Below are positions 1-64,000 of a stretch of 64,000 nt of DNA, one piece after another. A model generated the notes under the pieces. That model saw nothing but the letters and a program-made list of their open reading frames with translations. It searched no databases and had not been told where the DNA came from. Source of the DNA: a virus. Its lineage: Duplodnaviria; Caudoviricetes. The DNA lies in IMG/VR virus record IMGVR_UViG_2935109043_000001, positions 1 to 64,000 of that record. One strand, written 5' to 3'. A program made the position numbers and the translations under genes. The stretch's first letter is position 1. Each line of letters starts with the position of its first letter.

Positions 1-2
1 GC

Positions 3-128
3 CGCCCCGGCGACCCGGCCCGCGTCGTCGCCTCCACCGCGCGCGCCGCCGAGGCCCTGGACTGGCGGGCCCGGCTGACACCGCGGGACATGGTGACCTC
101 CGCGTGGGAGGGCTGGCCCGGGCGGTAG
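3..128 (+). CDS. galE: UDP-glucose 4-epimerase, 3' end (partial; probable host gene flanking the element)
   Basis: Frame 3 reads RPGDPARVVASTARAAEALDWRARLTPRDMVTSAWEGWPGR*, typical of a GalE C-terminus. Confidence 0.75.
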   Translation, partial: RPGDPARVVASTARAAEALDWRARLTPRDMVTSAWEGWPGR

Positions 129-203
129 GCCCCAGATTCGTGGGCGGCCTGGTACATCCCTAGCTGATGGGGCGCCAGGCCGCCATGGACTCGACACCTG
201 ACC

Positions 204-467
204 TCAGGCGTGAGCGATCTCCTGCAACAGCGCGTCGAGGAACTCAGGGTCGATGTCCTCGCGCAGACCAATCCGCGCGCATGTCGTGCCGGCGGCGTCC
301 AGCAGATCGCGGATGGTGTCGTATCCGGGGTGGAGGCGTTGGAGCTGTTGCACGTGCGGGGTGGCTTCCTCGGCGCGGTCGATGAGTGCGCTGATCTCGC
401 GAGCGTTGAGGTGGGTGTTGCCGGTGGCGGCGAGGGCTCGGTCCACAGCCCGGTCGTAAGCGTTCAT
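204..467 (-). CDS. hypothetical protein
   Basis: 87-aa ORF with plausible codon usage. Confidence 0.5.
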   Translation of the reverse strand: MNAYDRAVDRALAATGNTHLNAREISALIDRAEEATPHVQQLQRLHPGYDTIRDLLDAAGTTCARIGLREDIDPEFLDALLQEIAHA

Positions 468-657
468 GACCGTTTACGGTAGCTGGGCGTCGTCCGGTCC
501 GGGGCAGAAACCGCAGGTTCCTTGCTTCGCTGTCGGCGGTTCCCTAAAGCCTACCGCTGAGCGGGACCGTAACGTGCCCAAGGGGCCTTAGGAGCGAATG
601 CTCTGAAGTTGCTCAAGCGGCGACCGTTCGACCCATACCCGTACCGACGATGGACCC

Positions 658-1296
658 ATGAACCTTGGATGGGGACCAATCATCGGAGGGGTGCTCGGCG
701 CGCTGTTAGCAGGCGCGTTCACCCTGCTCGGGCAGCGGTTTGCAAGGCACCGCCAACTAGAGGACCACAAGCACGCTCGGCAGCTTCACAAGGAAAGCCT
801 GCTGCACAGTGCGGTAGTCCCGCACGAGGACCGGCTGTTCACGCTACGCAAGGAGGCGGGGGAGAGGTTCATCAAGGCGGCGATGGGCGTCATGCCGATC
901 TCCGAGTACGCCTTGGCTCTCGCCGGCATGTACGAGCGGTGGGACGACGACGATGTGAAGCCGGGTGTGGCGACGACGCACACCTCTCGCGCTGACTGGG
1001 CGCCCCCGGTGGACTTGCGGGCGGCGATCCCCAAGGCGGATCGCCTGACGGACCTGGTCGCCGCCGGGGCGCTGTTGACCCCGGCGCAGCTTCAGAACCT
1101 TACGGAGACAGCGAGGCAGATCATCCTTGCGGCCTACGACGTCACGGACACCCGCCCGTACATCGACGAGGGTGCAGACCCGACGACCTTTGTTGTCGGG
1201 CGGATTCAGGAGTACATCAAGCTGGTGGACGGTTTCGCTGAGCAGTTGGCTGAGCAACTCGACGCACGCGATCGAGTGAAGGTGGCCAAGGGCTAG
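658..1296 (+). CDS. membrane-anchored hypothetical protein (moron-like)
   Basis: N-terminal TM helix GPIIGGVLGALLAGAFTLLG; TTA codon at 706-708. Confidence 0.7.
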   Translation: MNLGWGPIIGGVLGALLAGAFTLLGQRFARHRQLEDHKHARQLHKESLLHSAVVPHEDRLFTLRKEAGERFIKAAMGVMPISEYALALAGMYERWDDDDVKPGVATTHTSRADWAPPVDLRAAIPKADRLTDLVAAGALLTPAQLQNLTETARQIILAAYDVTDTRPYIDEGADPTTFVVGRIQEYIKLVDGFAEQLAEQLDARDRVKVAKG

Positions 1297-1304
1297 GGTG
1301 ACGC

Positions 1305-1343
1305 GAGGGTGCCCCCGGCCACTTTCCCTGGCCGGGGGCACCC
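1305..1343. terminator. GC-rich hairpin terminator; identical inverted copy at 31205-31243
   Basis: GGGTGCCCCCGGCCA-ctttccc-TGGCCGGGGGCACCC between convergent genes. Confidence 0.8.
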
Positions 1344-1358
1344 GTTCTACGTCTCCAC

Positions 1359-1700
1359 TCACCTGCTCGCGGGGGCGTGTTCAGCGGCCCTCTGGTGCTC
1401 GACCTCCACGCAAGAATCCCATTCCTCGCTGCCGTAGTAGTAGGAGTAGCTGGACCAGGCGCGGAACCGTGCTCGATAGGTTCCCGGCGTTACGGGGCCG
1501 CCGTTTGGGGCCTCGAAGTTCTCGAACCCGCAGTTGCCGATCTCGTCGGCCATGGAGCATCCGTAAGGCGCTCCATGGAAGCCGTCGGGGTCGGCCGGGA
1601 TGCGGGCACAGCCAGCGGGATGCTTCACCTCCACCACGTCGTCTGTGTCGGCGGGGTCGTTGACGGTCAGCGTGTGCCACTCGCCGATGTGCTCGGCCAT
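1359..1700 (-). CDS. hypothetical protein
   Basis: MAEHIGEWHTLTV...; RBS GAGGA upstream. Confidence 0.65.
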   Translation of the reverse strand: MAEHIGEWHTLTVNDPADTDDVVEVKHPAGCARIPADPDGFHGAPYGCSMADEIGNCGFENFEAPNGGPVTPGTYRARFRAWSSYSYYYGSEEWDSCVEVEHQRAAEHAPASR

Positions 1701-1711
1701 GGTCGGTGTCC

Positions 1712-1918
1712 TCACTTCTCGTCGTTCTTGCTGGTGTTTCGCTTCGGGTGCTTCGCCCGCCACGCGTCGATCCCTTCCTTGGGCCACATCGGCGTCCGTC
1801 CGACCTTCGTGGCCTTCGGAAAGTCCGGAGACCGTTGGGCCAGGTTGTAGAGGCTCTGCCGGTTGATGCCGAGTCGTTCTGCTGCCTCGTCGGAGGTCAG
1901 GTAGTCGGTGAGGTCCAT
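1712..1918 (-). CDS. AlpA/excisionase-like HTH DNA-binding protein
   Basis: YLTSDEAAERLGINRQSLYNL...DFPKATKVGRTPMW. Confidence 0.8.
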   Translation of the reverse strand: MDLTDYLTSDEAAERLGINRQSLYNLAQRSPDFPKATKVGRTPMWPKEGIDAWRAKHPKRNTSKNDEK

Positions 1919-1939
1919 GGGTTCAGCGTAGGCGGGACG

Positions 1940-1982
1940 GAGTAGCTTGACTACTGCTAAGCTTAGAGTAGCTCAACTACTC
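1940..1982. promoter_or_regulatory. tandem palindromic operators GAGTAG-N5-CTACT(C) in a divergent promoter region
   Basis: gagtagcttgactactg (1940-1956) and gagtagctcaactactc (1966-1982). Confidence 0.6.
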
Positions 1983-2001
1983 ACCTAGGGATAGGGGAAC
2001 G

Positions 2002-2412
2002 ATGCAAGAAGCACTGACGCCCGACCTGAATCCGCAGTGCGGCAACCCGGAGTGCTCCAACACGATCAACGACCCCAAGCGCCGCAAGTTCTGCTGCCGC
2101 ACCTGCACGAACCGGGCCAACTACCTGCGACGCGGCGGCAAGGAGTACATCTACGCCGTCTTCCTGGACAAGCGATACGGCCTGACCATGGAGGCGTATC
2201 AGGCGCTCGTAGCGGACCACGCCGGAAGGTGCGCCATATGTAACGACGCCCCAGAGCAACGCCTCCACATCGATCACGACCACAAGAGCGGCGTTGTGCG
2301 TGGCCTGTTGTGTCGTGGCTGCAACCACGCGTTGGGAAACGCGCTGGACGATCCGGCGCGCCTGCGGGCCATGGCTGACTACCTAGAGCGCCACCAGCAG
2401 TCAGCGGCCTAG
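2002..2412 (+). CDS. recombination endonuclease VII domain protein
   Basis: YGLT...CAIC...LHIDHDH..G.VRGLLC..CN.ALG motif. Confidence 0.9.
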   Translation: MQEALTPDLNPQCGNPECSNTINDPKRRKFCCRTCTNRANYLRRGGKEYIYAVFLDKRYGLTMEAYQALVADHAGRCAICNDAPEQRLHIDHDHKSGVVRGLLCRGCNHALGNALDDPARLRAMADYLERHQQSAA

Positions 2413-2431
2413 AGTCACCTGAGCGAACACA

Positions 2432-2472
2432 AGTGAGGGGTGCACCCATCCGAACTGGGTGCACCCCTCACT
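2432..2472 (+). terminator. hairpin terminator
   Basis: 17-bp perfect inverted repeat AGTGAGGGGTGCACCCA / TGGGTGCACCCCTCACT. Confidence 0.75.
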
Positions 2473-2653
2473 GTGATCCTAGGGCACAGAAGCGAAGCCC
2501 TCCGAAAGGCGGCGGTTCCTTAGGATCGATCCTGACGAAGAATCGCACTGTTCGAGCGTTGCCCCTGTCGCGCGGCCGCGTCGGGGGCAACAGCGTTTCT
2601 GATTCTCGATAAGCTCACATATGGCTAGTGATCATCGAGCAGAGGAGCAGTCC

Positions 2654-3205
2654 ATGGACGACCTCAACGCCCGCGCCGCCGCAGTCTTCGGAGGGGCCAA
2701 GCACTTCCCCAGGTGGCCCTACGACGTGACCGGCATCGACTACCTCCTGCGCGAGAAGGACCCCGAGCGCTTCCGCCGCGACCTCGCCGTCCTGACTACC
2801 AAGCGGTACGCCATCGTGGAATGGGCCGAGCTCTACAGCCTGAAGAAGAGCAGCGTGAAGTGCTGCCCCCTGTGGCTCACCCACAGAACCAGCCGGCGAT
2901 GCGCATGGGACAGCGACTGCCAAAGCGGCGGCCACCCTGACAGGTCATGGCTCGACCATGCCATCTGCTGGCTGCGCAACGGCCGACCCGCCGTCATCAC
3001 CTCCGCTCCTTACGAGGTGAGCGACAAAGACCAGCAGCGTCACCTCTGGTGGCGTAAGGCGCACCCCACTCTGCGCGTCCAACAGGGGGCAGGCTGGTAC
3101 GGCCACGGAACCACTCAGATCGTCATGTGGAACACAACGCGCATCGAGCACGTCGCCCCGGCCAGCAACATCGATGACCCCCGCACGTTCATGCACCAGT
3201 CATGA
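2654..3205 (+). CDS. hypothetical protein
   Basis: RBS GAGGAG, MDDLNAR...; stop overlaps the recombinase start. Confidence 0.65.
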   Translation: MDDLNARAAAVFGGAKHFPRWPYDVTGIDYLLREKDPERFRRDLAVLTTKRYAIVEWAELYSLKKSSVKCCPLWLTHRTSRRCAWDSDCQSGGHPDRSWLDHAICWLRNGRPAVITSAPYEVSDKDQQRHLWWRKAHPTLRVQQGAGWYGHGTTQIVMWNTTRIEHVAPASNIDDPRTFMHQS

Positions 3206-4224
3206 CCGACCACCTGCCCGCCCAAGCGAGCCCTCTGCTCCCCGCTGAGTACAACGACGAGCTCCGCGCCCGCATTGCCGCGCTCGACACCGCGTCCGAC
3301 ACCCACGCCGCCGACCAGCGCCCCGACAACACCACCCGCGCCTACGCTGCCGACTGGAAGACCTGGACCGCCTTCTGCACCCAGTTCGGCATCCCCGTCA
3401 CCGCCGCCACCCGAGGCACCCTCCGCGCCTTCGTCGACTACCTCTGGAACCACGAACACCGCGCCTACACCACCATCGACCGCAAACTCGCCGGGATCAC
3501 CGTCACCCTCCGCCGCCCGCCCTACAACCTCGTCCTCAACCCCGACGACACCACCGCCGCCCGCGAACTCCTCAAGGACTACCGCCGAGCCGCAGAACAA
3601 GCCGGAGAACCACCCCGAGGACGAGGCAAAGCACCCGCCATGCGCCTCATCACCCTCCGGGAAATCGTCGCCACATGCGACACCGACATCTTCGGGCTCC
3701 GCGACCGCGCCATGCTCCTCGTCGGCTTCGCCATCGCCGCCCGCCGCGCCGAACTCGCCGGACTCCGCCTCCGCAACATCTGCGACGACGACAACGGACT
3801 CCTCATCCACGTCCGCGTCTCCAAAACCGACCCCCGCACCGTCCCCGTCCCCTACGGCTCCCACCCCGACACCTGCCCCGTCCGAGCCTGGAAAGCCTGG
3901 GCCGAAGCGGCGGACATCACCGACCCTGACAGGCACGCCTTCCGCCGCATCCACCACACCGGAGCTGTCCAGCCGCACGGCTTGTCTCCGCAGCGCGCCG
4001 GCGACATCATCACCGCGGCCGGCCTGCGTGCTGGCTGCGAGGAGCTGTTCACCGGGCATTCTGTCCGCTCCGGTCTCGCTACCGAGGCCCGGCGGCAGGG
4101 CAAGGACCGCAAGGCCATCGCGGCGATCACCGGGCACAAGGAGAACTCGAAGATCCTCGACGGCTACATGCAGGTCGTGGACCGGTGGAGCGAGGAGGAC
4201 AACGCCCTGGTCGGCCTCATGTGA
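3202..4224 (+). CDS. tyrosine recombinase (Cre-like resolvase/integrase)
   Basis: RDRAMLLVGF..ARRAEL, SKTD, GHSVRSG, ITGH, GYM catalytic motifs. Confidence 0.9.
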   Translation: MTDHLPAQASPLLPAEYNDELRARIAALDTASDTHAADQRPDNTTRAYAADWKTWTAFCTQFGIPVTAATRGTLRAFVDYLWNHEHRAYTTIDRKLAGITVTLRRPPYNLVLNPDDTTAARELLKDYRRAAEQAGEPPRGRGKAPAMRLITLREIVATCDTDIFGLRDRAMLLVGFAIAARRAELAGLRLRNICDDDNGLLIHVRVSKTDPRTVPVPYGSHPDTCPVRAWKAWAEAADITDPDRHAFRRIHHTGAVQPHGLSPQRAGDIITAAGLRAGCEELFTGHSVRSGLATEARRQGKDRKAIAAITGHKENSKILDGYMQVVDRWSEEDNALVGLM

Positions 4225-4242
4225 AGCACGTTAAGGGACACT

Positions 4243-5301
4243 GTGGTGGTCGGTAAGGGAGGCGTTGTGGTGTACGAGGTGCGGTCGGTGCGGAATCTCG
4301 CGGCGCTGGTGGAGAAGGTCGCGCCCCGGGACCGGGATGAGTGGGAGACGCGGCAGCCGGTGCTGCTGCGGCGGGGTTCGCCGCGGCGGGACGTGTGGGA
4401 GCAGGTGTCCCGGTCTCGTGCCAACCAGCTGTGGATGGTGGTCGGCATGTTCGACCGTGCCGTTCAGCATCCGTCGATGCCGGAGCGCACCCGTACCCGC
4501 GGCATGGATCAGTTGTTCACGTGGGCTGCCCTGAACGCGTTCTGGGAGCTGGCCGTGCCGGGCGAGTTGCGGGCGCGGGCGGAGGATCGGGGGAAGCGGC
4601 TGCCGGTGGCGTCGCAGCGGATGGTGCGGGACTGCCTGGCGATCCTCGCCCGCCTGGTCGTGCCGGAGCGCCGGGTACGGCTGCCGAAGTTGCCGCAGGC
4701 GCCGGCGCGGGCGGTGACACGGCCGGATCAGGAACAGGAGTTGCTGCACCATCTGCTGCGGCTGGCGGCGGATGGGCCGGCGGGTGGGTTCGTGTGGCAG
4801 CAGCGGCAGGCGGATGCCCGTGTGCGTGCGTTGGCGGTGGCTGGGGTGGCGGTGGATACGCGGTCGCGGGTGTCGGAGCTGGCGGCGATCCGTATGTCGG
4901 ATCTGGGGGAGGGGCTTAGGTGGGTGCGGGTGCGGCGGCGTCCGCAGAACAGTGCGCATCTGCCGGTGGTCGAAGAGGAGCTGCCGTTGTCGAGGGCGAC
5001 GCGGGAGGCGTTGGGTCGGTGGTTGGAGGTGCGGGAGCGGTTGGTGGCTGGGTTGGAGGGTGGCCGGGTGGAGGCGTTGTGGGTGCGGGTGTCGCCGTAT
5101 CCGTTGCGGGCGGGGGAGCCGGAGGGTCTGCCGTTGTCGGATCAGCGGTTGCGGAAGGCGTATACGCGGGGTGTGCGGTCGTTGAATTCGGTGATGGCGG
5201 GTGTGGTGGGGTGGGAGCCGTTGCCGGTGTCGTTGGAGTCGTTGCGGCGGGCGGTGGTGCCGCAGGAGGGGGTGGTGTTGGAGTTGGTGGGTGACGTGTG
5301 A
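4243..5301 (+). CDS. degenerate tyrosine-recombinase-like protein
   Basis: Box-I-like DTRSRVSELAAIRMSDL; ends at SLESLRRA with no HxxR/GH/Y. Confidence 0.55.
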   Translation: MVVGKGGVVVYEVRSVRNLAALVEKVAPRDRDEWETRQPVLLRRGSPRRDVWEQVSRSRANQLWMVVGMFDRAVQHPSMPERTRTRGMDQLFTWAALNAFWELAVPGELRARAEDRGKRLPVASQRMVRDCLAILARLVVPERRVRLPKLPQAPARAVTRPDQEQELLHHLLRLAADGPAGGFVWQQRQADARVRALAVAGVAVDTRSRVSELAAIRMSDLGEGLRWVRVRRRPQNSAHLPVVEEELPLSRATREALGRWLEVRERLVAGLEGGRVEALWVRVSPYPLRAGEPEGLPLSDQRLRKAYTRGVRSLNSVMAGVVGWEPLPVSLESLRRAVVPQEGVVLELVGDV

Positions 5302-5397
5302 CCGGTTTGCGGGGTAGGCTTCGCCTTGCGTAATAGGTATGTGAATGGCCACCACCCGAGGTTCGGGGCGGTGGCCATTGTCGTGTGCAGGCTGAGG

Positions 5398-5679
5398 TCA
5401 GTCTTTCGCTTCCGCTGTGGCCGCGAGGCAGGCGGCCACAATAACGACTGTCGGGGTGTCGGAGGGGAACTCGATGTTTGCTCCGTTGGGGCAGGTGAGT
5501 CCGGAGTCGTTGGACTCGTTCGTCACGGCCCAGACGGCTCCGGAGGGGTGACGCAGAATGCTGAGCGGCATCTCATCATCACCAACCCATCCGGCGGCCT
5601 CTAGCGTTTCGAGGACGTCGAGTCGTCCGTTCCAGTCGCCCGGTTCGGGGGTTTCGATGATGAGGCGCAGGTGAGGCAT
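5398..5679 (-). CDS. hypothetical protein
   Basis: 93-aa ORF with RBS AAGGAG. Confidence 0.65.
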   Translation of the reverse strand: MPHLRLIIETPEPGDWNGRLDVLETLEAAGWVGDDEMPLSILRHPSGAVWAVTNESNDSGLTCPNGANIEFPSDTPTVVIVAACLAATAEAKD

Positions 5680-5688
5680 AGGGTCTCC

Positions 5689-6048
5689 TTAGGCGGCGAG
5701 GCGGTAGGCGGCCTGCTCGAACAGGCGGGCGTCGGCCGCGTTGCGGGGGCGGTAGCTGGTGAGGCGGGCGGTGAACGTGGCCTGGTCGTACAGCTTGACG
5801 GGCACGGTCTTGGTGCGGCGTCCCCGGAGCTTAATGGTCGTCTCGCCGAGGGTGGTGGGGGTGACGGTGCGGGAGAAGGCGCCGGAGTAGCGGCGGGCGA
5901 GGGTGGGGTGGATGCCTGCGGCGATGAGGTGGGTGCTGGCGGGCTGGGAGAGTCCGGTGGCGGTGTTGCGGGTGGCTCGGGTGGTGGTGCGGTTGGTGCG
6001 CTCGCGCTGGCGGAGGGTGTGGCGTGCGGTGCGGGTGCGGGCGTTCAT
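5689..6048 (-). CDS. basic hypothetical protein
   Basis: MNARTRTARHTL...; RBS GAAGGGG. Confidence 0.65.
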   Translation of the reverse strand: MNARTRTARHTLRQRERTNRTTTRATRNTATGLSQPASTHLIAAGIHPTLARRYSGAFSRTVTPTTLGETTIKLRGRRTKTVPVKLYDQATFTARLTSYRPRNAADARLFEQAAYRLAA

Positions 6049-6086
6049 CGGGTTCCCCCTTCGTGGTGCGGTGGACTCACCATAGC

Positions 6087-6117
6087 CATACTCCATTGCG
6101 TTGCGCAATGGAGTATG
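6087..6117. promoter_or_regulatory. 31-bp palindrome, copy 1 (operator/promoter)
   Basis: CATACTCCATTGCG-TTG-CGCAATGGAGTATG between divergent operons. Confidence 0.85.
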
Positions 6118-6177
6118 CGAGACTGGTTCAAGCAAGCCACCCGACCACCAGCCCCACCGCCCATGGAGGAAACTGGC

Positions 6178-6717
6178 GTGACCAACACCCCCACGCGCCG
6201 CCCCACCACGCCCACCAGCCAGCGGCGCCCCTCGAAGGGACACCGCCCCATGGCCCGCTACAGCTACGACAAGCGCATCGCCTCCCACGTCGTCGCCGCC
6301 GCCGACAAGCTCCGCGCCGACGACCCCGTCCTCGCCGAGTCCCTCGACAAGATCTCCGCCCCAGGCGGCTGGCAGCTCCTCCGCCCGCCGACAACGGCCG
6401 GAGGCCGCCCCAACCTGGCCATCTGGACCCCCGTCAGCGTCCGCACACAGCTCATGGACGCTTCCCCCGACCTCGCCGCGGATGTCGACGAGGGCTTCGC
6501 CGCATACCTCGCCGGCCGGTTCACGCCCGACAAGCCCCCGCGCGGCCGTGCCAGCCAGGGCGCGACCGAGGACCGCAAGAACCTCAACGTGCGGCCCGAC
6601 CCGGAACTCGTCCAGCAGATCAACGACAGTGCCGACGCCCGCGCTGAGGAACTGGGCTGGAAGCCCACCCCGGGCGTGATCGCCCTCGCCTGGCTCCGCC
6701 ACAAGTACGGGCTCTGA
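6178..6717 (+). CDS. hypothetical protein, possible tandem ribbon-helix-helix DNA-binding protein
   Basis: Two strand-helix motifs (PNLAIWTPVSVRTQL; KNLNVRPDPELVQQI); start may be 6250. Confidence 0.6.
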   Translation: MTNTPTRRPTTPTSQRRPSKGHRPMARYSYDKRIASHVVAAADKLRADDPVLAESLDKISAPGGWQLLRPPTTAGGRPNLAIWTPVSVRTQLMDASPDLAADVDEGFAAYLAGRFTPDKPPRGRASQGATEDRKNLNVRPDPELVQQINDSADARAEELGWKPTPGVIALAWLRHKYGL

Positions 6718-6803
6718 CCCGCCGAGGGGCTGGCCGGGCCCGGACGCCGACACCGGCCGGCCAGCCCCTTTCACCATCACGCACAACCTCATAGGGAGAC
6801 CTC

Positions 6804-7625
6804 ATGGCCACGGCCAGCGAGGCCCCCGCCACCATGGCGGAGGGCCCCACCACGCACACCCCGAACCAGAACACGTACGGCTACACCCGTGAGCAGCAGA
6901 TCGAGGCCCTGCACAAGCTGCGGGCCCCCTTCGACCCGAAGGAGATCCGCTTCCTGCCCCGCATCTGGTGCAAGGCATGCAAGGACTCTCGCGGTCGAGG
7001 TTGCGACCGGCACACCTTCACCTCGTGCACCAAGTGCAAGCAGAGGATGCCGCAGGGCGGCCACATCGACCTCCAGTTCGTCGGGCACGCAGAGGCCACC
7101 AACCGGCTGTTGAACGTCGACCCGTTCTGGGACTGGGAGCCGCTCACCGTCGACGAGCGGGGCCTGCCGCAGGTCGACGGCTACCGGGGGTTGTGGATTC
7201 GCCTCACGGTGTGCGGCATGACCCGCCTCGGCTACGGCCACGCCGGCGACAAGACCGGCGGCGACGCCGTGAAGGAAGTCATCGGCGACGCCATCCGCAA
7301 CGCCGGTATGCGCTTCGGGATGGCGCTGGACCTGTGGACCTCCTCCGATCTGATCATCTTGGAGTCGGGAGAGGCACCGGAGACCGGCACCGCGCAGCCG
7401 CAGAAGCCCGCTGCCGCTGACGGGCCGTTCGAGAGGCTGAAGGCGCAGGTCCGCAAGGGCTGGGACAACCAGGTGGCCCTCATCGACATCCGCAGGGACG
7501 CCAAGAAGCAGGGCTTCAACGACCAGCCCGTCCCAGGCCCCGACGGTACGCAGATCACCTTCGACCAGCTCCTCGCCGACCGCATCGAGCAGCTCGCCCA
7601 GCAGCCGAAGGCGGACGCCGCATGA
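6804..7625 (+). CDS. Rad52/Sak-family single-strand annealing protein
   Basis: FVGHAEATNRLLNVDPFWDW, LWIRLTVCG.TRLGYG, KEVIGDAIRNAGMRFG. Confidence 0.8.
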   Translation: MATASEAPATMAEGPTTHTPNQNTYGYTREQQIEALHKLRAPFDPKEIRFLPRIWCKACKDSRGRGCDRHTFTSCTKCKQRMPQGGHIDLQFVGHAEATNRLLNVDPFWDWEPLTVDERGLPQVDGYRGLWIRLTVCGMTRLGYGHAGDKTGGDAVKEVIGDAIRNAGMRFGMALDLWTSSDLIILESGEAPETGTAQPQKPAAADGPFERLKAQVRKGWDNQVALIDIRRDAKKQGFNDQPVPGPDGTQITFDQLLADRIEQLAQQPKADAA

Positions 7626-8728
7626 CTGCCAACCTGATCGTCGAAGGGTTCCACGGGCCCGGCGGCTGGGCCGAAGGCCGGCGCATCCTCTGCCTCACCA
7701 CCCAAGCCATCGGCATGGAATGGGACGCCGCCGCCTGCGCCACCGCCACCGCCGCCGGACACACCGTCATCCGCACCGACGTCGCCGCCTACCCCACCGC
7801 CCCGTTCAAGGGCCGCATCGTCGGCAAGGTCGACTCGCCTCCGTGCCAGGCATGGTCGCGGGCCGGTAAGGGCCTCGGCCTGGTCGACCAGCCGCTCGTC
7901 CACCAGGCCGTCGAAGACCTCTCCCGAGGCCGCGACACCCGCGCCCAGCTCCTCACCGCCTGCAAGGACGAGCGGTCCCTGCTCGCGGCGGAGCCGATGC
8001 GCTGGCACCACGACCTGCGGCCCGAGTGGATCTGCATGGAAGAGGTCCCTGGCGTGTTGCCACTGTTCCAGCAGTACGCGCAGATCCTCCGCGGCTGGGG
8101 CTATTCGGTGTGGGTCGGCATCCTGAACGCCGCCGACTATGGCGTTCCCCAGACCCGCCGTCGCGCCATCCTCATAGCGTCCCGCCTTCGCAACGTCACC
8201 GCACCGGACCGCACCCACGCCGAGTATCCAGCCGACGACCTCTTCGGAGACCGCCTCCTACCCTGGGTGTCCATGGCTGAGGCCCTCGATCTGCCCGAAG
8301 GCATCGTCATCAACACCCGCGGGGAACGGCGTACTGCTGGCGGAAACAACTTCACTGCTGACGGTCCGTCCTGGGCGCTGACCGAGAAGGCCCGGTCTTG
8401 GTGGGTTCTTCGCCAAGGAGCCCGATCAAACGCCACCACCCGTCGCCTGGACCAGCCCGCCGCCACCATCGTGGCCGGACACTCGCGTCGCGACTACCAG
8501 TGGCAGACCGTTGGCGATGGCCCCCAGCAGCGACGGCCTCTCGCCTTGGCGGAAGCCGCGGTCCTTCAGGCGTTCCGCTCCGATTTCCCGTTCCAGGGCA
8601 GCGAGTCCAAGGCCTTCCAACAGATCGCAAACGCCGTCCCGCCCATGCTCGCTGCTCACGTTCTCAGTGCGGCAACTGGGCTGCCGATGCCCGCCGCGCA
8701 GCCCGCCACCTTTGCCTGCGCCGCCTGA
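7622..8728 (+). CDS. DNA cytosine-5 methyltransferase
   Basis: F.GPGG, SPPCQ, MEEV, LNAADYGVPQTRRR, QIANAVPP motifs. Confidence 0.92.
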   Translation: MTANLIVEGFHGPGGWAEGRRILCLTTQAIGMEWDAAACATATAAGHTVIRTDVAAYPTAPFKGRIVGKVDSPPCQAWSRAGKGLGLVDQPLVHQAVEDLSRGRDTRAQLLTACKDERSLLAAEPMRWHHDLRPEWICMEEVPGVLPLFQQYAQILRGWGYSVWVGILNAADYGVPQTRRRAILIASRLRNVTAPDRTHAEYPADDLFGDRLLPWVSMAEALDLPEGIVINTRGERRTAGGNNFTADGPSWALTEKARSWWVLRQGARSNATTRRLDQPAATIVAGHSRRDYQWQTVGDGPQQRRPLALAEAAVLQAFRSDFPFQGSESKAFQQIANAVPPMLAAHVLSAATGLPMPAAQPATFACAA

Positions 8729-8786
8729 CCTCTCGCCGAGGCTGGCAGGCCACCATCCACCACTTCTGGCTACCAGGAGGTTTGCC

Positions 8787-9068
8787 ATGTCTCCAGTCCT
8801 GCACGCCTCACTGATCGTCCTCGTTGTCGCCGGGTCGGGTGTGGGGGCGGCTGTCCACTCGTGGTGGATGCGCCGCCGCCCGCACCGGGCCGGCGTCTAC
8901 CCGGGCAGTACCGAGCACCAGGCGGCCCTGGACGAGGCCGCGCTGCGGGCCGCGCTCCAGCAGGCCGCGGTCCTCGGCGCCGCCGAAGCCGTCATCGACA
9001 CAGCGTGGGCACGGCTCGCCCCCTACTACGAGCAGAAGGAGGCCGAGCCATGGCCGCCCGCCGTCTGA
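8787..9068 (+). CDS. small membrane hypothetical protein
   Basis: RBS AGGAGG, N-terminal hydrophobic helix. Confidence 0.55.
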   Translation: MSPVLHASLIVLVVAGSGVGAAVHSWWMRRRPHRAGVYPGSTEHQAALDEAALRAALQQAAVLGAAEAVIDTAWARLAPYYEQKEAEPWPPAV

Positions 9069-9286
9069 GCAGCGCACTCGCCGCCTCCGCCCTCCTCGGG
9101 GCGGGGGCGGCCCTGTATCTGCACACCCAACGTCTCCGCCGCGCCCTCACCGCGGAGCGTGCCGCGCGTCGCCTCGAAAGCACCGCCCACACCCGCGACT
9201 ACACGGCCGTCATGCAGCGGCTCACCGCCGCGATCACCGACCAGCAGCCCGCCGGGCCGCCGACAGCGAAGGGACCCCGCCCATGA
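9050..9286 (+). CDS. small hypothetical protein
   Basis: RBS AAGGAGG; coupled to neighbours. Confidence 0.55.
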   Translation: MAARRLSSALAASALLGAGAALYLHTQRLRRALTAERAARRLESTAHTRDYTAVMQRLTAAITDQQPAGPPTAKGPRP

Positions 9287-10092
9287 ACCAGTCCACCGCC
9301 CGCGGCGCCTACCGCGCGCTCACCGACCACCGCTACTACCGGTACCGGGGCTGCGCGCCCGACCCTGACCAGCCCGACCGTGCCGCCGGCAACCCCGACG
9401 TGCCCCTCAACGCCTGGCTGCCACACACCGAGGACGGCGCGGAGGAGCAGCGGGACCGCATCGACCGTGAACGCGCCGCCATCGCCGTGTGCGAAGCATG
9501 CCCCGTACGGGCCCTGTGCGCGACGTACGCGTGCGCGGAGACCGACGGGCAGCTCACCGAACCGGAGGGTGTGTGGGGCGGCTTGCTCGCCCTGGACCGG
9601 CACCGGGAGCTGATCGGCCGCCGCACCGCCGAGCCCGCCATCCCCACGGTGACGGAGGTGACGCTCGCGGAGTGCCGCCGCGAGCAGAAGCAGATCGTCC
9701 TCGCCGCATTGGCGTCGCACTGGGACGAGGAGATCGTCGCCACCGCCGCGGGCATGGACCTGCGCACCACCAACTGGCACCGGTCCAGCCTGTGCGGGCT
9801 GCTCGGCCTCGACCGGGAGACCGCGACCCGCGCGCAGCTCCTCGCCGCGGCCGCCGAACACAGTGTGCTGCCCGCCGGGGTGCGGGTCGTGCGGGAGCCG
9901 TCCCCCGTCGCCGCAGCCCCAACAACGGACGGGGCCCGGCAGCGGCGCATAGCCGCAGGCGCCCCCATACAGCTCACCCTGCCCCTCGCCGGCGCGCTCC
10001 AGCTCCGCCGCCGACGCCGCACCCGCACCACCACCCCTCGCCCCCGCCCCGCTGCCCGCATCGTGGCCGACACCCTGGAGACCGCCGCATGA
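9283..10092 (+). CDS. WhiB-family Fe-S transcription regulator with C-terminal extension
   Basis: C...CEACPVRALC...GVWGG. Confidence 0.75.
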   Translation: MNQSTARGAYRALTDHRYYRYRGCAPDPDQPDRAAGNPDVPLNAWLPHTEDGAEEQRDRIDRERAAIAVCEACPVRALCATYACAETDGQLTEPEGVWGGLLALDRHRELIGRRTAEPAIPTVTEVTLAECRREQKQIVLAALASHWDEEIVATAAGMDLRTTNWHRSSLCGLLGLDRETATRAQLLAAAAEHSVLPAGVRVVREPSPVAAAPTTDGARQRRIAAGAPIQLTLPLAGALQLRRRRRTRTTTPRPRPAARIVADTLETAA

Positions 10093-10493
10093 CCACCCCC
10101 ACCCCTTCCACCACCGTGCACGCCGACGAGGCCCTCGCCGCGCGGGCCGCGCACAGTGCTGAGCAGATCGCCGGGTACCTGGTCCTCGGCCAGCTCGACA
10201 CGATCGGCCGCCCCGACAAGCTGCCCCACGACCTGTGGCCCGACCAGGACCCGGTGGTGGTGCAGGCCGTGTGGGACCGGGCGCTGGCGGTCGGCTACCG
10301 GGCTGGCCTGCACGCGTCCCGCCCCCGGTTCCATCGGGACACGCTCGACCGGCTGCGGGGAGTGCTGGAGGAGGCGGGCTGGCAGGCGATGGCCGGCCGG
10401 GCAGCGGCGGTCACGGACCTGCTCGCGGTGACGCCGGTGGACGACGGCCTGGACGCGCACGCCGGCATGGGTGTCGCGGAGGTGATCTGGTGA
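10089..10493 (+). CDS. hypothetical protein
   Basis: ATGA-coupled ORF MTTPTPSTT... Confidence 0.6.
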   Translation: MTTPTPSTTVHADEALAARAAHSAEQIAGYLVLGQLDTIGRPDKLPHDLWPDQDPVVVQAVWDRALAVGYRAGLHASRPRFHRDTLDRLRGVLEEAGWQAMAGRAAAVTDLLAVTPVDDGLDAHAGMGVAEVIW

Positions 10494-10894
10494 CGGCCGC
10501 GGGAAAGGGTCGGCCGCCGGTTTTCGACGACGGGGCTCGCGCCCGGTACCTGGCCGCGCTGGCGGCGGGCGGGTCGATGGTGGACGCGGCGACGGCGGGT
10601 GGGATCACGGCCCGGTGGGCGTCGCATCTCGCGTCGATCGACGCCGGGTTCGCTGAGGCCCGACGGGCAGCGAAGCGCGACGGCAGGGCGGCGAGGTTGG
10701 CGTTGAGGCCGCACGGGTCGGAGGGCCGGTACGTGCACGACCGGTGCCGGTGCGAGCTGTGCACGAAGGCGGCGGCTGTCGCTCGGCAGGCGCGGCGGGA
10801 CGCGGCAGGTGACGTGACGGATGGGGTTGGTGAGGTGAGCCTGCTGGTGGCGTCCCGGAGTCAGGAGGTCTTTTTGCCTGCTGAGGCTGCGTAG
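10490..10894 (+). CDS. HTH / Zn-binding hypothetical protein
   Basis: GRPP..F.., HTH-like segment, HG...Y...CRCELC motif. Confidence 0.6.
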   Translation: MTAAGKGRPPVFDDGARARYLAALAAGGSMVDAATAGGITARWASHLASIDAGFAEARRAAKRDGRAARLALRPHGSEGRYVHDRCRCELCTKAAAVARQARRDAAGDVTDGVGEVSLLVASRSQEVFLPAEAA

Positions 10895-11350
10895 TTGGGG
10901 TGGGTGGCCGGGAGGCCGGGGTGCTTGATGACCCTTATTTAGTTCCGTTTTTCGTCGGACACGGGGAGGGGTTGGGACGGGTGTGCGATGAGCTGGAATC
11001 CCTGACGCCCTGTCCGATCATCAACACGATGCGAGAGGAGGGGGACAAGTGACCGGTTCAACCGCTAGGCTGAGCCTTGCGCCAGACGACCCATCACGGG
11101 TCGGAGGGCGTAGGCAGCAGAACGGCCCCACTCCCCCGGCTGGTAACCGGGATCGATGCGGGGCCGGTGCCGCAGGCAGTCACCCACTACAGCGACTCCT
11201 ACGGCTGGCCAACACACAACAGAGAAAAGGTGCTGACATGCAGCAGAGTACCCGGGGACCCTCCCGGTCAGACAGGTGGACCAGCGATTCCGGCGTGAAC
11301 ATCACACTGCCGACGCACGCAGGCCCTGTCCCCACTACCCACACCGCACG

Positions 11351-11743
11351 ATGAGCGCCCAGGGCGAGGACATCCTCGCCTGGCTGGACGCTGCCATCGC
11401 CCGGGCAGAATCCGAGGCCGGCTACTCCGAAGGCGAGTTCATCTTCTTCGACGTAGGAGATGGGCAGATCGCTGACCACTACCAGCACGCGGGCTCTTCT
11501 GAGTCGGTCCTGCGTCGCTGCGCCGCCGACCGGAAGCTTCTCAACCTCCACGGTGACCGTTCGCACTCCTGCCCCGCTACGGGCGCCAACGGCTTCCCCG
11601 ACGAGTGGACCGAGTTCGGCCGTGCCGACATCTGCCCCGTCGTCCAGCTCCTCGCCGAGGGATACGGCTGGAACTCCGAGACTTCCCCCGCCAACCAGGC
11701 GCAGGGACAGACCCCACCCACTGAGGGGGATCAGGTGACGTAG
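11351..11743 (+). CDS. DUF6221-like phage protein
   Basis: VLRRCAADRKLL..H...CPVVQLLAEGYG. Confidence 0.6.
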   Translation: MSAQGEDILAWLDAAIARAESEAGYSEGEFIFFDVGDGQIADHYQHAGSSESVLRRCAADRKLLNLHGDRSHSCPATGANGFPDEWTEFGRADICPVVQLLAEGYGWNSETSPANQAQGQTPPTEGDQVT

Positions 11744-11961
11744 CTCTACTCGGCGGGAGATTTCCTCAACCGCCTGGCCGCCCACCTGGACCGGTACGCC
11801 AATACCTTCCAGGCCACTGCGGCCCACTTCCACGGCTCGACTCGCTACAGCCGAGCTAAGGCCCACCGGACGCCAATCCGCCGGGCGAACAACAGGTTCT
11901 CCCAGAACCGCACCCACCGAAGCGGGCTCTTTCGTGTCCGCAGAACGGAACGAGGTACATC

Positions 11962-13386
11962 TTGCAGTACGCGACGCCGTCTTGTCAGCTTCCGCGCGCC
12001 CGCACGGGCGATTCGCGGCAAAAGTCCACCCCACAGGTTGGCGAACTCGCCCCCCTCAACACCCCCGCCAACCAGCAGTGGATCTCCACCACCACCGGAC
12101 GCATCGCCACCGACGGCTACTCCTGGATGCAAGCCGTCCACTGGATCGCAGGCAGCGGCCTCTACACCCCCAACCGCGACCACGGGCCCAAATGGGGCCC
12201 CACGACCATCGTCATCGCCCAGGAGATCGCCAACCTCACCGAGTGCCGGCCGAGCGTCGACTACCTCGCCCGCAAGCTCAAGTGCTCCACCCGCACCGTC
12301 AAGTACCACCTCGGAATGCTCCGCGAGGCGGGCCTGCTCGTGTACCGCAGCAAGGGCACCCGCATCACCGGCAGCATCCGCCACGCCTCCGTCTTCGAGC
12401 GGGTCATCCCCGTCGCCTTCGACGAGGCGCTCGGTATCCGTTGCACCCTCCGCGACACCACCCAGCCCGCCTACACGCGCACCCCCGTCGGCATCGCCGA
12501 GGAGGGCCGCAAGCTCATCGGGAAGCTCGCCAAAAAGGCCGCCCGGAAGACCCGCCGCCGGGCCCGCCGCAGCCCTGTTTCGCGGGGGCAGCGTTGCACT
12601 CTAAGGGGGGGTGGTACCTCAGCGTCGTCTTCTGCGGGTATTTCCACTGGCCCCTCTGAGAGCAGCAAGCTCGCAAGCGGGACCCACAGTTCCCCCACCC
12701 CGAAGCAGTCGAAGCGCGCCCTCAACAAGGTTGGCCGCCGCTACCAGCTCGCCGGTGAACTCGTCGCCCTCATGCCGTGGCTGTCCCGCGCACCCAAGGC
12801 GCGAGTCGCTTGGGTCGCTCGCCACGTCGCCGACGCCGGCTGGACCGCCCTCGAAGTGCAGGCCGTCGTCGAGCAGGACCGGCCCATCACCGACGGCACC
12901 GTCCGCCGCGGTAGCGCTCTCCTGGCCTGCCGCCTGCGTGGTGTCCACGAGCTGTACAACACTCCGTCCCGCCGCCAGACCGCTGTTGCCCACTGGCGGG
13001 ACCAGCGCTGCAACGAGCACGCCCGTCACGAGGCGTACGACCTCATCACCGGCCCCATCAGCAGCGGCGCTGTCCGCCGCCTCGTCCAGGGCGTCGTCAA
13101 CCGCCTCCACCAGCCCGCCCAGGAGCCTGTCTCCGACGAGGAGACCTTCACCGTCGTCGCCGACACCGAGGACACCGTCACGGTGCAGCCCGTCGAGTTC
13201 GATGACGAGACGAAGAAGCTCAACCGCAAAGCAGCCCGAGCCGACCACAACCTCGTCACCGCTGCCCTCGCCAGCGGCATGACCGAGGACACCGCCAACG
13301 CCCTCTTCGGTGCTGATCTCGTCAGCCTCGCCCAGGGCATCGCCCGCGCCACCGCCCGCGGCAACCTCCGCCTCGACGCCCGCTAA
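11962..13386 (+). CDS. HTH replication-initiator-like protein (start uncertain)
   Basis: wHTH RPSVDYLARKLKCSTRTVKYHLGMLREAGLL; Ser/Gly linker; upstream of DciA-like and parBA genes. Confidence 0.6.
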   Translation: MQYATPSCQLPRARTGDSRQKSTPQVGELAPLNTPANQQWISTTTGRIATDGYSWMQAVHWIAGSGLYTPNRDHGPKWGPTTIVIAQEIANLTECRPSVDYLARKLKCSTRTVKYHLGMLREAGLLVYRSKGTRITGSIRHASVFERVIPVAFDEALGIRCTLRDTTQPAYTRTPVGIAEEGRKLIGKLAKKAARKTRRRARRSPVSRGQRCTLRGGGTSASSSAGISTGPSESSKLASGTHSSPTPKQSKRALNKVGRRYQLAGELVALMPWLSRAPKARVAWVARHVADAGWTALEVQAVVEQDRPITDGTVRRGSALLACRLRGVHELYNTPSRRQTAVAHWRDQRCNEHARHEAYDLITGPISSGAVRRLVQGVVNRLHQPAQEPVSDEETFTVVADTEDTVTVQPVEFDDETKKLNRKAARADHNLVTAALASGMTEDTANALFGADLVSLAQGIARATARGNLRLDAR

Positions 13387-13397
13387 GGAGCCACGCC

Positions 13398-14147
13398 ATG
13401 ACCGACCAGACCCCCGCTCAGCGTCCGGCTCTCACCGGCGCCGACCTCGCCCGCGACACCCTCCGCGCCTACGCCCGCACCGCCAAAACCCAGCCCGCCA
13501 CCAAGCCCCCCTCACGCAAGCGCGGCATCACCCGCGGCCGCGGCCGCGACCCCGTCCGCGCCGGCTCTGTCATCGCCGCCATTACCGACCTCCCCGAATG
13601 GTCCGGAGGCGTCGCTGGCGGTGTCATCGCCGACCGCTGGGCCGAGCTGTGCCCCCAGTACGCCGGTGGCCTGGTCACCCCCGTCGCCTACGACCCGGAG
13701 CGGGGGCGCCTCGACCTGCGGCCGTCCACCACGGCCTACGCCACGCAGCTCCGGCTCCTCGGCGGTGCCCTCGCCAAGCAGATCAACGACAAGCTCGGCG
13801 AAGCCAGGGTCCGCGCGATCCGCGTCCTGGCCCCCGGCGCCGCCACGTCCCCGGCCGGCGACCGTTCGGCGAAGGCCACCGCGGAGGGCCCCGTGCGTAC
13901 CCGCGAGGACGCCCCCGTCGGCTTTCAGGACGCGCACGCCGCCATCCAGCAGGTCCGCATCGAGCGAGAGGCCCTGACCGGTGACGAGCGTCGCTGGTCC
14001 CGGGAACCCCAAGCCGCGTTCGCGGCCCTCGTCGAGTCCGGTGCCGCCTACCACCCCGCCACCATGACCGGCCGCCGCTCCTGCGAGGAATCCAGGCAAG
14101 CCGCCATCCGCGCCAAGAAGGCCGCCCGACAGGCAGACGCCGCATGA
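13398..14147 (+). CDS. DciA/DUF721-family protein
   Basis: GRDPV..G.VI...W...RWAEL...GRLDL....AYATQLRLL...L...IN..LG...V..IRV. Confidence 0.75.
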   Translation: MTDQTPAQRPALTGADLARDTLRAYARTAKTQPATKPPSRKRGITRGRGRDPVRAGSVIAAITDLPEWSGGVAGGVIADRWAELCPQYAGGLVTPVAYDPERGRLDLRPSTTAYATQLRLLGGALAKQINDKLGEARVRAIRVLAPGAATSPAGDRSAKATAEGPVRTREDAPVGFQDAHAAIQQVRIEREALTGDERRWSREPQAAFAALVESGAAYHPATMTGRRSCEESRQAAIRAKKAARQADAA

Positions 14148-14148
14148 A

Positions 14149-14167
14149 GTGATTGCCCCGCAATCAC
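14149..14167. promoter_or_regulatory. parS-like palindrome 1
   Basis: GTGATTGC-CCC-GCAATCAC. Confidence 0.8.
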
Positions 14168-14303
14168 CTGAAACACCTCCGGAACCGGCCCATACACAGC
14201 CACTTTGGGCGTTCAGCCCCGGGCCGCTATCAGTCCTGGAACGCCGTGACGGATAAGCTCACCCGCTGAGACCCGCCATCGGCACCACCCACCCGGAGAT
14301 TCC

Positions 14304-15449
14304 ATGCCCGGAATGCCACGCAAAGACCTCAACGCGACGCGCAACCAGCAGGCACAGCAACGCCTCTTCAGCCAGACAACCGAGCTTCCCGTGGCGGACC
14401 TTCTCCCCAGCCCCGAGAACGGCCGCCGCGTACTCCGCGGCGTCGACAACCTCGCCGAAGCGCTGAAGGTCGCAGGCATGGTCCAAGCGATGACCGTTGT
14501 CACCGCCGACACATACATCTCGCACTACCCCAAGCACGAACAGCACGTGCGGAACGCCGGCAAGAAGTACGTCGTGCTCCACGGCCACCGACGCCTAGCC
14601 GCCGCACAGAAAGCCAACCTGGACAAGGTCCCCGTCTACCTCCGCAAGACGGTCACCAGCATGCGCATCGCCGCCATCCAGGAGAACGAGAACCGCCTCG
14701 GCCTCGACCCCGTGGAACAAGGCGCCGAGTACCAGGCCGCCATGGAGGAGAACGGCATTTCCCAGCGGGAGCTGGCCCGGCAACTGGGCGGGACCTCGCA
14801 GACCAACATCTCTCACCGGGTCAAGCTGCTCTCCCTCATTCCGGAGCTTCAGCAGGCCGTCGTGAACCACTGGCTGAAGCGGAACGGCCTGGAGCAGGAA
14901 ATGGACGGGGACTTGCTCCTCCCTGTGAAGGAAGCCGCAACCGTTCTGGCGAGCCTCCGCGACGACCTTCAGCGCGCCTACGCCGCCGGTGAGATCACCT
15001 TCGAGCAGGCCGCTGCCATCGTGAAGAGCAAGACGCCGAAGGAGCACCAGGAGGTCCCTGCCAGTCAGTCGCAGGACCAGGCGCCAGCGGCCACCACTCC
15101 TGCCGCCGCGTCGACCGCTTCCGCACCGGCACCGGCCGGCCAGGAGAACGCCCCACTGCCAAGCCCGCGTAACGCACAGCCCACCGTTCCCGAGCCGACG
15201 CCTACCGTCCCCGCATCGGCAGGTACGCAGCAGACACGCGAGGCCACTCCAGCCCCGCAAACCGCCCCCTCGCCTGATGCAACAGCCGAACCCGAGCCCG
15301 CACCGCATGAGCCCGAGACCGCAACCCACACTCCCCACAGCCGCGGAACGATCCCCATCACCACAGTCGAAGCCATTTACACAGGGCTCAAGAAGAACCT
15401 CACGCCTGAGGAGTTCGAGCAGTTGCAGGAACTCATCATCAGCGACTGA
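14304..15449 (+). CDS. parB: ParB-family partition protein
   Basis: LLPSPEN.R, GHRRLAAA, ENENRLGL, HTH SQRELARQLG. Confidence 0.9.
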   Translation: MPGMPRKDLNATRNQQAQQRLFSQTTELPVADLLPSPENGRRVLRGVDNLAEALKVAGMVQAMTVVTADTYISHYPKHEQHVRNAGKKYVVLHGHRRLAAAQKANLDKVPVYLRKTVTSMRIAAIQENENRLGLDPVEQGAEYQAAMEENGISQRELARQLGGTSQTNISHRVKLLSLIPELQQAVVNHWLKRNGLEQEMDGDLLLPVKEAATVLASLRDDLQRAYAAGEITFEQAAAIVKSKTPKEHQEVPASQSQDQAPAATTPAAASTASAPAPAGQENAPLPSPRNAQPTVPEPTPTVPASAGTQQTREATPAPQTAPSPDATAEPEPAPHEPETATHTPHSRGTIPITTVEAIYTGLKKNLTPEEFEQLQELIISD

Positions 15450-15587
15450 TCGCACTCCGCCTGAAGCCGCCCCGCTCACACGTGGCGGCTAGCGCACCTC
15501 CGGCTGTAAGCGGTAGCGTGCCTACCACTACCCCATTGCCATCCGTGCCCGCCGCGCTGTCCCTCCGCGCAGGCCCAGAGCGCGAAA

Positions 15588-15606
15588 GTGATTGCGGGGC
15601 AATCAC
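15588..15606. promoter_or_regulatory. parS-like palindrome 2
   Basis: GTGATTGC-GGG-GCAATCAC. Confidence 0.8.
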
Positions 15607-15700
15607 CCTCCTCCCAGCGCTCGGTCCACGCCGGCTACCAGAGACAGCGGTCCACGGAACAGGCCCAGCATCGCCGCGCGGCTCACGCCCAATCCCATGA

Positions 15701-15719
15701 GTGATTGCGCGGCAATCAC
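15701..15719. promoter_or_regulatory. parS-like palindrome 3
   Basis: GTGATTGC-GCG-GCAATCAC just upstream of the parA RBS. Confidence 0.8.
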
Positions 15720-15731
15720 TGTGGAGACGTC

Positions 15732-16580
15732 ATGACCCCTCAGGCCACCACTTCCGCCCGCGTCATCTCGATGACCAACCAGGTCGGAGGCTCCGGCAAA
15801 TCAACCTCAGCCGTGAACCTCGGGGCGCAGCTCGCCGAGTTCGGCCTCACCACCCTCATCGTCGATGCTGACGACCAGTGTGACGCCTCCGTTGCCCTCG
15901 GCTACGAGTACCCCGATCAGCTTGACGACCAGAAGACCATCTACCACTGCCTCACCCAGCGGGGCACCAAGCTCGCAGAGGCGATCGTCCCCGCCTTCTG
16001 CGGCCCGCATGAGGATGAGTCCAGCCGCGTCATCGAAAACCTCTACCTCGTTCTCGGCTCCGGCGAGATGGAGAGCGCCGAGCAGTACCTCACCCCGGTG
16101 ACCGGACGGGAGCAGTGGCTCAAGAAGCTCCTGGAGCCCGTCAAGAACGACTATGACGTCATCATCATCGACTGCCCCGGCTCGCTCGGAGTCGTCGTCA
16201 TCGGGGCGATCCTCGCCAGCGACGACGTGATCGCCTGCATCAAGCCCGGCTACAAGGAGCTTCGCGGCCTCACCCGCATCGAGCAGAAGATCGAGGTGGT
16301 GAAGGACATGTTCGGGGCGAACGGCGCACACGCTGATCTGACGGGCGTTCTCCTGGTCGACGTGCCGACGCACCGGTCGCAGGGCGCGGTGTGGGACGAC
16401 GGGAAGAAGATGGCGCAGGAGGCGTACGGAGACCTCGTGCTGCCGCCGGTCCGCCGGTCCACGAAGATCCCCGAGTCGTACGCCCATCAGAAGCCGCTGA
16501 TCTACTTTGACCGGGCTGGTGAAGCTACCGCCGACTACCTCGCTGTCGCCAAGGCGCTGGGCTTCAAGCGTCAGCAGTGA
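15732..16580 (+). CDS. parA: ParA-family partition ATPase
   Basis: NQVGGSGKSTS, VDADDQ, YDVIIIDCPG. Confidence 0.92.
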   Translation: MTPQATTSARVISMTNQVGGSGKSTSAVNLGAQLAEFGLTTLIVDADDQCDASVALGYEYPDQLDDQKTIYHCLTQRGTKLAEAIVPAFCGPHEDESSRVIENLYLVLGSGEMESAEQYLTPVTGREQWLKKLLEPVKNDYDVIIIDCPGSLGVVVIGAILASDDVIACIKPGYKELRGLTRIEQKIEVVKDMFGANGAHADLTGVLLVDVPTHRSQGAVWDDGKKMAQEAYGDLVLPPVRRSTKIPESYAHQKPLIYFDRAGEATADYLAVAKALGFKRQQ

Positions 16581-16594
16581 TTGCGGGGCAATCA
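16577..16594. promoter_or_regulatory. parS-like palindrome 4, overlapping the parA stop
   Basis: GTGATTGC-GGG-GCAATCA. Confidence 0.75.
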
Positions 16595-17033
16595 GCGTCG
16601 ATCGAGCCTGCGTGCAGCAGGAGGTTAGACTCGGTGCCCCCGGGTCGCTGCAAGGCGTTCTCGGCGGGTCTCAGACGCCCCCACACGCTGGTGTGGGGGC
16701 GTCCCCGTTTCATGCGGCGTCGCCTCTATCTCGTGACCAGCCGCACGGCTACAATCACCGTCATCTGACGGGCGTGCCCGTGAGGTCTCAGGCCCCCGGC
16801 CCGAAGGCGTGTTGTCGGCAAAACTCCATGCCCCGGACCGGGGGCCTACCCGTACCCAAAACCAGCACACACCGGCCACCCCTAGTGCCCATTTGGTCAC
16901 TGTCCGCCGAAATGTGAGCCTGGCCTTACCCACCACCCCACGGTGCTGGCACAGTGACGTACGCGCACGTGATCTGGCAGCACAGCGCACGCAAGCCCCC
17001 ACCCTTCCCCTGCCAGAGGAGCGGAGACGCACC

Positions 17034-17405
17034 ATGCCCGGACACACCCCGGCTGGTCACCCGCACGCCCACACCGGCGCCGACGTCATCCCCATGCGAC
17101 GCGACCGCCGACGCCACCCCGCAGCCGTCCCCCACGGCAACGCAGCCCCGCAGCTTGAGGAGCCCGTCCCCGCCGGCGCACCCACCCCCGCCGAGGAACA
17201 GCTCCTCCGCGTCGTCGAAGGCGTCTTCGTCGAGCGGGGTCTCACCCTCGCCGACCCGCAGACCGCTGAGGCGTTCCACGCGGCCCTCGACCTGGCCGTC
17301 CTCGCCGTCGACGCGGCACGCGCCAAGGGCACCGTCGACCACGCCGGGCAGGCCACGATCGCCGACACGATCAGCAACATGCGGAACGTCCCCGACTGGC
17401 TGTGA
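17034..17405 (+). CDS. hypothetical protein
   Basis: MPGHTPAG...; RBS GGAG. Confidence 0.6.
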   Translation: MPGHTPAGHPHAHTGADVIPMRRDRRRHPAAVPHGNAAPQLEEPVPAGAPTPAEEQLLRVVEGVFVERGLTLADPQTAEAFHAALDLAVLAVDAARAKGTVDHAGQATIADTISNMRNVPDWL

Positions 17406-17620
17406 ATATGCCGAACTGTCATGCCTCCACGTTGTGACTGATCGACAACACTCCCGCACCCAGCGTGAATTCACGCGTTGGTTCGCATTCAACAACCCGT
17501 CTAACCGTGCCATCATGAGTCGTCCGGAACCACCCGGAACACTCTCTCCGGCCCCCGGCGCACACCCGTCCCATGCCCACGCACGGACCCGTCCTGCGCC
17601 ACCCTCAAAAGGGGCCGCCG

Positions 17621-18184
17621 ATGGAACGGGGAGCCATCATGGGGCAGCACGAGGACACCATCACCACCGCAGCAGCACGCCTGCGGCAGCTCGGCGCCGA
17701 CATCACCGCCCTCCGCGGCCCCGCCGGCGACACCAACCGAACACCCACCCGCGTCCACGCGCCCGCCCCCCTCGACCTCGGCATCCTCGACCACATGGTC
17801 GCCGCCCGGGACGAGGTCATCGACCACACCCGCGCGCACCAGCCCGACGCGGCGCCCGCCCCCGCCGACGAGAACATCTACGCGTGGATGGACGCCAACA
17901 CAGCGCACCTCGACGACGCCAAGCGCCGCGCCGGCCACGCCCTCGTCGTACGGCAGTCCATGGAGCACGCACTCCTCGCCGGCGACGAGACCGTCATCCG
18001 CCGCGAGCCCTGCCCGCGCTGCGCCTGCTGGGGCCTGTCCTGGCAGACGGGTCCGCGGCACGCGGTATGCCTCAACCGCCGGTGCTCGACGCCCGGCGGC
18101 GGCCCCAGCACCTGGACCCTCGCCCAGCTCGCCCACCACCACACCACACGCCTCGAAACGATCAACGTACAGAGCGCAACCTGA
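17621..18184 (+). CDS. Zn-finger hypothetical protein
   Basis: CPRCACWGL...C.NRRC. Confidence 0.65.
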   Translation: MERGAIMGQHEDTITTAAARLRQLGADITALRGPAGDTNRTPTRVHAPAPLDLGILDHMVAARDEVIDHTRAHQPDAAPAPADENIYAWMDANTAHLDDAKRRAGHALVVRQSMEHALLAGDETVIRREPCPRCACWGLSWQTGPRHAVCLNRRCSTPGGGPSTWTLAQLAHHHTTRLETINVQSAT

Positions 18185-18324
18185 CATCTCGCATGACGGT
18201 CTAACCAGCAACACCCACCCGTAACACCCAACACCCCAGCCCCCACCCTTCACCCACCCGGGGGCTGGAACCCGATTCGGCGGTCGGAGCTGCGGACGAC
18301 GGCCCTCGATGAGGGAGGCCCCTC

Positions 18325-18543
18325 GTGGCCGCGCACCTACTCGCCCCTGTCGTCGACCTCGTCACCATCAAGGAGGCCATCGCCCTGCTCGCTGAGACGG
18401 GGCACGGCATATCGGAGAGCACCCTCAAGCGGGCCCTGCGCAGCCGGAATGTGCGCGGTGAGCGGATCGGCCGGGTGGTACTCCACTCGTATACGGATGT
18501 GCTGGAGGCGCACCGGGACCTGATCGCGGCCCGTACGCGCTGA
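18325..18543 (+). CDS. small HTH DNA-binding protein
   Basis: LVTIKEAIALL..GHGISESTLKR; RBS GGGAGG. Confidence 0.7.
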   Translation: MAAHLLAPVVDLVTIKEAIALLAETGHGISESTLKRALRSRNVRGERIGRVVLHSYTDVLEAHRDLIAARTR

Positions 18544-18601
18544 CTGGCTGGACTGCCCCACTTCTGCTTCGGCGGGGGTGGGGCTTTCTCATGCCCGCAC
18601 C

Positions 18602-18632
18602 CATACTCTATTGCGTCACGCAATGGAGTATG
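18602..18632. promoter_or_regulatory. 31-bp palindrome, copy 2
   Basis: CATACTCTATTGCG-TCA-CGCAATGGAGTATG, right after a terminator-like hairpin. Confidence 0.85.
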
Positions 18633-18696
18633 GGAGAGTGGTCGTGCCGACAACACCAGCCCCCAACAAGGCTGATGGAACCCAAGGAGCCACGAC

Positions 18697-21240
18697 ATGG
18701 CCCTCATGACGCACGCCCACACCCTCCCCACCACACGCGACTACCGCGACCTCACCCCCACCCAGCAAGACGCCTTCGACCGGCAGATCACCCTCGCCGA
18801 CAACGCCGGCCCCAACGACTACTTCAACGCCATGGAGAAGGCCGCCCTCATCGCCGGCATCCACGCCACCCCCAGCATCGACATCGCCATCTGCGACTGC
18901 CTCTGGCACGGATGCGGCTGCGGCCTCATCTTCGACTCCACCATCGAAGGCGTCGCCGTCATCGACGGATGCTCCCCCGGCCACAACCTCTCCCGGCTGG
19001 TGTGCCCCACCTGCGCCCACGACGCCTGCCACCCGGCGCTCTAACCCGCACCCACACCACCCAGGAGACCACCACCATGCACACCTACAGCCCCTCCACC
19101 ATCCACGCCGCCAAGGTCACCGCCGACTACCTCGCCCAGTACGGCGTCCACACCGGCCCCACCTTCGCCAACCCGGACACCGGCGCCCTCGACCCCTGCG
19201 CCGCCGCCTACCGCGCCATCACCGGACGCACCCCCGGCTGGTTCACCGCCGACGACGGAGCAGCCTCCATCGCCGTCCTCACCCTCAACGAGGACGCCAT
19301 GGACGTCATCCGGCTCATCTCCGACCACCTCGACACCGAACCGCCGGTCGACCCAGAGACGCAGACGGTGCCGGACTACATCGAGCACCTCGCGTTCTGG
19401 GCCGACAACACCCCGCCGAGCGAGGTCATCGGCCGCATCCTCCGCGCCGCCCACGCCGCCGAGCACGCCACCACCCCCACCATCCGCCTCGCCGCCTGAA
19501 CCCGGAGCCCCCACGCCATGAGCATCCAGACCCTCGCCCCGCACCACACCAGCGAGCCCACCCCCGGCGGCTACCTCGACGGGGAACTCGCCGCCCACAC
19601 CGGCCTCAGCGCCCGCCGCGCCAACGCCCGCGCCGCCATGGCCCACCCCCACGACCCGCAGTGGGCCAGCGCCTTCCTCGCCGGCTACCAGGCCGCCACC
19701 GCCGACCCCGGCCGCCGCCCCACCCGGCGCAAGCTCGCCACCCCCAACGACCAGGACTGACCACCCCCACAAACGACCCCACCCCGGAGACCAACATGAC
19801 CACTCCCGCCCCCATCAACGCCCCCTGCCACCGCTGCCACCAGCCCCGCCCCCTCTACCCCTACAAGCCCCTCCACGACTGCGTCGACCAGTCCGACATC
19901 TACAACCTCCCCGAAGCCGTCGCCCGCATCGCAGACATGCACGAGTCCGGCGACATCTGGTGCCTCGCCCGCCTCACACGCACCCCCCGCCTGCTCTGCA
20001 CGCCCTGCCACGACAAGGACTTCGCCGACGAAACCAGCTACCTCCAGGAGTACGAGCGGTGGCCCGTCGACAGCGAAGACGCCGGCTACCGCTACCTGTA
20101 CTCCAGCGTCATCACGTGGCTCGGCAACCCCAACCACGACCTCGCGGCCCGTACCGCGCTCGCCCAGACCCTCGGCGTAGACATCGCCGACGAGCACCCC
20201 ATACTCCACGCCGCGATCACCGCCCTCACCGGCAGCACCAGCGTCGGCTCGAACTGCGACGCGGCCACCCACGCCGGCCAGCTCGCCTCCTGACCCACCC
20301 CGCCCCGAGACGCCTGGTGGGGCGGCGGACCACTCCCGCCCCACCAGCGCACCAACCCCGGAGACCCACATGACCGGACCCGAGCACTACCTCGAAGCCG
20401 AGGCGCACCTTGCCTCCGCCGCCAAGAACTTCCTCCGAGGCGACGACACCACGTCCGCGCTGGTTGCCGCCCAAGTGCACGCCACCCTGGCGCTCGCCGC
20501 CGCGACCGCACTATCGCCAGGCGGACCCGACACCGCATCGCGCGGCGCATGGGTCTCCGCCGTACACGGCCTGGACCACGGTCCCCATGTGTGAGCACGC
20601 CGGCGCGCTCCGCGCAGCCGAACAAGACCTCGCCACACACCGCCAACGCCACGCCACCCTCACCGCCTGGCTCCACAACCCCACCCACGACCTCACCGCC
20701 CGCACCGCACTCGCCCAACTCCTCGGACTCCCCGCACCCGCAGACACCCGGAGCAGCCACATGACCGACACCGACCCCATCGAAGACCTCGCCCAGACCC
20801 TCTACGACGCGCTCCACGACATCACCCCCTACGCCGAGCCCCACTTCTCCAACGAGCACGCCGGGCTCCGCAAGGCCGTCGAAGCCGTTCTCGAACACGC
20901 CGCCGCCCAGACCTGGATTCAGCAGCAGCTCGAACAGACCAGCATCCGCGCCATGGACTTCCGCAACGGATTCCACATGGACATCGAGCCCGCCCGGGAA
21001 CTCCTCGCACACCAGGTCGCAGCAGCCCGCGCCATGCTCGGTGACGCCCCGAACTACACCGAGACCAAGGTCGAGTACGACCTCAAGGTCGCCGAGTCAC
21101 CCGAGCTGTACACGGTCGTCATTCAGCGGCACGCCCCGGGAGCGCTCACCCCGCACGAGGCCCGCCAGAAGGCCGAAGCCCGAGTCGCGGAACTCGAAGC
21201 CGAAATTGCCCGCCTCAACGGACCGGCGGCCTCCCGGTGA
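18697..21240 (+). CDS. cluster of small phage hypothetical genes: 18697-19044, 19077-19499 (DUF6197-like), 19518-19760, 19796-20293, 20370-20594, 20587-21240
   Basis: Consecutive same-strand ORFs, most with GGAG RBS. Confidence 0.6.
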
Positions 21241-21734
21241 CGGTTACCGGGCTGGAGACGCAGCCACGGCTCACCATCACCGTCCACGGTCGGCCAGCTC
21301 CACAGGGCTCGAAGCGCTACGCCGGACACCGCCGCAACGCCGCCTCCGGACGCGTCTCCGCCGTCCTCGTCGAGCAGTCCAAGCGTGTCAAGCCCTGGCG
21401 AGCCCTCGTCACCAGCGCCACCCAGCACGCCATGCGCGACGCCCACCAGGCCGTCCCCCTCGACGGGCCCCTCGGCGCCGACATCACCTTCACCGTCCTC
21501 AAGCCCACCAGCGCCCCCAAACGCCGCCGAACCTGGCCCACCACCCGCCACAGCGGAGATCTCGACAAGCTCCTCCGCTCAACTTTCGACGGCATCGCAG
21601 ACGCCGGAGCTGTTGTCGACGACGCCCGCATCATCCGCGTCACCGCCACCAAAACCTTCCCCGGCGAGCACCCCGACGCCCTCGACCAGCCCGGCGCCCT
21701 CATCCGCCTGTACACCCTCGGAGACCCGACATGA
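21237..21734 (+). CDS. RusA-family Holliday junction resolvase
   Basis: G.PAPQGSKR, KPWR, DLDKLLRSTFDGI...DDARI. Confidence 0.88.
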   Translation: MTVTGLETQPRLTITVHGRPAPQGSKRYAGHRRNAASGRVSAVLVEQSKRVKPWRALVTSATQHAMRDAHQAVPLDGPLGADITFTVLKPTSAPKRRRTWPTTRHSGDLDKLLRSTFDGIADAGAVVDDARIIRVTATKTFPGEHPDALDQPGALIRLYTLGDPT

Positions 21735-22213
21735 CCAGCCCCAACAACCGCCCCGAGTCCGGCCGTACCATAATTCCGGCCGTCCGTGCCAGTAATCACT
21801 GGCAGGATCGTGCTGCGTGCAAGACCGCCGACGCCGAAGCGATCTTCTTCCCCGTGTCGACCACCCCGGACACCATCCAGGCGGCCAAGGAAATCTGCTA
21901 CGGCTGCCCTGTCATCGAGGACTGCAAGAGCTTCGCCCTGGAGAACCGTGAGACGCACGGGGTGTGGGGCGGCATGTCGGAGAAGGAGCTTCAGGCGGCG
22001 CGTCGAGCCCCGCAGAAGCCGCGGGCCGTGCGGATCGTCGAGAAGCAGCGTGCCGAGTGGGACGCGGCTGTCGCTGAGCACGGTGACGATGACAAGGCCA
22101 TCGCGCGGATGTTGCGCGCTGACGTTCGCACCGTCGAGCGGGTCCGGCAGCTCGTGGGTGACACGTCCACGGCGGTCGAGCTGCGGCAGGACCAGATGGG
22201 GGCAGCGGCATGA
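21731..22213 (+). CDS. WhiB-family transcription regulator
   Basis: WQDRAAC...FFP...AKEICYGCPV.EDC..FAL...GVWGGMSE. Confidence 0.92.
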   Translation: MTSPNNRPESGRTIIPAVRASNHWQDRAACKTADAEAIFFPVSTTPDTIQAAKEICYGCPVIEDCKSFALENRETHGVWGGMSEKELQAARRAPQKPRAVRIVEKQRAEWDAAVAEHGDDDKAIARMLRADVRTVERVRQLVGDTSTAVELRQDQMGAAA

Positions 22214-23154
22214 GCCGGCCTGTCCCGAAGGGGGACCCGCCGCCGCACGGTCACTCCAACCGGTACGCGAGGTGGCACTGCCGCTGCGCACCCTGCACGC
22301 GGGCCGCGTCCCGCGCGGATGCTGAACGGCGCCTCGACCGCCTGGCGGGCCGTTCGCGCAAGGTCTCCGCGGAGGCGTGCGCTGCTCACATCGCCACGCT
22401 GGTGGCGGCTGGGCTGAGTCAGCAGCAGATAGCGGACGCGGCTGGAGTCTGGCAGGTCACGGTGTCCCGGATTCGGTCCGGGCAGGGAAACGTGAGCCGT
22501 GTGACGCAGGATGCGATTCTCGCGGTGCCTGTGGGGCTGCGGCCGGTGAAGGGTCAGGTGTCTTCGGTGGGTGCGGTGCGGCGTCTTCGGGCGTTGTACG
22601 CGCTGGGCCACTTCGCGCGGGACATCGCGGAGAGGTCGGGCCTGTCGAAGGACGCTGTGGCTGATCTGGTGGCTGGCCGGCCGGCGACGTTGGACGCGTC
22701 TCGGGATGCGGCTGTGCGGGCTTGTTTCGACGAGCTGTCGATGAAGGTTGGCGGCTCGGCGAAGACGCGGCTGCGTGCGCAGGCTGAGGGTTGGGTGCCG
22801 CCGTTGGCGTGGGATGAGGACGCGATTGATGATCCTGCGGCTGTTCCGCAGGTGGATGCTGCGGCGGCTGTTCCGGAGTCGGGTGAGCGGGCTGTTGCTC
22901 GTTGGCTGGCGGGGGAGTCGGTGGTGTTGTCGCAGTCGGCTCGGGCGGAGGTGGTGGGTTATCTCATGGAGTGGTCGTCGTTGTCGTCGGCGGAGATTGG
23001 GGTGCGGTTGGGGGTGTCGGCGGGGGCGGTGGAGAGGCAGTGGGAGCGGTTGGTGAGGCGGGCGCGTGTGGAGGGGCGTCCTGTGCCGTGGCGGCGTGTG
23101 TCGCGTGATCGGAATCGAATGTTGAAGCAGAGCGAGATGGGAGAAGCAGCATGA
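22210..23154 (+). CDS. multi-HTH phage DNA-binding protein
   Basis: HG...Y...[38 protein letters not shown]. Confidence 0.7.
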
Positions 23155-23684
23155 GTGGCGAGACTGTGATCACGGTGGTCGGCAACCTGGTGGCCGATCC
23201 GGAACTTCGATTCACCCCTGGTGGTGCGGCGGTTGCCCGCTTCACGGTGGCGTCGACTCCGCGGGTGTTCGACAAGCAGACGAGTGAGTGGAAGGACGGG
23301 GAGTCGCTGTTCCTGTCGTGCTCGGTGTGGAGGCAGGCCGCGGAGAACGCGGCGGAGTCCCTGACGAAGGGGATGCGCGTCATCGTGCAGGGCCGGCTGA
23401 AGCAGCGGTCGTTCGAGGACCGTGAGGGGCAGAAGCGGACGGTGTATGAGCTGGATGTCGAGGAGGTGGGGCCGAGTCTGCGGAGTGCGACGGCGCGGGT
23501 GGAGAAGGCGTCGCGTGGCGCCGGCGGCCAGGGGCAGCAGCAGGGTGGTGGCCAGCAGGGTGGTGGGTCGCGGTCTGGTGGTTGGGGTGGTGGTCAGGGT
23601 CCGGCGCAGGATGCGTGGTCGTCGGGTGGCGGGCAGCAGGGGCAGCAGGGTGGTTGGGGTGGTGGTGATGAGCCGCCGTTCTGA
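23151..23684 (+). CDS. ssb: single-stranded DNA-binding protein
   Basis: [23 protein letters not shown]...; Gly-rich tail ending DEPPF. Confidence 0.97.
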
Positions 23685-23738
23685 GGTGGTGTGAGGGGGG
23701 AGGGGCTGGCTTTCGGGTTGGCCCCTCCTTTCATGCGC

Positions 23739-23769
23739 CATACTCCATTGCGTAACGCAATGGAGTATG
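23739..23769. promoter_or_regulatory. 31-bp palindrome, copy 3
   Basis: CATACTCCATTGCG-TAA-CGCAATGGAGTATG after the ssb terminator. Confidence 0.85.
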
Positions 23770-23925
23770 GGATAGTGGTCATGCCGACAACACGCGAAAG
23801 AGGCGCAATGCCCACCTGCGACTGCACCAGCCACGCCGACACCGGCACCCACGGCTCCGACTGCATCCACTGGGACCTCCCCACCGACGACCCGTCCGAC
23901 CACTACGGCCTCTGAGGAGCACCCG

Positions 23926-24153
23926 ATGACCACGCCCACCGTCACCACCGTCCCCGGCGGATTCGTCGTCGCCACACCCCTCCACGACGGCAACGTCCTG
24001 GTCGAGAGCTTCTTCCTCGGCGAAAACGAGGAGGGCACGCCGCTGACCCAGCCCCTCACCCACTGGACGGTGCCGCAGGCCGAGACCGCCGCGGAGGTCA
24101 CGGAGCACGTCCGTCAGCTCCGGGACTTCATGTCGCCGGCGGCCGTCGCCTGA
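23926..24153 (+). CDS. hypothetical protein
   Basis: RBS GAGGAG. Confidence 0.6.
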   Translation: MTTPTVTTVPGGFVVATPLHDGNVLVESFFLGENEEGTPLTQPLTHWTVPQAETAAEVTEHVRQLRDFMSPAAVA

Positions 24154-24164
24154 CCCTTCAAGCC

Positions 24165-24239
24165 GCCCCGTGTAGGCAAGCCCATCACCAGCACCCCCTG
24201 TCTGGTCGGGCGCGCGGTTCGAATCCGCGGCGGGGCACC
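24165..24239 (+). ncRNA. tRNA-like element (acceptor stem plus canonical T-arm; degenerate D and anticodon arms)
   Basis: GCCCCGT...CGCGG-TTCGAAT-CCGCG-GCGGGGC-A-CC. Confidence 0.5.
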
Positions 24240-24275
24240 CAAGAACCCGGCCCAACGTGCCCCTGGAGGCTTCCC

Positions 24276-24824
24276 ATGCGAATGTACCGAGTAGCTCACA
24301 GCACAATTCGCGCCGGGGGTACCTACATTGGCCCCTACTGCAACAACAGCATGCTGCCCGCGCCGCATCACGACGAGATGGCGTGGATGCAGATGGAGCA
24401 CGAGGACAGCGTCTTCTGTCCAGGCCCACAGGAGGACCCTTTCCTGCGGCACATCTCCGAGGACGAGTTCTGCGCCTTCGTCGGTGAAGAGCCCCTGTAC
24501 GTCTGGTTTTCCGGATACTGCGCGAAGCTGAAGGCGGCAGGGTACGTCATCCGTGTGTACGACGTTCCTGACGCCGACGTTCGGTGTGGCAGGCGCGGGC
24601 AGGCGGCGTTCAAGATGGGTAGCGCTGAGGAGCGGGACGTCCGCCCAATTCTGGAGCGTTTTCTGGGTCGTGACGCGGAGGAGCGTCAACAGCGACAGGC
24701 GATCTACGTTCCGGCGTCGAAGGTCGCCGTCATGCTCGGCCAGGTGCGCGACATGACCGCCGACAAGCCGTATTTGGCGGCCGTGCTGCGGCAGGAGCTG
24801 CGTGACGCTCTCATCCTCGACTGA
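24276..24824 (+). CDS. hypothetical phage protein (possible ADP-ribosyltransferase-like fold)
   Basis: YRVAH...GPY...P.P..D...FCAF...WF...G..I.VY.V...Q..F pattern. Confidence 0.55.
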   Translation: MRMYRVAHSTIRAGGTYIGPYCNNSMLPAPHHDEMAWMQMEHEDSVFCPGPQEDPFLRHISEDEFCAFVGEEPLYVWFSGYCAKLKAAGYVIRVYDVPDADVRCGRRGQAAFKMGSAEERDVRPILERFLGRDAEERQQRQAIYVPASKVAVMLGQVRDMTADKPYLAAVLRQELRDALILD

Positions 24825-24833
24825 GAACTTTCA

Positions 24834-24877
24834 GCCCTGATGGCCGTAGGGGAGGTTCGACTCCTCCCCAGGGCACC
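24834..24877 (+). ncRNA. tRNA-like minihelix
   Basis: GCCCTG...GGAGG-TTCGACT-CCTCC-C-CAGGGC-A-CC. Confidence 0.5.
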
Positions 24878-24939
24878 TCTTCCTCCCTCACCACCCTTGC
24901 CGCGCTTGGCGTGGCCTACCGCTCGACGGGAGACACCCG

Positions 24940-25302
24940 ATGACCACACCCACCCCGGCACAGGTCGCCGACGTACTCGACCGTGCCGCCGACCACATCG
25001 ACCGCGTCGGCTGGATACAAGACGAGTGGTGGGAGGGGACGCCCCCTGACCTCCACCCCGACGCCGTTTCCGTGGACGCCGACAGTGCGCTCGCTGTCGC
25101 TGCCGGTGCGGAACCGTTCGCCCCCGACAGTGGCCTCACGACTGAGCAGGCCTTCGTCTACCACGCGGCGGCAAGCGCACTGCGCCAGCACGTCGGCTGT
25201 GGCCTCATCCTCTGGAACGACAAGCCGGGCCGCACGCAGGCTGAGGTGACCGCGGTCATGCGCGCGGCGGCTGCCTCGCAGCGGAAGCTGGTGGCCTCGT
25301 GA
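24940..25302 (+). CDS. DUF6197-like protein
   Basis: VLDRAADHI...GWIQ...WNDKPGRTQAEV..VMRAAA. Confidence 0.7.
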   Translation: MTTPTPAQVADVLDRAADHIDRVGWIQDEWWEGTPPDLHPDAVSVDADSALAVAAGAEPFAPDSGLTTEQAFVYHAAASALRQHVGCGLILWNDKPGRTQAEVTAVMRAAAASQRKLVAS

Positions 25303-27106
25303 CGACCATCCCCGCCATCGACCCGTACGCGGTGCGGGACCAGGCCGTGCACGCGTGGCTGATGCACGCCACCACCCACCGGTACGACGCCCGCCTCAGC
25401 ACCTGGACGCACAGCGTGAACGCGGCTGGCGAGCCCGTGTGGTCCGCCGAGCTCGCCGGCGCTGACACGGCGACCGCTCTGCCCCGCTTCGCGTCCACGA
25501 CCCGCCTGCCGCTGCGTACGGACTCGGATGTTCTGCCGATCCTCAGCGTCGAGTTGGAGGGGCGTGTGGCGGTGTGGTGGCGGCAGGGCGGGGTGTGGGT
25601 GGAGTTGTGGCATCCGGACCCACTGCCGCCTGTCCCGGTGCCGTTGGGCGGGTTGTGGCGGCGGACGACCGAGGCCCTGCCGAAGCCCAGCCCGAGCCTG
25701 TTCCCCCAGCGGCATCCCGCGTGTACCTGCTCGCCCCCTGACCGTTCTGAGAGTGCTGGGCCGCAGTACCCCGACGAGGACTGCCCTGAGCACGGCAACC
25801 CCGACGTACTCGCCCTCCCCAAGACCGCGTTCCCCACCCAGACCAAGGAGACCAACCGATGATCCACCGCCTGTGCAACGTCGCCGGATGCGACCACAGC
25901 ACCCCCGTCAACCCGACCGACACGGACGCCGCGTTCGACACGATCACCGACCACTACCAGGACAGTCACGGCATGGACCCTTCGCAGGCGGGCTACTTCG
26001 GCGCGTGGCACAGCACAACGAAGGAGAGCGCCCGATGAGCGACCGCGAGATCCTGCGCCAGGCCAGCGACAACAGTGACGACTGGAGCGACGAGACGTGG
26101 GCCGCATGGGGCCGTCTCGCCGACCAGGCTCACGGGCGCGAGTCCGTTCCGGCTCTGCTCGCTGAGGTGGAGCGTCTCCGCGCCGAGCGGTCCGAGCTGA
26201 ACCAGATGATCCGCTCCTCCAACCTGGCGGCGGTCACCGCCCGCGCCGAGCGAGACCGCTTCCGTTCCGCCTGGCAGTCCGCCCGTTTTCGTGCGGAGGC
26301 CCGTGGTGAAGGCATCCTCCGCGAGGCCAAGAACAGGGACTTCTGGCAGGAGGAAGCACACCGCCTCGGCGCCGAGCTGGCCGCCCGCCCGTCCGTCTCG
26401 CCGCAGGTGTGGCTGCTGATGCAGGGCGAGGACCACGAGGGCGGCAACGTGCTCGGCGTTTACGCCACGCGCGCCGCCTCCCGTGGCGGGTTCATCGCGG
26501 CAGCCCGACGCCTGCACTTCGAGATCGACGGTGCCGAGGAGCGAGAGGGCGGCAGCCTCCACCTGCACGCCGGGTGCGACTGGCTCTCCCTCACCCCGCA
26601 CGCCATGACCACCGCCGAGGCCATCGAGGCGGGTGAGGACAACCTGCCGTTCTAGCCGCGTTGGACGGTGCCGCCCTGCCCGTACCAGGGCGGCACCCGA
26701 CCACAGGAGACCACGCCATGACCCACCCCACACCCGTCGCCACCGACGACACCGCCATCCTCCGCCAACAACTCGCCGGAGCCCTCGCCGAACTCGACCT
26801 GCACCGGCAGTGGCTCACCTACCGCACCCAGCAGCTCGCCGACGCACACGACCTCATCCACAACCTCACCCACCCGGAGACCCGCTCATGAGCGTCTACT
26901 ACGCCCCGCCCACCGAACACCAGAAGCTCATCGCCACCGCCCTCGACACGATCCAGGCCACCCACTACTACCGCGAGGAAGACCCGCACGCCGACGCCGC
27001 CCGCGAGTACGCCGACGAGCAGCTCGCCCTCGCCGCCCGCAACCTGACCCGCGCCGTCGACGCCCTCCCGGCCGACGAGCAGCCCATCGGCTGGACCGCC
27101 GAGTGA
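25299..27106 (+). CDS. cluster of hypothetical genes: 25299-25862, 26035-26655, 26718-26891, 26888-27106
   Basis: Coupled same-strand ORFs with RBSs. Confidence 0.55.
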
Positions 27107-27465
27107 CCGTCGTCCAGGTGAGCGTCGGCCCGTCACCTCACAGTGACGGGCCCACCCCACACCAACACCTGAAGAACCTCCCCCGACACCCCGCCGACCC
27201 CCGCTACACCGTCACCCGCCGGCAACTCGACATCCTCCGCCTCATCGCCAACGGCCATACCGCCACCGCCATAGCCCGACGGCAGGGCATCTCCTACAAC
27301 ACGGTCACCTCGCAGGTCGCCAGCATCCACCGGAAGCTGCGCGTCTCCGACCGGGCGCAGGCCGTTGCTGTGGCGCTGCGCATGGGTCTGCTGGACATGG
27401 ACGACGTGGTGGTGCCGGACGGCGCGAACTCCAGCTACCGCACCGACAGGGAGGGCGCCGCGTGA
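27103..27465 (+). CDS. LuxR-type HTH regulator
   Basis: TRRQLDILRLIANG....IA...GIS.NTV......I.RKL.V.DRAQAV. Confidence 0.88.
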   Translation: MTVVQVSVGPSPHSDGPTPHQHLKNLPRHPADPRYTVTRRQLDILRLIANGHTATAIARRQGISYNTVTSQVASIHRKLRVSDRAQAVAVALRMGLLDMDDVVVPDGANSSYRTDREGAA

Positions 27466-27613
27466 GCCCCGCATGTGTGGCGGCCGCGCCGTGCTGCGGT
27501 GAGCTGCTGACACTGCCCGCGATGGTCGACCTGGCCGGCCGCGTGGTCGTGCCCGCTGAAACGTGGTGCCGCATCCATCAGGCGTGGCACACCGACATCG
27601 AGGAGAACGAACG

Positions 27614-28084
27614 ATGACCAACCCCGTGATCAGGAAGACGCCGAAGGAGCTGCATGAGCAGCGTGCCCGGCTGATCGCATCCACCGGCCTGTCCGAGAAG
27701 GTGCTGCGGGAACGGGGGGAGGCGTTCCAGCTCTACCCGGAGCACCAGGCGGTGTGGGACACCGTGCACGGCATCGACTACCTCCTCGACGGCGCGGAGC
27801 CCTCGCCAGAACAGGCGTCGGCACTTGCACGAACTGCCATCGAGCACCTGAAGGGAATGGACACCTGGGGCCCTACCGTCATCTCGCCTGCCGCCAGAAC
27901 TGCTCTCGCGACGTGGCTGCGTGAGACCGACGCGCTCCATGAGGCCCGGCGCTGCACGGACGGACCGCCCGACTGCACGTGCACAACCGGCTGCGGATGG
28001 TGTGGCGACGAGGACTGGCCCTGCTCCGACATGCGACACGCTCAGGCGGTTGCCCGCGAGATTCTGGGCGGTGGTTTGGGATGA
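27614..28084 (+). CDS. hypothetical protein
   Basis: RBS GAGGAG; C-terminal CGWC...WPC. Confidence 0.6.
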   Translation: MTNPVIRKTPKELHEQRARLIASTGLSEKVLRERGEAFQLYPEHQAVWDTVHGIDYLLDGAEPSPEQASALARTAIEHLKGMDTWGPTVISPAARTALATWLRETDALHEARRCTDGPPDCTCTTGCGWCGDEDWPCSDMRHAQAVAREILGGGLG

Positions 28085-28728
28085 CTGCTGGCCGTTCCGC
28101 TGCCGCTCGTGCCGCCCAGTTACGTGCCAACGCCCGCCGGAGCTGGTGGCAGCGTCTCCTCGCCCTCCTCGGCATACGCACCCCGCACGCCCGCCGCACC
28201 GCCAACGCTGCCGCACGCTGGGCCCACGGCGCCGAAGGCGAAGCCCACACCGCCCGCCTTCTCGCCCCACTCCAGACAGCGGGCTGGCACCTCCGCCACG
28301 ACCTCGCCCTACCCCGATCCCGCGCCAACCTCGACCACGTCCTCGTCTCCCCCTGCGGCACGGCGCTCGTCGTCCTCGACACGAAACGCTGGCACCGCGG
28401 CAAACCCACCCACCTCCTCAGCGGCCGTATCCACTGCGGCCAGGACGACCGGCACAACCAGGTCGAGGCCGTCGCACGCTACGCACACCGCGTCGCCACC
28501 ATCCTCGGCCTCCCCGCCGGGCAGGTCGCGCCGCTCCTCGTCATCCACGGCTCCCCGATCCTCGGCGGCCGGCTCGAAGCCCACACACCGCACGGCCTGG
28601 TGCACGTCCTCGGCACGGACGGTCTGCTGCCCACGCTCCACGCCGCACCCCAAGGCCGGGCAAACGCCCACGCCGCGGCCAGGCTCGCGGCCCGCGTCGA
28701 CCAGCATCTCCGGCCCTACCAGCAGTAG
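28081..28728 (+). CDS. NERD (nuclease-related domain) protein
   Basis: GAEGE..TA..L...GW...HD......NLDHVLV.P......DTK. Confidence 0.85.
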   Translation: MTAGRSAAARAAQLRANARRSWWQRLLALLGIRTPHARRTANAAARWAHGAEGEAHTARLLAPLQTAGWHLRHDLALPRSRANLDHVLVSPCGTALVVLDTKRWHRGKPTHLLSGRIHCGQDDRHNQVEAVARYAHRVATILGLPAGQVAPLLVIHGSPILGGRLEAHTPHGLVHVLGTDGLLPTLHAAPQGRANAHAAARLAARVDQHLRPYQQ

Positions 28729-28811
28729 CCAGCACCATCCGGCGCCCACCCCAGTCCACAGGGGTGGGCGCCTTCTCCTGTTTCGGGCGGAGACCGGCGT
28801 ATCCTCAGCCG

Positions 28812-29042
28812 GTGGCAATCGAACTGAATCCCGAGTTGATCGCTCTGCAAGAGGCGGCGGATGAGGCTGGCCGGCGTGTGTCTGCGACACCGAATGACGG
28901 TGAAGCCCGGCAGGCGTGGTTCGCTGCCGCGGCGAGGGTGCAGGCCGCGGTGACGGAGCACGCGGCGGCGGCTGGGCTGAACCGGTTCGAGGTGGAGAAG
29001 GCTCTGCGCCGGCATGTGCGGCATCCGGAGCTGCGGGACTGA
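28812..29042 (+). CDS. hypothetical protein (leaderless)
   Basis: TATCCT-N6-GTG; helical protein. Confidence 0.55.
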   Translation: MAIELNPELIALQEAADEAGRRVSATPNDGEARQAWFAAAARVQAAVTEHAAAAGLNRFEVEKALRRHVRHPELRD

Positions 29043-29256
29043 CACGTCCTCTTCCCCCGCCCTGCCGTGCGCCCGCATCCTGGCCGTGCAGCAGGGCGGC
29101 GCCATGTCCGCCCTCGGGGACGGTAGGGGGCGGTCCGGGTGACGTGTGGCCGGTGCGGGGCGGAGGCGTTGCAGCAGGGCGCGGGATGGGTGTGCAGTCA
29201 ACTCTGCGGGTGGTCTTCGACTGCGCCCGGGCCGTCGTCGCCGGTACGGTCGGCGG

Positions 29257-29439
29257 ATGATGGATAGTCCGCAGCCGCAGATCACGTTCACGTCGTGTCG
29301 CCAGTGTGGTGCGGAGGTGGCGGGGTTGGATGGCCGGTATGCGTGTGGGGTGTGTGGGTGGGTGAATCGGTATGACGAGGGGCATCGGGCGTTGCCGTCG
29401 GCGGAGGATGATCCGGACTACCCGGGGCCCGGCGCCTGA
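29257..29439 (+). CDS. small Zn-ribbon protein
   Basis: CRQCG...YACGVCGW. Confidence 0.55.
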   Translation: MMDSPQPQITFTSCRQCGAEVAGLDGRYACGVCGWVNRYDEGHRALPSAEDDPDYPGPGA

Positions 29440-29659
29440 CAGTGAGGGCGCTACGGTTACCGATGGCCGATGCCTCCTGCTGTACTCAGGACGGTGTGGG
29501 CAAGTCCCCGGGGTCGGCGTTCACGCGCCGTCCGGGTGGCGTCAGGGAGTCGGGCGGCGCGCGCGCCTCCGGGTGTTGGAGCACCTGGAGAGCTGCTGTC
29601 CGGCTCCCGCTTTTGCTTTGAAGCGCAGGTCAGCGCCCCATACCCCTAGACTCGAACGT

Positions 29660-29992
29660 ATGAACGACCTCACGCCTGAGCAGCGCCTGGAGAAGCATCG
29701 CGCGGTGCGGGACTGGCTGGGCTGGCAGTACCGGCAGGCGCAGAAGACGGTGAACGATCTGGAGCGGCAGATCGACGCTGACCGGCAGCGGGCGGAGAAG
29801 GCGCGGCGGGAGCGGTCGTGGAAGGTGCAGCCGGAGCGTGCGGGCCGTCCGGCGGTGCTGCATCGCGGGGGCTGCTCCCTGCACAAGGCCGAGCTGGAGA
29901 GCCTCCTGAATCGCGAGGAAGCGTTGATCGCGTTGGAGGAGGGGTTGGAGGCGTGTGAGGTGTGCTGGCCGGAGGTGGATTTGCGGGGGTGA
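29660..29992 (+). CDS. DUF6233-like protein
   Basis: W.VQ......VLHRGGC...EEAL.AL....ACEVC.P; leaderless TAGACT-N7-ATG. Confidence 0.7.
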   Translation: MNDLTPEQRLEKHRAVRDWLGWQYRQAQKTVNDLERQIDADRQRAEKARRERSWKVQPERAGRPAVLHRGGCSLHKAELESLLNREEALIALEEGLEACEVCWPEVDLRG

Positions 29993-30069
29993 CCTGCGGT
30001 GGGAGGTTTTTACGGAGGTCCGTGAAAACCCCCTGGAGTGTATAGCGCTGAACATGTATAGTGGTGCAC

Positions 30070-30288
30070 ATGAACGAAGAGAGGATCACCACCCTCACCA
30101 ACCAGGCCGCGACCCTCTCCGCGCAGCGCAACACCGTCACCACCAGCCTCAAGGACATCGCCGCCGCCATGTGGCACGAAGGACTCCACAACGTCCGCGA
30201 CCTCGGACGACGCACCGGCCTGTCCCGCGCCACCCTGTACGCCGCACTGCGCGAACGCGGCATCGAACCCACCAATCGAGAGAAGTGA
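30070..30288 (+). CDS. small HTH protein (leaderless)
   Basis: NVRDLGRRTGLSRATLYAAL; TATAGT-N7-ATG. Confidence 0.7.
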   Translation: MNEERITTLTNQAATLSAQRNTVTTSLKDIAAAMWHEGLHNVRDLGRRTGLSRATLYAALRERGIEPTNREK

Positions 30289-30298
30289 GGACACCGTC

Positions 30299-31189
30299 AT
30301 GGGACGAGTAGTGCGCCGCGTGCCGCTCGACTTTGAATGGCCCCTGAACAAGGTATGGGAAGGGTTCCTGCTGCCCGACCGACTGACTGAGGAACCGTGC
30401 TCGGACTGTAAGGGCGGCTACTCGGCACGCTACGAACAGCTCCAGGACCGCTGGTACGGCAATGCTCCGTTCAACCCGGCCGAGACAGGGTCGACGCCGT
30501 TCACCGCAGACACGCGTGCAGCACGGGAACTCGCCGAACGTAACGTTTCGCAGGCGCCCGACTTCTACGGCACCGGCGAGGCCGCCATCCTGTGGGAGGC
30601 CACTCGGCTGGCCAACCTGTGGAACGACCAGTGGGGCCACCACCTCGCGCAGGGAGACGTTGACCTGCTGGTCGAAGAAGGGCGACTGCGGGACTTCACG
30701 CACACCTGGAGTCGAGAGACCGGCTGGCAGGCCAAGGTCCCGGCCGTTCGTCCCACGGCGGCCGAGGTCAACGAGTGGTCGCTGCGCGGGATGGGCCACG
30801 ACAGTTCCAACGCGTACATCGTCTGCGTGGCGCACTGTAAGCGTGAGGGTGTGCCTTCCTTCTGCACGACGTGCGACGGGCACGGCCTCCGCGAGGTGTA
30901 CCCCGGGCAGCGCGCGGAAGCTGAGGCTTGGGTGGCGACTGATCCTCCGGCGGGCGAGGGCTGGCAGTTGTGGGAGACCGTGAGTGAGGGGTCGCCTGTC
31001 AGCCCGGTCTTCGCGACTTCCGATGCCTTGGCGGTTTGGATGTCAGACCCGGCGCGCGGTACTCGGTGGGTCCCCCAGGAGGCGGCTGCGAAGTTCATCG
31101 CGGATGGCTGGGCACCGTCCTTCGTGTCCTCGCCGAAGACTGGTGTCGTGTCGGGCGTTGAGTGGGTGGGTCACTCCTCCGAGCGGTGA
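30299..31189 (+). CDS. phage hypothetical protein
   Basis: MGRVVRRVPLDFEWPL...GEGWQLWETVSEGSPVSPVF. Confidence 0.75.
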   Translation: MGRVVRRVPLDFEWPLNKVWEGFLLPDRLTEEPCSDCKGGYSARYEQLQDRWYGNAPFNPAETGSTPFTADTRAARELAERNVSQAPDFYGTGEAAILWEATRLANLWNDQWGHHLAQGDVDLLVEEGRLRDFTHTWSRETGWQAKVPAVRPTAAEVNEWSLRGMGHDSSNAYIVCVAHCKREGVPSFCTTCDGHGLREVYPGQRAEAEAWVATDPPAGEGWQLWETVSEGSPVSPVFATSDALAVWMSDPARGTRWVPQEAAAKFIADGWAPSFVSSPKTGVVSGVEWVGHSSER

Positions 31190-31204
31190 CGCCTGCAATG
31201 ATCA

Positions 31205-31243
31205 GGGTGCCCCCGGCCAGGGAAAGTGGCCGGGGGCACCCTC
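31205..31243. terminator. hairpin terminator, reverse complement of 1305-1343
   Basis: GGGTGCCCCCGGCCA-gggaaag-TGGCCGGGGGCACCCTC between convergent units. Confidence 0.8.
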
Positions 31244-31263
31244 ACGTGCACTCTAGATCAGTC

Positions 31264-31329
31264 TCAGGTGGGCTCTGTCGTGCCCCAGCCGAGGTCGACC
31301 ACACCCCACCCGATGTCGCTGCTCATCAT
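31264..31329 (-). CDS. 21-aa peptide MMSSDIGWGVVDLGWGTTEPT
   Basis: Purine-rich RBS AGGGAGGGGG; lies between the PKS stop and the terminator. Confidence 0.45.
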   Translation of the reverse strand: MMSSDIGWGVVDLGWGTTEPT

Positions 31330-31379
31330 GTCCCCCTCCCTGCTGCTTGTGGTGCCCGGCAGCCTACGCCCGGCCGCTG

Positions 31380-32432
31380 TCACGCCGCCCAGGTTCCACG
31401 GATCGCGGCCGTGTTGAAGCCCGGCCCGTAGGCGACCATCACACCGTGTGCCCCGGCGGCGGGCGGCTCCGCGTGCGTCCGCTCCAAAATCCGCAGCACA
31501 CTGGGACCGCCCAGGTTCCCCTCGTCCCCGAGCGTCGCCGTCGAGTGGCGTGTGTCGTGCTCGTCCAGGCCGAGAGCCCGCGCCGTGTCCGTGATGATCC
31601 GCTGACTGCCGGGGTGGATGACGGCCCAGTCCACGATGTGCTGCTGGCCGAGCCATCCAGTGACGCCGGGCAGTACGTCGTCCGCGGCGCTGAGGGCTTC
31701 CTTCGTGGAGTCGAAGTGCAGCCCGGCGGCGTCGATGCGGCCGGCGTATCGGGTGAGGCTGTCTGGGAGGACGTGCTCGTACGTGTCGGCCGGCCCGGTG
31801 AGGGTGAAGCCGGGGCCGTGGGGCTGGTTGCTGACGATGGTCGCCGCCGCGGAGTCCCCGAACAGCGCCTTGTAGATCATGTGCTCCACGGCGTTGTCGG
31901 CGTGGTTGTAGATCGCGGAGATGACCTCCGCGGCCACCACTAGGACGCGGGACCCGGGCCGTGCGGCGACCATGTCGGTGGCACGGATGAGGGCCTGTGT
32001 GCCGCCGGCGCAGGCGAGCGTGGTCAGCCCGACCCGCTGCACAGTGGCGGGGAGGCCGAGGCGCTGCACGAGGTGGACGTCGAGGCCGGGAACAGCCCAG
32101 CCGGTGGAGTGCGTGGTGACGATGCCGGTGATGTCCTGCGGGTCGAGGCCGTGGAGTGCGAGCGTGTCGCGTGCGGCTTGCTCAGCCATGTCGAGGGCGT
32201 CCTCGAACGCCGCGGTGGCGCGGGTGTCGATGGTCGCGGTGCCGGTGATGGTGTCGGCGGTGAGGGGCCTGGTGAAGTGCCGGGTCTGCACTCCGGTGTT
32301 GCCGACGATGCGGAGGATGGACCGCAGCCGCGGGTGGTCGGCGTGGTGGTGCCGGATGTCGTCGGCTATCTCAGCGGTGGTGACTTTGTGGGCGCCGAGG
32401 ACGGTGGTGGGCTGGGCAATGTGGATGGGCAT
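31380..32432 (-). CDS. type III polyketide synthase (RppA/PhlD/germicidin-synthase-like)
   Basis: Catalytic triad LACAGG (Cys), IHPGS (His), EGNLGG (Asn); ALFGD.AAA; GPGF. Confidence 0.92.
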   Translation of the reverse strand: MPIHIAQPTTVLGAHKVTTAEIADDIRHHHADHPRLRSILRIVGNTGVQTRHFTRPLTADTITGTATIDTRATAAFEDALDMAEQAARDTLALHGLDPQDITGIVTTHSTGWAVPGLDVHLVQRLGLPATVQRVGLTTLACAGGTQALIRATDMVAARPGSRVLVVAAEVISAIYNHADNAVEHMIYKALFGDSAAATIVSNQPHGPGFTLTGPADTYEHVLPDSLTRYAGRIDAAGLHFDSTKEALSAADDVLPGVTGWLGQQHIVDWAVIHPGSQRIITDTARALGLDEHDTRHSTATLGDEGNLGGPSVLRILERTHAEPPAAGAHGVMVAYGPGFNTAAIRGTWAA

Positions 32433-32604
32433 GGTGGGCTCCCCTGTGGCGGCGTCGGAACGGGTGCGGGGGAGTGCTCACGGTACGGCGGTTTGGCTTG
32501 ATCGTTGCCTCAGCTTTTCGCCGTCTTGACGCGCGACCAGCCGAGAATGATCCTCAGGCCCGACCGGTTGCTACCGGCCGGGCCTGAGGAGTGGCTGAGA
32601 TGGG

Positions 32605-32958
32605 TCATTCCTTGTAGGCGATGGGGCCCAGTCCTTGGTGTGCGCGGTCGAGAGCGGCGTACAGCTGTTCCGCGGCGGCCTGCGCGTCATCGAGCCCGCC
32701 GAGCGTGGCCGCCAGGTCAGTGTCGAGGGTGTCCTTGTCGCTGCGGAGGTGCCCTTCTGCGTTCAGGGTCTCGATGTGCTGTCTGATCTGTTGAACGGCT
32801 TGGGGGAGGCGCATGGCGAGCTGGGAGAGGTTGGCGACGACGCTGTAGGCGTCGCCGGGGTACTCCCAGTCGGCTTGTGGGCTTTGGGTGGCGTGGTTGA
32901 GGGCGCGGATGTGTTCGGCGGCCGTGTCGGCATGCTGGGCGGGGCTCTGCTGGGTCAT
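32605..32958 (-). CDS. helical hypothetical protein
   Basis: MTQQSPAQHADTAAEHIRALNHAT... Confidence 0.65.
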   Translation of the reverse strand: MTQQSPAQHADTAAEHIRALNHATQSPQADWEYPGDAYSVVANLSQLAMRLPQAVQQIRQHIETLNAEGHLRSDKDTLDTDLAATLGGLDDAQAAAEQLYAALDRAHQGLGPIAYKE

Positions 32959-32995
32959 GGCGTCACCTTCTCGTGCGGGTCGGACAGCTGGGGCG

Positions 32996-33820
32996 TCAGC
33001 GGGCTCGGAGCATCGGCGTGCGGGCGTGCGCACGCTCCGGCCCCGGATGAAACACGAGGATCACGAGGCGGGCACCGGGTGCGGCCATCGGCTGCGCCGC
33101 GCACATCGTCACCCACCCATCACCCAGCACCGCATGCCGTATCGGCCGCTCATCGCCGTCCGGGTGGATGTAGCCCGTCGACCCGTGCGTGTACAGGGCG
33201 TTCAGTTCGGGGTCGGCGTGTACGTCCCGTTCGATGGCTTGAAGCGTCGGGTCGTCGGGGCGGGCGGCGAGCGCGGCCCGGAGCTGGGGGAGGACGAACG
33301 GGGCCCAGTCGGTGGCCCAGTCGGTGAGGTGTTCGCGGCCGTCCCACAGCATCCACCGCATGGTGTTGTCCGGCGCCTCGGCCTGCGGGAACAGTTCGGC
33401 GAACTGGCTGTTGCAGGCCAGCAGGCCCCACGATGCGTCGGTCACGTACGCCATGTGCGTGATGCCGTCCACCGCGGTCTGCCACACCCCCGGCACCTGA
33501 TGCCCGGACTGCGGATACAGCGGCGCCGGCGGGTCCTCCGCCCGCGCGTACCGGTACAGGGCCACCCACTCCTGCTCGGTGAGTGAGAGGAGCTGCGCGA
33601 CGGCCTGGAGGAGGTCTGAGGGCGGGTGTTTGTAGATGCCGGATTCGAGGCGGTGGTAGGTGCCGATGGCTCGGCTGGTGAGGATGTCGACTTGTTGTTG
33701 GGAGAGGCCGGGGGCGCGTCGGCCGCTGCCGGTGGGTCGGGTGAGGCCGTGGGTGGTGGGGTCGATGAGGGCGCGGCGTTCTTGGAGGAGGGCTTGGAGG
33801 GCTTTCTTGCGGGTGTGCAT
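32996..33820 (-). CDS. MmyB-family XRE regulator with PAS-like ligand-binding domain
   Basis: L.ERRA..DP...GRR..GLSQ..V...Y.RLE.G; AYVTD..W.LLA.N..FAELF..N.MRWM. Confidence 0.85.
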   Translation of the reverse strand: MHTRKKALQALLQERRALIDPTTHGLTRPTGSGRRAPGLSQQQVDILTSRAIGTYHRLESGIYKHPPSDLLQAVAQLLSLTEQEWVALYRYARAEDPPAPLYPQSGHQVPGVWQTAVDGITHMAYVTDASWGLLACNSQFAELFPQAEAPDNTMRWMLWDGREHLTDWATDWAPFVLPQLRAALAARPDDPTLQAIERDVHADPELNALYTHGSTGYIHPDGDERPIRHAVLGDGWVTMCAAQPMAAPGARLVILVFHPGPERAHARTPMLRAR

Positions 33821-34193
33821 GGTGTGGATTCCCCCGTGTTACTGACTGGTTATCAAGCGGCTTCTTGTGGGCGTGTTTTTGGTGTGAAAAACCTACCGAA
33901 GAAAGGTGGTGGGTGTGTGGTGCATGCTCGTCCTTGCAGCGTCCTGCCTGGCTCTGTTGGGGCTGGTGTGGGGGGTTGTGGCCGTCTCGTGACAGTGCTG
34001 TGGTGGGGTTTCGGGGATTCCGGGGTTCTGCTTGCGGTGGTGTCAGCTTTTTAGGGGCGTGCAGGGAGTCGAATTCCGGCTTGGGTGGCCGTGAATACCG
34101 CAGCCTCTCCTTGCACGTCCCTTTTCTGCTGCCCGAAATCGGGTTGGGGAAGCAGCGTGGCGGCCCGGTGGGGACGGGCCGCCGGTAGTGGGG

Positions 34194-35300
34194 TCAGGAC
34201 GGGCCGAAGCGCCACCAGCCGTCGTAGCCGTCCGGAACAGCCGGATAGTTCGCGAGCATCGGCTGGAGGATCGCGAGGTGCCGCTGCTGCTCGGCGAGGG
34301 TGACGTTGCCCCAGTACGAGTCGCCGTCCCATCGGCCGTGGGTGTCTCCGCCGTAGCGGCCGTCGGTGTGCTGCTCCAGGAACTGGCGGGCGTCGGCGGG
34401 CTCGGGGTGCTGAAGGTCCCAGAGGTGTCCGATGCAGGCGACGGTGACGCCTCGGCGGCGACGGAACCAGACGGCGTTGATGGTGCCGTCGTAGGTGTAG
34501 TCGTTGCGGCCCTGCGGGGTGTCGGTGCGGCTGCCGCGCAGGCTGTTGAGGTCGACGGCGTAGGGCTTGCGGGAGATCAGGAACTTGTCTTCGCGGATCA
34601 CGGGGACTCCCTGACGAGGGCGTCGGCGAGGATGGCGGCGATGCGGTCGATGGGTCCGGAGAGGTCGACCTCGATGACGCGGCCCTGATACCAGACGACG
34701 GGCTGAAAGCGGGTGCGGCGGCACTCTTCCTCGGTGCTGTTGCCGCACTCGCCGGAACAGGTGGCGGCCCGGATGGCGTCGGCGATCCGGTCGCGGAGCT
34801 GCTGCGGGTCGGGCTGGGCAGTGGTCACGGCGTCTCCAGACGGTCGAGGGTGGGCGTGCCGGCGGCGTCCAGGGCCCCGTTGACGGCGCGCCAGATCATG
34901 GCGTTGCGGTGGAGGGTGTCGGCGGGCATGTGCGTGCCGAGGTCGCGTATCCGTGCCCAGGTGACGGCGTAGGCGGCGTCCCGGCCGAGGTGTGTCTGCT
35001 GTGCCTGGGTTTCCAGGGCGGCGAGGCGGGCGTACAGGTCGTCGAGGGCGTCGTCGGTGATCGAGGTAGCCGTGTACCGGACCAGAGCAGTCGTCATGGG
35101 CGCTCCTTGGCGCAGATGGGGCAGAGGTCGAGGAGGGGCCCGCCTTCGGGGTGTCGGCGGGTGCGCCAGCCGTCCATGCGGCGCAGGGACCGCAGTTCGG
35201 CGTGGGTGGTCACGCGGGTCGGCGAGTGGGTCTCGGCGCCGCACGGCTCGCCTCGGGGCGGACCGTCGCAGACGATCACGAGGTAGGTGTCGGCGCTCAT
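34194..35300 (-). CDS. cluster of hypothetical genes: 34194-34601, 34598-34828, 34825-35097, 35094-35300
   Basis: 4-bp overlap-coupled minus-strand ORFs. Confidence 0.6.
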
Positions 35301-35674
35301 GCGACCGCCTTCCGGGATCGGCCGCTGTGCCAGGGCAGGGCCAGCCCGTCGTCTGCGGCACGGGGAACAAGGTGGAGGTGGAGATGCCAAACCGACTGCG
35401 TGGCGTGCACGCCCTTGCTGGTGATGAGGTTGGCGTGCACCAGGTCCAGGTCACGGCAGAGCTGCGCTGTCCGGCGGGCGGTCGCCCCGGTCACGTCGGG
35501 GTCGTCCGCGAAGTCGGTGACGTGGGTCTTGGGGATGATCAGGGTGTGGCCGTCGACGACCGGGCCGAGCGGCACGATGGCGACGGCGTCAGACCAGTCG
35601 CGGACGGCAGTGGCGGGCGCCCGGCCGTCGATGATGAGGCAGAACGGGCAGTCGCGGGTGAGGGTGGCGGTCAT
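35297..35674 (-). CDS. HIT-family nucleotide hydrolase
   Basis: CPFCLI, GHTLIIPK.HV, QSVWHLHLHLVPR. Confidence 0.92.
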   Translation of the reverse strand: MTATLTRDCPFCLIIDGRAPATAVRDWSDAVAIVPLGPVVDGHTLIIPKTHVTDFADDPDVTGATARRTAQLCRDLDLVHANLITSKGVHATQSVWHLHLHLVPRAADDGLALPWHSGRSRKAVA

Positions 35675-36222
35675 CGGGCACCGCCCGTCTCGACCTCGTC
35701 GGCGGGGCGGAGCTCGCGGGTGGCGAGGTCGCGCAGCGCGCACGGGCCGCCGTTGCAAGCACCAGTGTCGCCGCACTGCGGGCAGGCGAGACCCTGCTGC
35801 TCGCGGAGCAGCACGGCCGCCCGGTCGGTGGGCGGGGGCGTAGCGGGCTGCTCAGCGCCCGTGCCATCCACCCGGACCATCGGATCGGCTCCCGTCCATG
35901 ATCGGCTGTCGATGTCGGAGATCCACGCCAAGGCGACCGCAGCCACCTGCACCAGCTCGGTACGCAACAGCGTCGGGTCGGACTCGGCCAGCGCCTCCTG
36001 GACCTCCTCGGTGAGGATGTCGTTCCAGGTGAGCTGCCCGGTGCGGGTGGTGTGGTCGCAGTGGCGGCGGGCCGCGTCAGCGCGTTCCTTGTCGGTGGCG
36101 CTGCCGGTGCCGTCGGGGTGGTGCTGGTCGCCGAAGCGGGCGATCTGACGCTGCCGCTCCGCGTCGACCTCGACCATGTGCCGGTCGAGACCGGGGGTGG
36201 CGAGGGTGGGCTGGGTGGTCAC
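35671..36222 (-). CDS. MazG-like all-alpha NTP pyrophosphatase
   Basis: ILTEEVQEA......LRTELVQVAAVALAWI. Confidence 0.7.
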   Translation of the reverse strand: MTTQPTLATPGLDRHMVEVDAERQRQIARFGDQHHPDGTGSATDKERADAARRHCDHTTRTGQLTWNDILTEEVQEALAESDPTLLRTELVQVAAVALAWISDIDSRSWTGADPMVRVDGTGAEQPATPPPTDRAAVLLREQQGLACPQCGDTGACNGGPCALRDLATRELRPADEVETGGAR

Positions 36223-36234
36223 CGGGTGGTCCTT

Positions 36235-36540
36235 TCAGAGAGACCAGAGGGTGGGCTGGTGGTCGGTGAGCGCCAGTTCGGTCTGGCCGGGCAGTAGATC
36301 GTCCGGGCGTGGGGCGGGAATGGTGGCGCGGACGGTGCGCTGCCGCTGCTGGCGTTCGCATACGGGGCCGAGGCCGGATGGTGTGGGGTGGCGCATGGCT
36401 CGTCCGCAGCGTCGGCAGTAGGCGGTGGTGTGCGTGCTGGGCGGAAGCTCGGCGGGTGGTGTGTCGCCGGGGAGGGGGAGTGTGGTGATGGGCCGGCCGC
36501 GCCAGTGGTGTTTGGTGGGGTGCGGGGCGACGGTCGTCAT
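36235..36540 (-). CDS. DUF6011-like protein
   Basis: CRRCGRAM......GLGPVC. Confidence 0.65.
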   Translation of the reverse strand: MTTVAPHPTKHHWRGRPITTLPLPGDTPPAELPPSTHTTAYCRRCGRAMRHPTPSGLGPVCERQQRQRTVRATIPAPRPDDLLPGQTELALTDHQPTLWSL

Positions 36541-36725
36541 GCCGCGTCGGGGACGCCCGGGCCGGCCTGCCGGGCGCGGCGCTTCTCGGCGTCGATGGCG
36601 TCGAGGGCGGCGGTGAGGTCGGCGAGGTGTTGGGCTTGTTCGGCGGGGGTCCAGGCGGTGGGGCGTTGGCCGCCGAAGTTGCCGGTGGGGATGTCTTCGG
36701 TGAGGGCTTTCGCGAGGTGGTTCAT
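36537..36725 (-). CDS. small hypothetical protein
   Basis: RBS GGAGG, MNHLAKALTEDIP... Confidence 0.55.
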   Translation of the reverse strand: MNHLAKALTEDIPTGNFGGQRPTAWTPAEQAQHLADLTAALDAIDAEKRRARQAGPGVPDAA

Positions 36726-36820
36726 GGGGCCTCCCGGGGTGGGGGCGGGGTGTGGTGGTTTCAGGGTGCGCGGTTTCCGGCGGGGTGTTGCCCCGGGTTT
36801 CGCGCTCCTCCTGATGGTCT

Positions 36821-36851
36821 CATACTCCATTGCGTGACGCAATGGAGTATG
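36821..36851. promoter_or_regulatory. 31-bp palindrome, copy 4
   Basis: CATACTCCATTGCG-TGA-CGCAATGGAGTATG heading the leftward gene run. Confidence 0.85.
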
Positions 36852-36900
36852 AGGATTGAAGAGAAGGGTGCCAGGCCAAAACCCAACACCCTCCTGCTGA

Positions 36901-37302
36901 TCAACTGGCCGACGCGACCCGCCCCAACCCCGACAACGGCACCTCCGCCCGCCGCACCGCAGACGACGCCGACAACAACGCCCCCTGCACACCCAACAGC
37001 TCGGCCGTTGCCACCTCAGCCCGCGCCACCGCGTCCCCGCCGTCATCCGCGACCAGCACGCCCTCCCGCTCCAGCCGGCGCACCGCCCGCTTCGCCTCCG
37101 CCGCCACGGCCGCCAGCCGCTCCATGGCCAGGCCGACACCGACGAGGGTCGCGGCGATCTGCGAAGGCTCCCGGTACGCGTGCGGGTGCCGACCTGCGGC
37201 GAGGAGCTGTTTCGCGGTCTCGGCGAGGGTGATGGCGTGGAGCTTCGGCGCGTCGCCGGCATCAAAGGTGGGTGGTGTGGGGGTGGTGTGGGTGGTGGTC
37301 AT
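36901..37302 (-). CDS. hypothetical protein
   Basis: RBS GGAG, MTTTHTTPT... Confidence 0.55.
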   Translation of the reverse strand: MTTTHTTPTPPTFDAGDAPKLHAITLAETAKQLLAAGRHPHAYREPSQIAATLVGVGLAMERLAAVAAEAKRAVRRLEREGVLVADDGGDAVARAEVATAELLGVQGALLSASSAVRRAEVPLSGLGRVASAS

Positions 37303-37423
37303 GTTGGTCTCCGCAGGGCCAATTGAGGTCTTTGTGGGGGAGTGTGCCAGCCGCGACGGACAGTCCGGGCCTGGTTCTGGTAGTGGCCACCGCCGGAACG
37401 CGGGTGGTGTGCAGAATCGGCGC

Positions 37424-38029
37424 ATGACAGAAGCGTGGGGGGTAGTGATCGCCGCACTGGTCGCCGGTGTCGTCGCGGTCGCAGGCAGCTTCATCGGCCT
37501 GTACGTCGGCCGGCGACAAGTCCAGGACCAGGCGAGCGCGGAACACGAACAGTGGCTTCGGAACCAGCAAAAGGAGGCGTACAGCAAGTACCTGGCTGCG
37601 TGGGACAAGGCCTTCGCAGACGTGAGACGGGAAGCTCTTGTACAGCGCCCCCCAGAAGCGGACGTCATCAACACCAGTCGGGTGAACAGCTTCGACGAGG
37701 ACGACTGGCACCGCGCCTCGGGAACAGTCAAAGCGGCGTTTGCGGCGGTTGAACCAGAACGGGAGCAGGTTCTGCTGCTTGGACCAGCTTCGGTGGATCT
37801 AGCAGTCACACGTATGGGTGAGGTTCTTGAGGTGTTGAGGTTGGCGTTTATCCACGAGCTGCTCGCTGGGCCGCGTCCTGACGTGCCATGGAAGCAGGCA
37901 CTCGTCGAGGCGCAGACTGCGCGTCATAATCTGGCGGACGCGATGCGGATGCAGGTGCGATCGGCTCCGATGGTCGGCCCGGTGAAACAGCGCGGAGGTG
38001 GCCAGCAGAGCAGGGCGTTGTCTGGCTGA
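37424..38029 (+). CDS. membrane-anchored hypothetical protein (moron-like, leaderless)
   Basis: N-terminal TM WGVVIAALVAGVVAVAGSFIGL; atypical codon usage. Confidence 0.7.
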   Translation: MTEAWGVVIAALVAGVVAVAGSFIGLYVGRRQVQDQASAEHEQWLRNQQKEAYSKYLAAWDKAFADVRREALVQRPPEADVINTSRVNSFDEDDWHRASGTVKAAFAAVEPEREQVLLLGPASVDLAVTRMGEVLEVLRLAFIHELLAGPRPDVPWKQALVEAQTARHNLADAMRMQVRSAPMVGPVKQRGGGQQSRALSG

Positions 38030-38098
38030 CGGGTGAGGTGTCGTGGCGGGCGTCGTGTCGCGGGTGCGGTACGGCGCCCGTTGTCGTGTGCTGGATGG

Positions 38099-39079
38099 GT
38101 GTTGGAGCCGCCGATTCGTCCGATGACTGCCGAGGCCCGCGCCGAGCTGCCGCCGGCGGGGAAGCCGGGCTCGATGTTCTGGCAGCAGAAAGTCGACGGG
38201 TACCGGATCGTGGCGTTCATCCGCGGCGGCCGGCTGTACCTCCAGTCGAAGTCGGGCGCGGACCTCACCGCCCACTTCCCCGAGCTCCAGGCCACGGCCG
38301 CAGGCGCCGGGGAGGACCTGGTGTTGGACGGGGAGCTGGTGGTGCTGCGCGACGGCCGTCTCGATTTTGAGGCGTTGCAGCAGCGGGCCCGGCTGGGCGG
38401 GTTCCGGGCCCGGTCGGCGTCACGGTCGTCACCGGCGCATGTGGTGCTGTTCGACCTGCTGGGCGCTGACGGGGTGTCGTGGATGGGACGCCCGTACCGG
38501 GAGCGGTGGGCGCGCCTGGAGCAGCTTGTGGAGGGCGGCGCGTTGGGTGGCCGGTGGGTGCTGGTCGGGTCGACGCTGGATCGTGACCGGGCGGTGGAGT
38601 GGATGGACCCGGCGTGGGGCCGTGTGGGTGTCGAGGGTGTGGTCTACAAGCCTGCTGGGGGCGTGTACAGGCCGGGGAAGGCCGGGTGGGCGAAGGTGCG
38701 GGCGCGGGAGACGGCGGAGGGCGTGGTGGCGTCCGTGACGGGCCCGGTGGCGGCGCCGGACACGCTGCTGCTGGCCCGCCGGGACGCGGAGGGGAACTTG
38801 CGGATGGTGGCCCGCACTGTGCCTCTCGCCGCGGCGGTACGCCGGCAGGTCGGTGCGCTCCTCACTACGGCGGGGCCGGACCATCCGTGGCATGGGGTGC
38901 GGTTCTCGGCCGGCTGGGGCATCAAGGCGACGCTGCCGCACACACCGGTCGAGCCGGTGCTGGTTGCCGAGTTCGCCGGGGACACGGCGGTCGATGATGC
39001 GGGCCGCTACCGGCATCCGGTCCGGTTCGTGCGGCTCCGCGACGACATGGCACCAGACGCGGTACCGCCGATGCCGTGA
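38099..39079 (+). CDS. ATP-dependent DNA ligase (LigC-like)
   Basis: QKVDGYR (KxDG), LDGEL, FDLL, EGVVYK, RHPVRF.R.R.D. Confidence 0.9.
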   Translation: MLEPPIRPMTAEARAELPPAGKPGSMFWQQKVDGYRIVAFIRGGRLYLQSKSGADLTAHFPELQATAAGAGEDLVLDGELVVLRDGRLDFEALQQRARLGGFRARSASRSSPAHVVLFDLLGADGVSWMGRPYRERWARLEQLVEGGALGGRWVLVGSTLDRDRAVEWMDPAWGRVGVEGVVYKPAGGVYRPGKAGWAKVRARETAEGVVASVTGPVAAPDTLLLARRDAEGNLRMVARTVPLAAAVRRQVGALLTTAGPDHPWHGVRFSAGWGIKATLPHTPVEPVLVAEFAGDTAVDDAGRYRHPVRFVRLRDDMAPDAVPPMP

Positions 39080-39480
39080 GCGGGTGCTAGTCGGTGGTGG
39101 CGCGGCCGCGGGTCGCGTTGCGGATGTGGGCTGGGCTGAGGCCGGTACGGGCGGCGAGCGTGTCGAGGGTGGCGCCGGCTTTGTGGGCGGCGCGGATGGT
39201 GTGGTTGCGCCAGGCGACGTGCTGCTGGCGTCGGTGTGCGGAGGCGATGGTGCGTTGGAGGAGGACAGCGGCGTGGAGGAGGAGGGTGGCTTTCCAGCGG
39301 GCGCCGGGGCGGGGCACGGTTGCGGGCACGGGTCTCCCTTGGGCGGTGTGGTGTGGTGTGTCCGCTATGACGGTGACGCCCCGCCGTGGGGTGATCAAGA
39401 GCGCGAAGTGGACAGGTTGCACCCATTGTCAGGAAACGGAAGCAGGGGTGTAATGGGGCGCCACAAACGGGAGGGGGCTC

Positions 39481-39756
39481 ATGTCGAGGCGCAGACGAGT
39501 TGGGACACGGCCGGAAGATATTGCGGCTGAGAGAGCCAGGCCGGCTATTGAGGTCTGGATTCCGCCGTTCAAGCCTGACGGCCCCCGGAAGGTGCGGCCT
39601 CGCGTTCCAGCTCCCGAGGAGACCGCGGAAAGCGAGTCCGCCGCCGAGTCGGATGGGTGGATCACCAAGCCTCTGGACCCTGCGCGGTCAACCGGGCCGA
39701 GCCGCAGTGTGCGCGCAGTTCCGTCGGGGCTTCCGGGGCTCGGCAGGCGGCGTTAG
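39481..39756 (+). CDS. hypothetical protein
   Basis: RBS GGAGGGG; ends SGLPGLGRRR. Confidence 0.45.
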   Translation: MSRRRRVGTRPEDIAAERARPAIEVWIPPFKPDGPRKVRPRVPAPEETAESESAAESDGWITKPLDPARSTGPSRSVRAVPSGLPGLGRRR

Positions 39757-39890
39757 CTGTCCGAGGACGTTCGCATGGCAAGGGGCGGCAACCGCGGTGG
39801 GGTGCCGCCCCTTGGTCACGCTCATCGTGGCTGCTCATGTACCGCATGCCCTGGCCGTGGGTAGTGTGCTGTGGCCGCCCGGATGGGTCC

Positions 39891-40286
39891 TCACCTGTCT
39901 GTTGGCTTCTCCCCGAGTGCGGCCAGCTCGGTTACGGCCAGGTGCTCGAAGCCGGCCGCGGGGCGTTCTGCGTACTTTTTGAAGAACTCCCAGGCTGACT
40001 GTCGGGTCATGCCGAGCGCGTGGCCGACCTCGGTCCAGGTGGCGCCTTCTCGGCGGGCTTCGCCAGTGATCCATCCACGGCTTGCTGTCATGGACTCGGC
40101 CAGCAGCCTCGTTGCCGTGAGCGCCTCCAGCGCGGTCACAGGTTCCGTGCGGTCGTTGTCGTGCTGCGAAAGGTAGTTGTTGATGATCGAGACGAGGGTG
40201 GGCATCGGGACCCCCCGCATCTCTGTCTCGTCAGGGAAGTCGTCGAGGTAGTTGGCCAGGATCGCTTTTGCATTCATGTCCACCAT
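39891..40286 (-). CDS. HTH protein (leaderless)
   Basis: ARREGATWTEVGHALGMTRQSAWEFF. Confidence 0.75.
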   Translation of the reverse strand: MVDMNAKAILANYLDDFPDETEMRGVPMPTLVSIINNYLSQHDNDRTEPVTALEALTATRLLAESMTASRGWITGEARREGATWTEVGHALGMTRQSAWEFFKKYAERPAAGFEHLAVTELAALGEKPTDR

Positions 40287-40289
40287 GCT

Positions 40290-40331
40290 CGTAAGGCTAG
40301 CCTGACGGGCGGGTGTCAGGCTAGCCTTACG
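40290..40331. promoter_or_regulatory. palindromic bidirectional promoter/operator
   Basis: CGTAAGGCTAGCCTGAC-N8-GTCAGGCTAGCCTTACG; TAGCCT 7 nt before each ATG. Confidence 0.8.
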
Positions 40332-40334
40332 GAC

Positions 40335-40778
40335 ATGTCTCTGGTCACGTGGCACCGGCCCGCCTTTGAAGGCCGAGAAGATGAATTGGTCAACCAAAAC
40401 GCAATCGCCGAACTGACCGGCGTCACGCGAGCCGCCGTCTCCAACTGGACGAGCCGCGACCCGACCTTCCCCGCCGTGGTCGCCATCCAAGGCAACTACG
40501 CCCGCGCCCCGCGGCTGTACGTTCTCGCCGAGGTCCAGGCGTGGCTCGCCGAGCGGTCGTCCCGGCCGCGCAGTAAGCCGTCACGCCGTACACCGGCCCG
40601 CCCCCGCTACGAGATCCTCGCCGAGCGAGCGGAGCGCGCCAAACGCCGCATCGCTGAAGAGGGGCAGCGCATGTCCTCGCTCTACGCGGAACTCGGCAAG
40701 GCCGCGGAGCGCCTGAAGCAAGCCCAGGATGAGCTGGCGGCAATCACAGCCGAGGCTGAGAAAACGCCAAAGCCGTAG
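40335..40778 (+). CDS. AlpA/MerR-like HTH protein with coiled coil (leaderless)
   Basis: AIAELTGVTRAAVSNW..R.PTFP...RLY...EV.AWL. Confidence 0.8.
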   Translation: MSLVTWHRPAFEGREDELVNQNAIAELTGVTRAAVSNWTSRDPTFPAVVAIQGNYARAPRLYVLAEVQAWLAERSSRPRSKPSRRTPARPRYEILAERAERAKRRIAEEGQRMSSLYAELGKAAERLKQAQDELAAITAEAEKTPKP

Positions 40779-40874
40779 CGGCGGCGATCCGGGAGAGCAC
40801 CGAAGCCCGCCAGCAGTAGAAGCACGACGAGAGGCGGCAACCGCGGTAGGTTGCCGCCCCTCCGAACAGCGGAG

Positions 40875-41432
40875 CTAGCCTGCGTAGGCGTATGCCTGAC
40901 CGTCCCCCTTGGAGCAGGCGCAGCGCTCCATGATGAGCACGGCGGAGAGAGGAACCGGCTTCGGGTGCGGTCCTTGCACTGCAACCCATCCTCGGCGAGC
41001 GCACCTGTCACAGTCGGCGCGGCTGGGGCGCCCCTCAATGTCAGCGGGCGCTCCTAGAGGTGGACGCTCCGTAGCGTCAGGGTGGTAAATGAGCAGCCCT
41101 TGGGATACGTCAGCATCTACCTCGTACGTGACTTCGCCCCCGGCGTCAGACATCACTGCTGCCGCATCGCCTGTGTCTCGGATGTTCCACGCGATTACGG
41201 GCGCAGTCCAGCCGGTTCCGTCCACTCGGATGCCGGCGATCATCCAGCCTCCTCCCGGAACACTGGCGACGATCTTTTCGGCTTGTCTGATCATCAGGAA
41301 GCCGCTGTAGGCAGAGGCCGGAACCAGGCCGGTTTTCCCGGCGACGAGAGGCGATCCTTCGTCGTCCCAGGCAGCGACCTCGCGTTGCTGGTAGTCGCTG
41401 TACATGGCGTGATAGCCGCTGGCAGGAATCAT
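40875..41432 (-). CDS. hypothetical protein
   Basis: MIPASGYHAMY...; atypical codon usage. Confidence 0.5.
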   Translation of the reverse strand: MIPASGYHAMYSDYQQREVAAWDDEGSPLVAGKTGLVPASAYSGFLMIRQAEKIVASVPGGGWMIAGIRVDGTGWTAPVIAWNIRDTGDAAAVMSDAGGEVTYEVDADVSQGLLIYHPDATERPPLGAPADIEGRPSRADCDRCARRGWVAVQGPHPKPVPLSAVLIMERCACSKGDGQAYAYAG

Positions 41433-41563
41433 GTGCACTCCGTTTTGAGGCTCGACGGCGGGTTCGGGGCGGGGTGGGGTTGGTGGCTGAGGCCCAGTCT
41501 TGTGGGTGGTGTGGCCGGGTGGGGGCGGAAACTGGAACCTGCCCCCACCCGGGGTGTCACGGG

Positions 41564-42943
41564 TTAGAACGGTGCCCGTGCGGGCCGGTTGCGGTTCTCG
41601 CGGAGCAGGCTGCGCATGTCGGCGGTGCGGGCCTGGACCTCGTCGGGGCTGGGGATCTCCACCGTCGACACGGCCGGGGTCTCCTCGGCCGGCGTGACCA
41701 CCGTCGGCCACGCCCCCGGAGCCGCAGGAGCCCACGAGGTGGCCTCAGGACGCGGCGGAGGCACCACGTCACCCGAACGGCCCCCACGCGGCTCTGACGG
41801 GCGCTCAGCGGCCCGCACGGCATCCTGCTGCTCCAGGCGCCGCTGCACCCGACGATCCGCCTTCAACTCGACGCAGAACGGGCACGCATCACCCGTATCC
41901 ACGTCCCGCCGGTCATCACACCGTGTGTTCCCGCACTCCGCCTGCGACGCCACCAACGCCAACACCACACCGAGCGGCTTCTCGAAGCCGTCGTCGCCAT
42001 ACTGGCTGGCCCAGTAGCCATCCCACCGCGGATTGATCCGGTAGGAAGCGAGCTGCTCCGGCGTCCGCGGCCGCGGCCCGTCCGCGTCGAGCGCGGCGAG
42101 GATCTTCTCGCTGATGTTGGTGGGGGTCTCGACGGGCAGGTCGCGTGCGAGGAGCGGGGGGAGCAGGTCGCGGACGGCCTGCACCTGGGCGCGCTGGGTG
42201 TTGGTGATGGGCTTCTTGTCGCTGGACGCGGCGGAGCCGCCCTTCGGGCCAGTGCTGCCGGTGGTGCGCTGTACCGCACTACGGGAACCGCCGGGTTCAC
42301 GGCCGGCAGCGGCTGGACTGGTAGTCCCCTCGTGCTGCGATTCGTTGCCGGACGCGGCGGAGCCGCTCACACGGGAGCCCCTACTACCTGTAGTAGCCCT
42401 ACGGGCGTCAGGGGACTGATGGCTCGCTGGTGGACAACCTGAGGGATCACTGATGGATAGGGGGCCAATCTGTCCTGACCCTGAGGCCAATGTGTCCTCA
42501 CCCTCAGGACAATCTGTCCCCTGCCTCAGGACAGATTGTCCTGTCAGCAGGTCAGGAGGCGCTTCCGGGTCCAAGATGCCCCCCTCCATACCCTCCGGGG
42601 AGTCCGCCCCCTCGAAGCTCAGCCGCTCCACGAGGTTGTCGTCATAGACCCGCTCAGGGCGCCGCATGGACGCCAGCAGCCGCAGATTCACCCTGGTCAG
42701 GTTGGTCGCCGGCTCACCCTTCTCGTTACGCCGGACCGACTTGATCAGGCGCAGCTCGATGAGCTTTGCCCGCGACCGCCGCACTGTGCGGACCGAGGTG
42801 CCAGTCATGTCCGCGAGACGCTGCTCGCCGGGCCAGCAGTAGCCGTGCGCGTCGGTGAAGTTCGTGAAGGCGAGCAACAGGGTCTTCTCCGGCCCGGGGA
42901 TGCCCTTGGCCGCGAAGACCATCGCCATGTGCTCGACGCTCAT
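41564..42943 (-). CDS. phage/plasmid replication initiator (N-terminal HTH, internal iterons)
   Basis: KTLLLAFTNFTD..GYCWPG..RLA..TG.SVRTVRR; C-terminal C...CD...CPFC. Confidence 0.8.
   Translation of the reverse strand: MSVEHMAMVFAAKGIPGPEKTLLLAFTNFTDAHGYCWPGEQRLADMTGTSVRTVRRSRAKLIELRLIKSVRRNEKGEPATNLTRVNLRLLASMRRPERVYDDNLVERLSFEGADSPEGMEGGILDPEAPPDLLTGQSVLRQGTDCPEGEDTLASGSGQIGPLSISDPSGCPPASHQSPDARRATTGSRGSRVSGSAASGNESQHEGTTSPAAAGREPGGSRSAVQRTTGSTGPKGGSAASSDKKPITNTQRAQVQAVRDLLPPLLARDLPVETPTNISEKILAALDADGPRPRTPEQLASYRINPRWDGYWASQYGDDGFEKPLGVVLALVASQAECGNTRCDDRRDVDTGDACPFCVELKADRRVQRRLEQQDAVRAAERPSEPRGGRSGDVVPPPRPEATSWAPAAPGAWPTVVTPAEETPAVSTVEIPSPDEVQARTADMRSLLRENRNRPARAPF
42466..42541. repeat. 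iteron array (22-bp period), probable replication origin
   Basis: CAATCTGTCC, CAATGTGTCC, CAATCTGTCC, CAGATTGTCC at 42466, 42488, 42510, 42532, interleaved with CCT(C/G)AGG. Confidence 0.75.
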
Positions 42944-43169
42944 CCGGTCACCTCCGTCACACGCGCGGACGCGGAGCGTGACTCTGTTGTCGAAACGTCG
43001 ACTGCGGGTACAGTCATGGGTGAGACCTCATTCGCTTAGAGACTCGTTCGCAGCAGGTGGCCGCCTGCTGTGGTGTTGATCGGCCGGTAGGAGCCTTGCT
43101 CCGCCGGCCTTTCGCATATCTGAACGCTATCGAGCATTTCGCGGGGTATTGCCCCTGCTAATCCGCCCG

Positions 43170-43442
43170 TCACGAGGGGCCTGGAGCGGGCTTGCGGCCT
43201 CGGCCGCCGCGCCGTGGGCCGTCCTCGAACATGGCGAGGAACTTCCCGGTCTCCATCGTCTTGGCGTTGCCCGCCATCACGTACGGCATCTGGTTGGGTC
43301 CGTCGCCGAACGCCCAGTCGGGGTCTGTCCGGGCGATGTACCGGAGCCCGTCGGGGGTGATGCTCTCGACCAGGCCGAGCTCCGTGAGGAGGGCGGCTCC
43401 GGTGGTGAAGGTGACGAACGGGGGGAGCTTGTCGGGGGTCAC
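43170..43442 (-). CDS. small DNA-binding-like protein
   Basis: FTTGAALL.ELGLVESIT.DGLRYIAR; upstream palindrome AAACTTCG-N7-CGAAGTTT. Confidence 0.6.
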   Translation of the reverse strand: MTPDKLPPFVTFTTGAALLTELGLVESITPDGLRYIARTDPDWAFGDGPNQMPYVMAGNAKTMETGKFLAMFEDGPRRGGRGRKPAPGPS

Positions 43443-43678
43443 TGAATCCCCCCGTCCGAAACTTCGAAGTCAGCGAAGTTTCTGGGTAGGGTCGACATCG
43501 GCAGGTCTCTCTTTCAGGGGCGAACTGTCACCGGCCGTCACGCCTCCGCAGGGCGCCGGCCACAGGGCGGTCGGCCGGTCTCATCACCGGTCGGCCGTCC
43601 GTCTTTCTACGGCGGTCTCTTCATCTGCTCCTCCTCGCAGCCGTAACGAACTCCGCAGCTCAGGTCACATGGAAGCCC

Positions 43679-44932
43679 TCAGTCTCTTGCTCCTGTGCGC
43701 TCCGCGAGGCCAGCGAGTTCAGGGCTGGCCTTGGAGCCGGTGACGAGGATCATTTCGTGCACGGCCTCGCGGACCGCCGTGTGGTTCTGGACCATCTCCG
43801 GGCTGAGAGCCTCGGCGCGCAGCAGGCAGCCGACAGCGTCGGCCGTTTCGCGCCGCTGCGCGTGGGCTCGCCCCAGGTCCATCAGCAGCCTCCCCTGACG
43901 TTCGGGGGAGAGCGCGTCGGCGTTGATGCTGTGCCCTATGTCGAGAGCCTCGCCGGCGTCGCCGAGATCGACCGCGGTGGACACGGACTGGACAGCGACG
44001 TTGGTCGGGCCGAACTCCAGGTGGTAGTCGTTGCGGTCCTCTCCGAGACGCTCGGCGACCTGGCGGGCCGCCTCGATCTCTGCGCGCGCCTCCGTCCGCT
44101 GACTGGACCGGGCATGCATCAGCGCCTTGGCCAGATGCAGGGAGCCCAGGACGGAAAGCCCCTCCGGAGGCAGGTCGCCCTGCGCCTTCAGCGCGTCGAT
44201 GGCGCCACGCACGGCGTGCTCAGCCTCGGCGGGGGAGCCGAGCCGGACGAAGGCGTGGACCATGCGGAAGATGCCCGCGAAGACCAGGTACACGTCGCCG
44301 GACTGTTCGGCTGCGGTCACTGCGCGGTCTGCGGCGACCCACGCGGCCCGAGAGTCGCCCTGGCGCGCGAACGCTGAAGCCAGGGCGTGGTACGCGTGGG
44401 CGAGGAGCTTGTACGCCGTCGACCGGTCAGCGTCCGAAGCGGTTCGGACGGCCCGCTCCAGGTCGGGCACCAGGGCGGTCACCATGTCGCTGACCTCGGA
44501 GTGCCGGGCAGCATGCGTGAGCGACCACATCTCGTCCACCTGGGCACTGAGGGCGGCCAGGTCGGGCTGCTCGGTGTCCGTACCGAGGAGAGCTCCGAGT
44601 GCCGGGTGACCGGCAATGACGAGTCGTGCGCCGTCCAGGTCGTTCGCTACCAGTTCGGCAGCGGCTGGCGGCGCATCGATGGGTGCCCCTGGGTCGAGGG
44701 CCTGTGTCGATACGCCGAGGGCGTTGGCCAGCTCGCGAAGCAGGTCGAACCGGCGGATCGGCTGAATGCCCCGCTCGACCTGAGACATCCAGCTCGGCGT
44801 CCGTCCGTTCAACTGGGCGGCGAGCTGCTGCTGCGTCATGCCCCGGTCCTTGCGGAGCTCGGCGACTCGTCTGCCGAACTCTCGGTCGCGCGGGTCGACG
44901 TCCTTCCCGGTCGGCTTGCTCGACTTGCTCAC
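43679..44932 (-). CDS. XRE-family regulator with TPR-like C-terminal domain
   Basis: FGRRVAELRK.RGMTQQQLA...SWMSQVERG; FGPTNV; helical repeats. Confidence 0.88.
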   Translation of the reverse strand: MSKSSKPTGKDVDPRDREFGRRVAELRKDRGMTQQQLAAQLNGRTPSWMSQVERGIQPIRRFDLLRELANALGVSTQALDPGAPIDAPPAAAELVANDLDGARLVIAGHPALGALLGTDTEQPDLAALSAQVDEMWSLTHAARHSEVSDMVTALVPDLERAVRTASDADRSTAYKLLAHAYHALASAFARQGDSRAAWVAADRAVTAAEQSGDVYLVFAGIFRMVHAFVRLGSPAEAEHAVRGAIDALKAQGDLPPEGLSVLGSLHLAKALMHARSSQRTEARAEIEAARQVAERLGEDRNDYHLEFGPTNVAVQSVSTAVDLGDAGEALDIGHSINADALSPERQGRLLMDLGRAHAQRRETADAVGCLLRAEALSPEMVQNHTAVREAVHEMILVTGSKASPELAGLAERTGARD

Positions 44933-45255
44933 GTTCCCTCCTTTCCGGCCGGCCTCTTGCCGACCGTCTCGTTCAGGAACGTCACCTCGGTGCTGGTCAG
45001 GTGCTGCTCCCTCTCCTTCAAGAAGTGCTTGGTGTGGTGCTGGTTCTCGTGTGCCTGGAACGCGTCGCGGTCGGCGTACAGCTCGTAGAAGACGCGCACG
45101 AGGGGTTCGCCCTCGGGGACGTGCACGACGTAGACGAGCGTGCCGGGCTCACTGCGGATGCCCTCGATGGTGCGGGCCACGAGGGCGTCGAACTGCTGGG
45201 CAGCGTCGGCGTCGCGGGTGGTGAAGCGCACGACGAGTGCGTATCCGCTTGTCAC
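44929..45255 (-). CDS. ABM-family (putative quinol) monooxygenase
   Basis: EPGTLVY....RVFYELYADRDAFQAHE...H. Confidence 0.85.
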   Translation of the reverse strand: MTSGYALVVRFTTRDADAAQQFDALVARTIEGIRSEPGTLVYVVHVPEGEPLVRVFYELYADRDAFQAHENQHHTKHFLKEREQHLTSTEVTFLNETVGKRPAGKEGT

Positions 45256-45336
45256 TTGTTCCTCCTTTGATGCCATGGCCACAGTCTCACATGTCGAGGA
45301 AAAGTGCGAGCATGAGAGGGAAACTCGCGGAAGCGG

Positions 45337-45365
45337 TTGACTCGCACTGAGAGTGCGAGTAGCTT
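45337..45365 (+). promoter_or_regulatory. sigma70/HrdB-type promoter with operator overlapping the spacer
   Basis: TTGACT-17-TAGCTT; palindrome ACTCGCACT-GAG-AGTGCGAGT at 45340-45360. Confidence 0.7.
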
Positions 45366-45646
45366 CGTTCATGTCGCCACCACGGCGGCAGCAAAAAGGG
45401 CCCGGCGTCCTACCGCCGGGCCCTGGATGCGAACCACTGTCCTACCTGCTCTACCAGGAGGCCGATCCGCATGCAGATCAAGGATCGCACACACAGTGCG
45501 AGCGCGACTCGCACCACCACCCCCGACGTGAACGAGTGCCTGCGTCAGTCCCGCAGCACCACCGCGCCGTCGACCGCCCGCCAGCTCGTCGCCATCGGCA
45601 TCCGCCGGCCCGGCCACGGCCCGCTGATCATCAAGGCGGTCTGACC

Positions 45647-47187
45647 ATGGCCACCAACGACCCCGCCCGCGACGCCGCCGAGCACTACTTCCGGAACCTC
45701 GTCCGTCTCCGCGACGAGCTCGACACCGACAACCCCGACCGCGCTGTCATCTCGGTCAGTCTCCCCAACGGCACCTTCATCGGCTCGGTCGACCTCCCCG
45801 CCACCATCGTCGGCGAGCTCGGCGACACCGCCGAAGTCCACGCCGACTACGCCGAGCCGAACCTCGCCACCACCCTCGGCTGGGACGAAGTCACCATCTC
45901 CGACGACCTCACCCACGCCGTCGAAGAAGCCCTCACCCCCGCCCTCAACGACACCGTCGACGGCCTGCACCTCGAAGCCCTCGCCGACCTCGAAGACCAC
46001 TTCGCCAGCGTCGACCCCATCGACCTCCTCGACGAGGCGCTCAGCGCCAACAACGCCGAGCAGGGCCTGCGGGCCTTCGAGTACCTCGTCACCGGCGAGA
46101 TCAACGAGGACGGAGCCCTCTGATGCAGCCCTACTCCAACACCACCGTCCTCACCGGCCCCATCGCCCCCGTAGACGACACGCCCCTCGGCGACGTCATC
46201 GCCGACACCGCAGGCGTCCACGCCGGCATCGACCTCATCCGCGAAGGACTGCTCCTCCTCGCCACCGACCACCTGCCCCTCGACCTCGTCCCCACGATCC
46301 TGACGACCCTCGCCGGCGGAGCAGACGGCACCGACCAGGCCCCCGACCTCCTCACCGCCATCGGCCACCTCGTCGCCCGCCTCTCGGACCCGGCCGCCAA
46401 CCAGGTGCTGCTGGACCTGCCGGAGCAGCGGCAGAAGGACATCGAGCGGCAGGGCGAGCAGGCCCTCTACCGGCTGACCGACCCGTGGCTGCGCGAGCCC
46501 GCCAACGAGGCCGCCGCCCTGATCGACGGCATCTGACCAACCCCCACCCGCGCGGGGGCGGTCTGACGCCGACAACAGGCCGCCCCCGCCTCACCCCGAG
46601 AGGCACCCCATGAACACGCAGCCCACCACCTACCACTGGGTCCTCACCCTCACCGGGACCAACGCCGCCACCGGCGTCGCCGTGTCCACCGGCGGCTACG
46701 GCGTGATCCCCATCGGCGCCGGAGCCAGTCGCGTCGAGGTCATGCAGAGCCTCCACCGGAATGTTCTCGCCCGCGCCGCCGCAGACGGCATTCACCTTGT
46801 CAACGTTCGGGTCCTTTTCTGGTCCCTCGAACCCGACGCCCTCTAGCCCCGCCAGCCTCGACCCAGCCGCAACGCTCCACGCAACAACCACAGAAGGGAC
46901 CACTCATGACCACGCAGACACCCACCACCTGGCCCGAAGGCGTCATCGGCCGCTACCTCACCGTCGGCGGCGCCACCGTCGACATCACCCACGACAACCT
47001 TGGCCCCGACGCCGAGCCGTGCCTCTCCACCGCCTACTGCACCGGCTGCGGCAGGCACATGGACCACTACTGGACCACCCATGTCGGCAGGTACGACAAC
47101 GGCCGTACAGGAGCCGAGCGGGCCGCCCGTGAGTGGGCTCAGACCCACGCCGGACACTGCCGCGCCTTGCCCAAGCCGACCGCCTGA
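45647..47187 (+). CDS. cluster of hypothetical genes: 45647-46123, 46123-46536, 46610-46846, 46906-47187
   Basis: Same-strand ORFs at the start of the AICE-like operon. Confidence 0.6.
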
Positions 47188-47197
47188 CCCACACCCA

Positions 47198-47245
47198 GCC
47201 TCGGCCCAGCCGTGACGGTGCCGGATCGAATCCGCGCCCGAGGCA
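47198..47245 (+). ncRNA. tRNA-like minihelix (degenerate)
   Basis: GCCTCGG...CGG-ATCGAAT-CCG...CCGAGGC-A. Confidence 0.35.
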
Positions 47246-47285
47246 CGCAACCACCACCCGCACCAACAACCCGAAAGGCCCCACC

Positions 47286-47696
47286 GTGACCGAACAGTTC
47301 GAAACCATCCGCTACACCGCCGACATCATCTGCATCCGCGACGGCCACATCCTCACCATCGAACGCGGATCGGACCCCCACAAGGGCCAACTCGCCCTCC
47401 CCGGCGGCCACGTCGACCCCGGCGAAACCAGCCGCGCCGCCGCCGCCCGCGAACTCGCCGAAGAAACCAACATCCACATCCAGCCCGACGACCTCACCTT
47501 CGTCGGCATCTGGGACACCCCCAACCGAGACCCCCGAGGCCGCTACATCACCGCCGCCTACGCCATCACCGTCCCCACCAGCACCCTCGCCACCGCCGGA
47601 GACGACGCCGCCTCCGTCTACTGGGTCCCCATCGACAACCCCGGCCCCCTCGCCTTCGACCACCAGGACATCGTCGCCGCCGCTCGCCGCCACTAA
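47286..47696 (+). CDS. NUDIX hydrolase
   Basis: GGHVDPGETSRAAAARELAEET Nudix box; RDPR; LAFDH. Confidence 0.92.
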   Translation: MTEQFETIRYTADIICIRDGHILTIERGSDPHKGQLALPGGHVDPGETSRAAAARELAEETNIHIQPDDLTFVGIWDTPNRDPRGRYITAAYAITVPTSTLATAGDDAASVYWVPIDNPGPLAFDHQDIVAAARRH

Positions 47697-48121
47697 CCCG
47701 CCTCAGCTCGTACCAGCGACCCGAAAGGCCCGGCCATGGACCAGCAGCCCACCCCCGCCTACCAGCCCGTCAGCGACGACGACGCCCGACTCCACCTCGC
47801 CCAGATCATCGGCAGCGACCTGAACACCACCGTCTGGTCGGGCGACTGGCACCAGACCCTCCGCGACACCGCCGCCGCCTGGACCACCCACCTCGCCGCC
47901 TAGGAGACCCCCGCCATGCAGTACACCGCTGCCGACTACCGCCGCAAAGCCGAAGACGCCATCACCGACCACCGCAACGGCCGCAACCACGATGGCCTCG
48001 CCGAAGCCACCATCTACGCCCAGCTCGCCCTCGCCACCGCCATCGAGAACGCCGAAACCCTCCCCACCGGCATCACCCTCACCCCGCCCACCCGCCACAG
48101 CCACTGAAAGGACCCTCCGTC

Positions 48122-49615
48122 GTGACCACCGCCCCGGCCGGCCAGACACCACCCCCACTCCCCGCCCTCGGGGACTGGCAGCCCCTGCCCAACCCCGGGG
48201 CCACCACCACCCCGACCACCACCAAAAACCCCACCCGCGCCAACCGCGGCGCCACCTCCCTCCTCACCCTCACCACACTCGCCCTCCTCTACATCGGAGC
48301 CGGCGGCCCCCTCCACTACCTCACCCTCCACCCCACCCAGCAGCGCATCGCCCTCTACACCGCCGCCCTCACCGCCGCACTCCTCCTCACCCACATCACC
48401 CTCCCCAAGCTCCGCGCCGCCACCACCCGACCCAAGACCCCCGCCGGACAGATCGCCGTCACCATCGGCGCCATCGTCTGCACCGGCGTCGGCCTCAACA
48501 CCGCCTGGGCCTTCACCGCCAGCCACCTCCACATCACCGACACCTTCACCCGCATCGCCCTCTGCGGCACCGGCGAAATCGTCCTCATCGCCCTCGGCCT
48601 CGCCGCACGCGACAACTTCCGCCGCGACCAAGCCGCAGGCATGCCCGGCATCCTCGTCTGGATCATCACCGGCTTCCTCGCCGTCCCCGCCTTCGCCGAA
48701 GGCGCCGCCATGGCCACCGGCTTCTCGGAAGGCGCAGTCGCCGGCGCCTGGCGAGCCATCTTCGGCCCCGTCGGCGCCGCCATCCTCTGGCACTTCGCCA
48801 TGGGCCTCGAAATCAAGGCCGCCGACGCCACCGCCCGAAGCATGGGCGTCTTCGCCCGCCTCGGCCGCCGCCTCGGCCAGCACATCCTCACCGCCTTCGG
48901 CATCGGCGACACCGACACCACCACCACCGAACTCCTCCGCCAACGAGCCCGCACCCGCGCCGCCAACCTCGCCGACCGCTACCGCAACCTCCCCAAGTGG
49001 GCCAAGAACACCCCCTACGGCCACTGGATCCTCCGCCGCCTCCGCACCGCCCTCCGCACCGCCGACATCGCCACCGACGAGACCCAGCGCAACACCCTCC
49101 TCGCCGACCTCGCGGTCTCCTCCCACGCCCCGACCCTCGCCGAACTCCACCACACAAACCCGTGGGGTCTCCCGACGGCGAACCTCGAACCGGTTCGGGA
49201 ACTGCCCGCCGCCGAACTTCCCCCCGCCCCGGAACCGGCCCCCCTCAAGGTTCGCGAACCTCAGCCCCGCACCGAGGTTCCGAACCGCGCCGGAACCGAC
49301 GAGGAGAAGCCCGCGAACCAGGTTCGCGAACCCCAGAACACCCAGGTTCGCGAACCTCAGCCTCCCGCGAACCAGCCCGCCCAGCGCGACAAGAACCAGG
49401 TTCCGCGAACCCCCGAACCTCGAACCCCGAACCTCAGCGACCGCGCCGCCGCCAAGAAGGAACAGGTTCAGCAGGTTCTGAACCTCATCGAGAACCGCGG
49501 CTACGACGCCGTGAAGCTCGCCCTCGTCATGGACGAGACCGGCATGGCCAAGACCACCGCCTACAACCGCCTCAACGAAGCCCGCGCACTCTGGACCAAG
49601 CGGAACGTCGCCTGA
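48122..49615 (+). CDS. Spd-like multi-TM protein with Pro-rich linker and C-terminal HTH
   Basis: Several hydrophobic helices; VREP repeats; VMDETGMAKTTAYNRL. Confidence 0.65.
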   Translation: MTTAPAGQTPPPLPALGDWQPLPNPGATTTPTTTKNPTRANRGATSLLTLTTLALLYIGAGGPLHYLTLHPTQQRIALYTAALTAALLLTHITLPKLRAATTRPKTPAGQIAVTIGAIVCTGVGLNTAWAFTASHLHITDTFTRIALCGTGEIVLIALGLAARDNFRRDQAAGMPGILVWIITGFLAVPAFAEGAAMATGFSEGAVAGAWRAIFGPVGAAILWHFAMGLEIKAADATARSMGVFARLGRRLGQHILTAFGIGDTDTTTTELLRQRARTRAANLADRYRNLPKWAKNTPYGHWILRRLRTALRTADIATDETQRNTLLADLAVSSHAPTLAELHHTNPWGLPTANLEPVRELPAAELPPAPEPAPLKVREPQPRTEVPNRAGTDEEKPANQVREPQNTQVREPQPPANQPAQRDKNQVPRTPEPRTPNLSDRAAAKKEQVQQVLNLIENRGYDAVKLALVMDETGMAKTTAYNRLNEARALWTKRNVA

Positions 49616-49682
49616 ACCTGCGAACCCGAACCATGAACTGCTCAACCGACACCTGCACCCGAACCGCTCTGGTTCGCGAACC
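49249..49682. repeat. cluster of 12-bp palindromes GGTTCGCGAACC and many GAACC half-sites
   Basis: Exact copies at 49249, 49321, 49345, 49671; variants near 49276, 49399, 49474. Confidence 0.8.
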
Positions 49683-49977
49683 TCTCCCGCTCTGCCGAAC
49701 CTGCACCCTCCAGGTCGTCCTCGCGAACTACGTCAACGCGAACCTCGCAGCAAGCGCAACGCCTGAGGTCCGTGGCCCAGCTCCAGAGGCGGTTCGCAGC
49801 TTCCAGGACGCGATCACGGTGGCTCTCTACCTGAAGGTAGGGCGCCGTCCTACGTCCGCAGAGATCCGTGAGGCGCTCGTCAGTGCCGACCTGGCCTCTG
49901 TGTCCAGGCCCACCGCGCAGCGCATTCGAGATCGGGTGGAAGCCGCCCACCCTCACCTTCGTACCTCGAACAACTGA
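49633..49977 (+). CDS. small Zn-finger/HTH hypothetical protein
   Basis: MNCSTDTC...LCRTC...RPTSAEIREAL...VSRPTAQRIR. Confidence 0.55.
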   Translation: MNCSTDTCTRTALVREPLPLCRTCTLQVVLANYVNANLAASATPEVRGPAPEAVRSFQDAITVALYLKVGRRPTSAEIREALVSADLASVSRPTAQRIRDRVEAAHPHLRTSNN

Positions 49978-50168
49978 GGAGTCACCGTGACCACCAGCCT
50001 CGCCCCGGCCGCCGCCCCCACCACGGGGGCGGCCCCCGCCCCGGCCAGCCCGCAGACCACCACCCAGCCCACCGTCGACCCCGAGTACGCGGAGATCGCC
50101 GACGAGCTGTGGGCCGCCATCTGCCACATCGAATCCCTCAACCCGTACACCGCAGAGGAGGCCAGTAA

Positions 50169-52214
50169 GTGAGCACGCAGATCGACACGCAGACACCCTC
50201 CGCGACCCCGCTGGACCTCACGTTGGGTAACGGAGGTGGGGGCGGGGCGGGGCGGGGCGGAAGCGAAAACAGCCCACAGAGCCCCCTGGTAGTCGTTCAG
50301 GGCGGCCGATCCGCTTCCCCGCCCCGCCCCGCCCCGACCGCATCACGGGGCAACCAGGACAATTCGCTCCGGAACGGATACGCCGCGATCTCACACGGAG
50401 TGAGCGGCGAAACCGCCGCGATCGGCATCGGATTCCTCGCCGCCGGCCCCATCGGAGCCATCGTCGGAGGCGCCACACTCCCCGCCCTCGTCGCCGCCTC
50501 CATGTGGCGAGCCCGCCGCCGCGAACACGACCAGGACAGCAACAGCAACCAGAACGCCAGCACCAACCCCGCAGGCCCCAGCCGCGACCGCGACCGCTCC
50601 GGCGGCGGCCGAGGCCGCAACAACGGAACAGACGGAAGCCGCCACAACTCACCCAACGGACCGGGCGGCGGCCACAAGCCCTCCAAGGACACCAAGAACC
50701 ACACCGACACCCCCGGAAAGAACCGCAAGCCGAAGGCGAAGGACCCCGTCCTCAACAAGCTCGACAAGATCGGCAAAAACCTCAACGGCAAGCTCAAGAA
50801 CAACCGCGACAAGAACCGCCGCCCCGACCACGACAAGACAGGAAAGGACAACGGCGCCAACAACGGCAAAGCCCCCCAGGGACCGAAGGGACCGAAGCGC
50901 CGCAAGGACCACAGCGCCAACTACCCCGACGACCGCCGATGGCGAGGCCGCGGCCACAAAGACAAACCGAAGAACCAGCGCAACGACAAGCGGACCAACC
51001 GCGGCGACACCCTGTCGACCACCTCACCCGACGGCCTCGACCCGAAAGACCCCAAGGACGGCGGCACCCCCGTCGATGACCGCATCGCGCTCATCAAGGC
51101 CCGCCGCGAACGCCACCAGCGGCGCCGCGCCATCAAGGCCGGCAAGAAAGCCGCAGACCGCGCGGCCCGCGACGGCAGCCTCGGCGACCCAGCCTCAGTG
51201 AAGCTCCAGGTCATCCGCGAAGAGAACCAGAAGATCGACCTGGAACTGCGCAACGAGAACCAGCTACTCGCCCTCGCGGCAGCCACAGAACGACGAAGGA
51301 GCACCCCCGTGAACTACCCCGCGATCACCACCGCGCCCGCCGGCACCCGCACCGCCGGTGCCGCCGTCGCACGGCAGATCGACCCCCGCAGCTCCGCCGC
51401 CTACACGCTCCTCGCCGCCATGGCCGACCAGCTCGCCCACGGCCTCCACAACGACGAGGACGCCGACATGGCAGACCACGTCGTAGAGCTCGTCGGCATC
51501 CCCAGCATGTGCCGCAACCTCGCGGTCGCCGTCCGCGAAGCCGCCGCCGCCCTGTCGAAGACCGCGCCGCTCCACCCCTCCGTCGTCAAGCACCTGAACT
51601 CCGCCGCGGTCGCCGCACTCACCGCCGCCCGCATGGCCGACACCATCATGATCGTGTTCGTGCAGGCGCACCGCGAGGACATCATGCGAGTCCTCGACCC
51701 CCGCGTCGGCGAAGAACGCTGGAACATCCGCAACGCCGCCGGCACCCTCGACGCCGCGAAGCTCCGCGCGGCCGTCGCCTCAGCACACACAGCCCGCCTC
51801 GCCCTGCCCGCAGGCACCTCACCCGCAGGCGCAACGAACAAGGGCTCCGGCAACCTCGTCCCCGTCTCAGACGCCCAGACGAAGAAGCTCATCACTCTCA
51901 TGAAGGGCTTCGACCGCGGCCACATGACCGTGTGCCTCTCCGAAGTCGCCGGATCAGCCGCAGGCGTCGAAGTCGTCGCCGACGCCATCACCAAGCTCTA
52001 CCGCCGGATGTCCAGGACATGGCCGACCGAGCAGGCAGTCGACGAGACCGTCCGAGCGACCGCCTCCAAGGTCATGTCCGTCGCCGACGAGCTCCGCAAG
52101 GCCATCAAGGCAGCACAGCGCGCACACGAACGTGAACTGCGGCTCAACGCCAAGCCCCGCAAGGGCGCGCGAGCCGAAAAGAAGTGGGACGTCACTACCA
52201 GCCGCAAGGGCTGA
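50169..52214 (+). CDS. membrane protein with Lys/Asn-rich linker and helical C-terminus (transfer operon)
   Basis: TM AIGIGFLAAGPIGAIVGG; possible internal start near 51308 with RBS GAAGGAG. Confidence 0.65.
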   Translation: MSTQIDTQTPSATPLDLTLGNGGGGGAGRGGSENSPQSPLVVVQGGRSASPPRPAPTASRGNQDNSLRNGYAAISHGVSGETAAIGIGFLAAGPIGAIVGGATLPALVAASMWRARRREHDQDSNSNQNASTNPAGPSRDRDRSGGGRGRNNGTDGSRHNSPNGPGGGHKPSKDTKNHTDTPGKNRKPKAKDPVLNKLDKIGKNLNGKLKNNRDKNRRPDHDKTGKDNGANNGKAPQGPKGPKRRKDHSANYPDDRRWRGRGHKDKPKNQRNDKRTNRGDTLSTTSPDGLDPKDPKDGGTPVDDRIALIKARRERHQRRRAIKAGKKAADRAARDGSLGDPASVKLQVIREENQKIDLELRNENQLLALAAATERRRSTPVNYPAITTAPAGTRTAGAAVARQIDPRSSAAYTLLAAMADQLAHGLHNDEDADMADHVVELVGIPSMCRNLAVAVREAAAALSKTAPLHPSVVKHLNSAAVAALTAARMADTIMIVFVQAHREDIMRVLDPRVGEERWNIRNAAGTLDAAKLRAAVASAHTARLALPAGTSPAGATNKGSGNLVPVSDAQTKKLITLMKGFDRGHMTVCLSEVAGSAAGVEVVADAITKLYRRMSRTWPTEQAVDETVRATASKVMSVADELRKAIKAAQRAHERELRLNAKPRKGARAEKKWDVTTSRKG

Positions 52215-52225
52215 CCCGAGAGGAG

Positions 52226-54412
52226 ATGAAAGCCGTGACCGCAAGCAGCATTCCCGCAGGGCTGGAGACGCCCAGCGACAAGCCGAAGCGCTGGGACTTC
52301 AGCCGGGACGCCGTCACCCCTGGGCGCCTGGTGGCCTGGGGCAGTGAGCTCGCCGTCGCAAGTGCCCTCGTCGCGCCCCTCGCCGACATTCCCTGGGAGG
52401 CCGGCGCCACCGCGGGCGTGCTGTTCACCGGCGCGGCCGTCGCCTACGAGAAGGCCCGCGGCTCCTGGCGGCGCGTCATGGTCGCCCGCGCCTCCTCCTG
52501 GCTCGCCACGACCGGATGGCTCTCCTACGCCCTCGCCACCAGCCCCACCCTCCTCACCATGGTCATCGGCGGGTCCGTGTGGGCCACCGGCGCAGCCGTG
52601 AACATCGCCGTCGACAGGTGGGGCGAGACAACCCGCGAAGCGGAGAAGGAACTCGACAACCGCCTCAAGGACGGCGAAGCCATCAAGGCCGCCCAGGACG
52701 GCTGGGCGAAGCTGCTGTACGACATCTGCGGCATCGACGGCGCCGTTGCCGACCCCATCGTCCACAAGTGGACCTCCGGCGCCGGCGAAACCGTGAAGAT
52801 CACCCTCCCGGCCCACATGAACATCAACGCCCTGCGCGGCTACGAAGCCGAACTCGCCGGAGCCCTGCACCTCCCCAAGGGCGGCGGTATCGCCTTCTCC
52901 GACGGCGACGCCAACGTGCCCCGCAACGTTGTGTTCATCGCGATCACCCGGAAGAACATGATGTCCGGCGCCATCGCCTACCCGAAGCTCACCCCCACCA
53001 GCATCAACCGGCCCATCGGCTTCGGCGTCGTCGGTGACGGCGCCGAAGCGGGGCTGAACCTCAAGGACGAGGGGTTCATCGCCATCGGAGCCCAGGGCTC
53101 CGGCAAGACCGCCCTCATGAAGACCCTCGGCCTCGGCCTGATCCGCTGCGACGACGCGATCGTCTGGGACATGGACACCTCCGCGAAGATGTCCGCGATT
53201 TTCATCAACCCCTACCTGCGGCACGGCATCGGCGTACCCCTCATCGACTGGCCCGCCACCAACGAAGACGAATGCCGCCTCATGGTCCGCGCCGCCCGCG
53301 ACATCATCGCCGCCCGCAAAACCGAATACTCCGACCTCCTCGAAGACGAAGACATCGACAACCTGCCCGCACGGCCCGAGATCCCCGCCATCCACATCCG
53401 AGTCGACGAGACCAAGTCCATGCCCGACGACGTCCTCGAAGGCATCGACTTCATCATCGAAGAGGGCCGCTCCGTCAACGTCCGCGTCTCCAACACGGGC
53501 CTCCGAGCCACCCGCGAATACATCACGGGGACAATGGACGAGCTCACCCCCGGCCGGATCGGGCTCCGCACCAACAACGCCAGCGAGCTGGCCATGCTGT
53601 TCCCCGGCTACGGCGCCCCCGACATGGCCCTATTCACCGACCCCGGCACCGTCGTCTACATGTCCGCAACCAAGGGCCCCTTCCAGCCCACCCCAGCCAA
53701 GGCGTACGCCACCATGGCCGAAGCATTCACCGAGGGCACCGACGAACACGAGCGCATGGCCAACCTCTTCATGGACGCCGCCCGGCAGCTCTCCACCATC
53801 CGCCCTGACCTCGACGCGATCTCCGCGAAGGCAGCGGGCCCCGCCTACGGGCAGCGCTGGGCCCGCTGCATCCCCAACCTCCGCGGCGACGCCTACGGCA
53901 ACGTCACTCCCGACCGCATGCACGAGTCGGTGTGGGAGCTGTACCGATCCTGGCCGGCGCCCCTCTCCTACGACGTGCTCCTCGGCCGCTCCTACGACGA
54001 CGGCGGCATGGCCAGTACCGACTCGACCATGAACATCCCCCGCCTGTCCGAAGTGATGCTCGACGACGACGCCATGGAACTGGCCGCGGCCCAGGAAGCC
54101 GCCATCGAGCTGGCCAAGACCAACGTCACCACGAAGACCCACGACGACCTGGCCATCGAACTGTTCGCCTCACTCGGCCGGCCGGCCAAGCCCAGCGAAG
54201 TGTTCCCGCTGATGGTCAAGGCCAAGTACACCAAGTCGGACCGGACGTTCCGTGACCTGTGCGCGAAGCTGGCCCTCCAGGACAAGCTCGTGAAGGGGGA
54301 TGATGGAACCTACGCGGCAACCGAGTGCGAGGGGTCCCATGCAGCCCGACGAGTTCCCGGACATGGATCTGAAAATGACGCCTATGGAGGCGGCGATGCT
54401 CCACATGAGTGA
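52226..54412 (+). CDS. FtsK/SpoIIIE-like conjugal DNA translocase (TraB-like)
   Basis: N-terminal TMs, Walker A GAQGSGKT, Walker B IRVDE, GRSVNV arginine finger, C-terminal wHTH-like region. Confidence 0.75.
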   Translation: MKAVTASSIPAGLETPSDKPKRWDFSRDAVTPGRLVAWGSELAVASALVAPLADIPWEAGATAGVLFTGAAVAYEKARGSWRRVMVARASSWLATTGWLSYALATSPTLLTMVIGGSVWATGAAVNIAVDRWGETTREAEKELDNRLKDGEAIKAAQDGWAKLLYDICGIDGAVADPIVHKWTSGAGETVKITLPAHMNINALRGYEAELAGALHLPKGGGIAFSDGDANVPRNVVFIAITRKNMMSGAIAYPKLTPTSINRPIGFGVVGDGAEAGLNLKDEGFIAIGAQGSGKTALMKTLGLGLIRCDDAIVWDMDTSAKMSAIFINPYLRHGIGVPLIDWPATNEDECRLMVRAARDIIAARKTEYSDLLEDEDIDNLPARPEIPAIHIRVDETKSMPDDVLEGIDFIIEEGRSVNVRVSNTGLRATREYITGTMDELTPGRIGLRTNNASELAMLFPGYGAPDMALFTDPGTVVYMSATKGPFQPTPAKAYATMAEAFTEGTDEHERMANLFMDAARQLSTIRPDLDAISAKAAGPAYGQRWARCIPNLRGDAYGNVTPDRMHESVWELYRSWPAPLSYDVLLGRSYDDGGMASTDSTMNIPRLSEVMLDDDAMELAAAQEAAIELAKTNVTTKTHDDLAIELFASLGRPAKPSEVFPLMVKAKYTKSDRTFRDLCAKLALQDKLVKGDDGTYAATECEGSHAARRVPGHGSENDAYGGGDAPHE

Positions 54413-54539
54413 GCTGATCTCCGGCCTGATGAAGGCCGGCCTCAGCGAGCACTCCGCTGTGCGCTTCGCAGCGATCTACTTCGCCGAGCAGTCGGGCCGC
54501 GAGAACGCGGACGACGACTGAGTTCAACGCGACCAGGAG

Positions 54540-54568
54540 AGCCCCCGGGTCGTACCCGGGGGCTTTTT
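54540..54568 (+). terminator. intrinsic terminator
   Basis: AGCCCCCGGG-tcgta-CCCGGGGGCT-TTTT. Confidence 0.85.
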
Positions 54569-54642
54569 GCGTCTCCAGTCAGCTCTCTGCTCGCCGATCC
54601 TCGCCCCCGACGAAGGGAGGCCCACCCCACCCGGAGACCCCG

Positions 54643-55272
54643 ATGCCTACGACGCTCCTCACCCCTGACCAGCTCGACCAGCAGGCCGCCGCCCTCTACG
54701 ACACCGCGGCGTGGCAGCAGATCGTCTCCGGCTGGACTCTCACCGCCCCCGAACCCCAGCCGTACACCGGCAACCGGCCCGTCGAGCAGACCACCGTCGG
54801 GGACTGGCGGGACCTCCTCAACGGCACCGTCGAAGACCTCATCGCCACCGCCACCACAACCCTCCCCCCAGCCGCACCCGCCGAACGGCCCCTCCCCGGC
54901 AGGCTCGGTGCGATCCTCCCCGACCGGCTCCACGCCTGGCGGCGCATCGGCCAGCCCGACATCCGGCCCAGCGTCCAGCTTGCTTACGCCCGCCACCTCC
55001 TCGTGGCATGGGGCTGGCAGAACCGCCCGTACCGGCTCCGCGACGGCTGGGGAGCCCGCTGCCTGTGCGGGGCGCTGCTGTCCGCCCACCGTCTCGGCTA
55101 CGGCAGCCTCGACACTGCGAACCGGTCTGCTGCGTGGCTGATGACGGGGCTGCGGCATGAGGGGTGGGCGGGTTTGATCGGCGAGTGGAATCGTGCGCCG
55201 GGCCGCACGGCGGGGCAGGCTCTCGCCCTGGTCGACACGGTCACGGGATGGGCGGCGCAGGCGGGGGAGTAG
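54643..55272 (+). CDS. DUF6197-like protein
   Basis: WGW......CLCGA...WNRAPGRT. Confidence 0.65.
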   Translation: MPTTLLTPDQLDQQAAALYDTAAWQQIVSGWTLTAPEPQPYTGNRPVEQTTVGDWRDLLNGTVEDLIATATTTLPPAAPAERPLPGRLGAILPDRLHAWRRIGQPDIRPSVQLAYARHLLVAWGWQNRPYRLRDGWGARCLCGALLSAHRLGYGSLDTANRSAAWLMTGLRHEGWAGLIGEWNRAPGRTAGQALALVDTVTGWAAQAGE

Positions 55273-55739
55273 CAGGTGCGCTCTCCGTTCCGGAATCGCT
55301 CGCCTGTCGTTGCAACAGGCATGACGAAGAGTGAACAGTCATTGACCGAGCAGCCTCAGCCCGAAGACATCGAGCGCTGCGGTCATCCGGCCTGCGTAGA
55401 GAGTCGAGAGAGGGATAGGCAGGTGCGCCGTCAGTACGACGAGGCCCAGGTCGAGGCTGAAGAGATGAGAGCGCTGCTGAGGGGTTTCGTGGAGCCCTTT
55501 GAAGCGCTGGAAAAGTACTGGGCTGTACGCGCAGGGGCATAGCAGCCCGGACAAACGCCCGAATGTACGTCACGCTGGTCTTGCACGGCTCGGGAGACGT
55601 ATCCCTGTTGAGCGTCCCCGCGCCTCGATGGGCAGTGCCCGAGCCGTGCTACAGACTGGTCCGCCCCGTGACGGAGGCGTTGACCACCGGCCCCGCGACC
55701 CACATCCCCCAGGGTTGCGGGGCCCCTTCACGTCACGGT

Positions 55740-56441
55740 CTACTTCACCTGTCGCCACACACCACAATCCCGCGTCGTGAACGCCCCGTCCGACGACTCG
55801 ATTGTCACCGTGATCGACCTAGCGTCACCCGACACGAACTGGTTGTCGATGATCTGCCCATCCGGCGTCGACCGCTCCCAGTAACAGTCACTCAGCCCCG
55901 CCTCGCCGCCCGTCGTCCGATAAGTGCCCGGCCGCACCGACCGCGCCCCCACCTCCGACGACACCTCATACGAGCCGCCCAACAGCAACTGCTCCGCCTT
56001 GCCGTCGAGCACCTCCAGGACGGTCTTCTCCCAGCGCGGGCACAGCACCGGCACCCCCGCCCGCAACGCGAGCCGCTCGTCGCCCTCCGGCGGATTCGCA
56101 CGGGTCAGCCACGCCGACGGCGGAAAGTCCGGGTCCCCGTCCTCGTCAACACCGTCGAGCGTCTCGCACACCGCATCCACGTACTCCGACGCCAGCTCAT
56201 AGTCCGGGTCCGGCATCTTCCAGCCCTCAGCCTCCGCTCCGGCATCCACACGCTCCTGCGGGGACTCGATGTGCACCTCCTCCGTCGCCGACGGCGCCAC
56301 CGACGGACTCACCGAAACCGACGCCGACGCAGACGGGGACGGCGCAGACTCCGCCTCCCCACCCCCACCGCACCCGGCCACCAACACCATCGCCACGGCC
56401 GAAGCCGCCCCCACCCCAAGTTGTCTCATGTGCCGCATCAT
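55740..56441 (-). CDS. lipoprotein (moron upstream of terminase)
   Basis: Lipobox LVAGC; PGTYRT...CYWER...IIDN.F domain. Confidence 0.8.
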   Translation of the reverse strand: MMRHMRQLGVGAASAVAMVLVAGCGGGGEAESAPSPSASASVSVSPSVAPSATEEVHIESPQERVDAGAEAEGWKMPDPDYELASEYVDAVCETLDGVDEDGDPDFPPSAWLTRANPPEGDERLALRAGVPVLCPRWEKTVLEVLDGKAEQLLLGGSYEVSSEVGARSVRPGTYRTTGGEAGLSDCYWERSTPDGQIIDNQFVSGDARSITVTIESSDGAFTTRDCGVWRQVK

Positions 56442-56498
56442 CCCCGCCTCAACCCGACCGAGGGAACACAAGTCCACACATCAGGCATGATCTGTAAC

Positions 56499-56511
56499 AG
56501 GCGCGGGGCCT
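56499..56511 (+). promoter_or_regulatory. late-gene motif AGGCGCGGGGCCT, copy 1 (others at 60182 and 62069)
   Basis: Identical 13-mer upstream of terS, portal and scaffold. Confidence 0.7.
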
Positions 56512-56539
56512 AACCACACACAGCGGGAGCCCCACCGCC

Positions 56540-57031
56540 ATGAGCGCATCCAAAGCACAGCAAGCCGTCACCGCCGAACGCCGCGCCAAGCTCATCCGCA
56601 TGCGGCTCGCCGGCCACGAGTTCGACGAGATCGCCCGCGTCCTTGAGTACTCGTCGGCGTCCGCCGCATCCAAAGACATGATCCGCGTCCTGGAGAAGCG
56701 CCGCGACGAACAGGACGCCGAGGTCAGCGTCTACCGGCAGCAGGAAGGCGACCGCCTCGACGCGCTCCTCCGCGCCCACTGGGACGCTGCCACAAGTGGC
56801 GACGACCCAAAGGCCGCCGATCTCGTCCTGAAGATCATGGACAGGCGCGCCAAGCTCATGGGCCTCGACATGCCCGTCCGCGCCGAAGTGTCCGGCCCCG
56901 ACGGCGGCGCCGTCCCCCTCGGCACCGGAGCCCTCGCCGAACTCCAACAGCTCATCTCCATCGCCGGACAGACCGGCGACCCCGACACGCTCCTCGACGG
57001 CGAGCAGGACACCGGTGACAACACCGACTGA
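56540..57031 (+). CDS. terminase small subunit
   Basis: N-terminal HTH, RRAKLMGLD, EVSGPDGG; immediately precedes TerL. Confidence 0.8.
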   Translation: MSASKAQQAVTAERRAKLIRMRLAGHEFDEIARVLEYSSASAASKDMIRVLEKRRDEQDAEVSVYRQQEGDRLDALLRAHWDAATSGDDPKAADLVLKIMDRRAKLMGLDMPVRAEVSGPDGGAVPLGTGALAELQQLISIAGQTGDPDTLLDGEQDTGDNTD

Positions 57032-59525
57032 CCTCGCCGAGGACGCCGTCCTCCAGCACTACCGGACCCTGCCCGTACCCGAACGCCGCAGGGTCGCCCG
57101 GCGTGCCAGCCCCGAACTCCGCCTCCGCCTCGCCTGGGTCGAGCGGCAGATCGCCATGGACCGCTCACCCGGCAGCCTCGCCGCCGTCCTCACCGAAGGC
57201 CGCGAGAAGCAGGCCCGACACCTCGACATGATCGATGCGGTGTTCATGCGGATCGCGGCAGGCGAACGCATGCAGGTGATGATCACGTGCCCACCCCGGC
57301 ACGGGAAGGCGCTGGCGCTGGACACTCCGATAGCCACGCCAACAGGCTGGTCGACGATGGGCGAACTCAAGGTCGGCGATCAGGTCTTCGACGAGCAGGG
57401 TCGTCCCTGCAAGGTCACCTGGACGTCGCCCACCTGGTACGACCGGCCCTGCTTTGACGTGGTCACGGACAGCGGAGGCCACATCGTCGCCGACTACGCG
57501 CACGAGTGGAAGGCCAACCTGGACCGGCGGTGCCCGGACCGGCTTTACAACACCTGCGACCTCGCCCGCCCGCGCGGCAAGCAGGCCCTTATCTGGACGA
57601 CGGGTGCCCTCCAGCTCCCGGACCAAGACCTCCTCGTCCCGCCCTACTTGCTGGGCGCCTGGCTTGGAGACGGGCGCTCCCTGGACGGCGGTATCACCGC
57701 CGAGCCCGAAGATGCGAAGCACCTGCGATCCGTGATCCACGACCTCGGGTACGAGACAGTCCAGTGGTCCAACCCGACGGTCTTCGGGGTGAACGGGCTG
57801 CGTAGCCAGCTCCGTGAACTTGGCGTGCTCGGCAACAAGCATGTGCCGGCGAAGTACCTGCGGGGGTCCGCCGCGCAGCGCAGAGCCCTGCTCCAAGGTC
57901 TGGTGGACACTGATGGGTACGTGGCCAAGGACGGCCAAGTTGAGTTCTGCAGCATCAAGCGTGACCTCGCAGAAGCCGTCCAGGAGCTGGTGTACAGCCT
58001 GGGCGGGAAGGCCTCACTCATCGTCGGTGACGCGATGCTCAACGGGCGCTTCATCAGCAAGAAGTACCGCGTCATGTTCTACATGGAAGGGGTCGCCCGG
58101 CTGCCCCGTAAGGCGGTCCTGTGCCGCAGCGGGATACGTGCCAACCGGCACTACGTGATGGCCATGCGCCGCAGCGCCACGGCCACCCGCTGTATCGAAG
58201 TGGACTCGCCGTCGCACCTCTTCCTGGCTGGCCGAGCGATGATCCCCACCCACAACAGCCAGCGGGCATCACGCTGGGGTCCCCTCTGGTACCTGCGACG
58301 CAACCCCACCGCCCGCGTCATGCTCGCCTCCTACGGCGCCGACCTCGCCGACGACCACGGCCGCTGGGTCCGCGACCAGCTCCGCGACTACGCACCCACC
58401 CTCGGCATCCGCCTCGACGACGGCAGCCGGGCCGCCAACCGCTTCGACCTCGAAGCGCCCCGCAACTCGTCCGTGCGAGGCGGCATGGTCACCGCTGGCG
58501 TCGGGGGGTCTCTGAATGGCAAGGGATTTTCGCTAGGCATCATCGACGACCCGTTCAAGGGCTCCGACGACGCCAACAGTCCAGCTCAGCGCGACCGCGT
58601 GTGGAACTGGTACCAGTCGGTCTTCTACACCCGCCGGGCCCCCGGCGCCTCCATGATCTTGATCAACACCCGCTGGCACGAAGACGACCTCTCAGGGCGC
58701 ATCCTCTCCGTCGAACCCGAGAACTGGACCCTCATCGACCTCCCCGCCCTCGCCATGTCCGCCGACGACCCCCTCGGACGCGCCCCCGGTGACGCCCTGT
58801 GGCCCGAGCAGTACGACGCCGAGGAGCTGGCCCGCACCAAACGCGCGGTCGGCGAACGCGTCTGGTGGGCGCTCTACCAGCAGCAGCCCCGCCCCCTCGA
58901 AGGCGGCGTGTGGCAGTGGGCGTGGATCACCGCCAACCGCATCAGCCCCGCCGCGATGCGCGGTATTGACCTGTCTCGCATCGTCGTTGCCATCGACCCA
59001 TCTGGCGGCGCTGGCGGAGCGAACGATGAGACCGGCATCGTCGCCGCTGGCCGCACCCGCGATGGCCAGTACTACGTGCTGGAGGACCGCTCCGGCCGGC
59101 ACGGCGCCAACGCGTGGGGCCGCGAAGCGTGCCTCCGCGCCGTCGAGCTGCGCGCGGACGCGTTCGTCGTCGAGACGAACTTCGGCGGCGACATGACGAA
59201 GCAGGTACTCATCCAGGCGTGGCAGGAGCTTGAGCGGCAGGACGCCACCGCAGGTATGCCCATGCCGCGGATCGTGGAGGTCGTCGCCAAGCAGGGCAAG
59301 CGACTGCGTGCGGAGCCGATCGCTCAGCTCTACGAGCAGGGACTCGTCCATCACGTGGGGGAGTGGCCGGCGCTGGAGACGCAGATGGTGACGTGGCTGC
59401 CTGGCATGGACTCCCCGGACCGCATGGACGCCGCGGTGCACGCGCTGACTGAGCTGGCCGATCCGGCGTCGACGGGCCTGGGTACGGGCGCCTACCAGGA
59501 CCAGCGGCTGCGGGGCAGGCGGTGA
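57015..59525 (+). CDS. terminase large subunit containing an intein
   Basis: PPRHGK/S Walker A split by intein; IIDDP; TRWHEDDL; VAIDP; SPDRMDA. Confidence 0.95.
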   Translation: MTTPTDLAEDAVLQHYRTLPVPERRRVARRASPELRLRLAWVERQIAMDRSPGSLAAVLTEGREKQARHLDMIDAVFMRIAAGERMQVMITCPPRHGKALALDTPIATPTGWSTMGELKVGDQVFDEQGRPCKVTWTSPTWYDRPCFDVVTDSGGHIVADYAHEWKANLDRRCPDRLYNTCDLARPRGKQALIWTTGALQLPDQDLLVPPYLLGAWLGDGRSLDGGITAEPEDAKHLRSVIHDLGYETVQWSNPTVFGVNGLRSQLRELGVLGNKHVPAKYLRGSAAQRRALLQGLVDTDGYVAKDGQVEFCSIKRDLAEAVQELVYSLGGKASLIVGDAMLNGRFISKKYRVMFYMEGVARLPRKAVLCRSGIRANRHYVMAMRRSATATRCIEVDSPSHLFLAGRAMIPTHNSQRASRWGPLWYLRRNPTARVMLASYGADLADDHGRWVRDQLRDYAPTLGIRLDDGSRAANRFDLEAPRNSSVRGGMVTAGVGGSLNGKGFSLGIIDDPFKGSDDANSPAQRDRVWNWYQSVFYTRRAPGASMILINTRWHEDDLSGRILSVEPENWTLIDLPALAMSADDPLGRAPGDALWPEQYDAEELARTKRAVGERVWWALYQQQPRPLEGGVWQWAWITANRISPAAMRGIDLSRIVVAIDPSGGAGGANDETGIVAAGRTRDGQYYVLEDRSGRHGANAWGREACLRAVELRADAFVVETNFGGDMTKQVLIQAWQELERQDATAGMPMPRIVEVVAKQGKRLRAEPIAQLYEQGLVHHVGEWPALETQMVTWLPGMDSPDRMDAAVHALTELADPASTGLGTGAYQDQRLRGRR
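57309..58256 (+). mobile_element. 316-aa intein with LAGLIDADG homing endonuclease (Ala1, class 3-like)
   Basis: ALALDTPIATPTGW start, AHEW, LLGAWLGDG, LLQGLVDTDG, RCIEVDS, IPTHN/S. Confidence 0.9.
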
Positions 59526-59675
59526 GGGGCAGAGTGTCGGCAGAGTGGTCCCACAGTGTCCCCAGAGTGGTGTCAGAAGCCCGGGAGATGTGACACGAGG
59601 TTTGCAGCCACTGATCTAAATCACGCTATGCTCGGTTGACACCCGAGCGTGCCGAACGACGCATCGGGTGCAAAA

Positions 59676-59722
59676 GGGAGACGGCGAAGCCCACCCTGCA
59701 AGGAAGACTCCGCCGTCGCCTA
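59676..59722 (-). terminator. terminator for the minus-strand peptide unit
   Basis: GACGGCGGAGTC...GGCTTCGCCGTC-TCCCTTTT on the minus strand. Confidence 0.6.
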
Positions 59723-59740
59723 TCTAACGGAAGCGCCTGG

Positions 59741-59833
59741 CTAGGAGCTGAGCCAGATCGTCCACTGGAGAGCCACCTCCAGGAAACTGACGATCAGGAA
59801 TCCCAGCGCCCAGTCGGGCGTTTCGTTCTGCAT
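59741..59833 (-). CDS. 30-aa hydrophobic peptide MQNETPDWALGFLIVSFLEVALQWTIWLSS
   Basis: RBS AAGGGAG, single TM-like helix, followed by a terminator. Confidence 0.5.
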   Translation of the reverse strand: MQNETPDWALGFLIVSFLEVALQWTIWLSS

Positions 59834-60214
59834 CACAATCGCTGCTCCCTTGCTTGCGTCAGCCTCAGGACGGCTGACTGGATTGCCAAGGGGGTGAGCG
59901 CTTGTGCGAGAGTCACCTTACTGCGCCTCACCCGCACCGACCGACCGTGCACGGCCCGTCAGGCGCCTTAGTGCGCAGTCCAGTTGCTGCGAGTCCCGTT
60001 GTCGGGCTGCGAACCCCTCTGGGATACCAGTGAGATCGTCGGGGCCCTGCTGGTGAGGCCGCTTTCGAACTGCGCGCAACGGCTCTGTTGAGTTCACTCG
60101 TTCGGGTTAAAGGGGCGGGCGAATCTTCTGTGCTGCTCCTGGGAGGCAACGCTGCCCATGTCGGCCCGTACCCTGATCAGTAGGCGCGGGGCCTGATCAT
60201 GGAGGGACTCTCCA

Positions 60215-62023
60215 GTGGGCCTCATCTCCGGAGCCCGGCAACTCGTGATCGACGCGTGGAGCTGGCTGAACTACAAGCCGATCTACGCCGACACCCGAGG
60301 CATGCCCCACCGTCGGGCTTTCCCCGAGGCCGCCGCCACCTGGGTGCCAGCCGCCGACGAACGACGACTTGCCGCGTACAAGCTCCTCGCTGCGTACACC
60401 AGCAACCAGGCCGGCGAGCTCGCCGCCCTCCGCGACGGCGACGAGGCCCGTGACCGGCGGGAATTCGGCGACCCGTCCATGTTCGTCGACACCCTCGTCG
60501 CTCACGTCCTCGGCGACGGGCAGCGCATCGTCGTCCCCGGCGCCGAAGCCGACGACGACAGCACCGACGAGCAAGCCGTCCGCGTGCAGACCCTCCTCCG
60601 CGACTGGGCGGAACGCGAACTCCTCCCCATGCGGATGCTCCAGACCGAGCAGAAGGCCGTGCCGCTCGGCGACGGCGTGTACCTCCTCCACTGGGACCAG
60701 GACAAGCGTCGCGTCCGCGTCCGCACCTACGACCCGGGCTTCTACTTCCCGGTCCTTCCCGAGGACGGCGACGGATCTGACTATCCCGAGCGTGTGCACC
60801 TCGCCTGGGAGCTGCCTGAGGACCCGAAGCGGGGCGTGAAGGCGCGGGTGCGCCGCATCACCTACGAACTTGGATGGATCGAACAGGGCGAGAGGGATGT
60901 AGTCCGAGGTGGCCTCGAAGACGCCGACAGTGACCAAGAGCCCTCGGTGCAGCCGCGGCAGTACCCGTGGAACGACGAGCCGTCCTACCGCACCTGCTAC
61001 CTGACCGACGCGACGTGGGAGCTCGGCGACCTCACCGGGCCCGTCGATGTCGACTCCCTGCCGATGGACCGTGCTTCCTTCGCGGAAGGCGTGGATGGTG
61101 TGGTACTCGACCGACGCGACCTCATGATCGATTTCGTGCCGCTTATCCACGTCCCCAACACCGTCCCCCCGGCCGAGGAGCACTGGGGGCAGTCCAGCCT
61201 CGCCAAGGCCCTCCAGGTCTTCGACGAGCTCGCCGGCGCCGACACCGACTCGTCCCGCGCGTCCGCGACGACCGGATCGCCGATCATCCACCTGTCCGGC
61301 AAGGCCGCCTCCGGCCGCAACCAGCTCGCCGTCGGCCCCGGCATGATCCTGGAGACTGGCGAAGGGGGGCGCATGGACACCGTCAACACCGCCCCGCAGC
61401 TTCAGGAACTCCGCAGCCACCGCGCCGACCTCGCCGACCGGGCCGCGGCCGTCGTTCGTCTCCCCGCTGTAGCCCTCGGCACCCTCGACCCCACTAAGGT
61501 CCCCTCCGGCTACGCCCTCGCCCTGTCCCTCGGGCCCCTCGACTCTCTGATCTCCTCGATGCGTCTCGCCCGCGCGCACAAGGACCAGCTGCTCCTCAAG
61601 TTCGTGCAGCGCCTTCACCTCGCTGGGCAGCATCCCGAATGGGAAGGCGTCACCCCGCAGCCGGCGATCCTCGTCCGCGGCCCCTACACGCCCACCGACC
61701 AGGCCGCCGTGCTGGAGCAGGTCACCACCGGAGTCGCCGGGGGAGTGCTTTCCCTGGAGACGGGGGTGCGGATGCTGCAAGAGGCCGGCTACCCGATCGA
61801 GGACACCGAGCAGGAGATACGGCAGATCGAGTCCCGCGCGTTTGCCGCGGCGAAGGATTTGGCGGATGCCCTCGGTAACGCCACCGCGGTCGCTGAGTTC
61901 CTCGACCGCAAGGCCCCCGAGGCTGAGGAGGCGCCCGACGTTCGACTCCCGCCGATCCCCGCCAACGCGGCCGAGGCCGACGCCGCCGACCCCCTCCAGG
62001 ACGGCGACGACGATGAGGCGTAA
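60215..62023 (+). CDS. phage portal protein
   Basis: Follows TerL; LGDG.Y...WD, YDPG.YFP, SGYAL, LSLETGV. Confidence 0.8.
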   Translation: MGLISGARQLVIDAWSWLNYKPIYADTRGMPHRRAFPEAAATWVPAADERRLAAYKLLAAYTSNQAGELAALRDGDEARDRREFGDPSMFVDTLVAHVLGDGQRIVVPGAEADDDSTDEQAVRVQTLLRDWAERELLPMRMLQTEQKAVPLGDGVYLLHWDQDKRRVRVRTYDPGFYFPVLPEDGDGSDYPERVHLAWELPEDPKRGVKARVRRITYELGWIEQGERDVVRGGLEDADSDQEPSVQPRQYPWNDEPSYRTCYLTDATWELGDLTGPVDVDSLPMDRASFAEGVDGVVLDRRDLMIDFVPLIHVPNTVPPAEEHWGQSSLAKALQVFDELAGADTDSSRASATTGSPIIHLSGKAASGRNQLAVGPGMILETGEGGRMDTVNTAPQLQELRSHRADLADRAAAVVRLPAVALGTLDPTKVPSGYALALSLGPLDSLISSMRLARAHKDQLLLKFVQRLHLAGQHPEWEGVTPQPAILVRGPYTPTDQAAVLEQVTTGVAGGVLSLETGVRMLQEAGYPIEDTEQEIRQIESRAFAAAKDLADALGNATAVAEFLDRKAPEAEEAPDVRLPPIPANAAEADAADPLQDGDDDEA

Positions 62024-62105
62024 CCGGGCAGGGGCAACACCTCCCGCATCTTGTGCTTTCCTTGATCTAGGCGCGGGGCCTGACTGTCCGGGAGGACTCG
62101 GCACT

Positions 62106-62822
62106 ATGCGTCGCCCCACGCACCCCCGCCACACCACGACCGCCTGGGCGCACCCGTACAGCGGACTCGCCAGCATGTTCGTGTGCTACGCCGACGGCGG
62201 CGACCCGCCGACCCCCGCACCGCAGGCCCCCAAGCCCGCACCCCCGGCCGAGCCGGTACAGGTCACCGTCACCCAGGAAGACCTCGCCAAGCTCGCCGCC
62301 AAGGAGAAGGACCAGGGGCGCCGCGCCGGCGCCAAGGCCGCCCTGGAGGACTTCGCCACCGAACACGGCTTCAGCAACGTGGACGACGCCAAGGCGTTCA
62401 TCGCCGCCGCCCGCCAGGCGCAGGAAGCCGCCCTGTCCGAGCAGGAGAAGCGCGAGAAGGCCCTCGCCGAACGTGAGGCCGCCGCCGAAGCCCGCGAGCA
62501 GGCAGCCCTCGCCCGCGAGCGTGTCGCCTCCCGCCGTGCGCTCCTCGCCGGCCTCGGCGCCACCGGCGACGACCTCGACGACGCCACCCAGCTCCTCCGC
62601 GCCGACGACGACGCCGACGACGCGGCACTCACCGCCGCAGCCGAAGCCCTCAAGGCCCGCCGGCCCGAGCTGTTCGGCGTCCCCCCGACCTCGCAGGGAC
62701 TCCCGGCCGCCCCCTCCGGCGGCCCCGCAGGAGGACCCCCCGCACGCCAGACCCCCGTCGGCAAGCCCGGCGACCGCGGACGCGAAATGCTCCGCCGCCG
62801 CGGCAAGCTCCCCGCCGCCTAA
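62106..62822 (+). CDS. capsid scaffolding protein
   Basis: Charged helical protein, LSEQEK, RPELFG; between portal and capsid genes. Confidence 0.7.
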   Translation: MRRPTHPRHTTTAWAHPYSGLASMFVCYADGGDPPTPAPQAPKPAPPAEPVQVTVTQEDLAKLAAKEKDQGRRAGAKAALEDFATEHGFSNVDDAKAFIAAARQAQEAALSEQEKREKALAEREAAAEAREQAALARERVASRRALLAGLGATGDDLDDATQLLRADDDADDAALTAAAEALKARRPELFGVPPTSQGLPAAPSGGPAGGPPARQTPVGKPGDRGREMLRRRGKLPAA

Positions 62823-62919
62823 AGCCGCACCACCGCACAACGGGACCACGCCCCTCTCCTCGTGGACGCGCCACCACCGGTGACGCCGCACCCACAGCAC
62901 AACCCTTGAGGAGAGGGCC

Positions 62920-63669
62920 GTGAACGACTTCCAGCCCATGACCGTCCTTCAGGAGGAAGCCACCGCCGACCGGCCGTGGCTCGCCTCCCTCGTCGGCACC
63001 AACGACACCAACACCATCGCCCTCGACCTGACGAAGTTCGTTGAGGGCGTCCACTACGAGCGCGGCACCTTCGGGCAGCCCCGTAACGTCCTCAAGTCCG
63101 GGCTCCCCCTCGGCAAGGTCACCGCCAGCGGCCTCTACGCCCCCTACGCGGGACCCACCAGCGAAGTCCAGACCGTCACCGTCACCGGCTCCCCGACCGG
63201 CGGCACCTACACCCTCACGTTCTCCGGGCAGACCACCGCCGGCATCCCGTACAACGCGACGGCCGCCCAGGTGAAGACGGCCCTGGAAGCCCTGTCCAAC
63301 ATCAACCCCGGCGACGTCGCCGTCACCGGCGGACCGCACCCGGCCACCCCCGTCGTCGTCACGTTCACCGGCCAGTACATGGGCGACGACCAGGCCCAGA
63401 TGACCGCCTCGGCGACGAACCTGACCGGCGGCACCAGCCCCGCCGTCACCGTCACCACCACCACGGCAGGCGGCGGCGCCGGCGCCAGCGACGGCACTCA
63501 GGTCTTCGCCGGGTTCCTCGCCACCGAGTCCCTCTTCGCGCCCGGCTCCACCAAGACCTCCGGAGCGCTCCTGTGGTTCGGCGAGGTCTTCGCCGCCAAG
63601 TGCCCCATCCCGCTCGACCCCACCGACATCACCGACACCGCTCCCGGCGTCAACATCCACTTCCGGTAA
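62920..63669 (+). CDS. head decoration protein with inserted beta-rich domain
   Basis: LKSGLPLGKVTASGLYAPY...DGTQVFAGFL split by an EVQTVTVTG.PTGGTYTLTF insert. Confidence 0.7.
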   Translation: MNDFQPMTVLQEEATADRPWLASLVGTNDTNTIALDLTKFVEGVHYERGTFGQPRNVLKSGLPLGKVTASGLYAPYAGPTSEVQTVTVTGSPTGGTYTLTFSGQTTAGIPYNATAAQVKTALEALSNINPGDVAVTGGPHPATPVVVTFTGQYMGDDQAQMTASATNLTGGTSPAVTVTTTTAGGGAGASDGTQVFAGFLATESLFAPGSTKTSGALLWFGEVFAAKCPIPLDPTDITDTAPGVNIHFR

Positions 63670-63684
63670 GGAGCCCACCCAGCC

Positions 63685-64000
63685 ATGAGCACCACTCTCG
63701 ACAGGCTCCTCCAGAACGTCACGCCGGAGGACATCAACGCCTATATCAACGGTCTGCCCACTCCGAACACGTACGCCCTCACGCAGAGCGTCATCCCGGA
63801 GCGGAAGATCTACGGGCCGAAGTTCCGCATCGAGTCGAACAAGCGCCGCGTCAACGCCGCGAAGTTCCGCGCCTTCGACACCCCGCACGCGCTGGCGAGG
63901 CGCCAGGCCGAGCGGGTCGTCAACGAGGGCATGCTGCCCCCGGTCGGCCAGACCCTGGAGATGGGGGAGCTGTCCCTGATCCTCCACCACGCCCGCCGCG
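63685..64000 (+). CDS. major capsid protein (partial, 5' end)
   Basis: RBS AAGGAG; MSTTLDRLLQNVTPED...AAKFRAFDT...LPPVGQ; open to the window end. Confidence 0.7.
   Translation, partial: MSTTLDRLLQNVTPEDINAYINGLPTPNTYALTQSVIPERKIYGPKFRIESNKRRVNAAKFRAFDTPHALARRQAERVVNEGMLPPVGQTLEMGELSLILHHARR

What the first reader, a model, noticed from the sequence alone, without database searches (positions are those of the whole stretch)
129..64000. Phage, plasmid and conjugative modules in one element
Seen: phage head genes (56.5-64 kb); a plasmid-type maintenance set (Cre-like recombinase, rep, DciA-like, parB, parA, parS); a second iteron-bearing initiator; and an AICE-like operon (NUDIX, Spd-like TM protein, TraB-like ATPase). 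No host genes interrupt them, and three DUF6197-like paralogues (19077, 24940, 54643) and tRNA-like elements occur on both sides. Known: Streptomyces conjugation needs only the FtsK-like TraB, and pSAM2-type AICEs carry a Nudix gene. Inference: a temperate phage that can also persist as a plasmid and spread by mycelial conjugation.
Basis: partly seen in the sequence, partly recalled or inferred. Interest (0 to 1): 0.8.

Follow-up and report, generated by a model that had tools for sequence, protein, structure and literature searches.

The report
Streptomyces phage-plasmid with conjugation module
The window is most of an 86-kb Streptomyces element that is at once a tailed phage, a partitioned plasmid and a carrier of a conjugation-type DNA pump, a kind of element already described for plasmid-phage pZL12.

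Summary
The window is the first 64 kb of a one-contig, 86,209-base virus record. It carries a Cre-like recombinase, an HTH Rep candidate, DciA, ParB/ParA with four parS palindromes, and a lambda-O-like initiator with iterons inside its gene. It also has NUDIX, a membrane-HTH protein, an FtsK-fold TraB-like translocase, and TerS, TerL, portal, scaffold, decoration and capsid genes. No tRNA-like element was found.

The element is collinear with plasmid-phage pZL12 almost all round and 91-92% identical to plasmids pCQ3, pCQ4 and an S. albidoflavus plasmid. Papers citing Zhong 2010 and Chen 2012 describe such elements as replicating, conjugating and forming virions.

Of 12 family members sampled, 11 hold a large P-loop translocase next to the terminase. 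Near-identical backbones carry unrelated translocase alleles, so this is a swappable cassette in a fixed slot, not a nested AICE.

The membrane-HTH gene ends in an array of 24 CGAACC words. The word follows the protein's HTH class, and it ranked first in 6 of 6 predicted loci. This scan has noted both the element type and such arrays before on other DNA.

The parts
3202..4224 (+). Cre-like tyrosine recombinase (likely dimer resolution or integration)
   Evidence: Pfam Phage_integrase E 7.6e-13. Best solved relatives are Cre, residues 10-327, E 2.6e-9. 77% identical to pZL12.36c.
4243..5301 (+). Second, degenerate recombinase-like protein
   Evidence: Weak Phage_integrase match, E 4.4e-4, below the cut-off. 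39% to the pZL12.34c region and 94% to the S. albidoflavus plasmid.
6804..8728 (+). Single-strand annealing protein (6804-7625) and C5 cytosine methyltransferase (7622-8728)
   Evidence: phrog_3290, E 2.2e-48. DNA_methylase, E 1.2e-26.
11962..14147 (+). HTH putative plasmid initiator (11962-13386) and DciA-like helicase-loader candidate (13398-14147)
   Evidence: HTH_36/HTH_20 matches and DciA E 4.1e-9. 33% and 44% to pZL12.20c and pZL12.18c. No iterons found nearby, so the Rep role is inferred.
14148..16599 (+). parB (14304-15449), parA (15705-16580) and four parS-like palindromes (14148-14171, 15587-15610, 15700-15723, 16576-16599)
   Evidence: Pfam ParB_N/HTH_ParB and AAA_31 at E 3.4e-37. 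Repeat family D2 and inverted repeats I2-I4.
19002..19499 (+). DUF6197-like paralogue (borderline)
   Evidence: PF19698, E 1.3e-4, 22.6 bits against a 24.6 cut-off.
24940..25302 (+). DUF6197 paralogue
   Evidence: PF19698, E 1.1e-19.
31380..33820 (-). Cargo: type III polyketide synthase (31380-32432) and MmyB-like regulator (32996-33820), vioA/vioB-like
   Evidence: Chal_sti_synt_N 1.4e-26 and MLTR_LBD 1.1e-13. 73% and 65% to pZL12.100 and pZL12.99. VioA (350 aa) and VioB (272 aa) on an ~85-kb plasmid are 95% identical to pCQ3/pCQ4 proteins (PMC4924298, passages).
38033..39079 (+). ATP-dependent DNA ligase
   Evidence: DNA_ligase_A_M, E 5.1e-23.
41564..42943 (-). Lambda-O-like replication initiator with origin iterons inside its own gene (42463-42542)
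   Evidence: HTH_36, 3.5e-9. PHROGs replication initiation / O-like, best 2.4e-11. 22-bp unit, 3.6 copies (D1 and I1). 30% to pZL12.82.
47133..47696 (+). NUDIX hydrolase
   Evidence: PF00293, E 1.3e-19. 57% to pZL12.76c.
48122..49615 (+). Membrane protein with a disordered linker and a C-terminal helix-turn-helix (the 'Spd-like TM protein')
   Evidence: Hydrophobic helices. AlphaFold model: helical N-terminal part, residues 334-435 at pLDDT 30-36, and a three-helix C-terminal domain 438-495 at pLDDT 85-90. Weak TetR_N match, E 0.019. 26% to pZL12.73c.
49179..49796 (.). Array of 24 CGAACC/GGTTCG words, including four GGTTCGCGAACC palindromes, over the linker codons and the spacer after the stop codon
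   Evidence: Top-ranked word cluster of the whole 86-kb record. Palindrome found 4 times, against 0 of 100 shuffles with 4 or more. Copies lie on both strands and in all three frames; 8 lie after the stop.
50169..52214 (+). 681-aa protein of unknown fold, partner of the translocase (homologue of pZL12.72c)
   Evidence: 52% to pZL12.72c. No Pfam, NCBIfam or PHROG family. The Atlas gives only unnamed actinobacterial clusters. It lies upstream of the translocase in 12 of 12 IMG/VR loci.
52184..54412 (+). FtsK/TraB-like dsDNA translocase (probable start 52235, 725 aa)
   Evidence: Walker A GAQGSGKT. NCBIfam plasmid_TraB E 9.4e-7, but 27.7 bits against a cut-off of 800. hhalign to pCQ4 TraB: probability 99.6, E 4.2e-24. 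AlphaFold pLDDT 84.6. Foldseek's ten best hits are FtsK motor domains, E about 1e-13. 74% to pZL12.71c.
54643..55272 (+). DUF6197 paralogue between the translocase and the packaging genes
   Evidence: PF19698, E 2.3e-14.
56540..59525 (+). Small-terminase-position gene (56540-57031) and large terminase (57015-59525, 836 aa) holding a 316-aa intein (about 57309-58256)
   Evidence: Terminase_6N/6C and LAGLIDADG_3 at 4.5e-7. Compared with the inteinless S. albidoflavus TerL, the insert is residues 99-414. It sits between GK and S of the Walker A motif and ends in HN before Ser.
60215..64000 (+). Portal (60215-62023), scaffold (62106-62822), head decoration (62920-63669), and the major capsid protein from 63685 (it runs to 64740 of the record)
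   Evidence: PHROGs. Gene calls for the whole record. Tail, tape-measure and lysis genes follow at 64-84.5 kb and are collinear with pZL12.

Best explanation
The window is about three quarters of an 86-kb Streptomyces phage-plasmid of the pZL12 / pCQ3 / pCQ4 family. It is one replicon with three ways of persisting and moving.

1. Plasmid-prophage. It is kept by an HTH initiator with a DciA-like partner, ParA/ParB acting on four parS palindromes, and a Cre-like recombinase. The domains and sites are shown; their roles are inferred.
2. Lytic phage. It has a lambda-O-like initiator whose origin iterons lie inside its own gene. A complete siphovirus-type packaging, head, tail and lysis train follows. 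The genes are shown; the lytic role of the second initiator is inferred by analogy with P1 and lambda.
3. Streptomyces-type dsDNA conjugation. It carries an operon of a membrane-HTH protein, a 681-aa partner and an FtsK-fold TraB-like translocase, next to the terminase genes. The fold and the homology to the pZL12 tra region are shown. Transfer itself is inferred from what papers report for pZL12.

The translocase position is a fixed slot in the family, filled by unrelated alleles even in near-identical backbones. It is therefore a selected, exchangeable cassette and not a chance insertion.

The CGAACC array in and after the 3' end of the membrane-HTH gene is most likely the docking site of that protein's own C-terminal HTH. 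This would tie the element's DNA to the membrane beside the pump. That reading is inferred from covariation.
For: One replicon:
- The window is bases 1-64000 of a single 86,209-base contig, catalogued as a virus record.

Family:
- Megablast gives 92.0% identity over 67% of bases 1-25000 to S. albidoflavus plasmid CP109240. It gives 91.9% to pCQ4 and 91.0% to pCQ3, and 78.4% to phage ZL12 over 51.1-63.6 kb.
- Protein synteny with pZL12 and CP109240 runs round the whole element.
- The portal has relatives in 35 plasmid records, 34 of them covering at least 80% of the query, nearly all of 85-94 kb.

Translocase:
- Walker A motif.
- Homologue profile against pCQ4 TraB: probability 99.6, E 4.2e-24.
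- 23 of 68 homologues match NCBIfam plasmid_TraB and 7 of 68 match Pfam FtsK_SpoIIIE.
- The AlphaFold model (pLDDT 84.6) has FtsK motor domains as its ten best Foldseek hits, then the TcpA coupling protein and EccC.

Fixed slot:
- 11 of 12 sampled elements have a 676-840-aa P-loop protein just upstream of TerS/TerL.
- In pCQ3 and pCQ4 this protein is annotated traA/traB.
- Portals are 48-98% identical among all twelve. The translocases form at least five groups with 29% identity or less, or no BLASTP hit, between groups.
- The window, CP109240 and pCQ3 share portals 97-98% identical yet carry three different groups.
- In IMG/VR, 12 of 12 contigs with a close relative of the translocase have the 681-aa partner upstream, and 11 of 12 have TerS and TerL downstream.

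Literature (passages only).

Array:
- It is the top word cluster of the record. Copies lie on both strands, in all frames and past the stop codon.
- The same HTH class goes with the same word. CGAACC was found in 4 of 4, GAGACC in 3 of 3, CGCATC in 6 of 6 and TGAGCC in 2 of 2.
- In 6 of 6 loci chosen only by HTH similarity, the predicted hexamer ranked first.
Against: - Pfam finds no FtsK_SpoIIIE domain in the translocase.
- A sequence search of solved structures finds nothing significant.
- The NCBIfam TraB score is 27.7 bits against a cut-off of 800. It is a distant relative, not a TraB equivalog.
- No TraB-type clt (8-bp repeats matched to the translocase) was identified.
- Circularity is not shown. 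The contig ends do not overlap. The end lies inside a galE-like ORF that reads only 115 aa across the join, against 320 aa in CP109240. About 1 kb may be missing, or the gene is truncated.
- One of the 12 family members, a Kitasatospora plasmid, has no detectable translocase anywhere in its record. The module is therefore dispensable.
- I could not read Zhong 2010 itself. What was shown for pZL12 comes from citing papers and from recall.
- TerL must splice out an intein to work.
- The HTH fold of the membrane protein rests on a model with overall pLDDT 59 (85-90 only in that domain) and a sub-threshold Pfam hit.
- Three elements with a fifth HTH class (pZL12 among them) show no array. Two more of that class (L024, L032) were counted only for the four known words, each with at most 5 copies in 600 nt.
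Confidence: 0.85

Rival explanations
1. An AICE or small conjugative plasmid inserted by chance into a plasmid-prophage. On this reading the 37-55 kb block is a passenger with its own ends.
For: - The translocase genes are replaced as a block between near-identical backbones. Homology to CP109240 breaks at 49174-49635 and at 50151-54602.
- NUDIX is present in some relatives and absent in others.
Against: - No att-like direct repeats lie around the block. The best are 20-40 nt at 65-85% identity.
- There is no tRNA and no integrase beside the block.
- The same slot is filled in 11 of 12 sampled relatives and in 11 of 12 IMG/VR loci.
- The flanks (DUF6197, TerS) are conserved.
Confidence: 0.04
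2. The FtsK-like pump and its partners serve the phage or plasmid itself and not cell-to-cell mating. Possible roles are spreading prophage or phage DNA between hyphal compartments, segregation into spores, or exclusion of incoming DNA.
For: - Thoma et al. [quoted passage not shown]
- SpdA2/sps of pIJ101 affects stability, not transfer (PMC4170104, abstract and sections 15 and 21).
- The module always sits beside the packaging genes.
Against: [quoted passage not shown]
- pCQ3 and pCQ4 carry TraA/TraB named by NCBI's annotation in the same slot.
- In Streptomyces, transfer and intramycelial spread use the same TraB, so the two roles are not exclusive.
Confidence: 0.1
3. The CGAACC array is the clt, that is, the recognition repeats of the TraB-like translocase. 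Alternatively it is only a by-product of a repetitive linker peptide.
For: - clt loci of Streptomyces plasmids are arrays of short direct repeats bound by TraB (PMC4447253 and PMC3583192, passages).
- The array lies at the head of the tra operon.
- In CP109240, 19 of 22 forward GAGACC copies are in one frame and encode Glu-Thr.
Against: - The translocases of the window and of pZL12 have nearly the same C-terminal winged helix. Yet pZL12 has only 5 CGAACC in the matching 2.1 kb.
- CGCATC arrays go with three different translocase groups but with one HTH class of the membrane protein.
- An IMG/VR locus with the window's translocase type has the other HTH class and 16 CGCATC.
- Against the peptide by-product idea: copies lie on both strands and in all frames and run past the stop codon. 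Genes with the same word also encode different linker peptides.
Confidence: 0.12

Closest known systems
Streptomyces plasmid-phage pZL12 / phage ZL12 (GQ919031; Zhong et al. 2010, J Bacteriol 192:3747; the paper was not held, and is known here from citing papers and recall)
   Same: - About 90 kb, and the same gene order round the element.
- Homologous recombinase (77%), methylase (85%), DciA-like protein, type III PKS (73%), NUDIX (57%), 681-aa protein (52%), translocase (74%), TerL (79%), portal (62%) and tail genes.
   Different: - Only 78% DNA identity, over part of the element.
- ParA has no detectable match.
- The membrane protein is 26% identical, has another HTH class and lacks a word array.
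- The window's TerL carries an intein; pZL12.67c, at 486 aa, does not.
Plasmids pCQ3 (NC_013449), pCQ4 (NC_019307) and S. albidoflavus NBC 01664 plasmid (CP109240)
   Same: - 91-92% identical backbone.
- Portal 97-98% identical to pCQ3 and CP109240.
- pCQ4 TerL also has 836 aa.
- Same PKS cargo.
   Different: - The translocase slot holds other alleles. pCQ3 and pCQ4 have annotated TraA/TraB. CP109240 has a 712-aa protein 26% identical.
- They have other HTH classes and word arrays.
- CP109240 has a DnaB helicase where the window has the O-like initiator.
Phage-plasmid P1 of E. coli (recalled; general description in PMC12282955, passages)
   Same: A plasmid prophage with partition genes, a Cre-type recombinase and separate candidates for plasmid and lytic replication.
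   Different: - P1 has no conjugation genes.
- The passages I saw of the 2025 review treat phage-driven and conjugation-driven mobility as alternatives.
TraB / clt / Spd system of Streptomyces plasmids such as pSVH1 (PMC4447253, passages)
   Same: - A membrane-associated FtsK-like hexameric pump with a C-terminal DNA-recognition domain.
- Membrane 'spread' proteins in the same operon.
- Short-repeat cis sites.
   Different: - The window's pump falls far below the TraB equivalog cut-off.
- No TraB-matched 8-bp repeats were found.
- The partner proteins have no detectable similarity to named families.
SpdA2 / sps of pIJ101 (Thoma et al. 2014, PMC4170104; abstract and sections 15 and 21 read)
   Same: A DNA-binding protein whose specific sites lie inside its own coding region, on a Streptomyces conjugative element.
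   Different: - SpdA is soluble, has 117-163 aa and an N-terminal binding domain. It has 1-3 copies of one conserved 12-bp palindrome.
- Here the protein has 300-870 aa and is membrane-anchored with a C-terminal HTH. There are 9-36 copies of a 6-7-bp word that changes with the HTH class.
- The sps palindrome is absent from the window.
pSAM2-type AICEs (recalled: integrase, RepSA, TraSA and the Nudix protein Pif)
   Same: An FtsK-like translocase and a NUDIX gene lie in one region.
   Different: - No tRNA att site.
- The element is extrachromosomal.
- Orthology of the NUDIX protein to Pif was not tested.

Membership tests
pZL12-type Streptomyces plasmid-phage | Virion gene train collinear with pZL12 | tested here: met
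   TerS, TerL, portal, scaffold, capsid, tape measure and tail genes are 38-79% identical in the same order. PHROGs names them.
pZL12-type Streptomyces plasmid-phage | Plasmid replication and parAB partition genes on the same molecule | tested here: met
   Pfam ParA, ParB, DciA and HTH initiator. parS four times. Single contig.
pZL12-type Streptomyces plasmid-phage | Transfer locus homologous to the FtsK-like pZL12.71c and its neighbours | tested here: met
   74%, 52% and 26% identity to pZL12.71c, 72c and 73c, in the same order.
pZL12-type Streptomyces plasmid-phage | Circular extrachromosomal form, plaque-forming virions, conjugal transfer | not testable with these tools
   The contig ends do not overlap, and the join truncates a galE-like ORF.
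Streptomyces TraB (NCBIfam NF041214, equivalog) | Score at or above the curated cut-off (800 bits) | tested here: not met
   27.7 bits, E 9.4e-7, residues 216-410 only.
FtsK/SpoIIIE-TraB superfamily of dsDNA translocases | RecA-like motor fold with Walker A and B motifs | tested here: met
   GAQGSGKT. G290, K291, D391 and E392 are invariant in 90 homologues. Foldseek's ten best hits are FtsK motors, E 1e-13, TM 0.52-0.61 by target. hhalign to pCQ4 TraB gives E 4.2e-24.
FtsK/SpoIIIE-TraB superfamily of dsDNA translocases | N-terminal membrane part and C-terminal winged-helix DNA-recognition domain | tested here: inconclusive
   The model shows helices 29-165 and a C-terminal helical domain 611-681 with two short strands. 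No Pfam FtsK_gamma match was found in this protein, though a family member's pump matches at E 4.3e-19.
Streptomyces clt (TraB recognition repeats) | Array of about 8-bp repeats that matches the element's own TraB | tested here: not met
   The only strong array (CGAACC) does not follow the translocase type.
AICE (pSAM2 type) | Site-specific integration at a tRNA gene with flanking att repeats | tested here: not met
   0 tRNA. No att-like repeats. Relatives are free plasmids.
SpdA / sps | Small SpdA protein with 12-bp palindrome CGTCACGTGACG in or by its gene | tested here: not met
   0 matches with up to 1 mismatch. The protein here has 497 aa and is membrane-anchored.
Intein with homing endonuclease | In-frame insert in a conserved motif, ending His-Asn before Ser/Thr/Cys, with an endonuclease domain | tested here: met
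   316-aa insert between GK and S of the TerL Walker A motif. It ends THN before S. LAGLIDADG_3 E 4.5e-7. It starts with Ala; splicing was not tested.

The most novel reading that the evidence does not exclude
Streptomyces phage-plasmids and large linear plasmids share an undescribed two-part 'membrane tether'. One part is a membrane protein with a floppy linker and an exchangeable C-terminal HTH. The other part is 9-36 copies of that HTH's own 6-7-bp docking word, written across the linker codons and the spacer after the stop codon.

The HTH and its word array move together as one cassette, independently of the TraB-like pump next to them. On this reading they decide which DNA is held at the membrane transfer or segregation site, acting as a specificity or incompatibility determinant of dsDNA conjugation.
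Probability: 0.4. Interest if true: 0.6.

Novelty: new member of a known kind. Interest (0 to 1): 0.38.

Why it matters
- The element type has been known since 2010, so the main finding adds a member, not a kind.
- It is still a reminder that one replicon can be phage, plasmid and conjugative element at once. The passages I read of a 2025 review on plasmid mobility treat phage and conjugative mobility as alternatives.
- Relaxase-based typing labels 34 of 35 plasmids of this family 'non-mobilizable'.
- Two points are worth a bench test. First, the conjugation pump is a hot-swappable cassette at a fixed site in otherwise near-identical phage-plasmids. Second, the membrane-HTH gene carries its own docking-site array, whose word can be predicted from the HTH class. 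This gives a direct handle on how Streptomyces elements choose the DNA they move or hold.

Tried and rejected
- Zhong 2010 (PMC2897331) is not held. I could not check which three pZL12 genes were needed for transfer or where its replication origin is. Supplements were not consulted.
- Pfam, NCBIfam, PHROGs and the ESM Atlas gave no family for the 681-aa protein.
- A sequence search of solved structures with the translocase gave only chance-level hits.
- No iterons were found beside the first initiator gene.
- A search for TraB-matched repeats elsewhere in the tra region found only G/C-rich runs at the start of the 681-aa gene, in the window and in pZL12. I did not interpret them.
- My homologue profile of the translocase misses the pumps of six family members. 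Their kinship rests on P-loops, weak Pfam hits, one FtsK_gamma match and the depositors' names.
- The nested-AICE reading was rejected.
- PMC13659240 turned out to be irrelevant.
- Read mapping for circular junctions was not tried.
- The complex-prediction job was not used.

Full report
WHAT THE DNA IS

The window is bases 1-64000 of a single 86,209-base contig, which the genome tool describes as a virus record. G+C is 66-72% throughout. I therefore called genes from codon bias, which gave 122 candidate genes on the record.

Megablast of bases 1-25000 against plasmids gave 35 Streptomyces records. The best were S. albidoflavus CP109240 (86,299 bp, 92.0% identity over 67%), pCQ4 of strain W75 (91.9%) and pCQ3 of strain W9 (91.0%). 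Bases 40000-64000 matched only Streptomyces phage ZL12 among 50,697 phage records, at 78.4% over 51.1-63.6 kb.

CHECK OF THE OBSERVATION

Nearly every item is there.

- Maintenance set. There is a tyrosine recombinase (Pfam E 7.6e-13) whose best solved relatives are Cre over almost its full length (E 2.6e-9). There are also an HTH protein in the 'rep' position, a DciA-like protein, ParB and ParA. Four copies of a GTGATTGC-N3-GCAATCAC palindrome flank parB and parA.
- Second initiator (41564-42943, minus strand). It matches HTH_36 and O-like replication-initiator PHROGs. Like lambda O, it carries a 22-bp repeat (3.6 copies) inside its own gene.
- NUDIX is clear (E 1.3e-19).
- DUF6197 occurs three times. 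Two copies are well above Pfam's cut-off and one is just under it.
- Packaging and head genes are confirmed by Pfam and PHROGs.
- Not confirmed: tRNA-like elements. ARAGORN gave 0 and Rfam gave 0 at gathering score.
- I also found no iterons beside the first initiator, so its Rep role rests on position and on 33% identity to pZL12.20c.

THE 'TraB-LIKE ATPASE'

Pfam finds nothing in the 497-, 681- and 742-aa proteins, so this claim needed testing.

- The 742-aa ORF (probable start 52235, 725 aa, as in an identical database protein) has a Walker A motif, GAQGSGKT.
- NCBIfam's plasmid_TraB model matches at E 9.4e-7, but with 27.7 bits against a cut-off of 800.
- An exhaustive search gave 505 relatives at E up to 1e-3.
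- Of 68 aligned relatives, 23 match plasmid_TraB, 11 match EccC models and 7 match Pfam FtsK_SpoIIIE.
- Their profile aligns to the annotated TraB of pCQ4 with probability 99.6, E 4.2e-24.
- An AlphaFold model (pLDDT 84.6) has FtsK motor domains as its ten best Foldseek hits (E about 1e-13). The TcpA coupling protein and EccC follow.

So it is an FtsK-fold translocase distantly related to TraB. It is not a TraB equivalog.

ONE ELEMENT OR A NESTED INSERTION?

tblastn of my gene set against pZL12 and CP109240 shows one collinear order round the element. On pZL12 the FtsK-like pZL12.71c, then 72c and 73c, lie beside the small and large terminase and portal genes, exactly as in the window.

I then read the region upstream of the portal in 10 of the 35 portal-bearing plasmids. 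With pZL12 and the window, that makes 12 elements.

- Eleven of the 12 have a 676-840-aa P-loop protein directly upstream of TerS/TerL. In pCQ3 and pCQ4 it is annotated traA/traB. In others it is named 'type IV secretory system conjugative DNA transfer family protein' or 'DNA translocase FtsK', and one of these has an FtsK_gamma domain (E 4.3e-19).
- The Kitasatospora plasmid has none, either there or anywhere in its record by three searches.
- Portals are 48-98% identical among all twelve. The pumps fall into at least five groups, with 29% identity or less, or no BLASTP hit, between groups.
- The window, CP109240 and pCQ3 have portals 97-98% identical but pumps of three different groups.
- DNA homology between the window and CP109240 breaks exactly at 50151-54602, the two tra genes, and at 49174-49635.
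- In IMG/VR, 12 contigs encode a close relative of the window's pump. All 12 have the 681-aa partner upstream, 11 of 12 have TerS and TerL downstream, and 10 of 12 have the portal.
- No att-like direct repeats bound 37-55 kb.

The conjugation genes are a native module of the family, and an exchangeable one.

WHAT IS KNOWN

I could not obtain Zhong et al. 2010. Passages of papers that cite it give the following.

- pSLE1 was annotated from pZL12, 'a well characterised plasmid' with phage particle genes and ParAB (PMC4487206).
- pZL12 is an extrachromosomally replicating temperate actinophage (PMC7157519).

From recall only: the 2010 paper reported plaques, virions and P1-like largely random ends.

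The passages I saw of a 2025 review of plasmid mobility treat phage-plasmid and conjugative mobility as alternatives and do not mention these elements. I searched for phage-plasmid + Streptomyces + conjugation.

A SECOND LOOK AT THE 'Spd-LIKE' PROTEIN

An unbiased scan for locally clustered words ranked CGAACC/GGTTCG first in the whole record. There are 24 copies in 49179-49796, covering the 3' part of gene 48122-49615 and the spacer after it. The palindrome GGTTCGCGAACC occurs four times, against 0 of 100 shuffles with four or more.

Copies lie on both strands and in all three frames, and 8 lie after the stop codon. The array is therefore not merely a repetitive peptide.

The protein model shows membrane helices, a disordered linker (residues 334-435) encoded by the array, and a confident three-helix C-terminal domain (pLDDT 85-90). 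The overall pLDDT is only 59, and the Pfam HTH hit is below threshold.

The syntenic genes of relatives carry other words:

- GAGACC, 36 copies, in CP109240.
- CGCATC in pCQ3, pCQ4, S. seoulensis and pSAM1 (14, 14, 12 and 9 copies).
- TGAGCC in pSLE1 and S. californicus (19 and 21 copies).
- No array in pZL12, NBC_00842 or S. decoyicus.

The word follows the class of the C-terminal HTH, not the pump group. The window and pZL12 have nearly the same pump C-terminus, but pZL12 has no CGAACC array.

I then used this as a prediction. tblastn with the C-terminal 60-70 residues found the same HTH classes on unrelated proteins of large linear plasmids.

- I read 3 of 7 such hits for the window's class, 1 of 4 non-family hits for the CGCATC class, and 2 of 2 for the GAGACC class.
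- In 6 of 6 loci the predicted hexamer was the top-ranked cluster, again at the 3' end of the gene and beyond its stop. Two of the six are close relatives of each other.
- One IMG/VR locus with the window's pump type has the CGCATC-class HTH (71% identity) and 16 CGCATC copies. Two with the pZL12-class HTH showed at most 5 copies of each of the four words, which were the only ones counted there.

The nearest published parallel I found is SpdA2/sps of pIJ101. SpdA2 is a small soluble protein that binds a 12-bp palindrome lying inside its own gene, and it affects stability rather than transfer (PMC4170104, abstract and sections 15 and 21). That palindrome is absent from the window. A search for SpdA + TraB + repeats + membrane from 2015 onward returned only PMC4447253.

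This scan's own earlier notes describe the same kind of array in membrane-HTH genes of other genomes, one of them with GGTTC, and TraB modules in Streptomyces phages and phage-plasmids. They are unchecked AI notes. I saw them only after my own tests, and I do not count them as evidence.

VERDICT

This one is a new or further member.
- Two things go beyond the literature I could reach: the allele swapping of the pump at a fixed slot, and the HTH-class to word-array rule. Both are computational inferences that need the experiments listed above.

Noticed in passing
window 57309-58256 (within TerL 57015-59525): A 316-aa intein with a LAGLIDADG domain splits the Walker A motif of the large terminase between GK and S. 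It starts with Ala and ends His-Asn before Ser. pCQ4 TerL has the same length (836 aa). The S. albidoflavus plasmid (520 aa) and pZL12 (486 aa) lack the intein.
   Followed up: partly
window 31380-33820 (minus strand): The cargo genes are a 350-aa type III polyketide synthase and a MmyB-like regulator. They match the vioA/vioB pair that makes violapyrones from an ~85-kb plasmid of S. somaliensis (PMC4924298, passages). The pair is conserved from pZL12 to a Kitasatospora plasmid.
   Followed up: partly
window 50239-50260 and 50317-50336: Runs (GGGGC)x4.4 and (CCCCG)x4 lie about 57 nt apart at the 5' end of the 681-aa gene. A similar cluster of GCCCCGCC-type 8-mers sits at the start of the homologous pZL12.72c. 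This could be a G-quadruplex, a hairpin or only Gly/Pro codons.
   Followed up: no
window 39100-45500 versus CP109240 64500-70250: The lytic-type replication module is swapped between near-identical backbones. The window has an O-like initiator with in-gene iterons plus an HTH-TPR regulator. The S. albidoflavus plasmid has a DnaB helicase, a 386-aa protein and a GntR regulator.
   Followed up: partly
window 39773-40861: Two 40-nt hairpin-forming repeats (85% alike) bracket a small cassette of two divergent genes (39891-40286 minus, 40335-40778 plus). A 23-nt inverted repeat lies between the genes. The cassette has no counterpart in pZL12 or CP109240, and its function is unknown.
   Followed up: no
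record bases 85940-86209 and window 1-600: The contig ends inside a galE-like ORF. Joined to base 1 it reads only 115 aa, against 320 aa in CP109240. Either the gene is truncated or about 1 kb is missing from the record. The ends share no overlap.
   Followed up: partly
plasmid records: MOB-suite typing in PLSDB of 35 portal-bearing plasmids of this family 'non-mobilizable', although most carry an FtsK/TraB-type transfer gene. Relaxase-based typing is blind to this transfer mode.
   Followed up: no
L009 (Kitasatospora sp. NBC_01246 plasmid, 91,397 bp): This family member has terminase, portal, capsid and the PKS gene. It has no detectable translocase by three searches of the whole record, so it looks like a natural tra-less variant.
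   Followed up: partly
L015-L019 (large linear Streptomyces plasmids of 198-608 kb): Proteins of 305-866 aa in conjugation-type neighbourhoods end in the same HTH classes as the phage-plasmid membrane proteins. They carry the matching word arrays at their 3' ends, so the HTH-plus-array cassette is shared between phage-plasmids and linear plasmids.
   Followed up: partly

What the first reader, a model, noticed from the sequence alone, without database searches (positions are those of the whole stretch)
31264..33820. Element-borne small-molecule module: MmyB-type receptor, type III PKS and downstream peptide
Seen: a co-oriented minus-strand run of an XRE/PAS-like MmyB-family regulator (32996-33820), a helical ORF, a type III PKS with a full Cys-His-Asn triad (31380-32432) and a 21-aa peptide ORF, closed by a terminator and embedded among phage early genes. 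Known: stand-alone Streptomyces type III PKSs such as RppA and germicidin synthase make diffusible naphthols or pyrones from host acyl-CoA/ACP pools, and MmyB/MltR domains bind small lipophilic ligands. Inference: a synthase-receptor pair, i.e. a polyketide-based communication circuit (conceptually like arbitrium) controlling lysis, lysogeny or transfer, or manipulating host germination and development.
Basis: partly seen in the sequence, partly recalled or inferred. Interest (0 to 1): 0.9.

Follow-up and report, generated by a model that had tools for sequence, protein, structure and literature searches.

The report
Violapyrone gene pair on a phage-plasmid
The regulator and polyketide synthase genes flagged here match the already characterised two-gene vioB/vioA cluster that makes violapyrone alkyl-pyrones, carried on a Streptomyces element that is both plasmid and phage, so the genes are known but their role for the element is still open.

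Summary
The regulator (32996-33820, minus) is an MmyB/MltR-family protein. The synthase (31380-32432, minus) is a type III PKS with an intact Cys141-His273-Asn306 triad.

The window belongs to an 86.2-kb virus record collinear with the Streptomyces plasmid-phage pZL12: 51 of 116 called genes match.

The pair is not new. It is 94-95% identical to the pCQ3 and pCQ4 proteins that Huang et al. 2016 (PMC4924298) report as 95% identical to VioA and VioB. In that two-gene plasmid cluster, a vioA knock-out abolishes violapyrone B. A vioB knock-out raises it about eightfold, so VioB is a negative regulator.

The linkage is strict. A VioB homologue sits directly upstream on the same strand in 84 of 84 loci examined, on phage-plasmids and at conserved chromosomal sites. 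Of 34 plasmids carrying this portal type, 26 carry the PKS.

The helical ORF and the 21-aa ORF are lineage-specific additions and not part of the module.

An arbitrium-like circuit controlling the element is untested, and the many non-phage chromosomal copies count against it. Interest is modest: a known cluster in a context that has had little attention.

The parts
32996..33820 (-). vioB orthologue. MmyB/MltR-family regulator with an XRE-type HTH and a PAS-like ligand-binding domain, 274 aa.
   Evidence: Pfam MLTR_LBD 52.1 bits. 94.8% identical to the pCQ4 gene for WP_015060958.1, and 95.3% to its pCQ3 counterpart. PMC4924298 gives WP_015060958.1 as 95% identical to VioB. The AlphaFold model's only significant PDB match is MltR 3pxp.
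31380..32432 (-). vioA orthologue. Type III polyketide synthase (violapyrone/alkyl-alpha-pyrone synthase), 350 aa.
   Evidence: Pfam hits. Triad C141/H273/N306. 94.0% identical to the pCQ3 gene for WP_012840496.1, which PMC4924298 gives as 95% identical to VioA. I174, L190, Y229, G231 and S242 sit at VioA's published numbering. Model TM-score 0.91 to THNS and 0.92 to Gcs.
32474..32511 (-). Promoter-like region of vioA. It has a -35-like GGCAAC (32504-32509) and a -10-like TACCGT (32480-32485), 54 nt upstream of the start codon.
   Evidence: A TAnnnT[G/T] hexamer lies 45-95 nt upstream of the PKS start in 71 of 84 loci. Shuffled sequences give a mean of 8.4 and a maximum of 16. That this is a promoter is inferred, not shown.
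33821..33990 (-). About 170 nt of conserved non-coding DNA upstream of vioB, including an AT-rich block (33875-33906).
   Evidence: The blocks GCAGG(T/C)CAGCG, AGCATG, TTTTCTACGG-N5-TTTTTA and TAATTAGACT are conserved in a 23-sequence alignment spanning all genomic contexts. No Rfam family matches. A divergent ORF there is not conserved as protein.
32605..32958 (-). Helical 117-aa ORF. It is a lineage-specific insertion between vioB and vioA and not part of the conserved module.
   Evidence: It is absent from the 94%-identical relative L005, where about 390 nt are missing right after the vioB stop. tblastn finds it in only 2 of 82 loci, and there at other positions. It is 96% identical to an ORF at the same place in pCQ4. 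It has no Pfam, PHROG or PADLOC family.
32552..32589 (-). GC-rich hairpin that came in with the helical-ORF insertion. It lies upstream of the vioA promoter region.
   Evidence: Read from the alignment; coordinates.
31264..31329 (-). 21-aa ORF (39 aa if read from the GTG at 31383 that overlaps the vioA stop). Lineage-specific and of uncertain coding status.
   Evidence: Found only in the window and L005, 2 of 84 loci. L005 has an in-frame extra DIGWG-type repeat.
31205..31241 (.). Perfect 15-bp-stem hairpin between the convergent vioA operon and the plus-strand gene 30311-31189.
   Evidence: Sequence read; coordinates. The T-run-based scan did not call it.

Best explanation
The two genes are orthologues of vioB and vioA, the complete two-gene violapyrone cluster first characterised on an ~85-kb plasmid of Streptomyces somaliensis. 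Here they ride as cargo on a pZL12/pCQ3-like Streptomyces phage-plasmid.

Shown for the orthologue in the literature:
- VioA, a stand-alone type III PKS, is required for violapyrone B.
- On heterologous expression it yields a family of 3-alkyl-4-hydroxy-6-alkyl-alpha-pyrones.
- The authors propose that it condenses fatty-acid-derived beta-ketoacyl-CoA or -ACP starters with methylmalonyl- or ethylmalonyl-CoA and then lactonises the chain.
- Deleting vioB raises output about eightfold, so VioB is a negative regulator.
- Deleting flanking ORFs has no effect.

Inferred here:
- VioB is an MmyB/MltR-type protein whose PAS-like pocket binds a lipophilic ligand.
- vioA has its own conserved promoter in the vioB-vioA spacer. 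VioB probably represses there, and at its own conserved upstream region, until the ligand or a developmental cue relieves it.
- For the phage-plasmid the cassette is an accessory 'moron'. Most likely it gives the carrier strain a mildly antibacterial lipophilic pyrone.
- It is not part of the element's lysis/lysogeny machinery.
For: Identity:
- The PKS is 94.0% identical over 100% of its length to the pCQ3 gene encoding WP_012840496.1.
- The regulator is 94.8% identical to the pCQ4 gene encoding WP_015060958.1.
- PMC4924298 (Results and Table 1 read) gives these two accessions as 95% identical to VioA (350 aa) and VioB (272 aa). It also reports the knock-out phenotypes.
- The window PKS is also 350 aa. 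It has I174, L190, Y229, G231 and S242 at the positions that PMC5898002 (section 9) and PMC12113368 (passages) name in VioA.

Family membership:
- Pfam hits.
- The catalytic triad is invariant in 26 of 26 sequences.
- Fold TM-score is 0.91-0.92 to THNS and Gcs.
- The regulator model's only significant PDB hit is MltR 3pxp, E 1.7e-6.

A two-gene unit:
- The regulator lies directly upstream and co-oriented in 82 of 82 fetched loci, with a gap of 59-381 nt. The same holds in pZL12.
- It also holds in 3 of 3 divergent plasmid copies whose PKS is 42-56% identical, including one from Kitasatospora.
- No other gene is conserved across all contexts.

Element:
- 51 of 116 called genes match pZL12 collinearly.
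- ParA/ParB, a replication initiator, a large terminase and a portal are present.
- 26 of 34 PLSDB plasmids with this portal carry the PKS.

Own promoter:
- A -10-like hexamer is present in 71 of 84 loci against 8.4 expected.
Against: - I could not align VioA and VioB themselves. Orthology rests on transitivity through pCQ3/pCQ4 and on matching residue numbering.
- No product was measured for this element. Type III PKS product spectra depend on the host's precursor pools (PMC5898002).
- I174 is not conserved in the wider family (V in 18, I in 4, S in 2 and A in 2 of 26), so distant members may make other pyrones.
- VioB binding to DNA or to any ligand has never been shown in the papers I read. 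The 'negative regulator' label rests on a single knock-out.
- The dyad symmetry near the -35-like element is only weakly enriched. The mean best arm is 4.94 against 4.51 in shuffles. Arms of 6 or more occur in 18 of 71 loci, and the best shuffle also reached 18.
- A 76% carriage rate among portal-positive plasmids is high for a mere passenger gene.
Confidence: 0.85

Rival explanations
1. Communication circuit. Violapyrones diffuse between cells, bind the PAS-like domain of VioB and relieve repression, so that vioAB is an autoinducing synthase-receptor pair. Through further VioB targets it would tune the phage-plasmid's lysis, maintenance or transfer, or host development.
For: - Synthase and receptor are strictly paired with no other conserved partner, 84 of 84 loci. 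That is the layout expected of a signal/receptor pair.
- MltR crystallised with myristic acid in its pocket (PMC3406030, passages), and violapyrones have fatty-acid-like tails.
- Alpha-pyrone signalling has a precedent in photopyrones. The introduction of PMC12113368 suggests violapyrones may act as signals, because a low-output VioA variant switched on silent clusters in other hosts.
- The carriage rate on phage-plasmids is high, 26 of 34.
- Close VioB-like 'solo' regulators without a PKS exist on 6 linear plasmids.
Against: - No binding or induction data exist.
- 63 of the 84 loci lie outside recognisable phage-plasmid context. Among them, 42 are at one conserved chromosomal site between an oxidoreductase and a GNAT gene. 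The pair therefore works without any phage.
- In the window it lies about 10 kb from the repressor-like gene and the replication initiator.
- The vioA upstream box has no credible second copy in the window. There are 5 matches at up to 3 mismatches against 2.2 expected, and the other four are in coding DNA.
- 8 of 34 related phage-plasmids lack the PKS.
- Reported activities need microgram amounts (MIC 25 ug/mL, PMC4924298).
Confidence: 0.1
2. Sulfate-shuttle role. As with Cpz6 presulficidins in caprazamycin biosynthesis, the pyrones would serve as carriers that relay sulfate from PAPS to another metabolite.
For: - Violapyrone B is the same compound as presulficidin A.
- VioA is 53% identical to Cpz6, according to PMC4924298.
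Against: - No Sulfotransfer_1, Sulfotransfer_3 or Arylsulfotrans domain is encoded anywhere on the 86-kb element.
- No such gene appears among the conserved neighbours in any context.
- The authors of PMC4924298 also argue for a different role (Discussion).
Confidence: 0.03
3. The pair is a selectively neutral hitch-hiker, or the PKS is inactive on this element and kept only by linkage.
For: - Production is low in the wild type and needed wblA or vioB deletion to become visible (PMC4924298).
- 8 of 34 related plasmids lack it.
Against: - The catalytic triad and S242 are invariant in 26 of 26 sequences.
- Both genes have high GC3 and intact frames.
- The promoters are conserved over deep divergence.
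- The pair persists down to 42% PKS identity on plasmids of two genera.
Confidence: 0.02

Closest known systems
vioA/vioB violapyrone cluster of Streptomyces somaliensis SCSIO ZH66 (PMC4924298, PMC5898002)
   Same: - A 350-aa type III PKS next to an XRE-type regulator of about 272 aa, on a plasmid of about 85 kb.
- 94-95% identity to the same pCQ3/pCQ4 proteins that the paper uses as nearest homologues.
- The VioA residues I174, L190, Y229, G231 and S242 are present.
- DUF6233 and small hypothetical genes are neighbours.
   Different: - This copy has a 117-aa helical ORF plus a hairpin inserted between the two genes, as in pCQ4.
- It has a small repeat-containing ORF after vioA.
- In the sections and passages I read, the vio papers call the replicon a plasmid, never a phage or a phage-plasmid, and VioB an XRE-family regulator, not an MmyB-family one.
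Cpz6 (presulficidin synthase, caprazamycin cluster), Gcs (germicidin synthase, 3v7i) and THNS/RppA (1u0m)
   Same: - Same fold and same catalytic triad.
- Cpz6 makes the same pyrone.
- Gcs uses acyl-ACP/CoA beta-keto starters and makes alkyl-pyrones.
- Foldseek TM-scores are 0.92 (Gcs) and 0.91 (THNS).
   Different: - Only 28-29% identical to Gcs and THNS.
- 53% identical to Cpz6 according to the paper, not tested here.
- Cpz6 sits in a large cluster with sulfotransferases. THNS makes a naphthol from malonyl-CoA only.
- NCBI's automatic name 'PhlD' for this family points to a phloroglucinol synthase and is probably misleading.
MmyB (methylenomycin activator) and MltR (3pxp)
   Same: An XRE HTH plus the MLTR_LBD PAS-like domain. 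The regulator sits beside a secondary-metabolite gene.
   Different: - VioB is a repressor by genetics, whereas MmyB is an activator.
- VioB is co-directional with and upstream of its target. In S. coelicolor, 15 of 16 paralogues are divergently transcribed from theirs (PMC3406030).
- Only 18% identical to MltR.
pZL12, pCQ3, pCQ4 and pSLE1 Streptomyces plasmid-phages
   Same: - A size of 85-90 kb and collinear gene order.
- ParAB, integrase, terminase, portal and tail genes.
- The PKS was annotated on pZL12 and pSLE1.
   Different: The pSLE1 paper states that the PKS's neighbours do not indicate a natural-product cluster on pSLE1 or pZL12 (PMC4487206). The vio work shows that the regulator plus the PKS are the whole cluster.
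Photopyrone PpyS/PluR signalling in Photorhabdus, and phage arbitrium (AimP/AimR). Both are recalled from memory; photopyrones are also cited in PMC12113368.
   Same: A pyrone made by one ketosynthase-type enzyme and sensed by a PAS-type transcription factor would be the same logic. Arbitrium is the precedent for phage-borne signalling.
   Different: - The protein families differ: type III PKS against a KAS-III-like PpyS, and XRE-MltR against a LuxR solo.
- The arbitrium signal is a peptide, and its genes are confined to phages beside the lysogeny switch.
- None of this has been shown for vioAB.

Membership tests
Type III polyketide synthase (chalcone/stilbene synthase superfamily) | N- and C-terminal CHS-like domains above Pfam thresholds | tested here: met
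   Chal_sti_synt_N 93.8 bits and Chal_sti_synt_C 28.0 bits, against a cut-off of 27.
Type III polyketide synthase (chalcone/stilbene synthase superfamily) | Cys-His-Asn catalytic triad | tested here: met
   C141, H273 and N306 align to the THNS catalytic residues. They are invariant in 26 of 26 sequences.
Type III polyketide synthase (chalcone/stilbene synthase superfamily) | Thiolase-type fold of a stand-alone ketosynthase of about 350-400 aa | tested here: met
   Model pLDDT 89.9. Foldseek gives 1u0m at TM 0.91 and 3v7i at TM 0.92. The homodimer was not tested.
VioA orthologues (violapyrone synthase) | High identity to VioA | tested here: inconclusive
   Indirect only. The window PKS is 94.0% identical to WP_012840496.1, which PMC4924298 reports as 95% identical to VioA. 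No VioA sequence was available to align.
VioA orthologues (violapyrone synthase) | Residues shown or used in VioA mutagenesis (I174, L190, Y229, G231, S242) at the same numbering | tested here: met
   All five are present at these positions in a 350-aa protein. The residues are named in PMC5898002 section 9 and in PMC12113368.
VioA orthologues (violapyrone synthase) | Adjacent vioB-type regulator, with a two-gene cluster on a plasmid of about 85 kb | tested here: met
   The regulator is upstream and co-oriented. The record is 86,209 bases.
VioA orthologues (violapyrone synthase) | Makes violapyrones | not testable with these tools
   Needs expression and LC-MS.
MmyB/MltR-family regulators | MLTR_LBD (PAS-like) ligand-binding domain | tested here: met
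   52.1 bits against a cut-off of 26.3. The domain is also present in 3 of 3 divergent plasmid homologues.
MmyB/MltR-family regulators | N-terminal XRE-type helix-turn-helix | tested here: inconclusive
   HTH_31 scores 23.8 bits, below the cut-off of 27. The modelled N-terminus is helical, and weak Foldseek hits to XRE proteins have E about 1.
MmyB/MltR-family regulators | Overall fold like MltR (3pxp) | tested here: met
   3pxp is the only significant hit: E 1.7e-6, probability 1.00, 281 columns. TM-score is only 0.35 and the model pTM is 0.52. A sequence search of the PDB found nothing relevant.
MmyB/MltR-family regulators | Binds a small lipophilic ligand | not testable with these tools
   Known only for MltR with myristate (PMC3406030).
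Arbitrium-like phage communication system | Confined to phages and sited at the lysis/lysogeny switch | tested here: not met
   63 of 84 loci lie outside phage-plasmid context, and 42 of those are at one conserved chromosomal site. In the window the pair is about 10 kb from the repressor-like gene.
Arbitrium-like phage communication system | The signal controls element behaviour through the receptor | not testable with these tools
   No binding or induction data. The motif scan was uninformative.
pZL12-like Streptomyces phage-plasmid (the carrier element) | Phage head, packaging and tail genes together with plasmid partition and replication genes, collinear with pZL12 | tested here: met
   51 of 116 genes match pZL12 in order. 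ParB, ParA, integrase, terminase and portal are present.
Known anti-phage defence systems (PADLOC) | Match to a defence-system model | tested here: not met
   0 families for the PKS, the regulator and the helical ORF.

The most novel reading that the evidence does not exclude
Violapyrones are the natural ligands of VioB. The vioAB cassette would then be a self-contained, horizontally mobile pyrone quorum circuit, comparable to photopyrone/PluR. pZL12-type phage-plasmids would carry it to sense the density of carrier cells, or to manipulate host development, and so adjust plasmid maintenance against lytic growth. The chromosomal copies and the VioB-like solos would act as producers and eavesdroppers.
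Probability: 0.1. Interest if true: 0.8.

Novelty: already known. Interest (0 to 1): 0.3.

Why it matters
The genes' biochemical function is in print, so the finding does not open a new class of system. Three things still have modest value.

1. It links two literatures that, in the parts I read, are not joined. The plasmid-phage papers treat the PKS as an orphan. The sections and passages I read of the violapyrone papers call the replicon only a plasmid and never a phage or phage-plasmid.

2. The cassette is a frequent cargo of one phage-plasmid family: 26 of 34 plasmids with this portal carry it. It also has a sister lineage fixed at one chromosomal site. This makes it a tractable case for asking why a temperate element keeps a small-molecule synthase.

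3. The family is widely auto-annotated as 'PhlD', which is probably wrong.

If violapyrones turned out to be VioB's ligand, this would be a phage-plasmid-borne chemical signal in the main antibiotic-producing genus.

Tried and rejected
- **Unknown type III PKS clade.** This was my working view until. NCBIfam gave only a sub-threshold DpgA hit (118 bits against a cut-off of 425). The best PDB identity was about 29-33%. I dropped it once the vio papers were found.
- **VioB as a class II activator.** I inferred this from a dyad near the -35-like box. I dropped it because vioB deletion raises the product (PMC4924298) and the dyad enrichment is weak.
- **A conserved divergent small gene upstream of vioB.** Reading frames and lengths vary from 2 to 133 aa, so it is not a gene.
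- **A known RNA element in the region.** Rfam at E up to 1 gave only a chance miRNA hit.
- **bldA (TTA) control.** The TTA at 'codon 5' of the chromosomal-clade regulators lies in the likely ribosome-binding region upstream of the conserved MNK start.
- **A shared operator in the vioB and vioA upstream regions.** The 12-mer comparison gave only clade-specific coincidences.
- **A defence-system role.** No PADLOC match.
- **Expression data.** No RNA holder was listed for the stretch, and read laying was not used.
- **Core or accessory.** In a sample of 401 Streptomyces species genomes the PKS family was found in 31 and the portal in 38. Of the four full-length portal hits at 61% identity or more, two share a contig with the PKS and two genomes have no PKS.
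- **Tools and texts not available.** Zhong et al. 2010 on pZL12 was not held. They may overlap with my survey.
- **Searches behind 'not in print'.** 'MmyB' with 'type III polyketide synthase' returned 0 papers. 'type III polyketide synthase' with 'Streptomyces' and 'XRE family' returned 2 irrelevant papers. 'phage-plasmid' with 'Streptomyces' and 'polyketide synthase' returned 6; one was relevant and mentions only that T3PKS occur in plasmid prophages.
- **Rows dropped.** Of 134 genome contigs relatives, the tool kept 80. The context labels in the tree were assigned by me from gene order.

Full report
**What is in the sequence**

The window is about 69% GC. Gene calls based on third-position GC give a co-directional minus-strand run of small genes from about 37.3 kb down to 31.3 kb. 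At the end of this run lie four ORFs:
- a 274-aa ORF (32996-33820);
- a 117-aa ORF (32605-32958);
- a 350-aa ORF (31380-32432);
- a small ORF ending at 31264.

A perfect 15-bp-stem hairpin (31205-31241) follows, facing a convergent plus-strand gene.

The 274-aa protein carries the MmyB-like ligand-binding domain (MLTR_LBD, 52.1 bits, cut-off 26.3). It also has a near-threshold XRE helix-turn-helix. The 350-aa protein hits both chalcone-synthase domains above threshold. Its Cys141, His273 and Asn306 align to the catalytic residues of THNS. All three are invariant in an alignment of 26 family members.

**The carrier element**

The window is the first 64 kb of an 86,209-base virus record rated 95% complete. 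Of 116 genes that I called on the record, 51 have tblastn matches (E < 1e-5) to the 90.4-kb Streptomyces plasmid-phage pZL12, in collinear inverted order. Pfam and PHROG searches find the following:
- a tyrosine integrase, ParB and ParA;
- a replication initiator and a phage-type repressor-like regulator;
- a large terminase that holds a LAGLIDADG insert;
- a portal and a head-decoration protein.

The element is a pZL12-like phage-plasmid.

**How I first read the pair, and what changed**

Sequence and fold searches placed the PKS only about 29-33% from any solved enzyme. The nearest are THNS 1u0m and germicidin synthase 3v7i, at TM 0.91-0.92. NCBIfam gave only a sub-threshold DpgA match. I therefore treated it as an uncharacterised clade and surveyed its relatives.

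A search for the names of the closest plasmids then turned up Huang et al. 2016 (PMC4924298; Background, Results and Discussion read). [quoted passage not shown]
- vioA encodes a 350-aa type III PKS and vioB a 272-aa XRE-family regulator, on a circular plasmid of about 85 kb.
- Deleting vioA abolishes violapyrone B.
- Deleting vioB raises it about eightfold and reveals four more violapyrones.
[quoted passage not shown] These are pCQ3.110c (WP_012840496.1, 95% identical to VioA) and pCQ4.19c (WP_015060958.1, 95% identical to VioB).

The window's PKS is 94.0% identical over its full length to the pCQ3 gene encoding exactly WP_012840496.1. Its regulator is 94.8% identical to the pCQ4 gene encoding exactly WP_015060958.1.

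The window PKS is also 350 aa long. It has I174, L190, Y229, G231 and S242 at the positions named for VioA in the mutagenesis work (PMC5898002 section 9; PMC12113368 passages).

I could not align VioA itself, so orthology is by transitivity and residue numbering. I rate it very likely.

**What the survey adds**

A search of 5.8 billion proteins returned 425 relatives at E <= 1e-20. The top 120 are 62-93% identical. Most are named 'PhlD' by NCBI, and many sit on contigs of 85-108 kb.

I fetched 80 loci from species-representative genomes (of 134 relatives found) and 2 viral contigs. A homologue of the regulator lies immediately upstream on the same strand in 82 of 82 of them, with a gap of 59-381 nt and a median of about 130. 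pZL12 has the same arrangement, with the regulator 65% identical.

Three more divergent plasmid copies were checked, with PKS identity of 56%, 48% and 42%, the last from Kitasatospora. All three also have an MLTR_LBD regulator directly upstream.

Clustering of the flanking genes shows that no other gene travels with the pair in all contexts. By gene order I sorted the 84 loci as follows:
- 21 phage-plasmid loci, marked by NERD and DUF6233 neighbours;
- 42 loci at one conserved chromosomal site, between a GFO/IDH/MocA oxidoreductase and a GNAT gene, among TetR, MFS, acyl-CoA dehydrogenase, def and murT-like genes;
- 9, 4 and 4 loci in three other chromosomal settings;
- 4 singletons.

A quick maximum-likelihood tree (LG+G4, SH-aLRT only, 84 sequences plus 10 outgroups) splits the family in two. 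One is a chromosomal clade of 44 rows (support 96). The other is a 'mobile' clade of 40 rows (support 85), in which the three minor chromosomal settings nest among phage-plasmid copies. The tree does not give the direction of the original transfer.

Among complete plasmids in PLSDB, 38 carry the PKS (E <= 1e-60, 94-42% identity). Thirty-four carry a portal like this element's, and 26 of those 34 carry both.

In a sample of 401 Streptomyces species genomes the PKS family occurs in 31.

PMC5898002 had already reported 21 further genomes with vioAB loci, 'most' on plasmids. Sharma et al. 2023 noted in one sentence that T3PKS clusters were found only in plasmid-borne prophages of actinobacteria (PMC10023795). 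The pSLE1 paper judged the PKS on pSLE1 and pZL12 not to be part of a cluster (PMC4487206).

**The extra ORFs**

The helical ORF is a recent insertion. The 94%-identical relative L005 lacks about 390 nt right after the regulator's stop codon. That stretch holds the ORF and a GC-rich hairpin. pCQ4 has a 96%-identical ORF at the same place. Other phage-plasmids have homologues elsewhere.

The 21-aa ORF occurs only in the window and L005, 2 of 84 loci. L005 has one more in-frame Gly-Trp-Gly repeat. Neither ORF belongs to the conserved module.

**Regulatory DNA (inference)**

The spacer before vioA holds a TAnnnT hexamer 45-95 nt upstream of the start codon in 71 of 84 loci. Shuffles give a mean of 8.4 and a maximum of 16. 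A GGnAAY or GGGAC box lies about 18 nt further upstream. Eleven of the 13 loci that my pattern missed show the same hexamer outside my distance or pattern limits.

Dyad symmetry overlapping the upstream box is striking in some loci, for example CCCCTGATCAGGGG in pZL12. Overall it is only weakly above shuffled controls.

About 170 nt upstream of vioB are conserved across all contexts, including an AT-rich block that is unusual for this genome.

The cassette therefore carries its own control regions. That fits a repressor acting at both promoters, but no binding site has been defined. A scan for the window's vioA box found no credible second copy.

**How it most likely works**

Shown for the orthologue:
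- VioA makes violapyrones.
- VioB holds production down.
- wblA deletion lowers vioB transcription and raises vioA transcription (PMC4924298).

Proposed by those authors:
- Beta-ketoacyl-CoA or -ACP starters from fatty-acid metabolism are condensed with methylmalonyl- or ethylmalonyl-CoA, followed by lactonisation.

Inferred here:
- VioB is an MltR/MmyB-type sensor. The model's only significant PDB match is 3pxp.
- Its pocket would suit a fatty-acid-like ligand, since MltR crystallised with myristate (PMC3406030).
- Relief of repression by the product or a precursor is plausible but untested.

**The role for the phage-plasmid**

I favour accessory cargo that benefits the carrier cell, for three reasons:
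- the pair functions at non-phage chromosomal sites;
- it is missing from 8 of 34 related plasmids;
- it lies away from the element's repressor and replication genes.

A sulfate-shuttle role is unlikely, because no sulfotransferase domain is found on the element. A defence-system role has no support.

The communication reading remains possible. Three observations keep it open: the strict synthase-receptor pairing, the photopyrone precedent, and the published use of a low-output VioA variant to wake silent clusters (PMC12113368). I put it at about 0.1.

**Verdict**

Novelty: already known. Interest: 0.3, which reflects the under-appreciated phage-plasmid context and the open question of VioB's ligand.

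Noticed in passing
window 57015-59525 (+): The large terminase is 836 aa and carries a LAGLIDADG_3 domain (residues 288-335) ahead of the Terminase_6N/6C domains. This suggests an intein or a homing-endonuclease insertion.
   Followed up: no
window 32605-32958 (-), and L093 4243-4596: The inserted 117-aa helical protein has only a weak sub-threshold match to a type VII secretion effector family (TIGR04197, E 0.0015). It moves between positions on related phage-plasmids together with a hairpin, like a small moron.
   Followed up: partly
window 31264-31383 (-), and L005 downstream of the PKS: A small ORF with Asp-Ile/Leu-Gly-Trp-Gly repeats may be translationally coupled to vioA through a GTGA overlap. 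The repeat number differs in frame between two 94%-identical elements.
   Followed up: partly
window 33821-33990 (-), and alignment A3: About 170 nt of non-coding DNA upstream of vioB are conserved across phage-plasmid and chromosomal copies whose proteins are only about 60-65% identical. The stretch includes an AT-rich block in a 69% GC genome. Its function is unknown.
   Followed up: partly
L090 and L091 (linear plasmids NZ_CP108296.1 and NZ_CP108254.1): VioB-like regulators (61-63% identical) stand without any PKS on 6 linear plasmids. They are followed by a 76-aa ORF, DUF3995, an ECF-type sigma factor and an SRPBCC protein, and they lack the conserved AT-rich upstream block.
   Followed up: partly
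window 28081-28728 (+) and 29660-29992 (+), and related loci: A NERD-domain protein and a DUF6233 protein are the most constant neighbours of vioA on the phage-plasmids: gene clusters 16 and 17 occur in 15 and 14 loci.
   Followed up: no
window 35297-35674 (-): A HIT-family protein in the same leftward gene run gives a weak PADLOC match to ThsC (E 3.4e-6). pCQ4 has the same gene.
   Followed up: no
protein family of window 31380-32432: NCBI's pipeline names most members 'PhlD'. The characterised member, VioA, makes alkyl-pyrones, so the name is probably a misannotation that is spreading through databases.
   Followed up: partly
L087 6398-7483 (S. decoyicus plasmid NZ_CP109340.1): A prephenate dehydrogenase gene lies 1.8 kb downstream of a divergent vioA-like gene (48% identical) on a 93-kb phage-plasmid. 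It may be another metabolic cargo gene.
   Followed up: no
window 38099-39079 (+): An ATP-dependent DNA ligase is encoded just beyond the leftward gene run.
   Followed up: no
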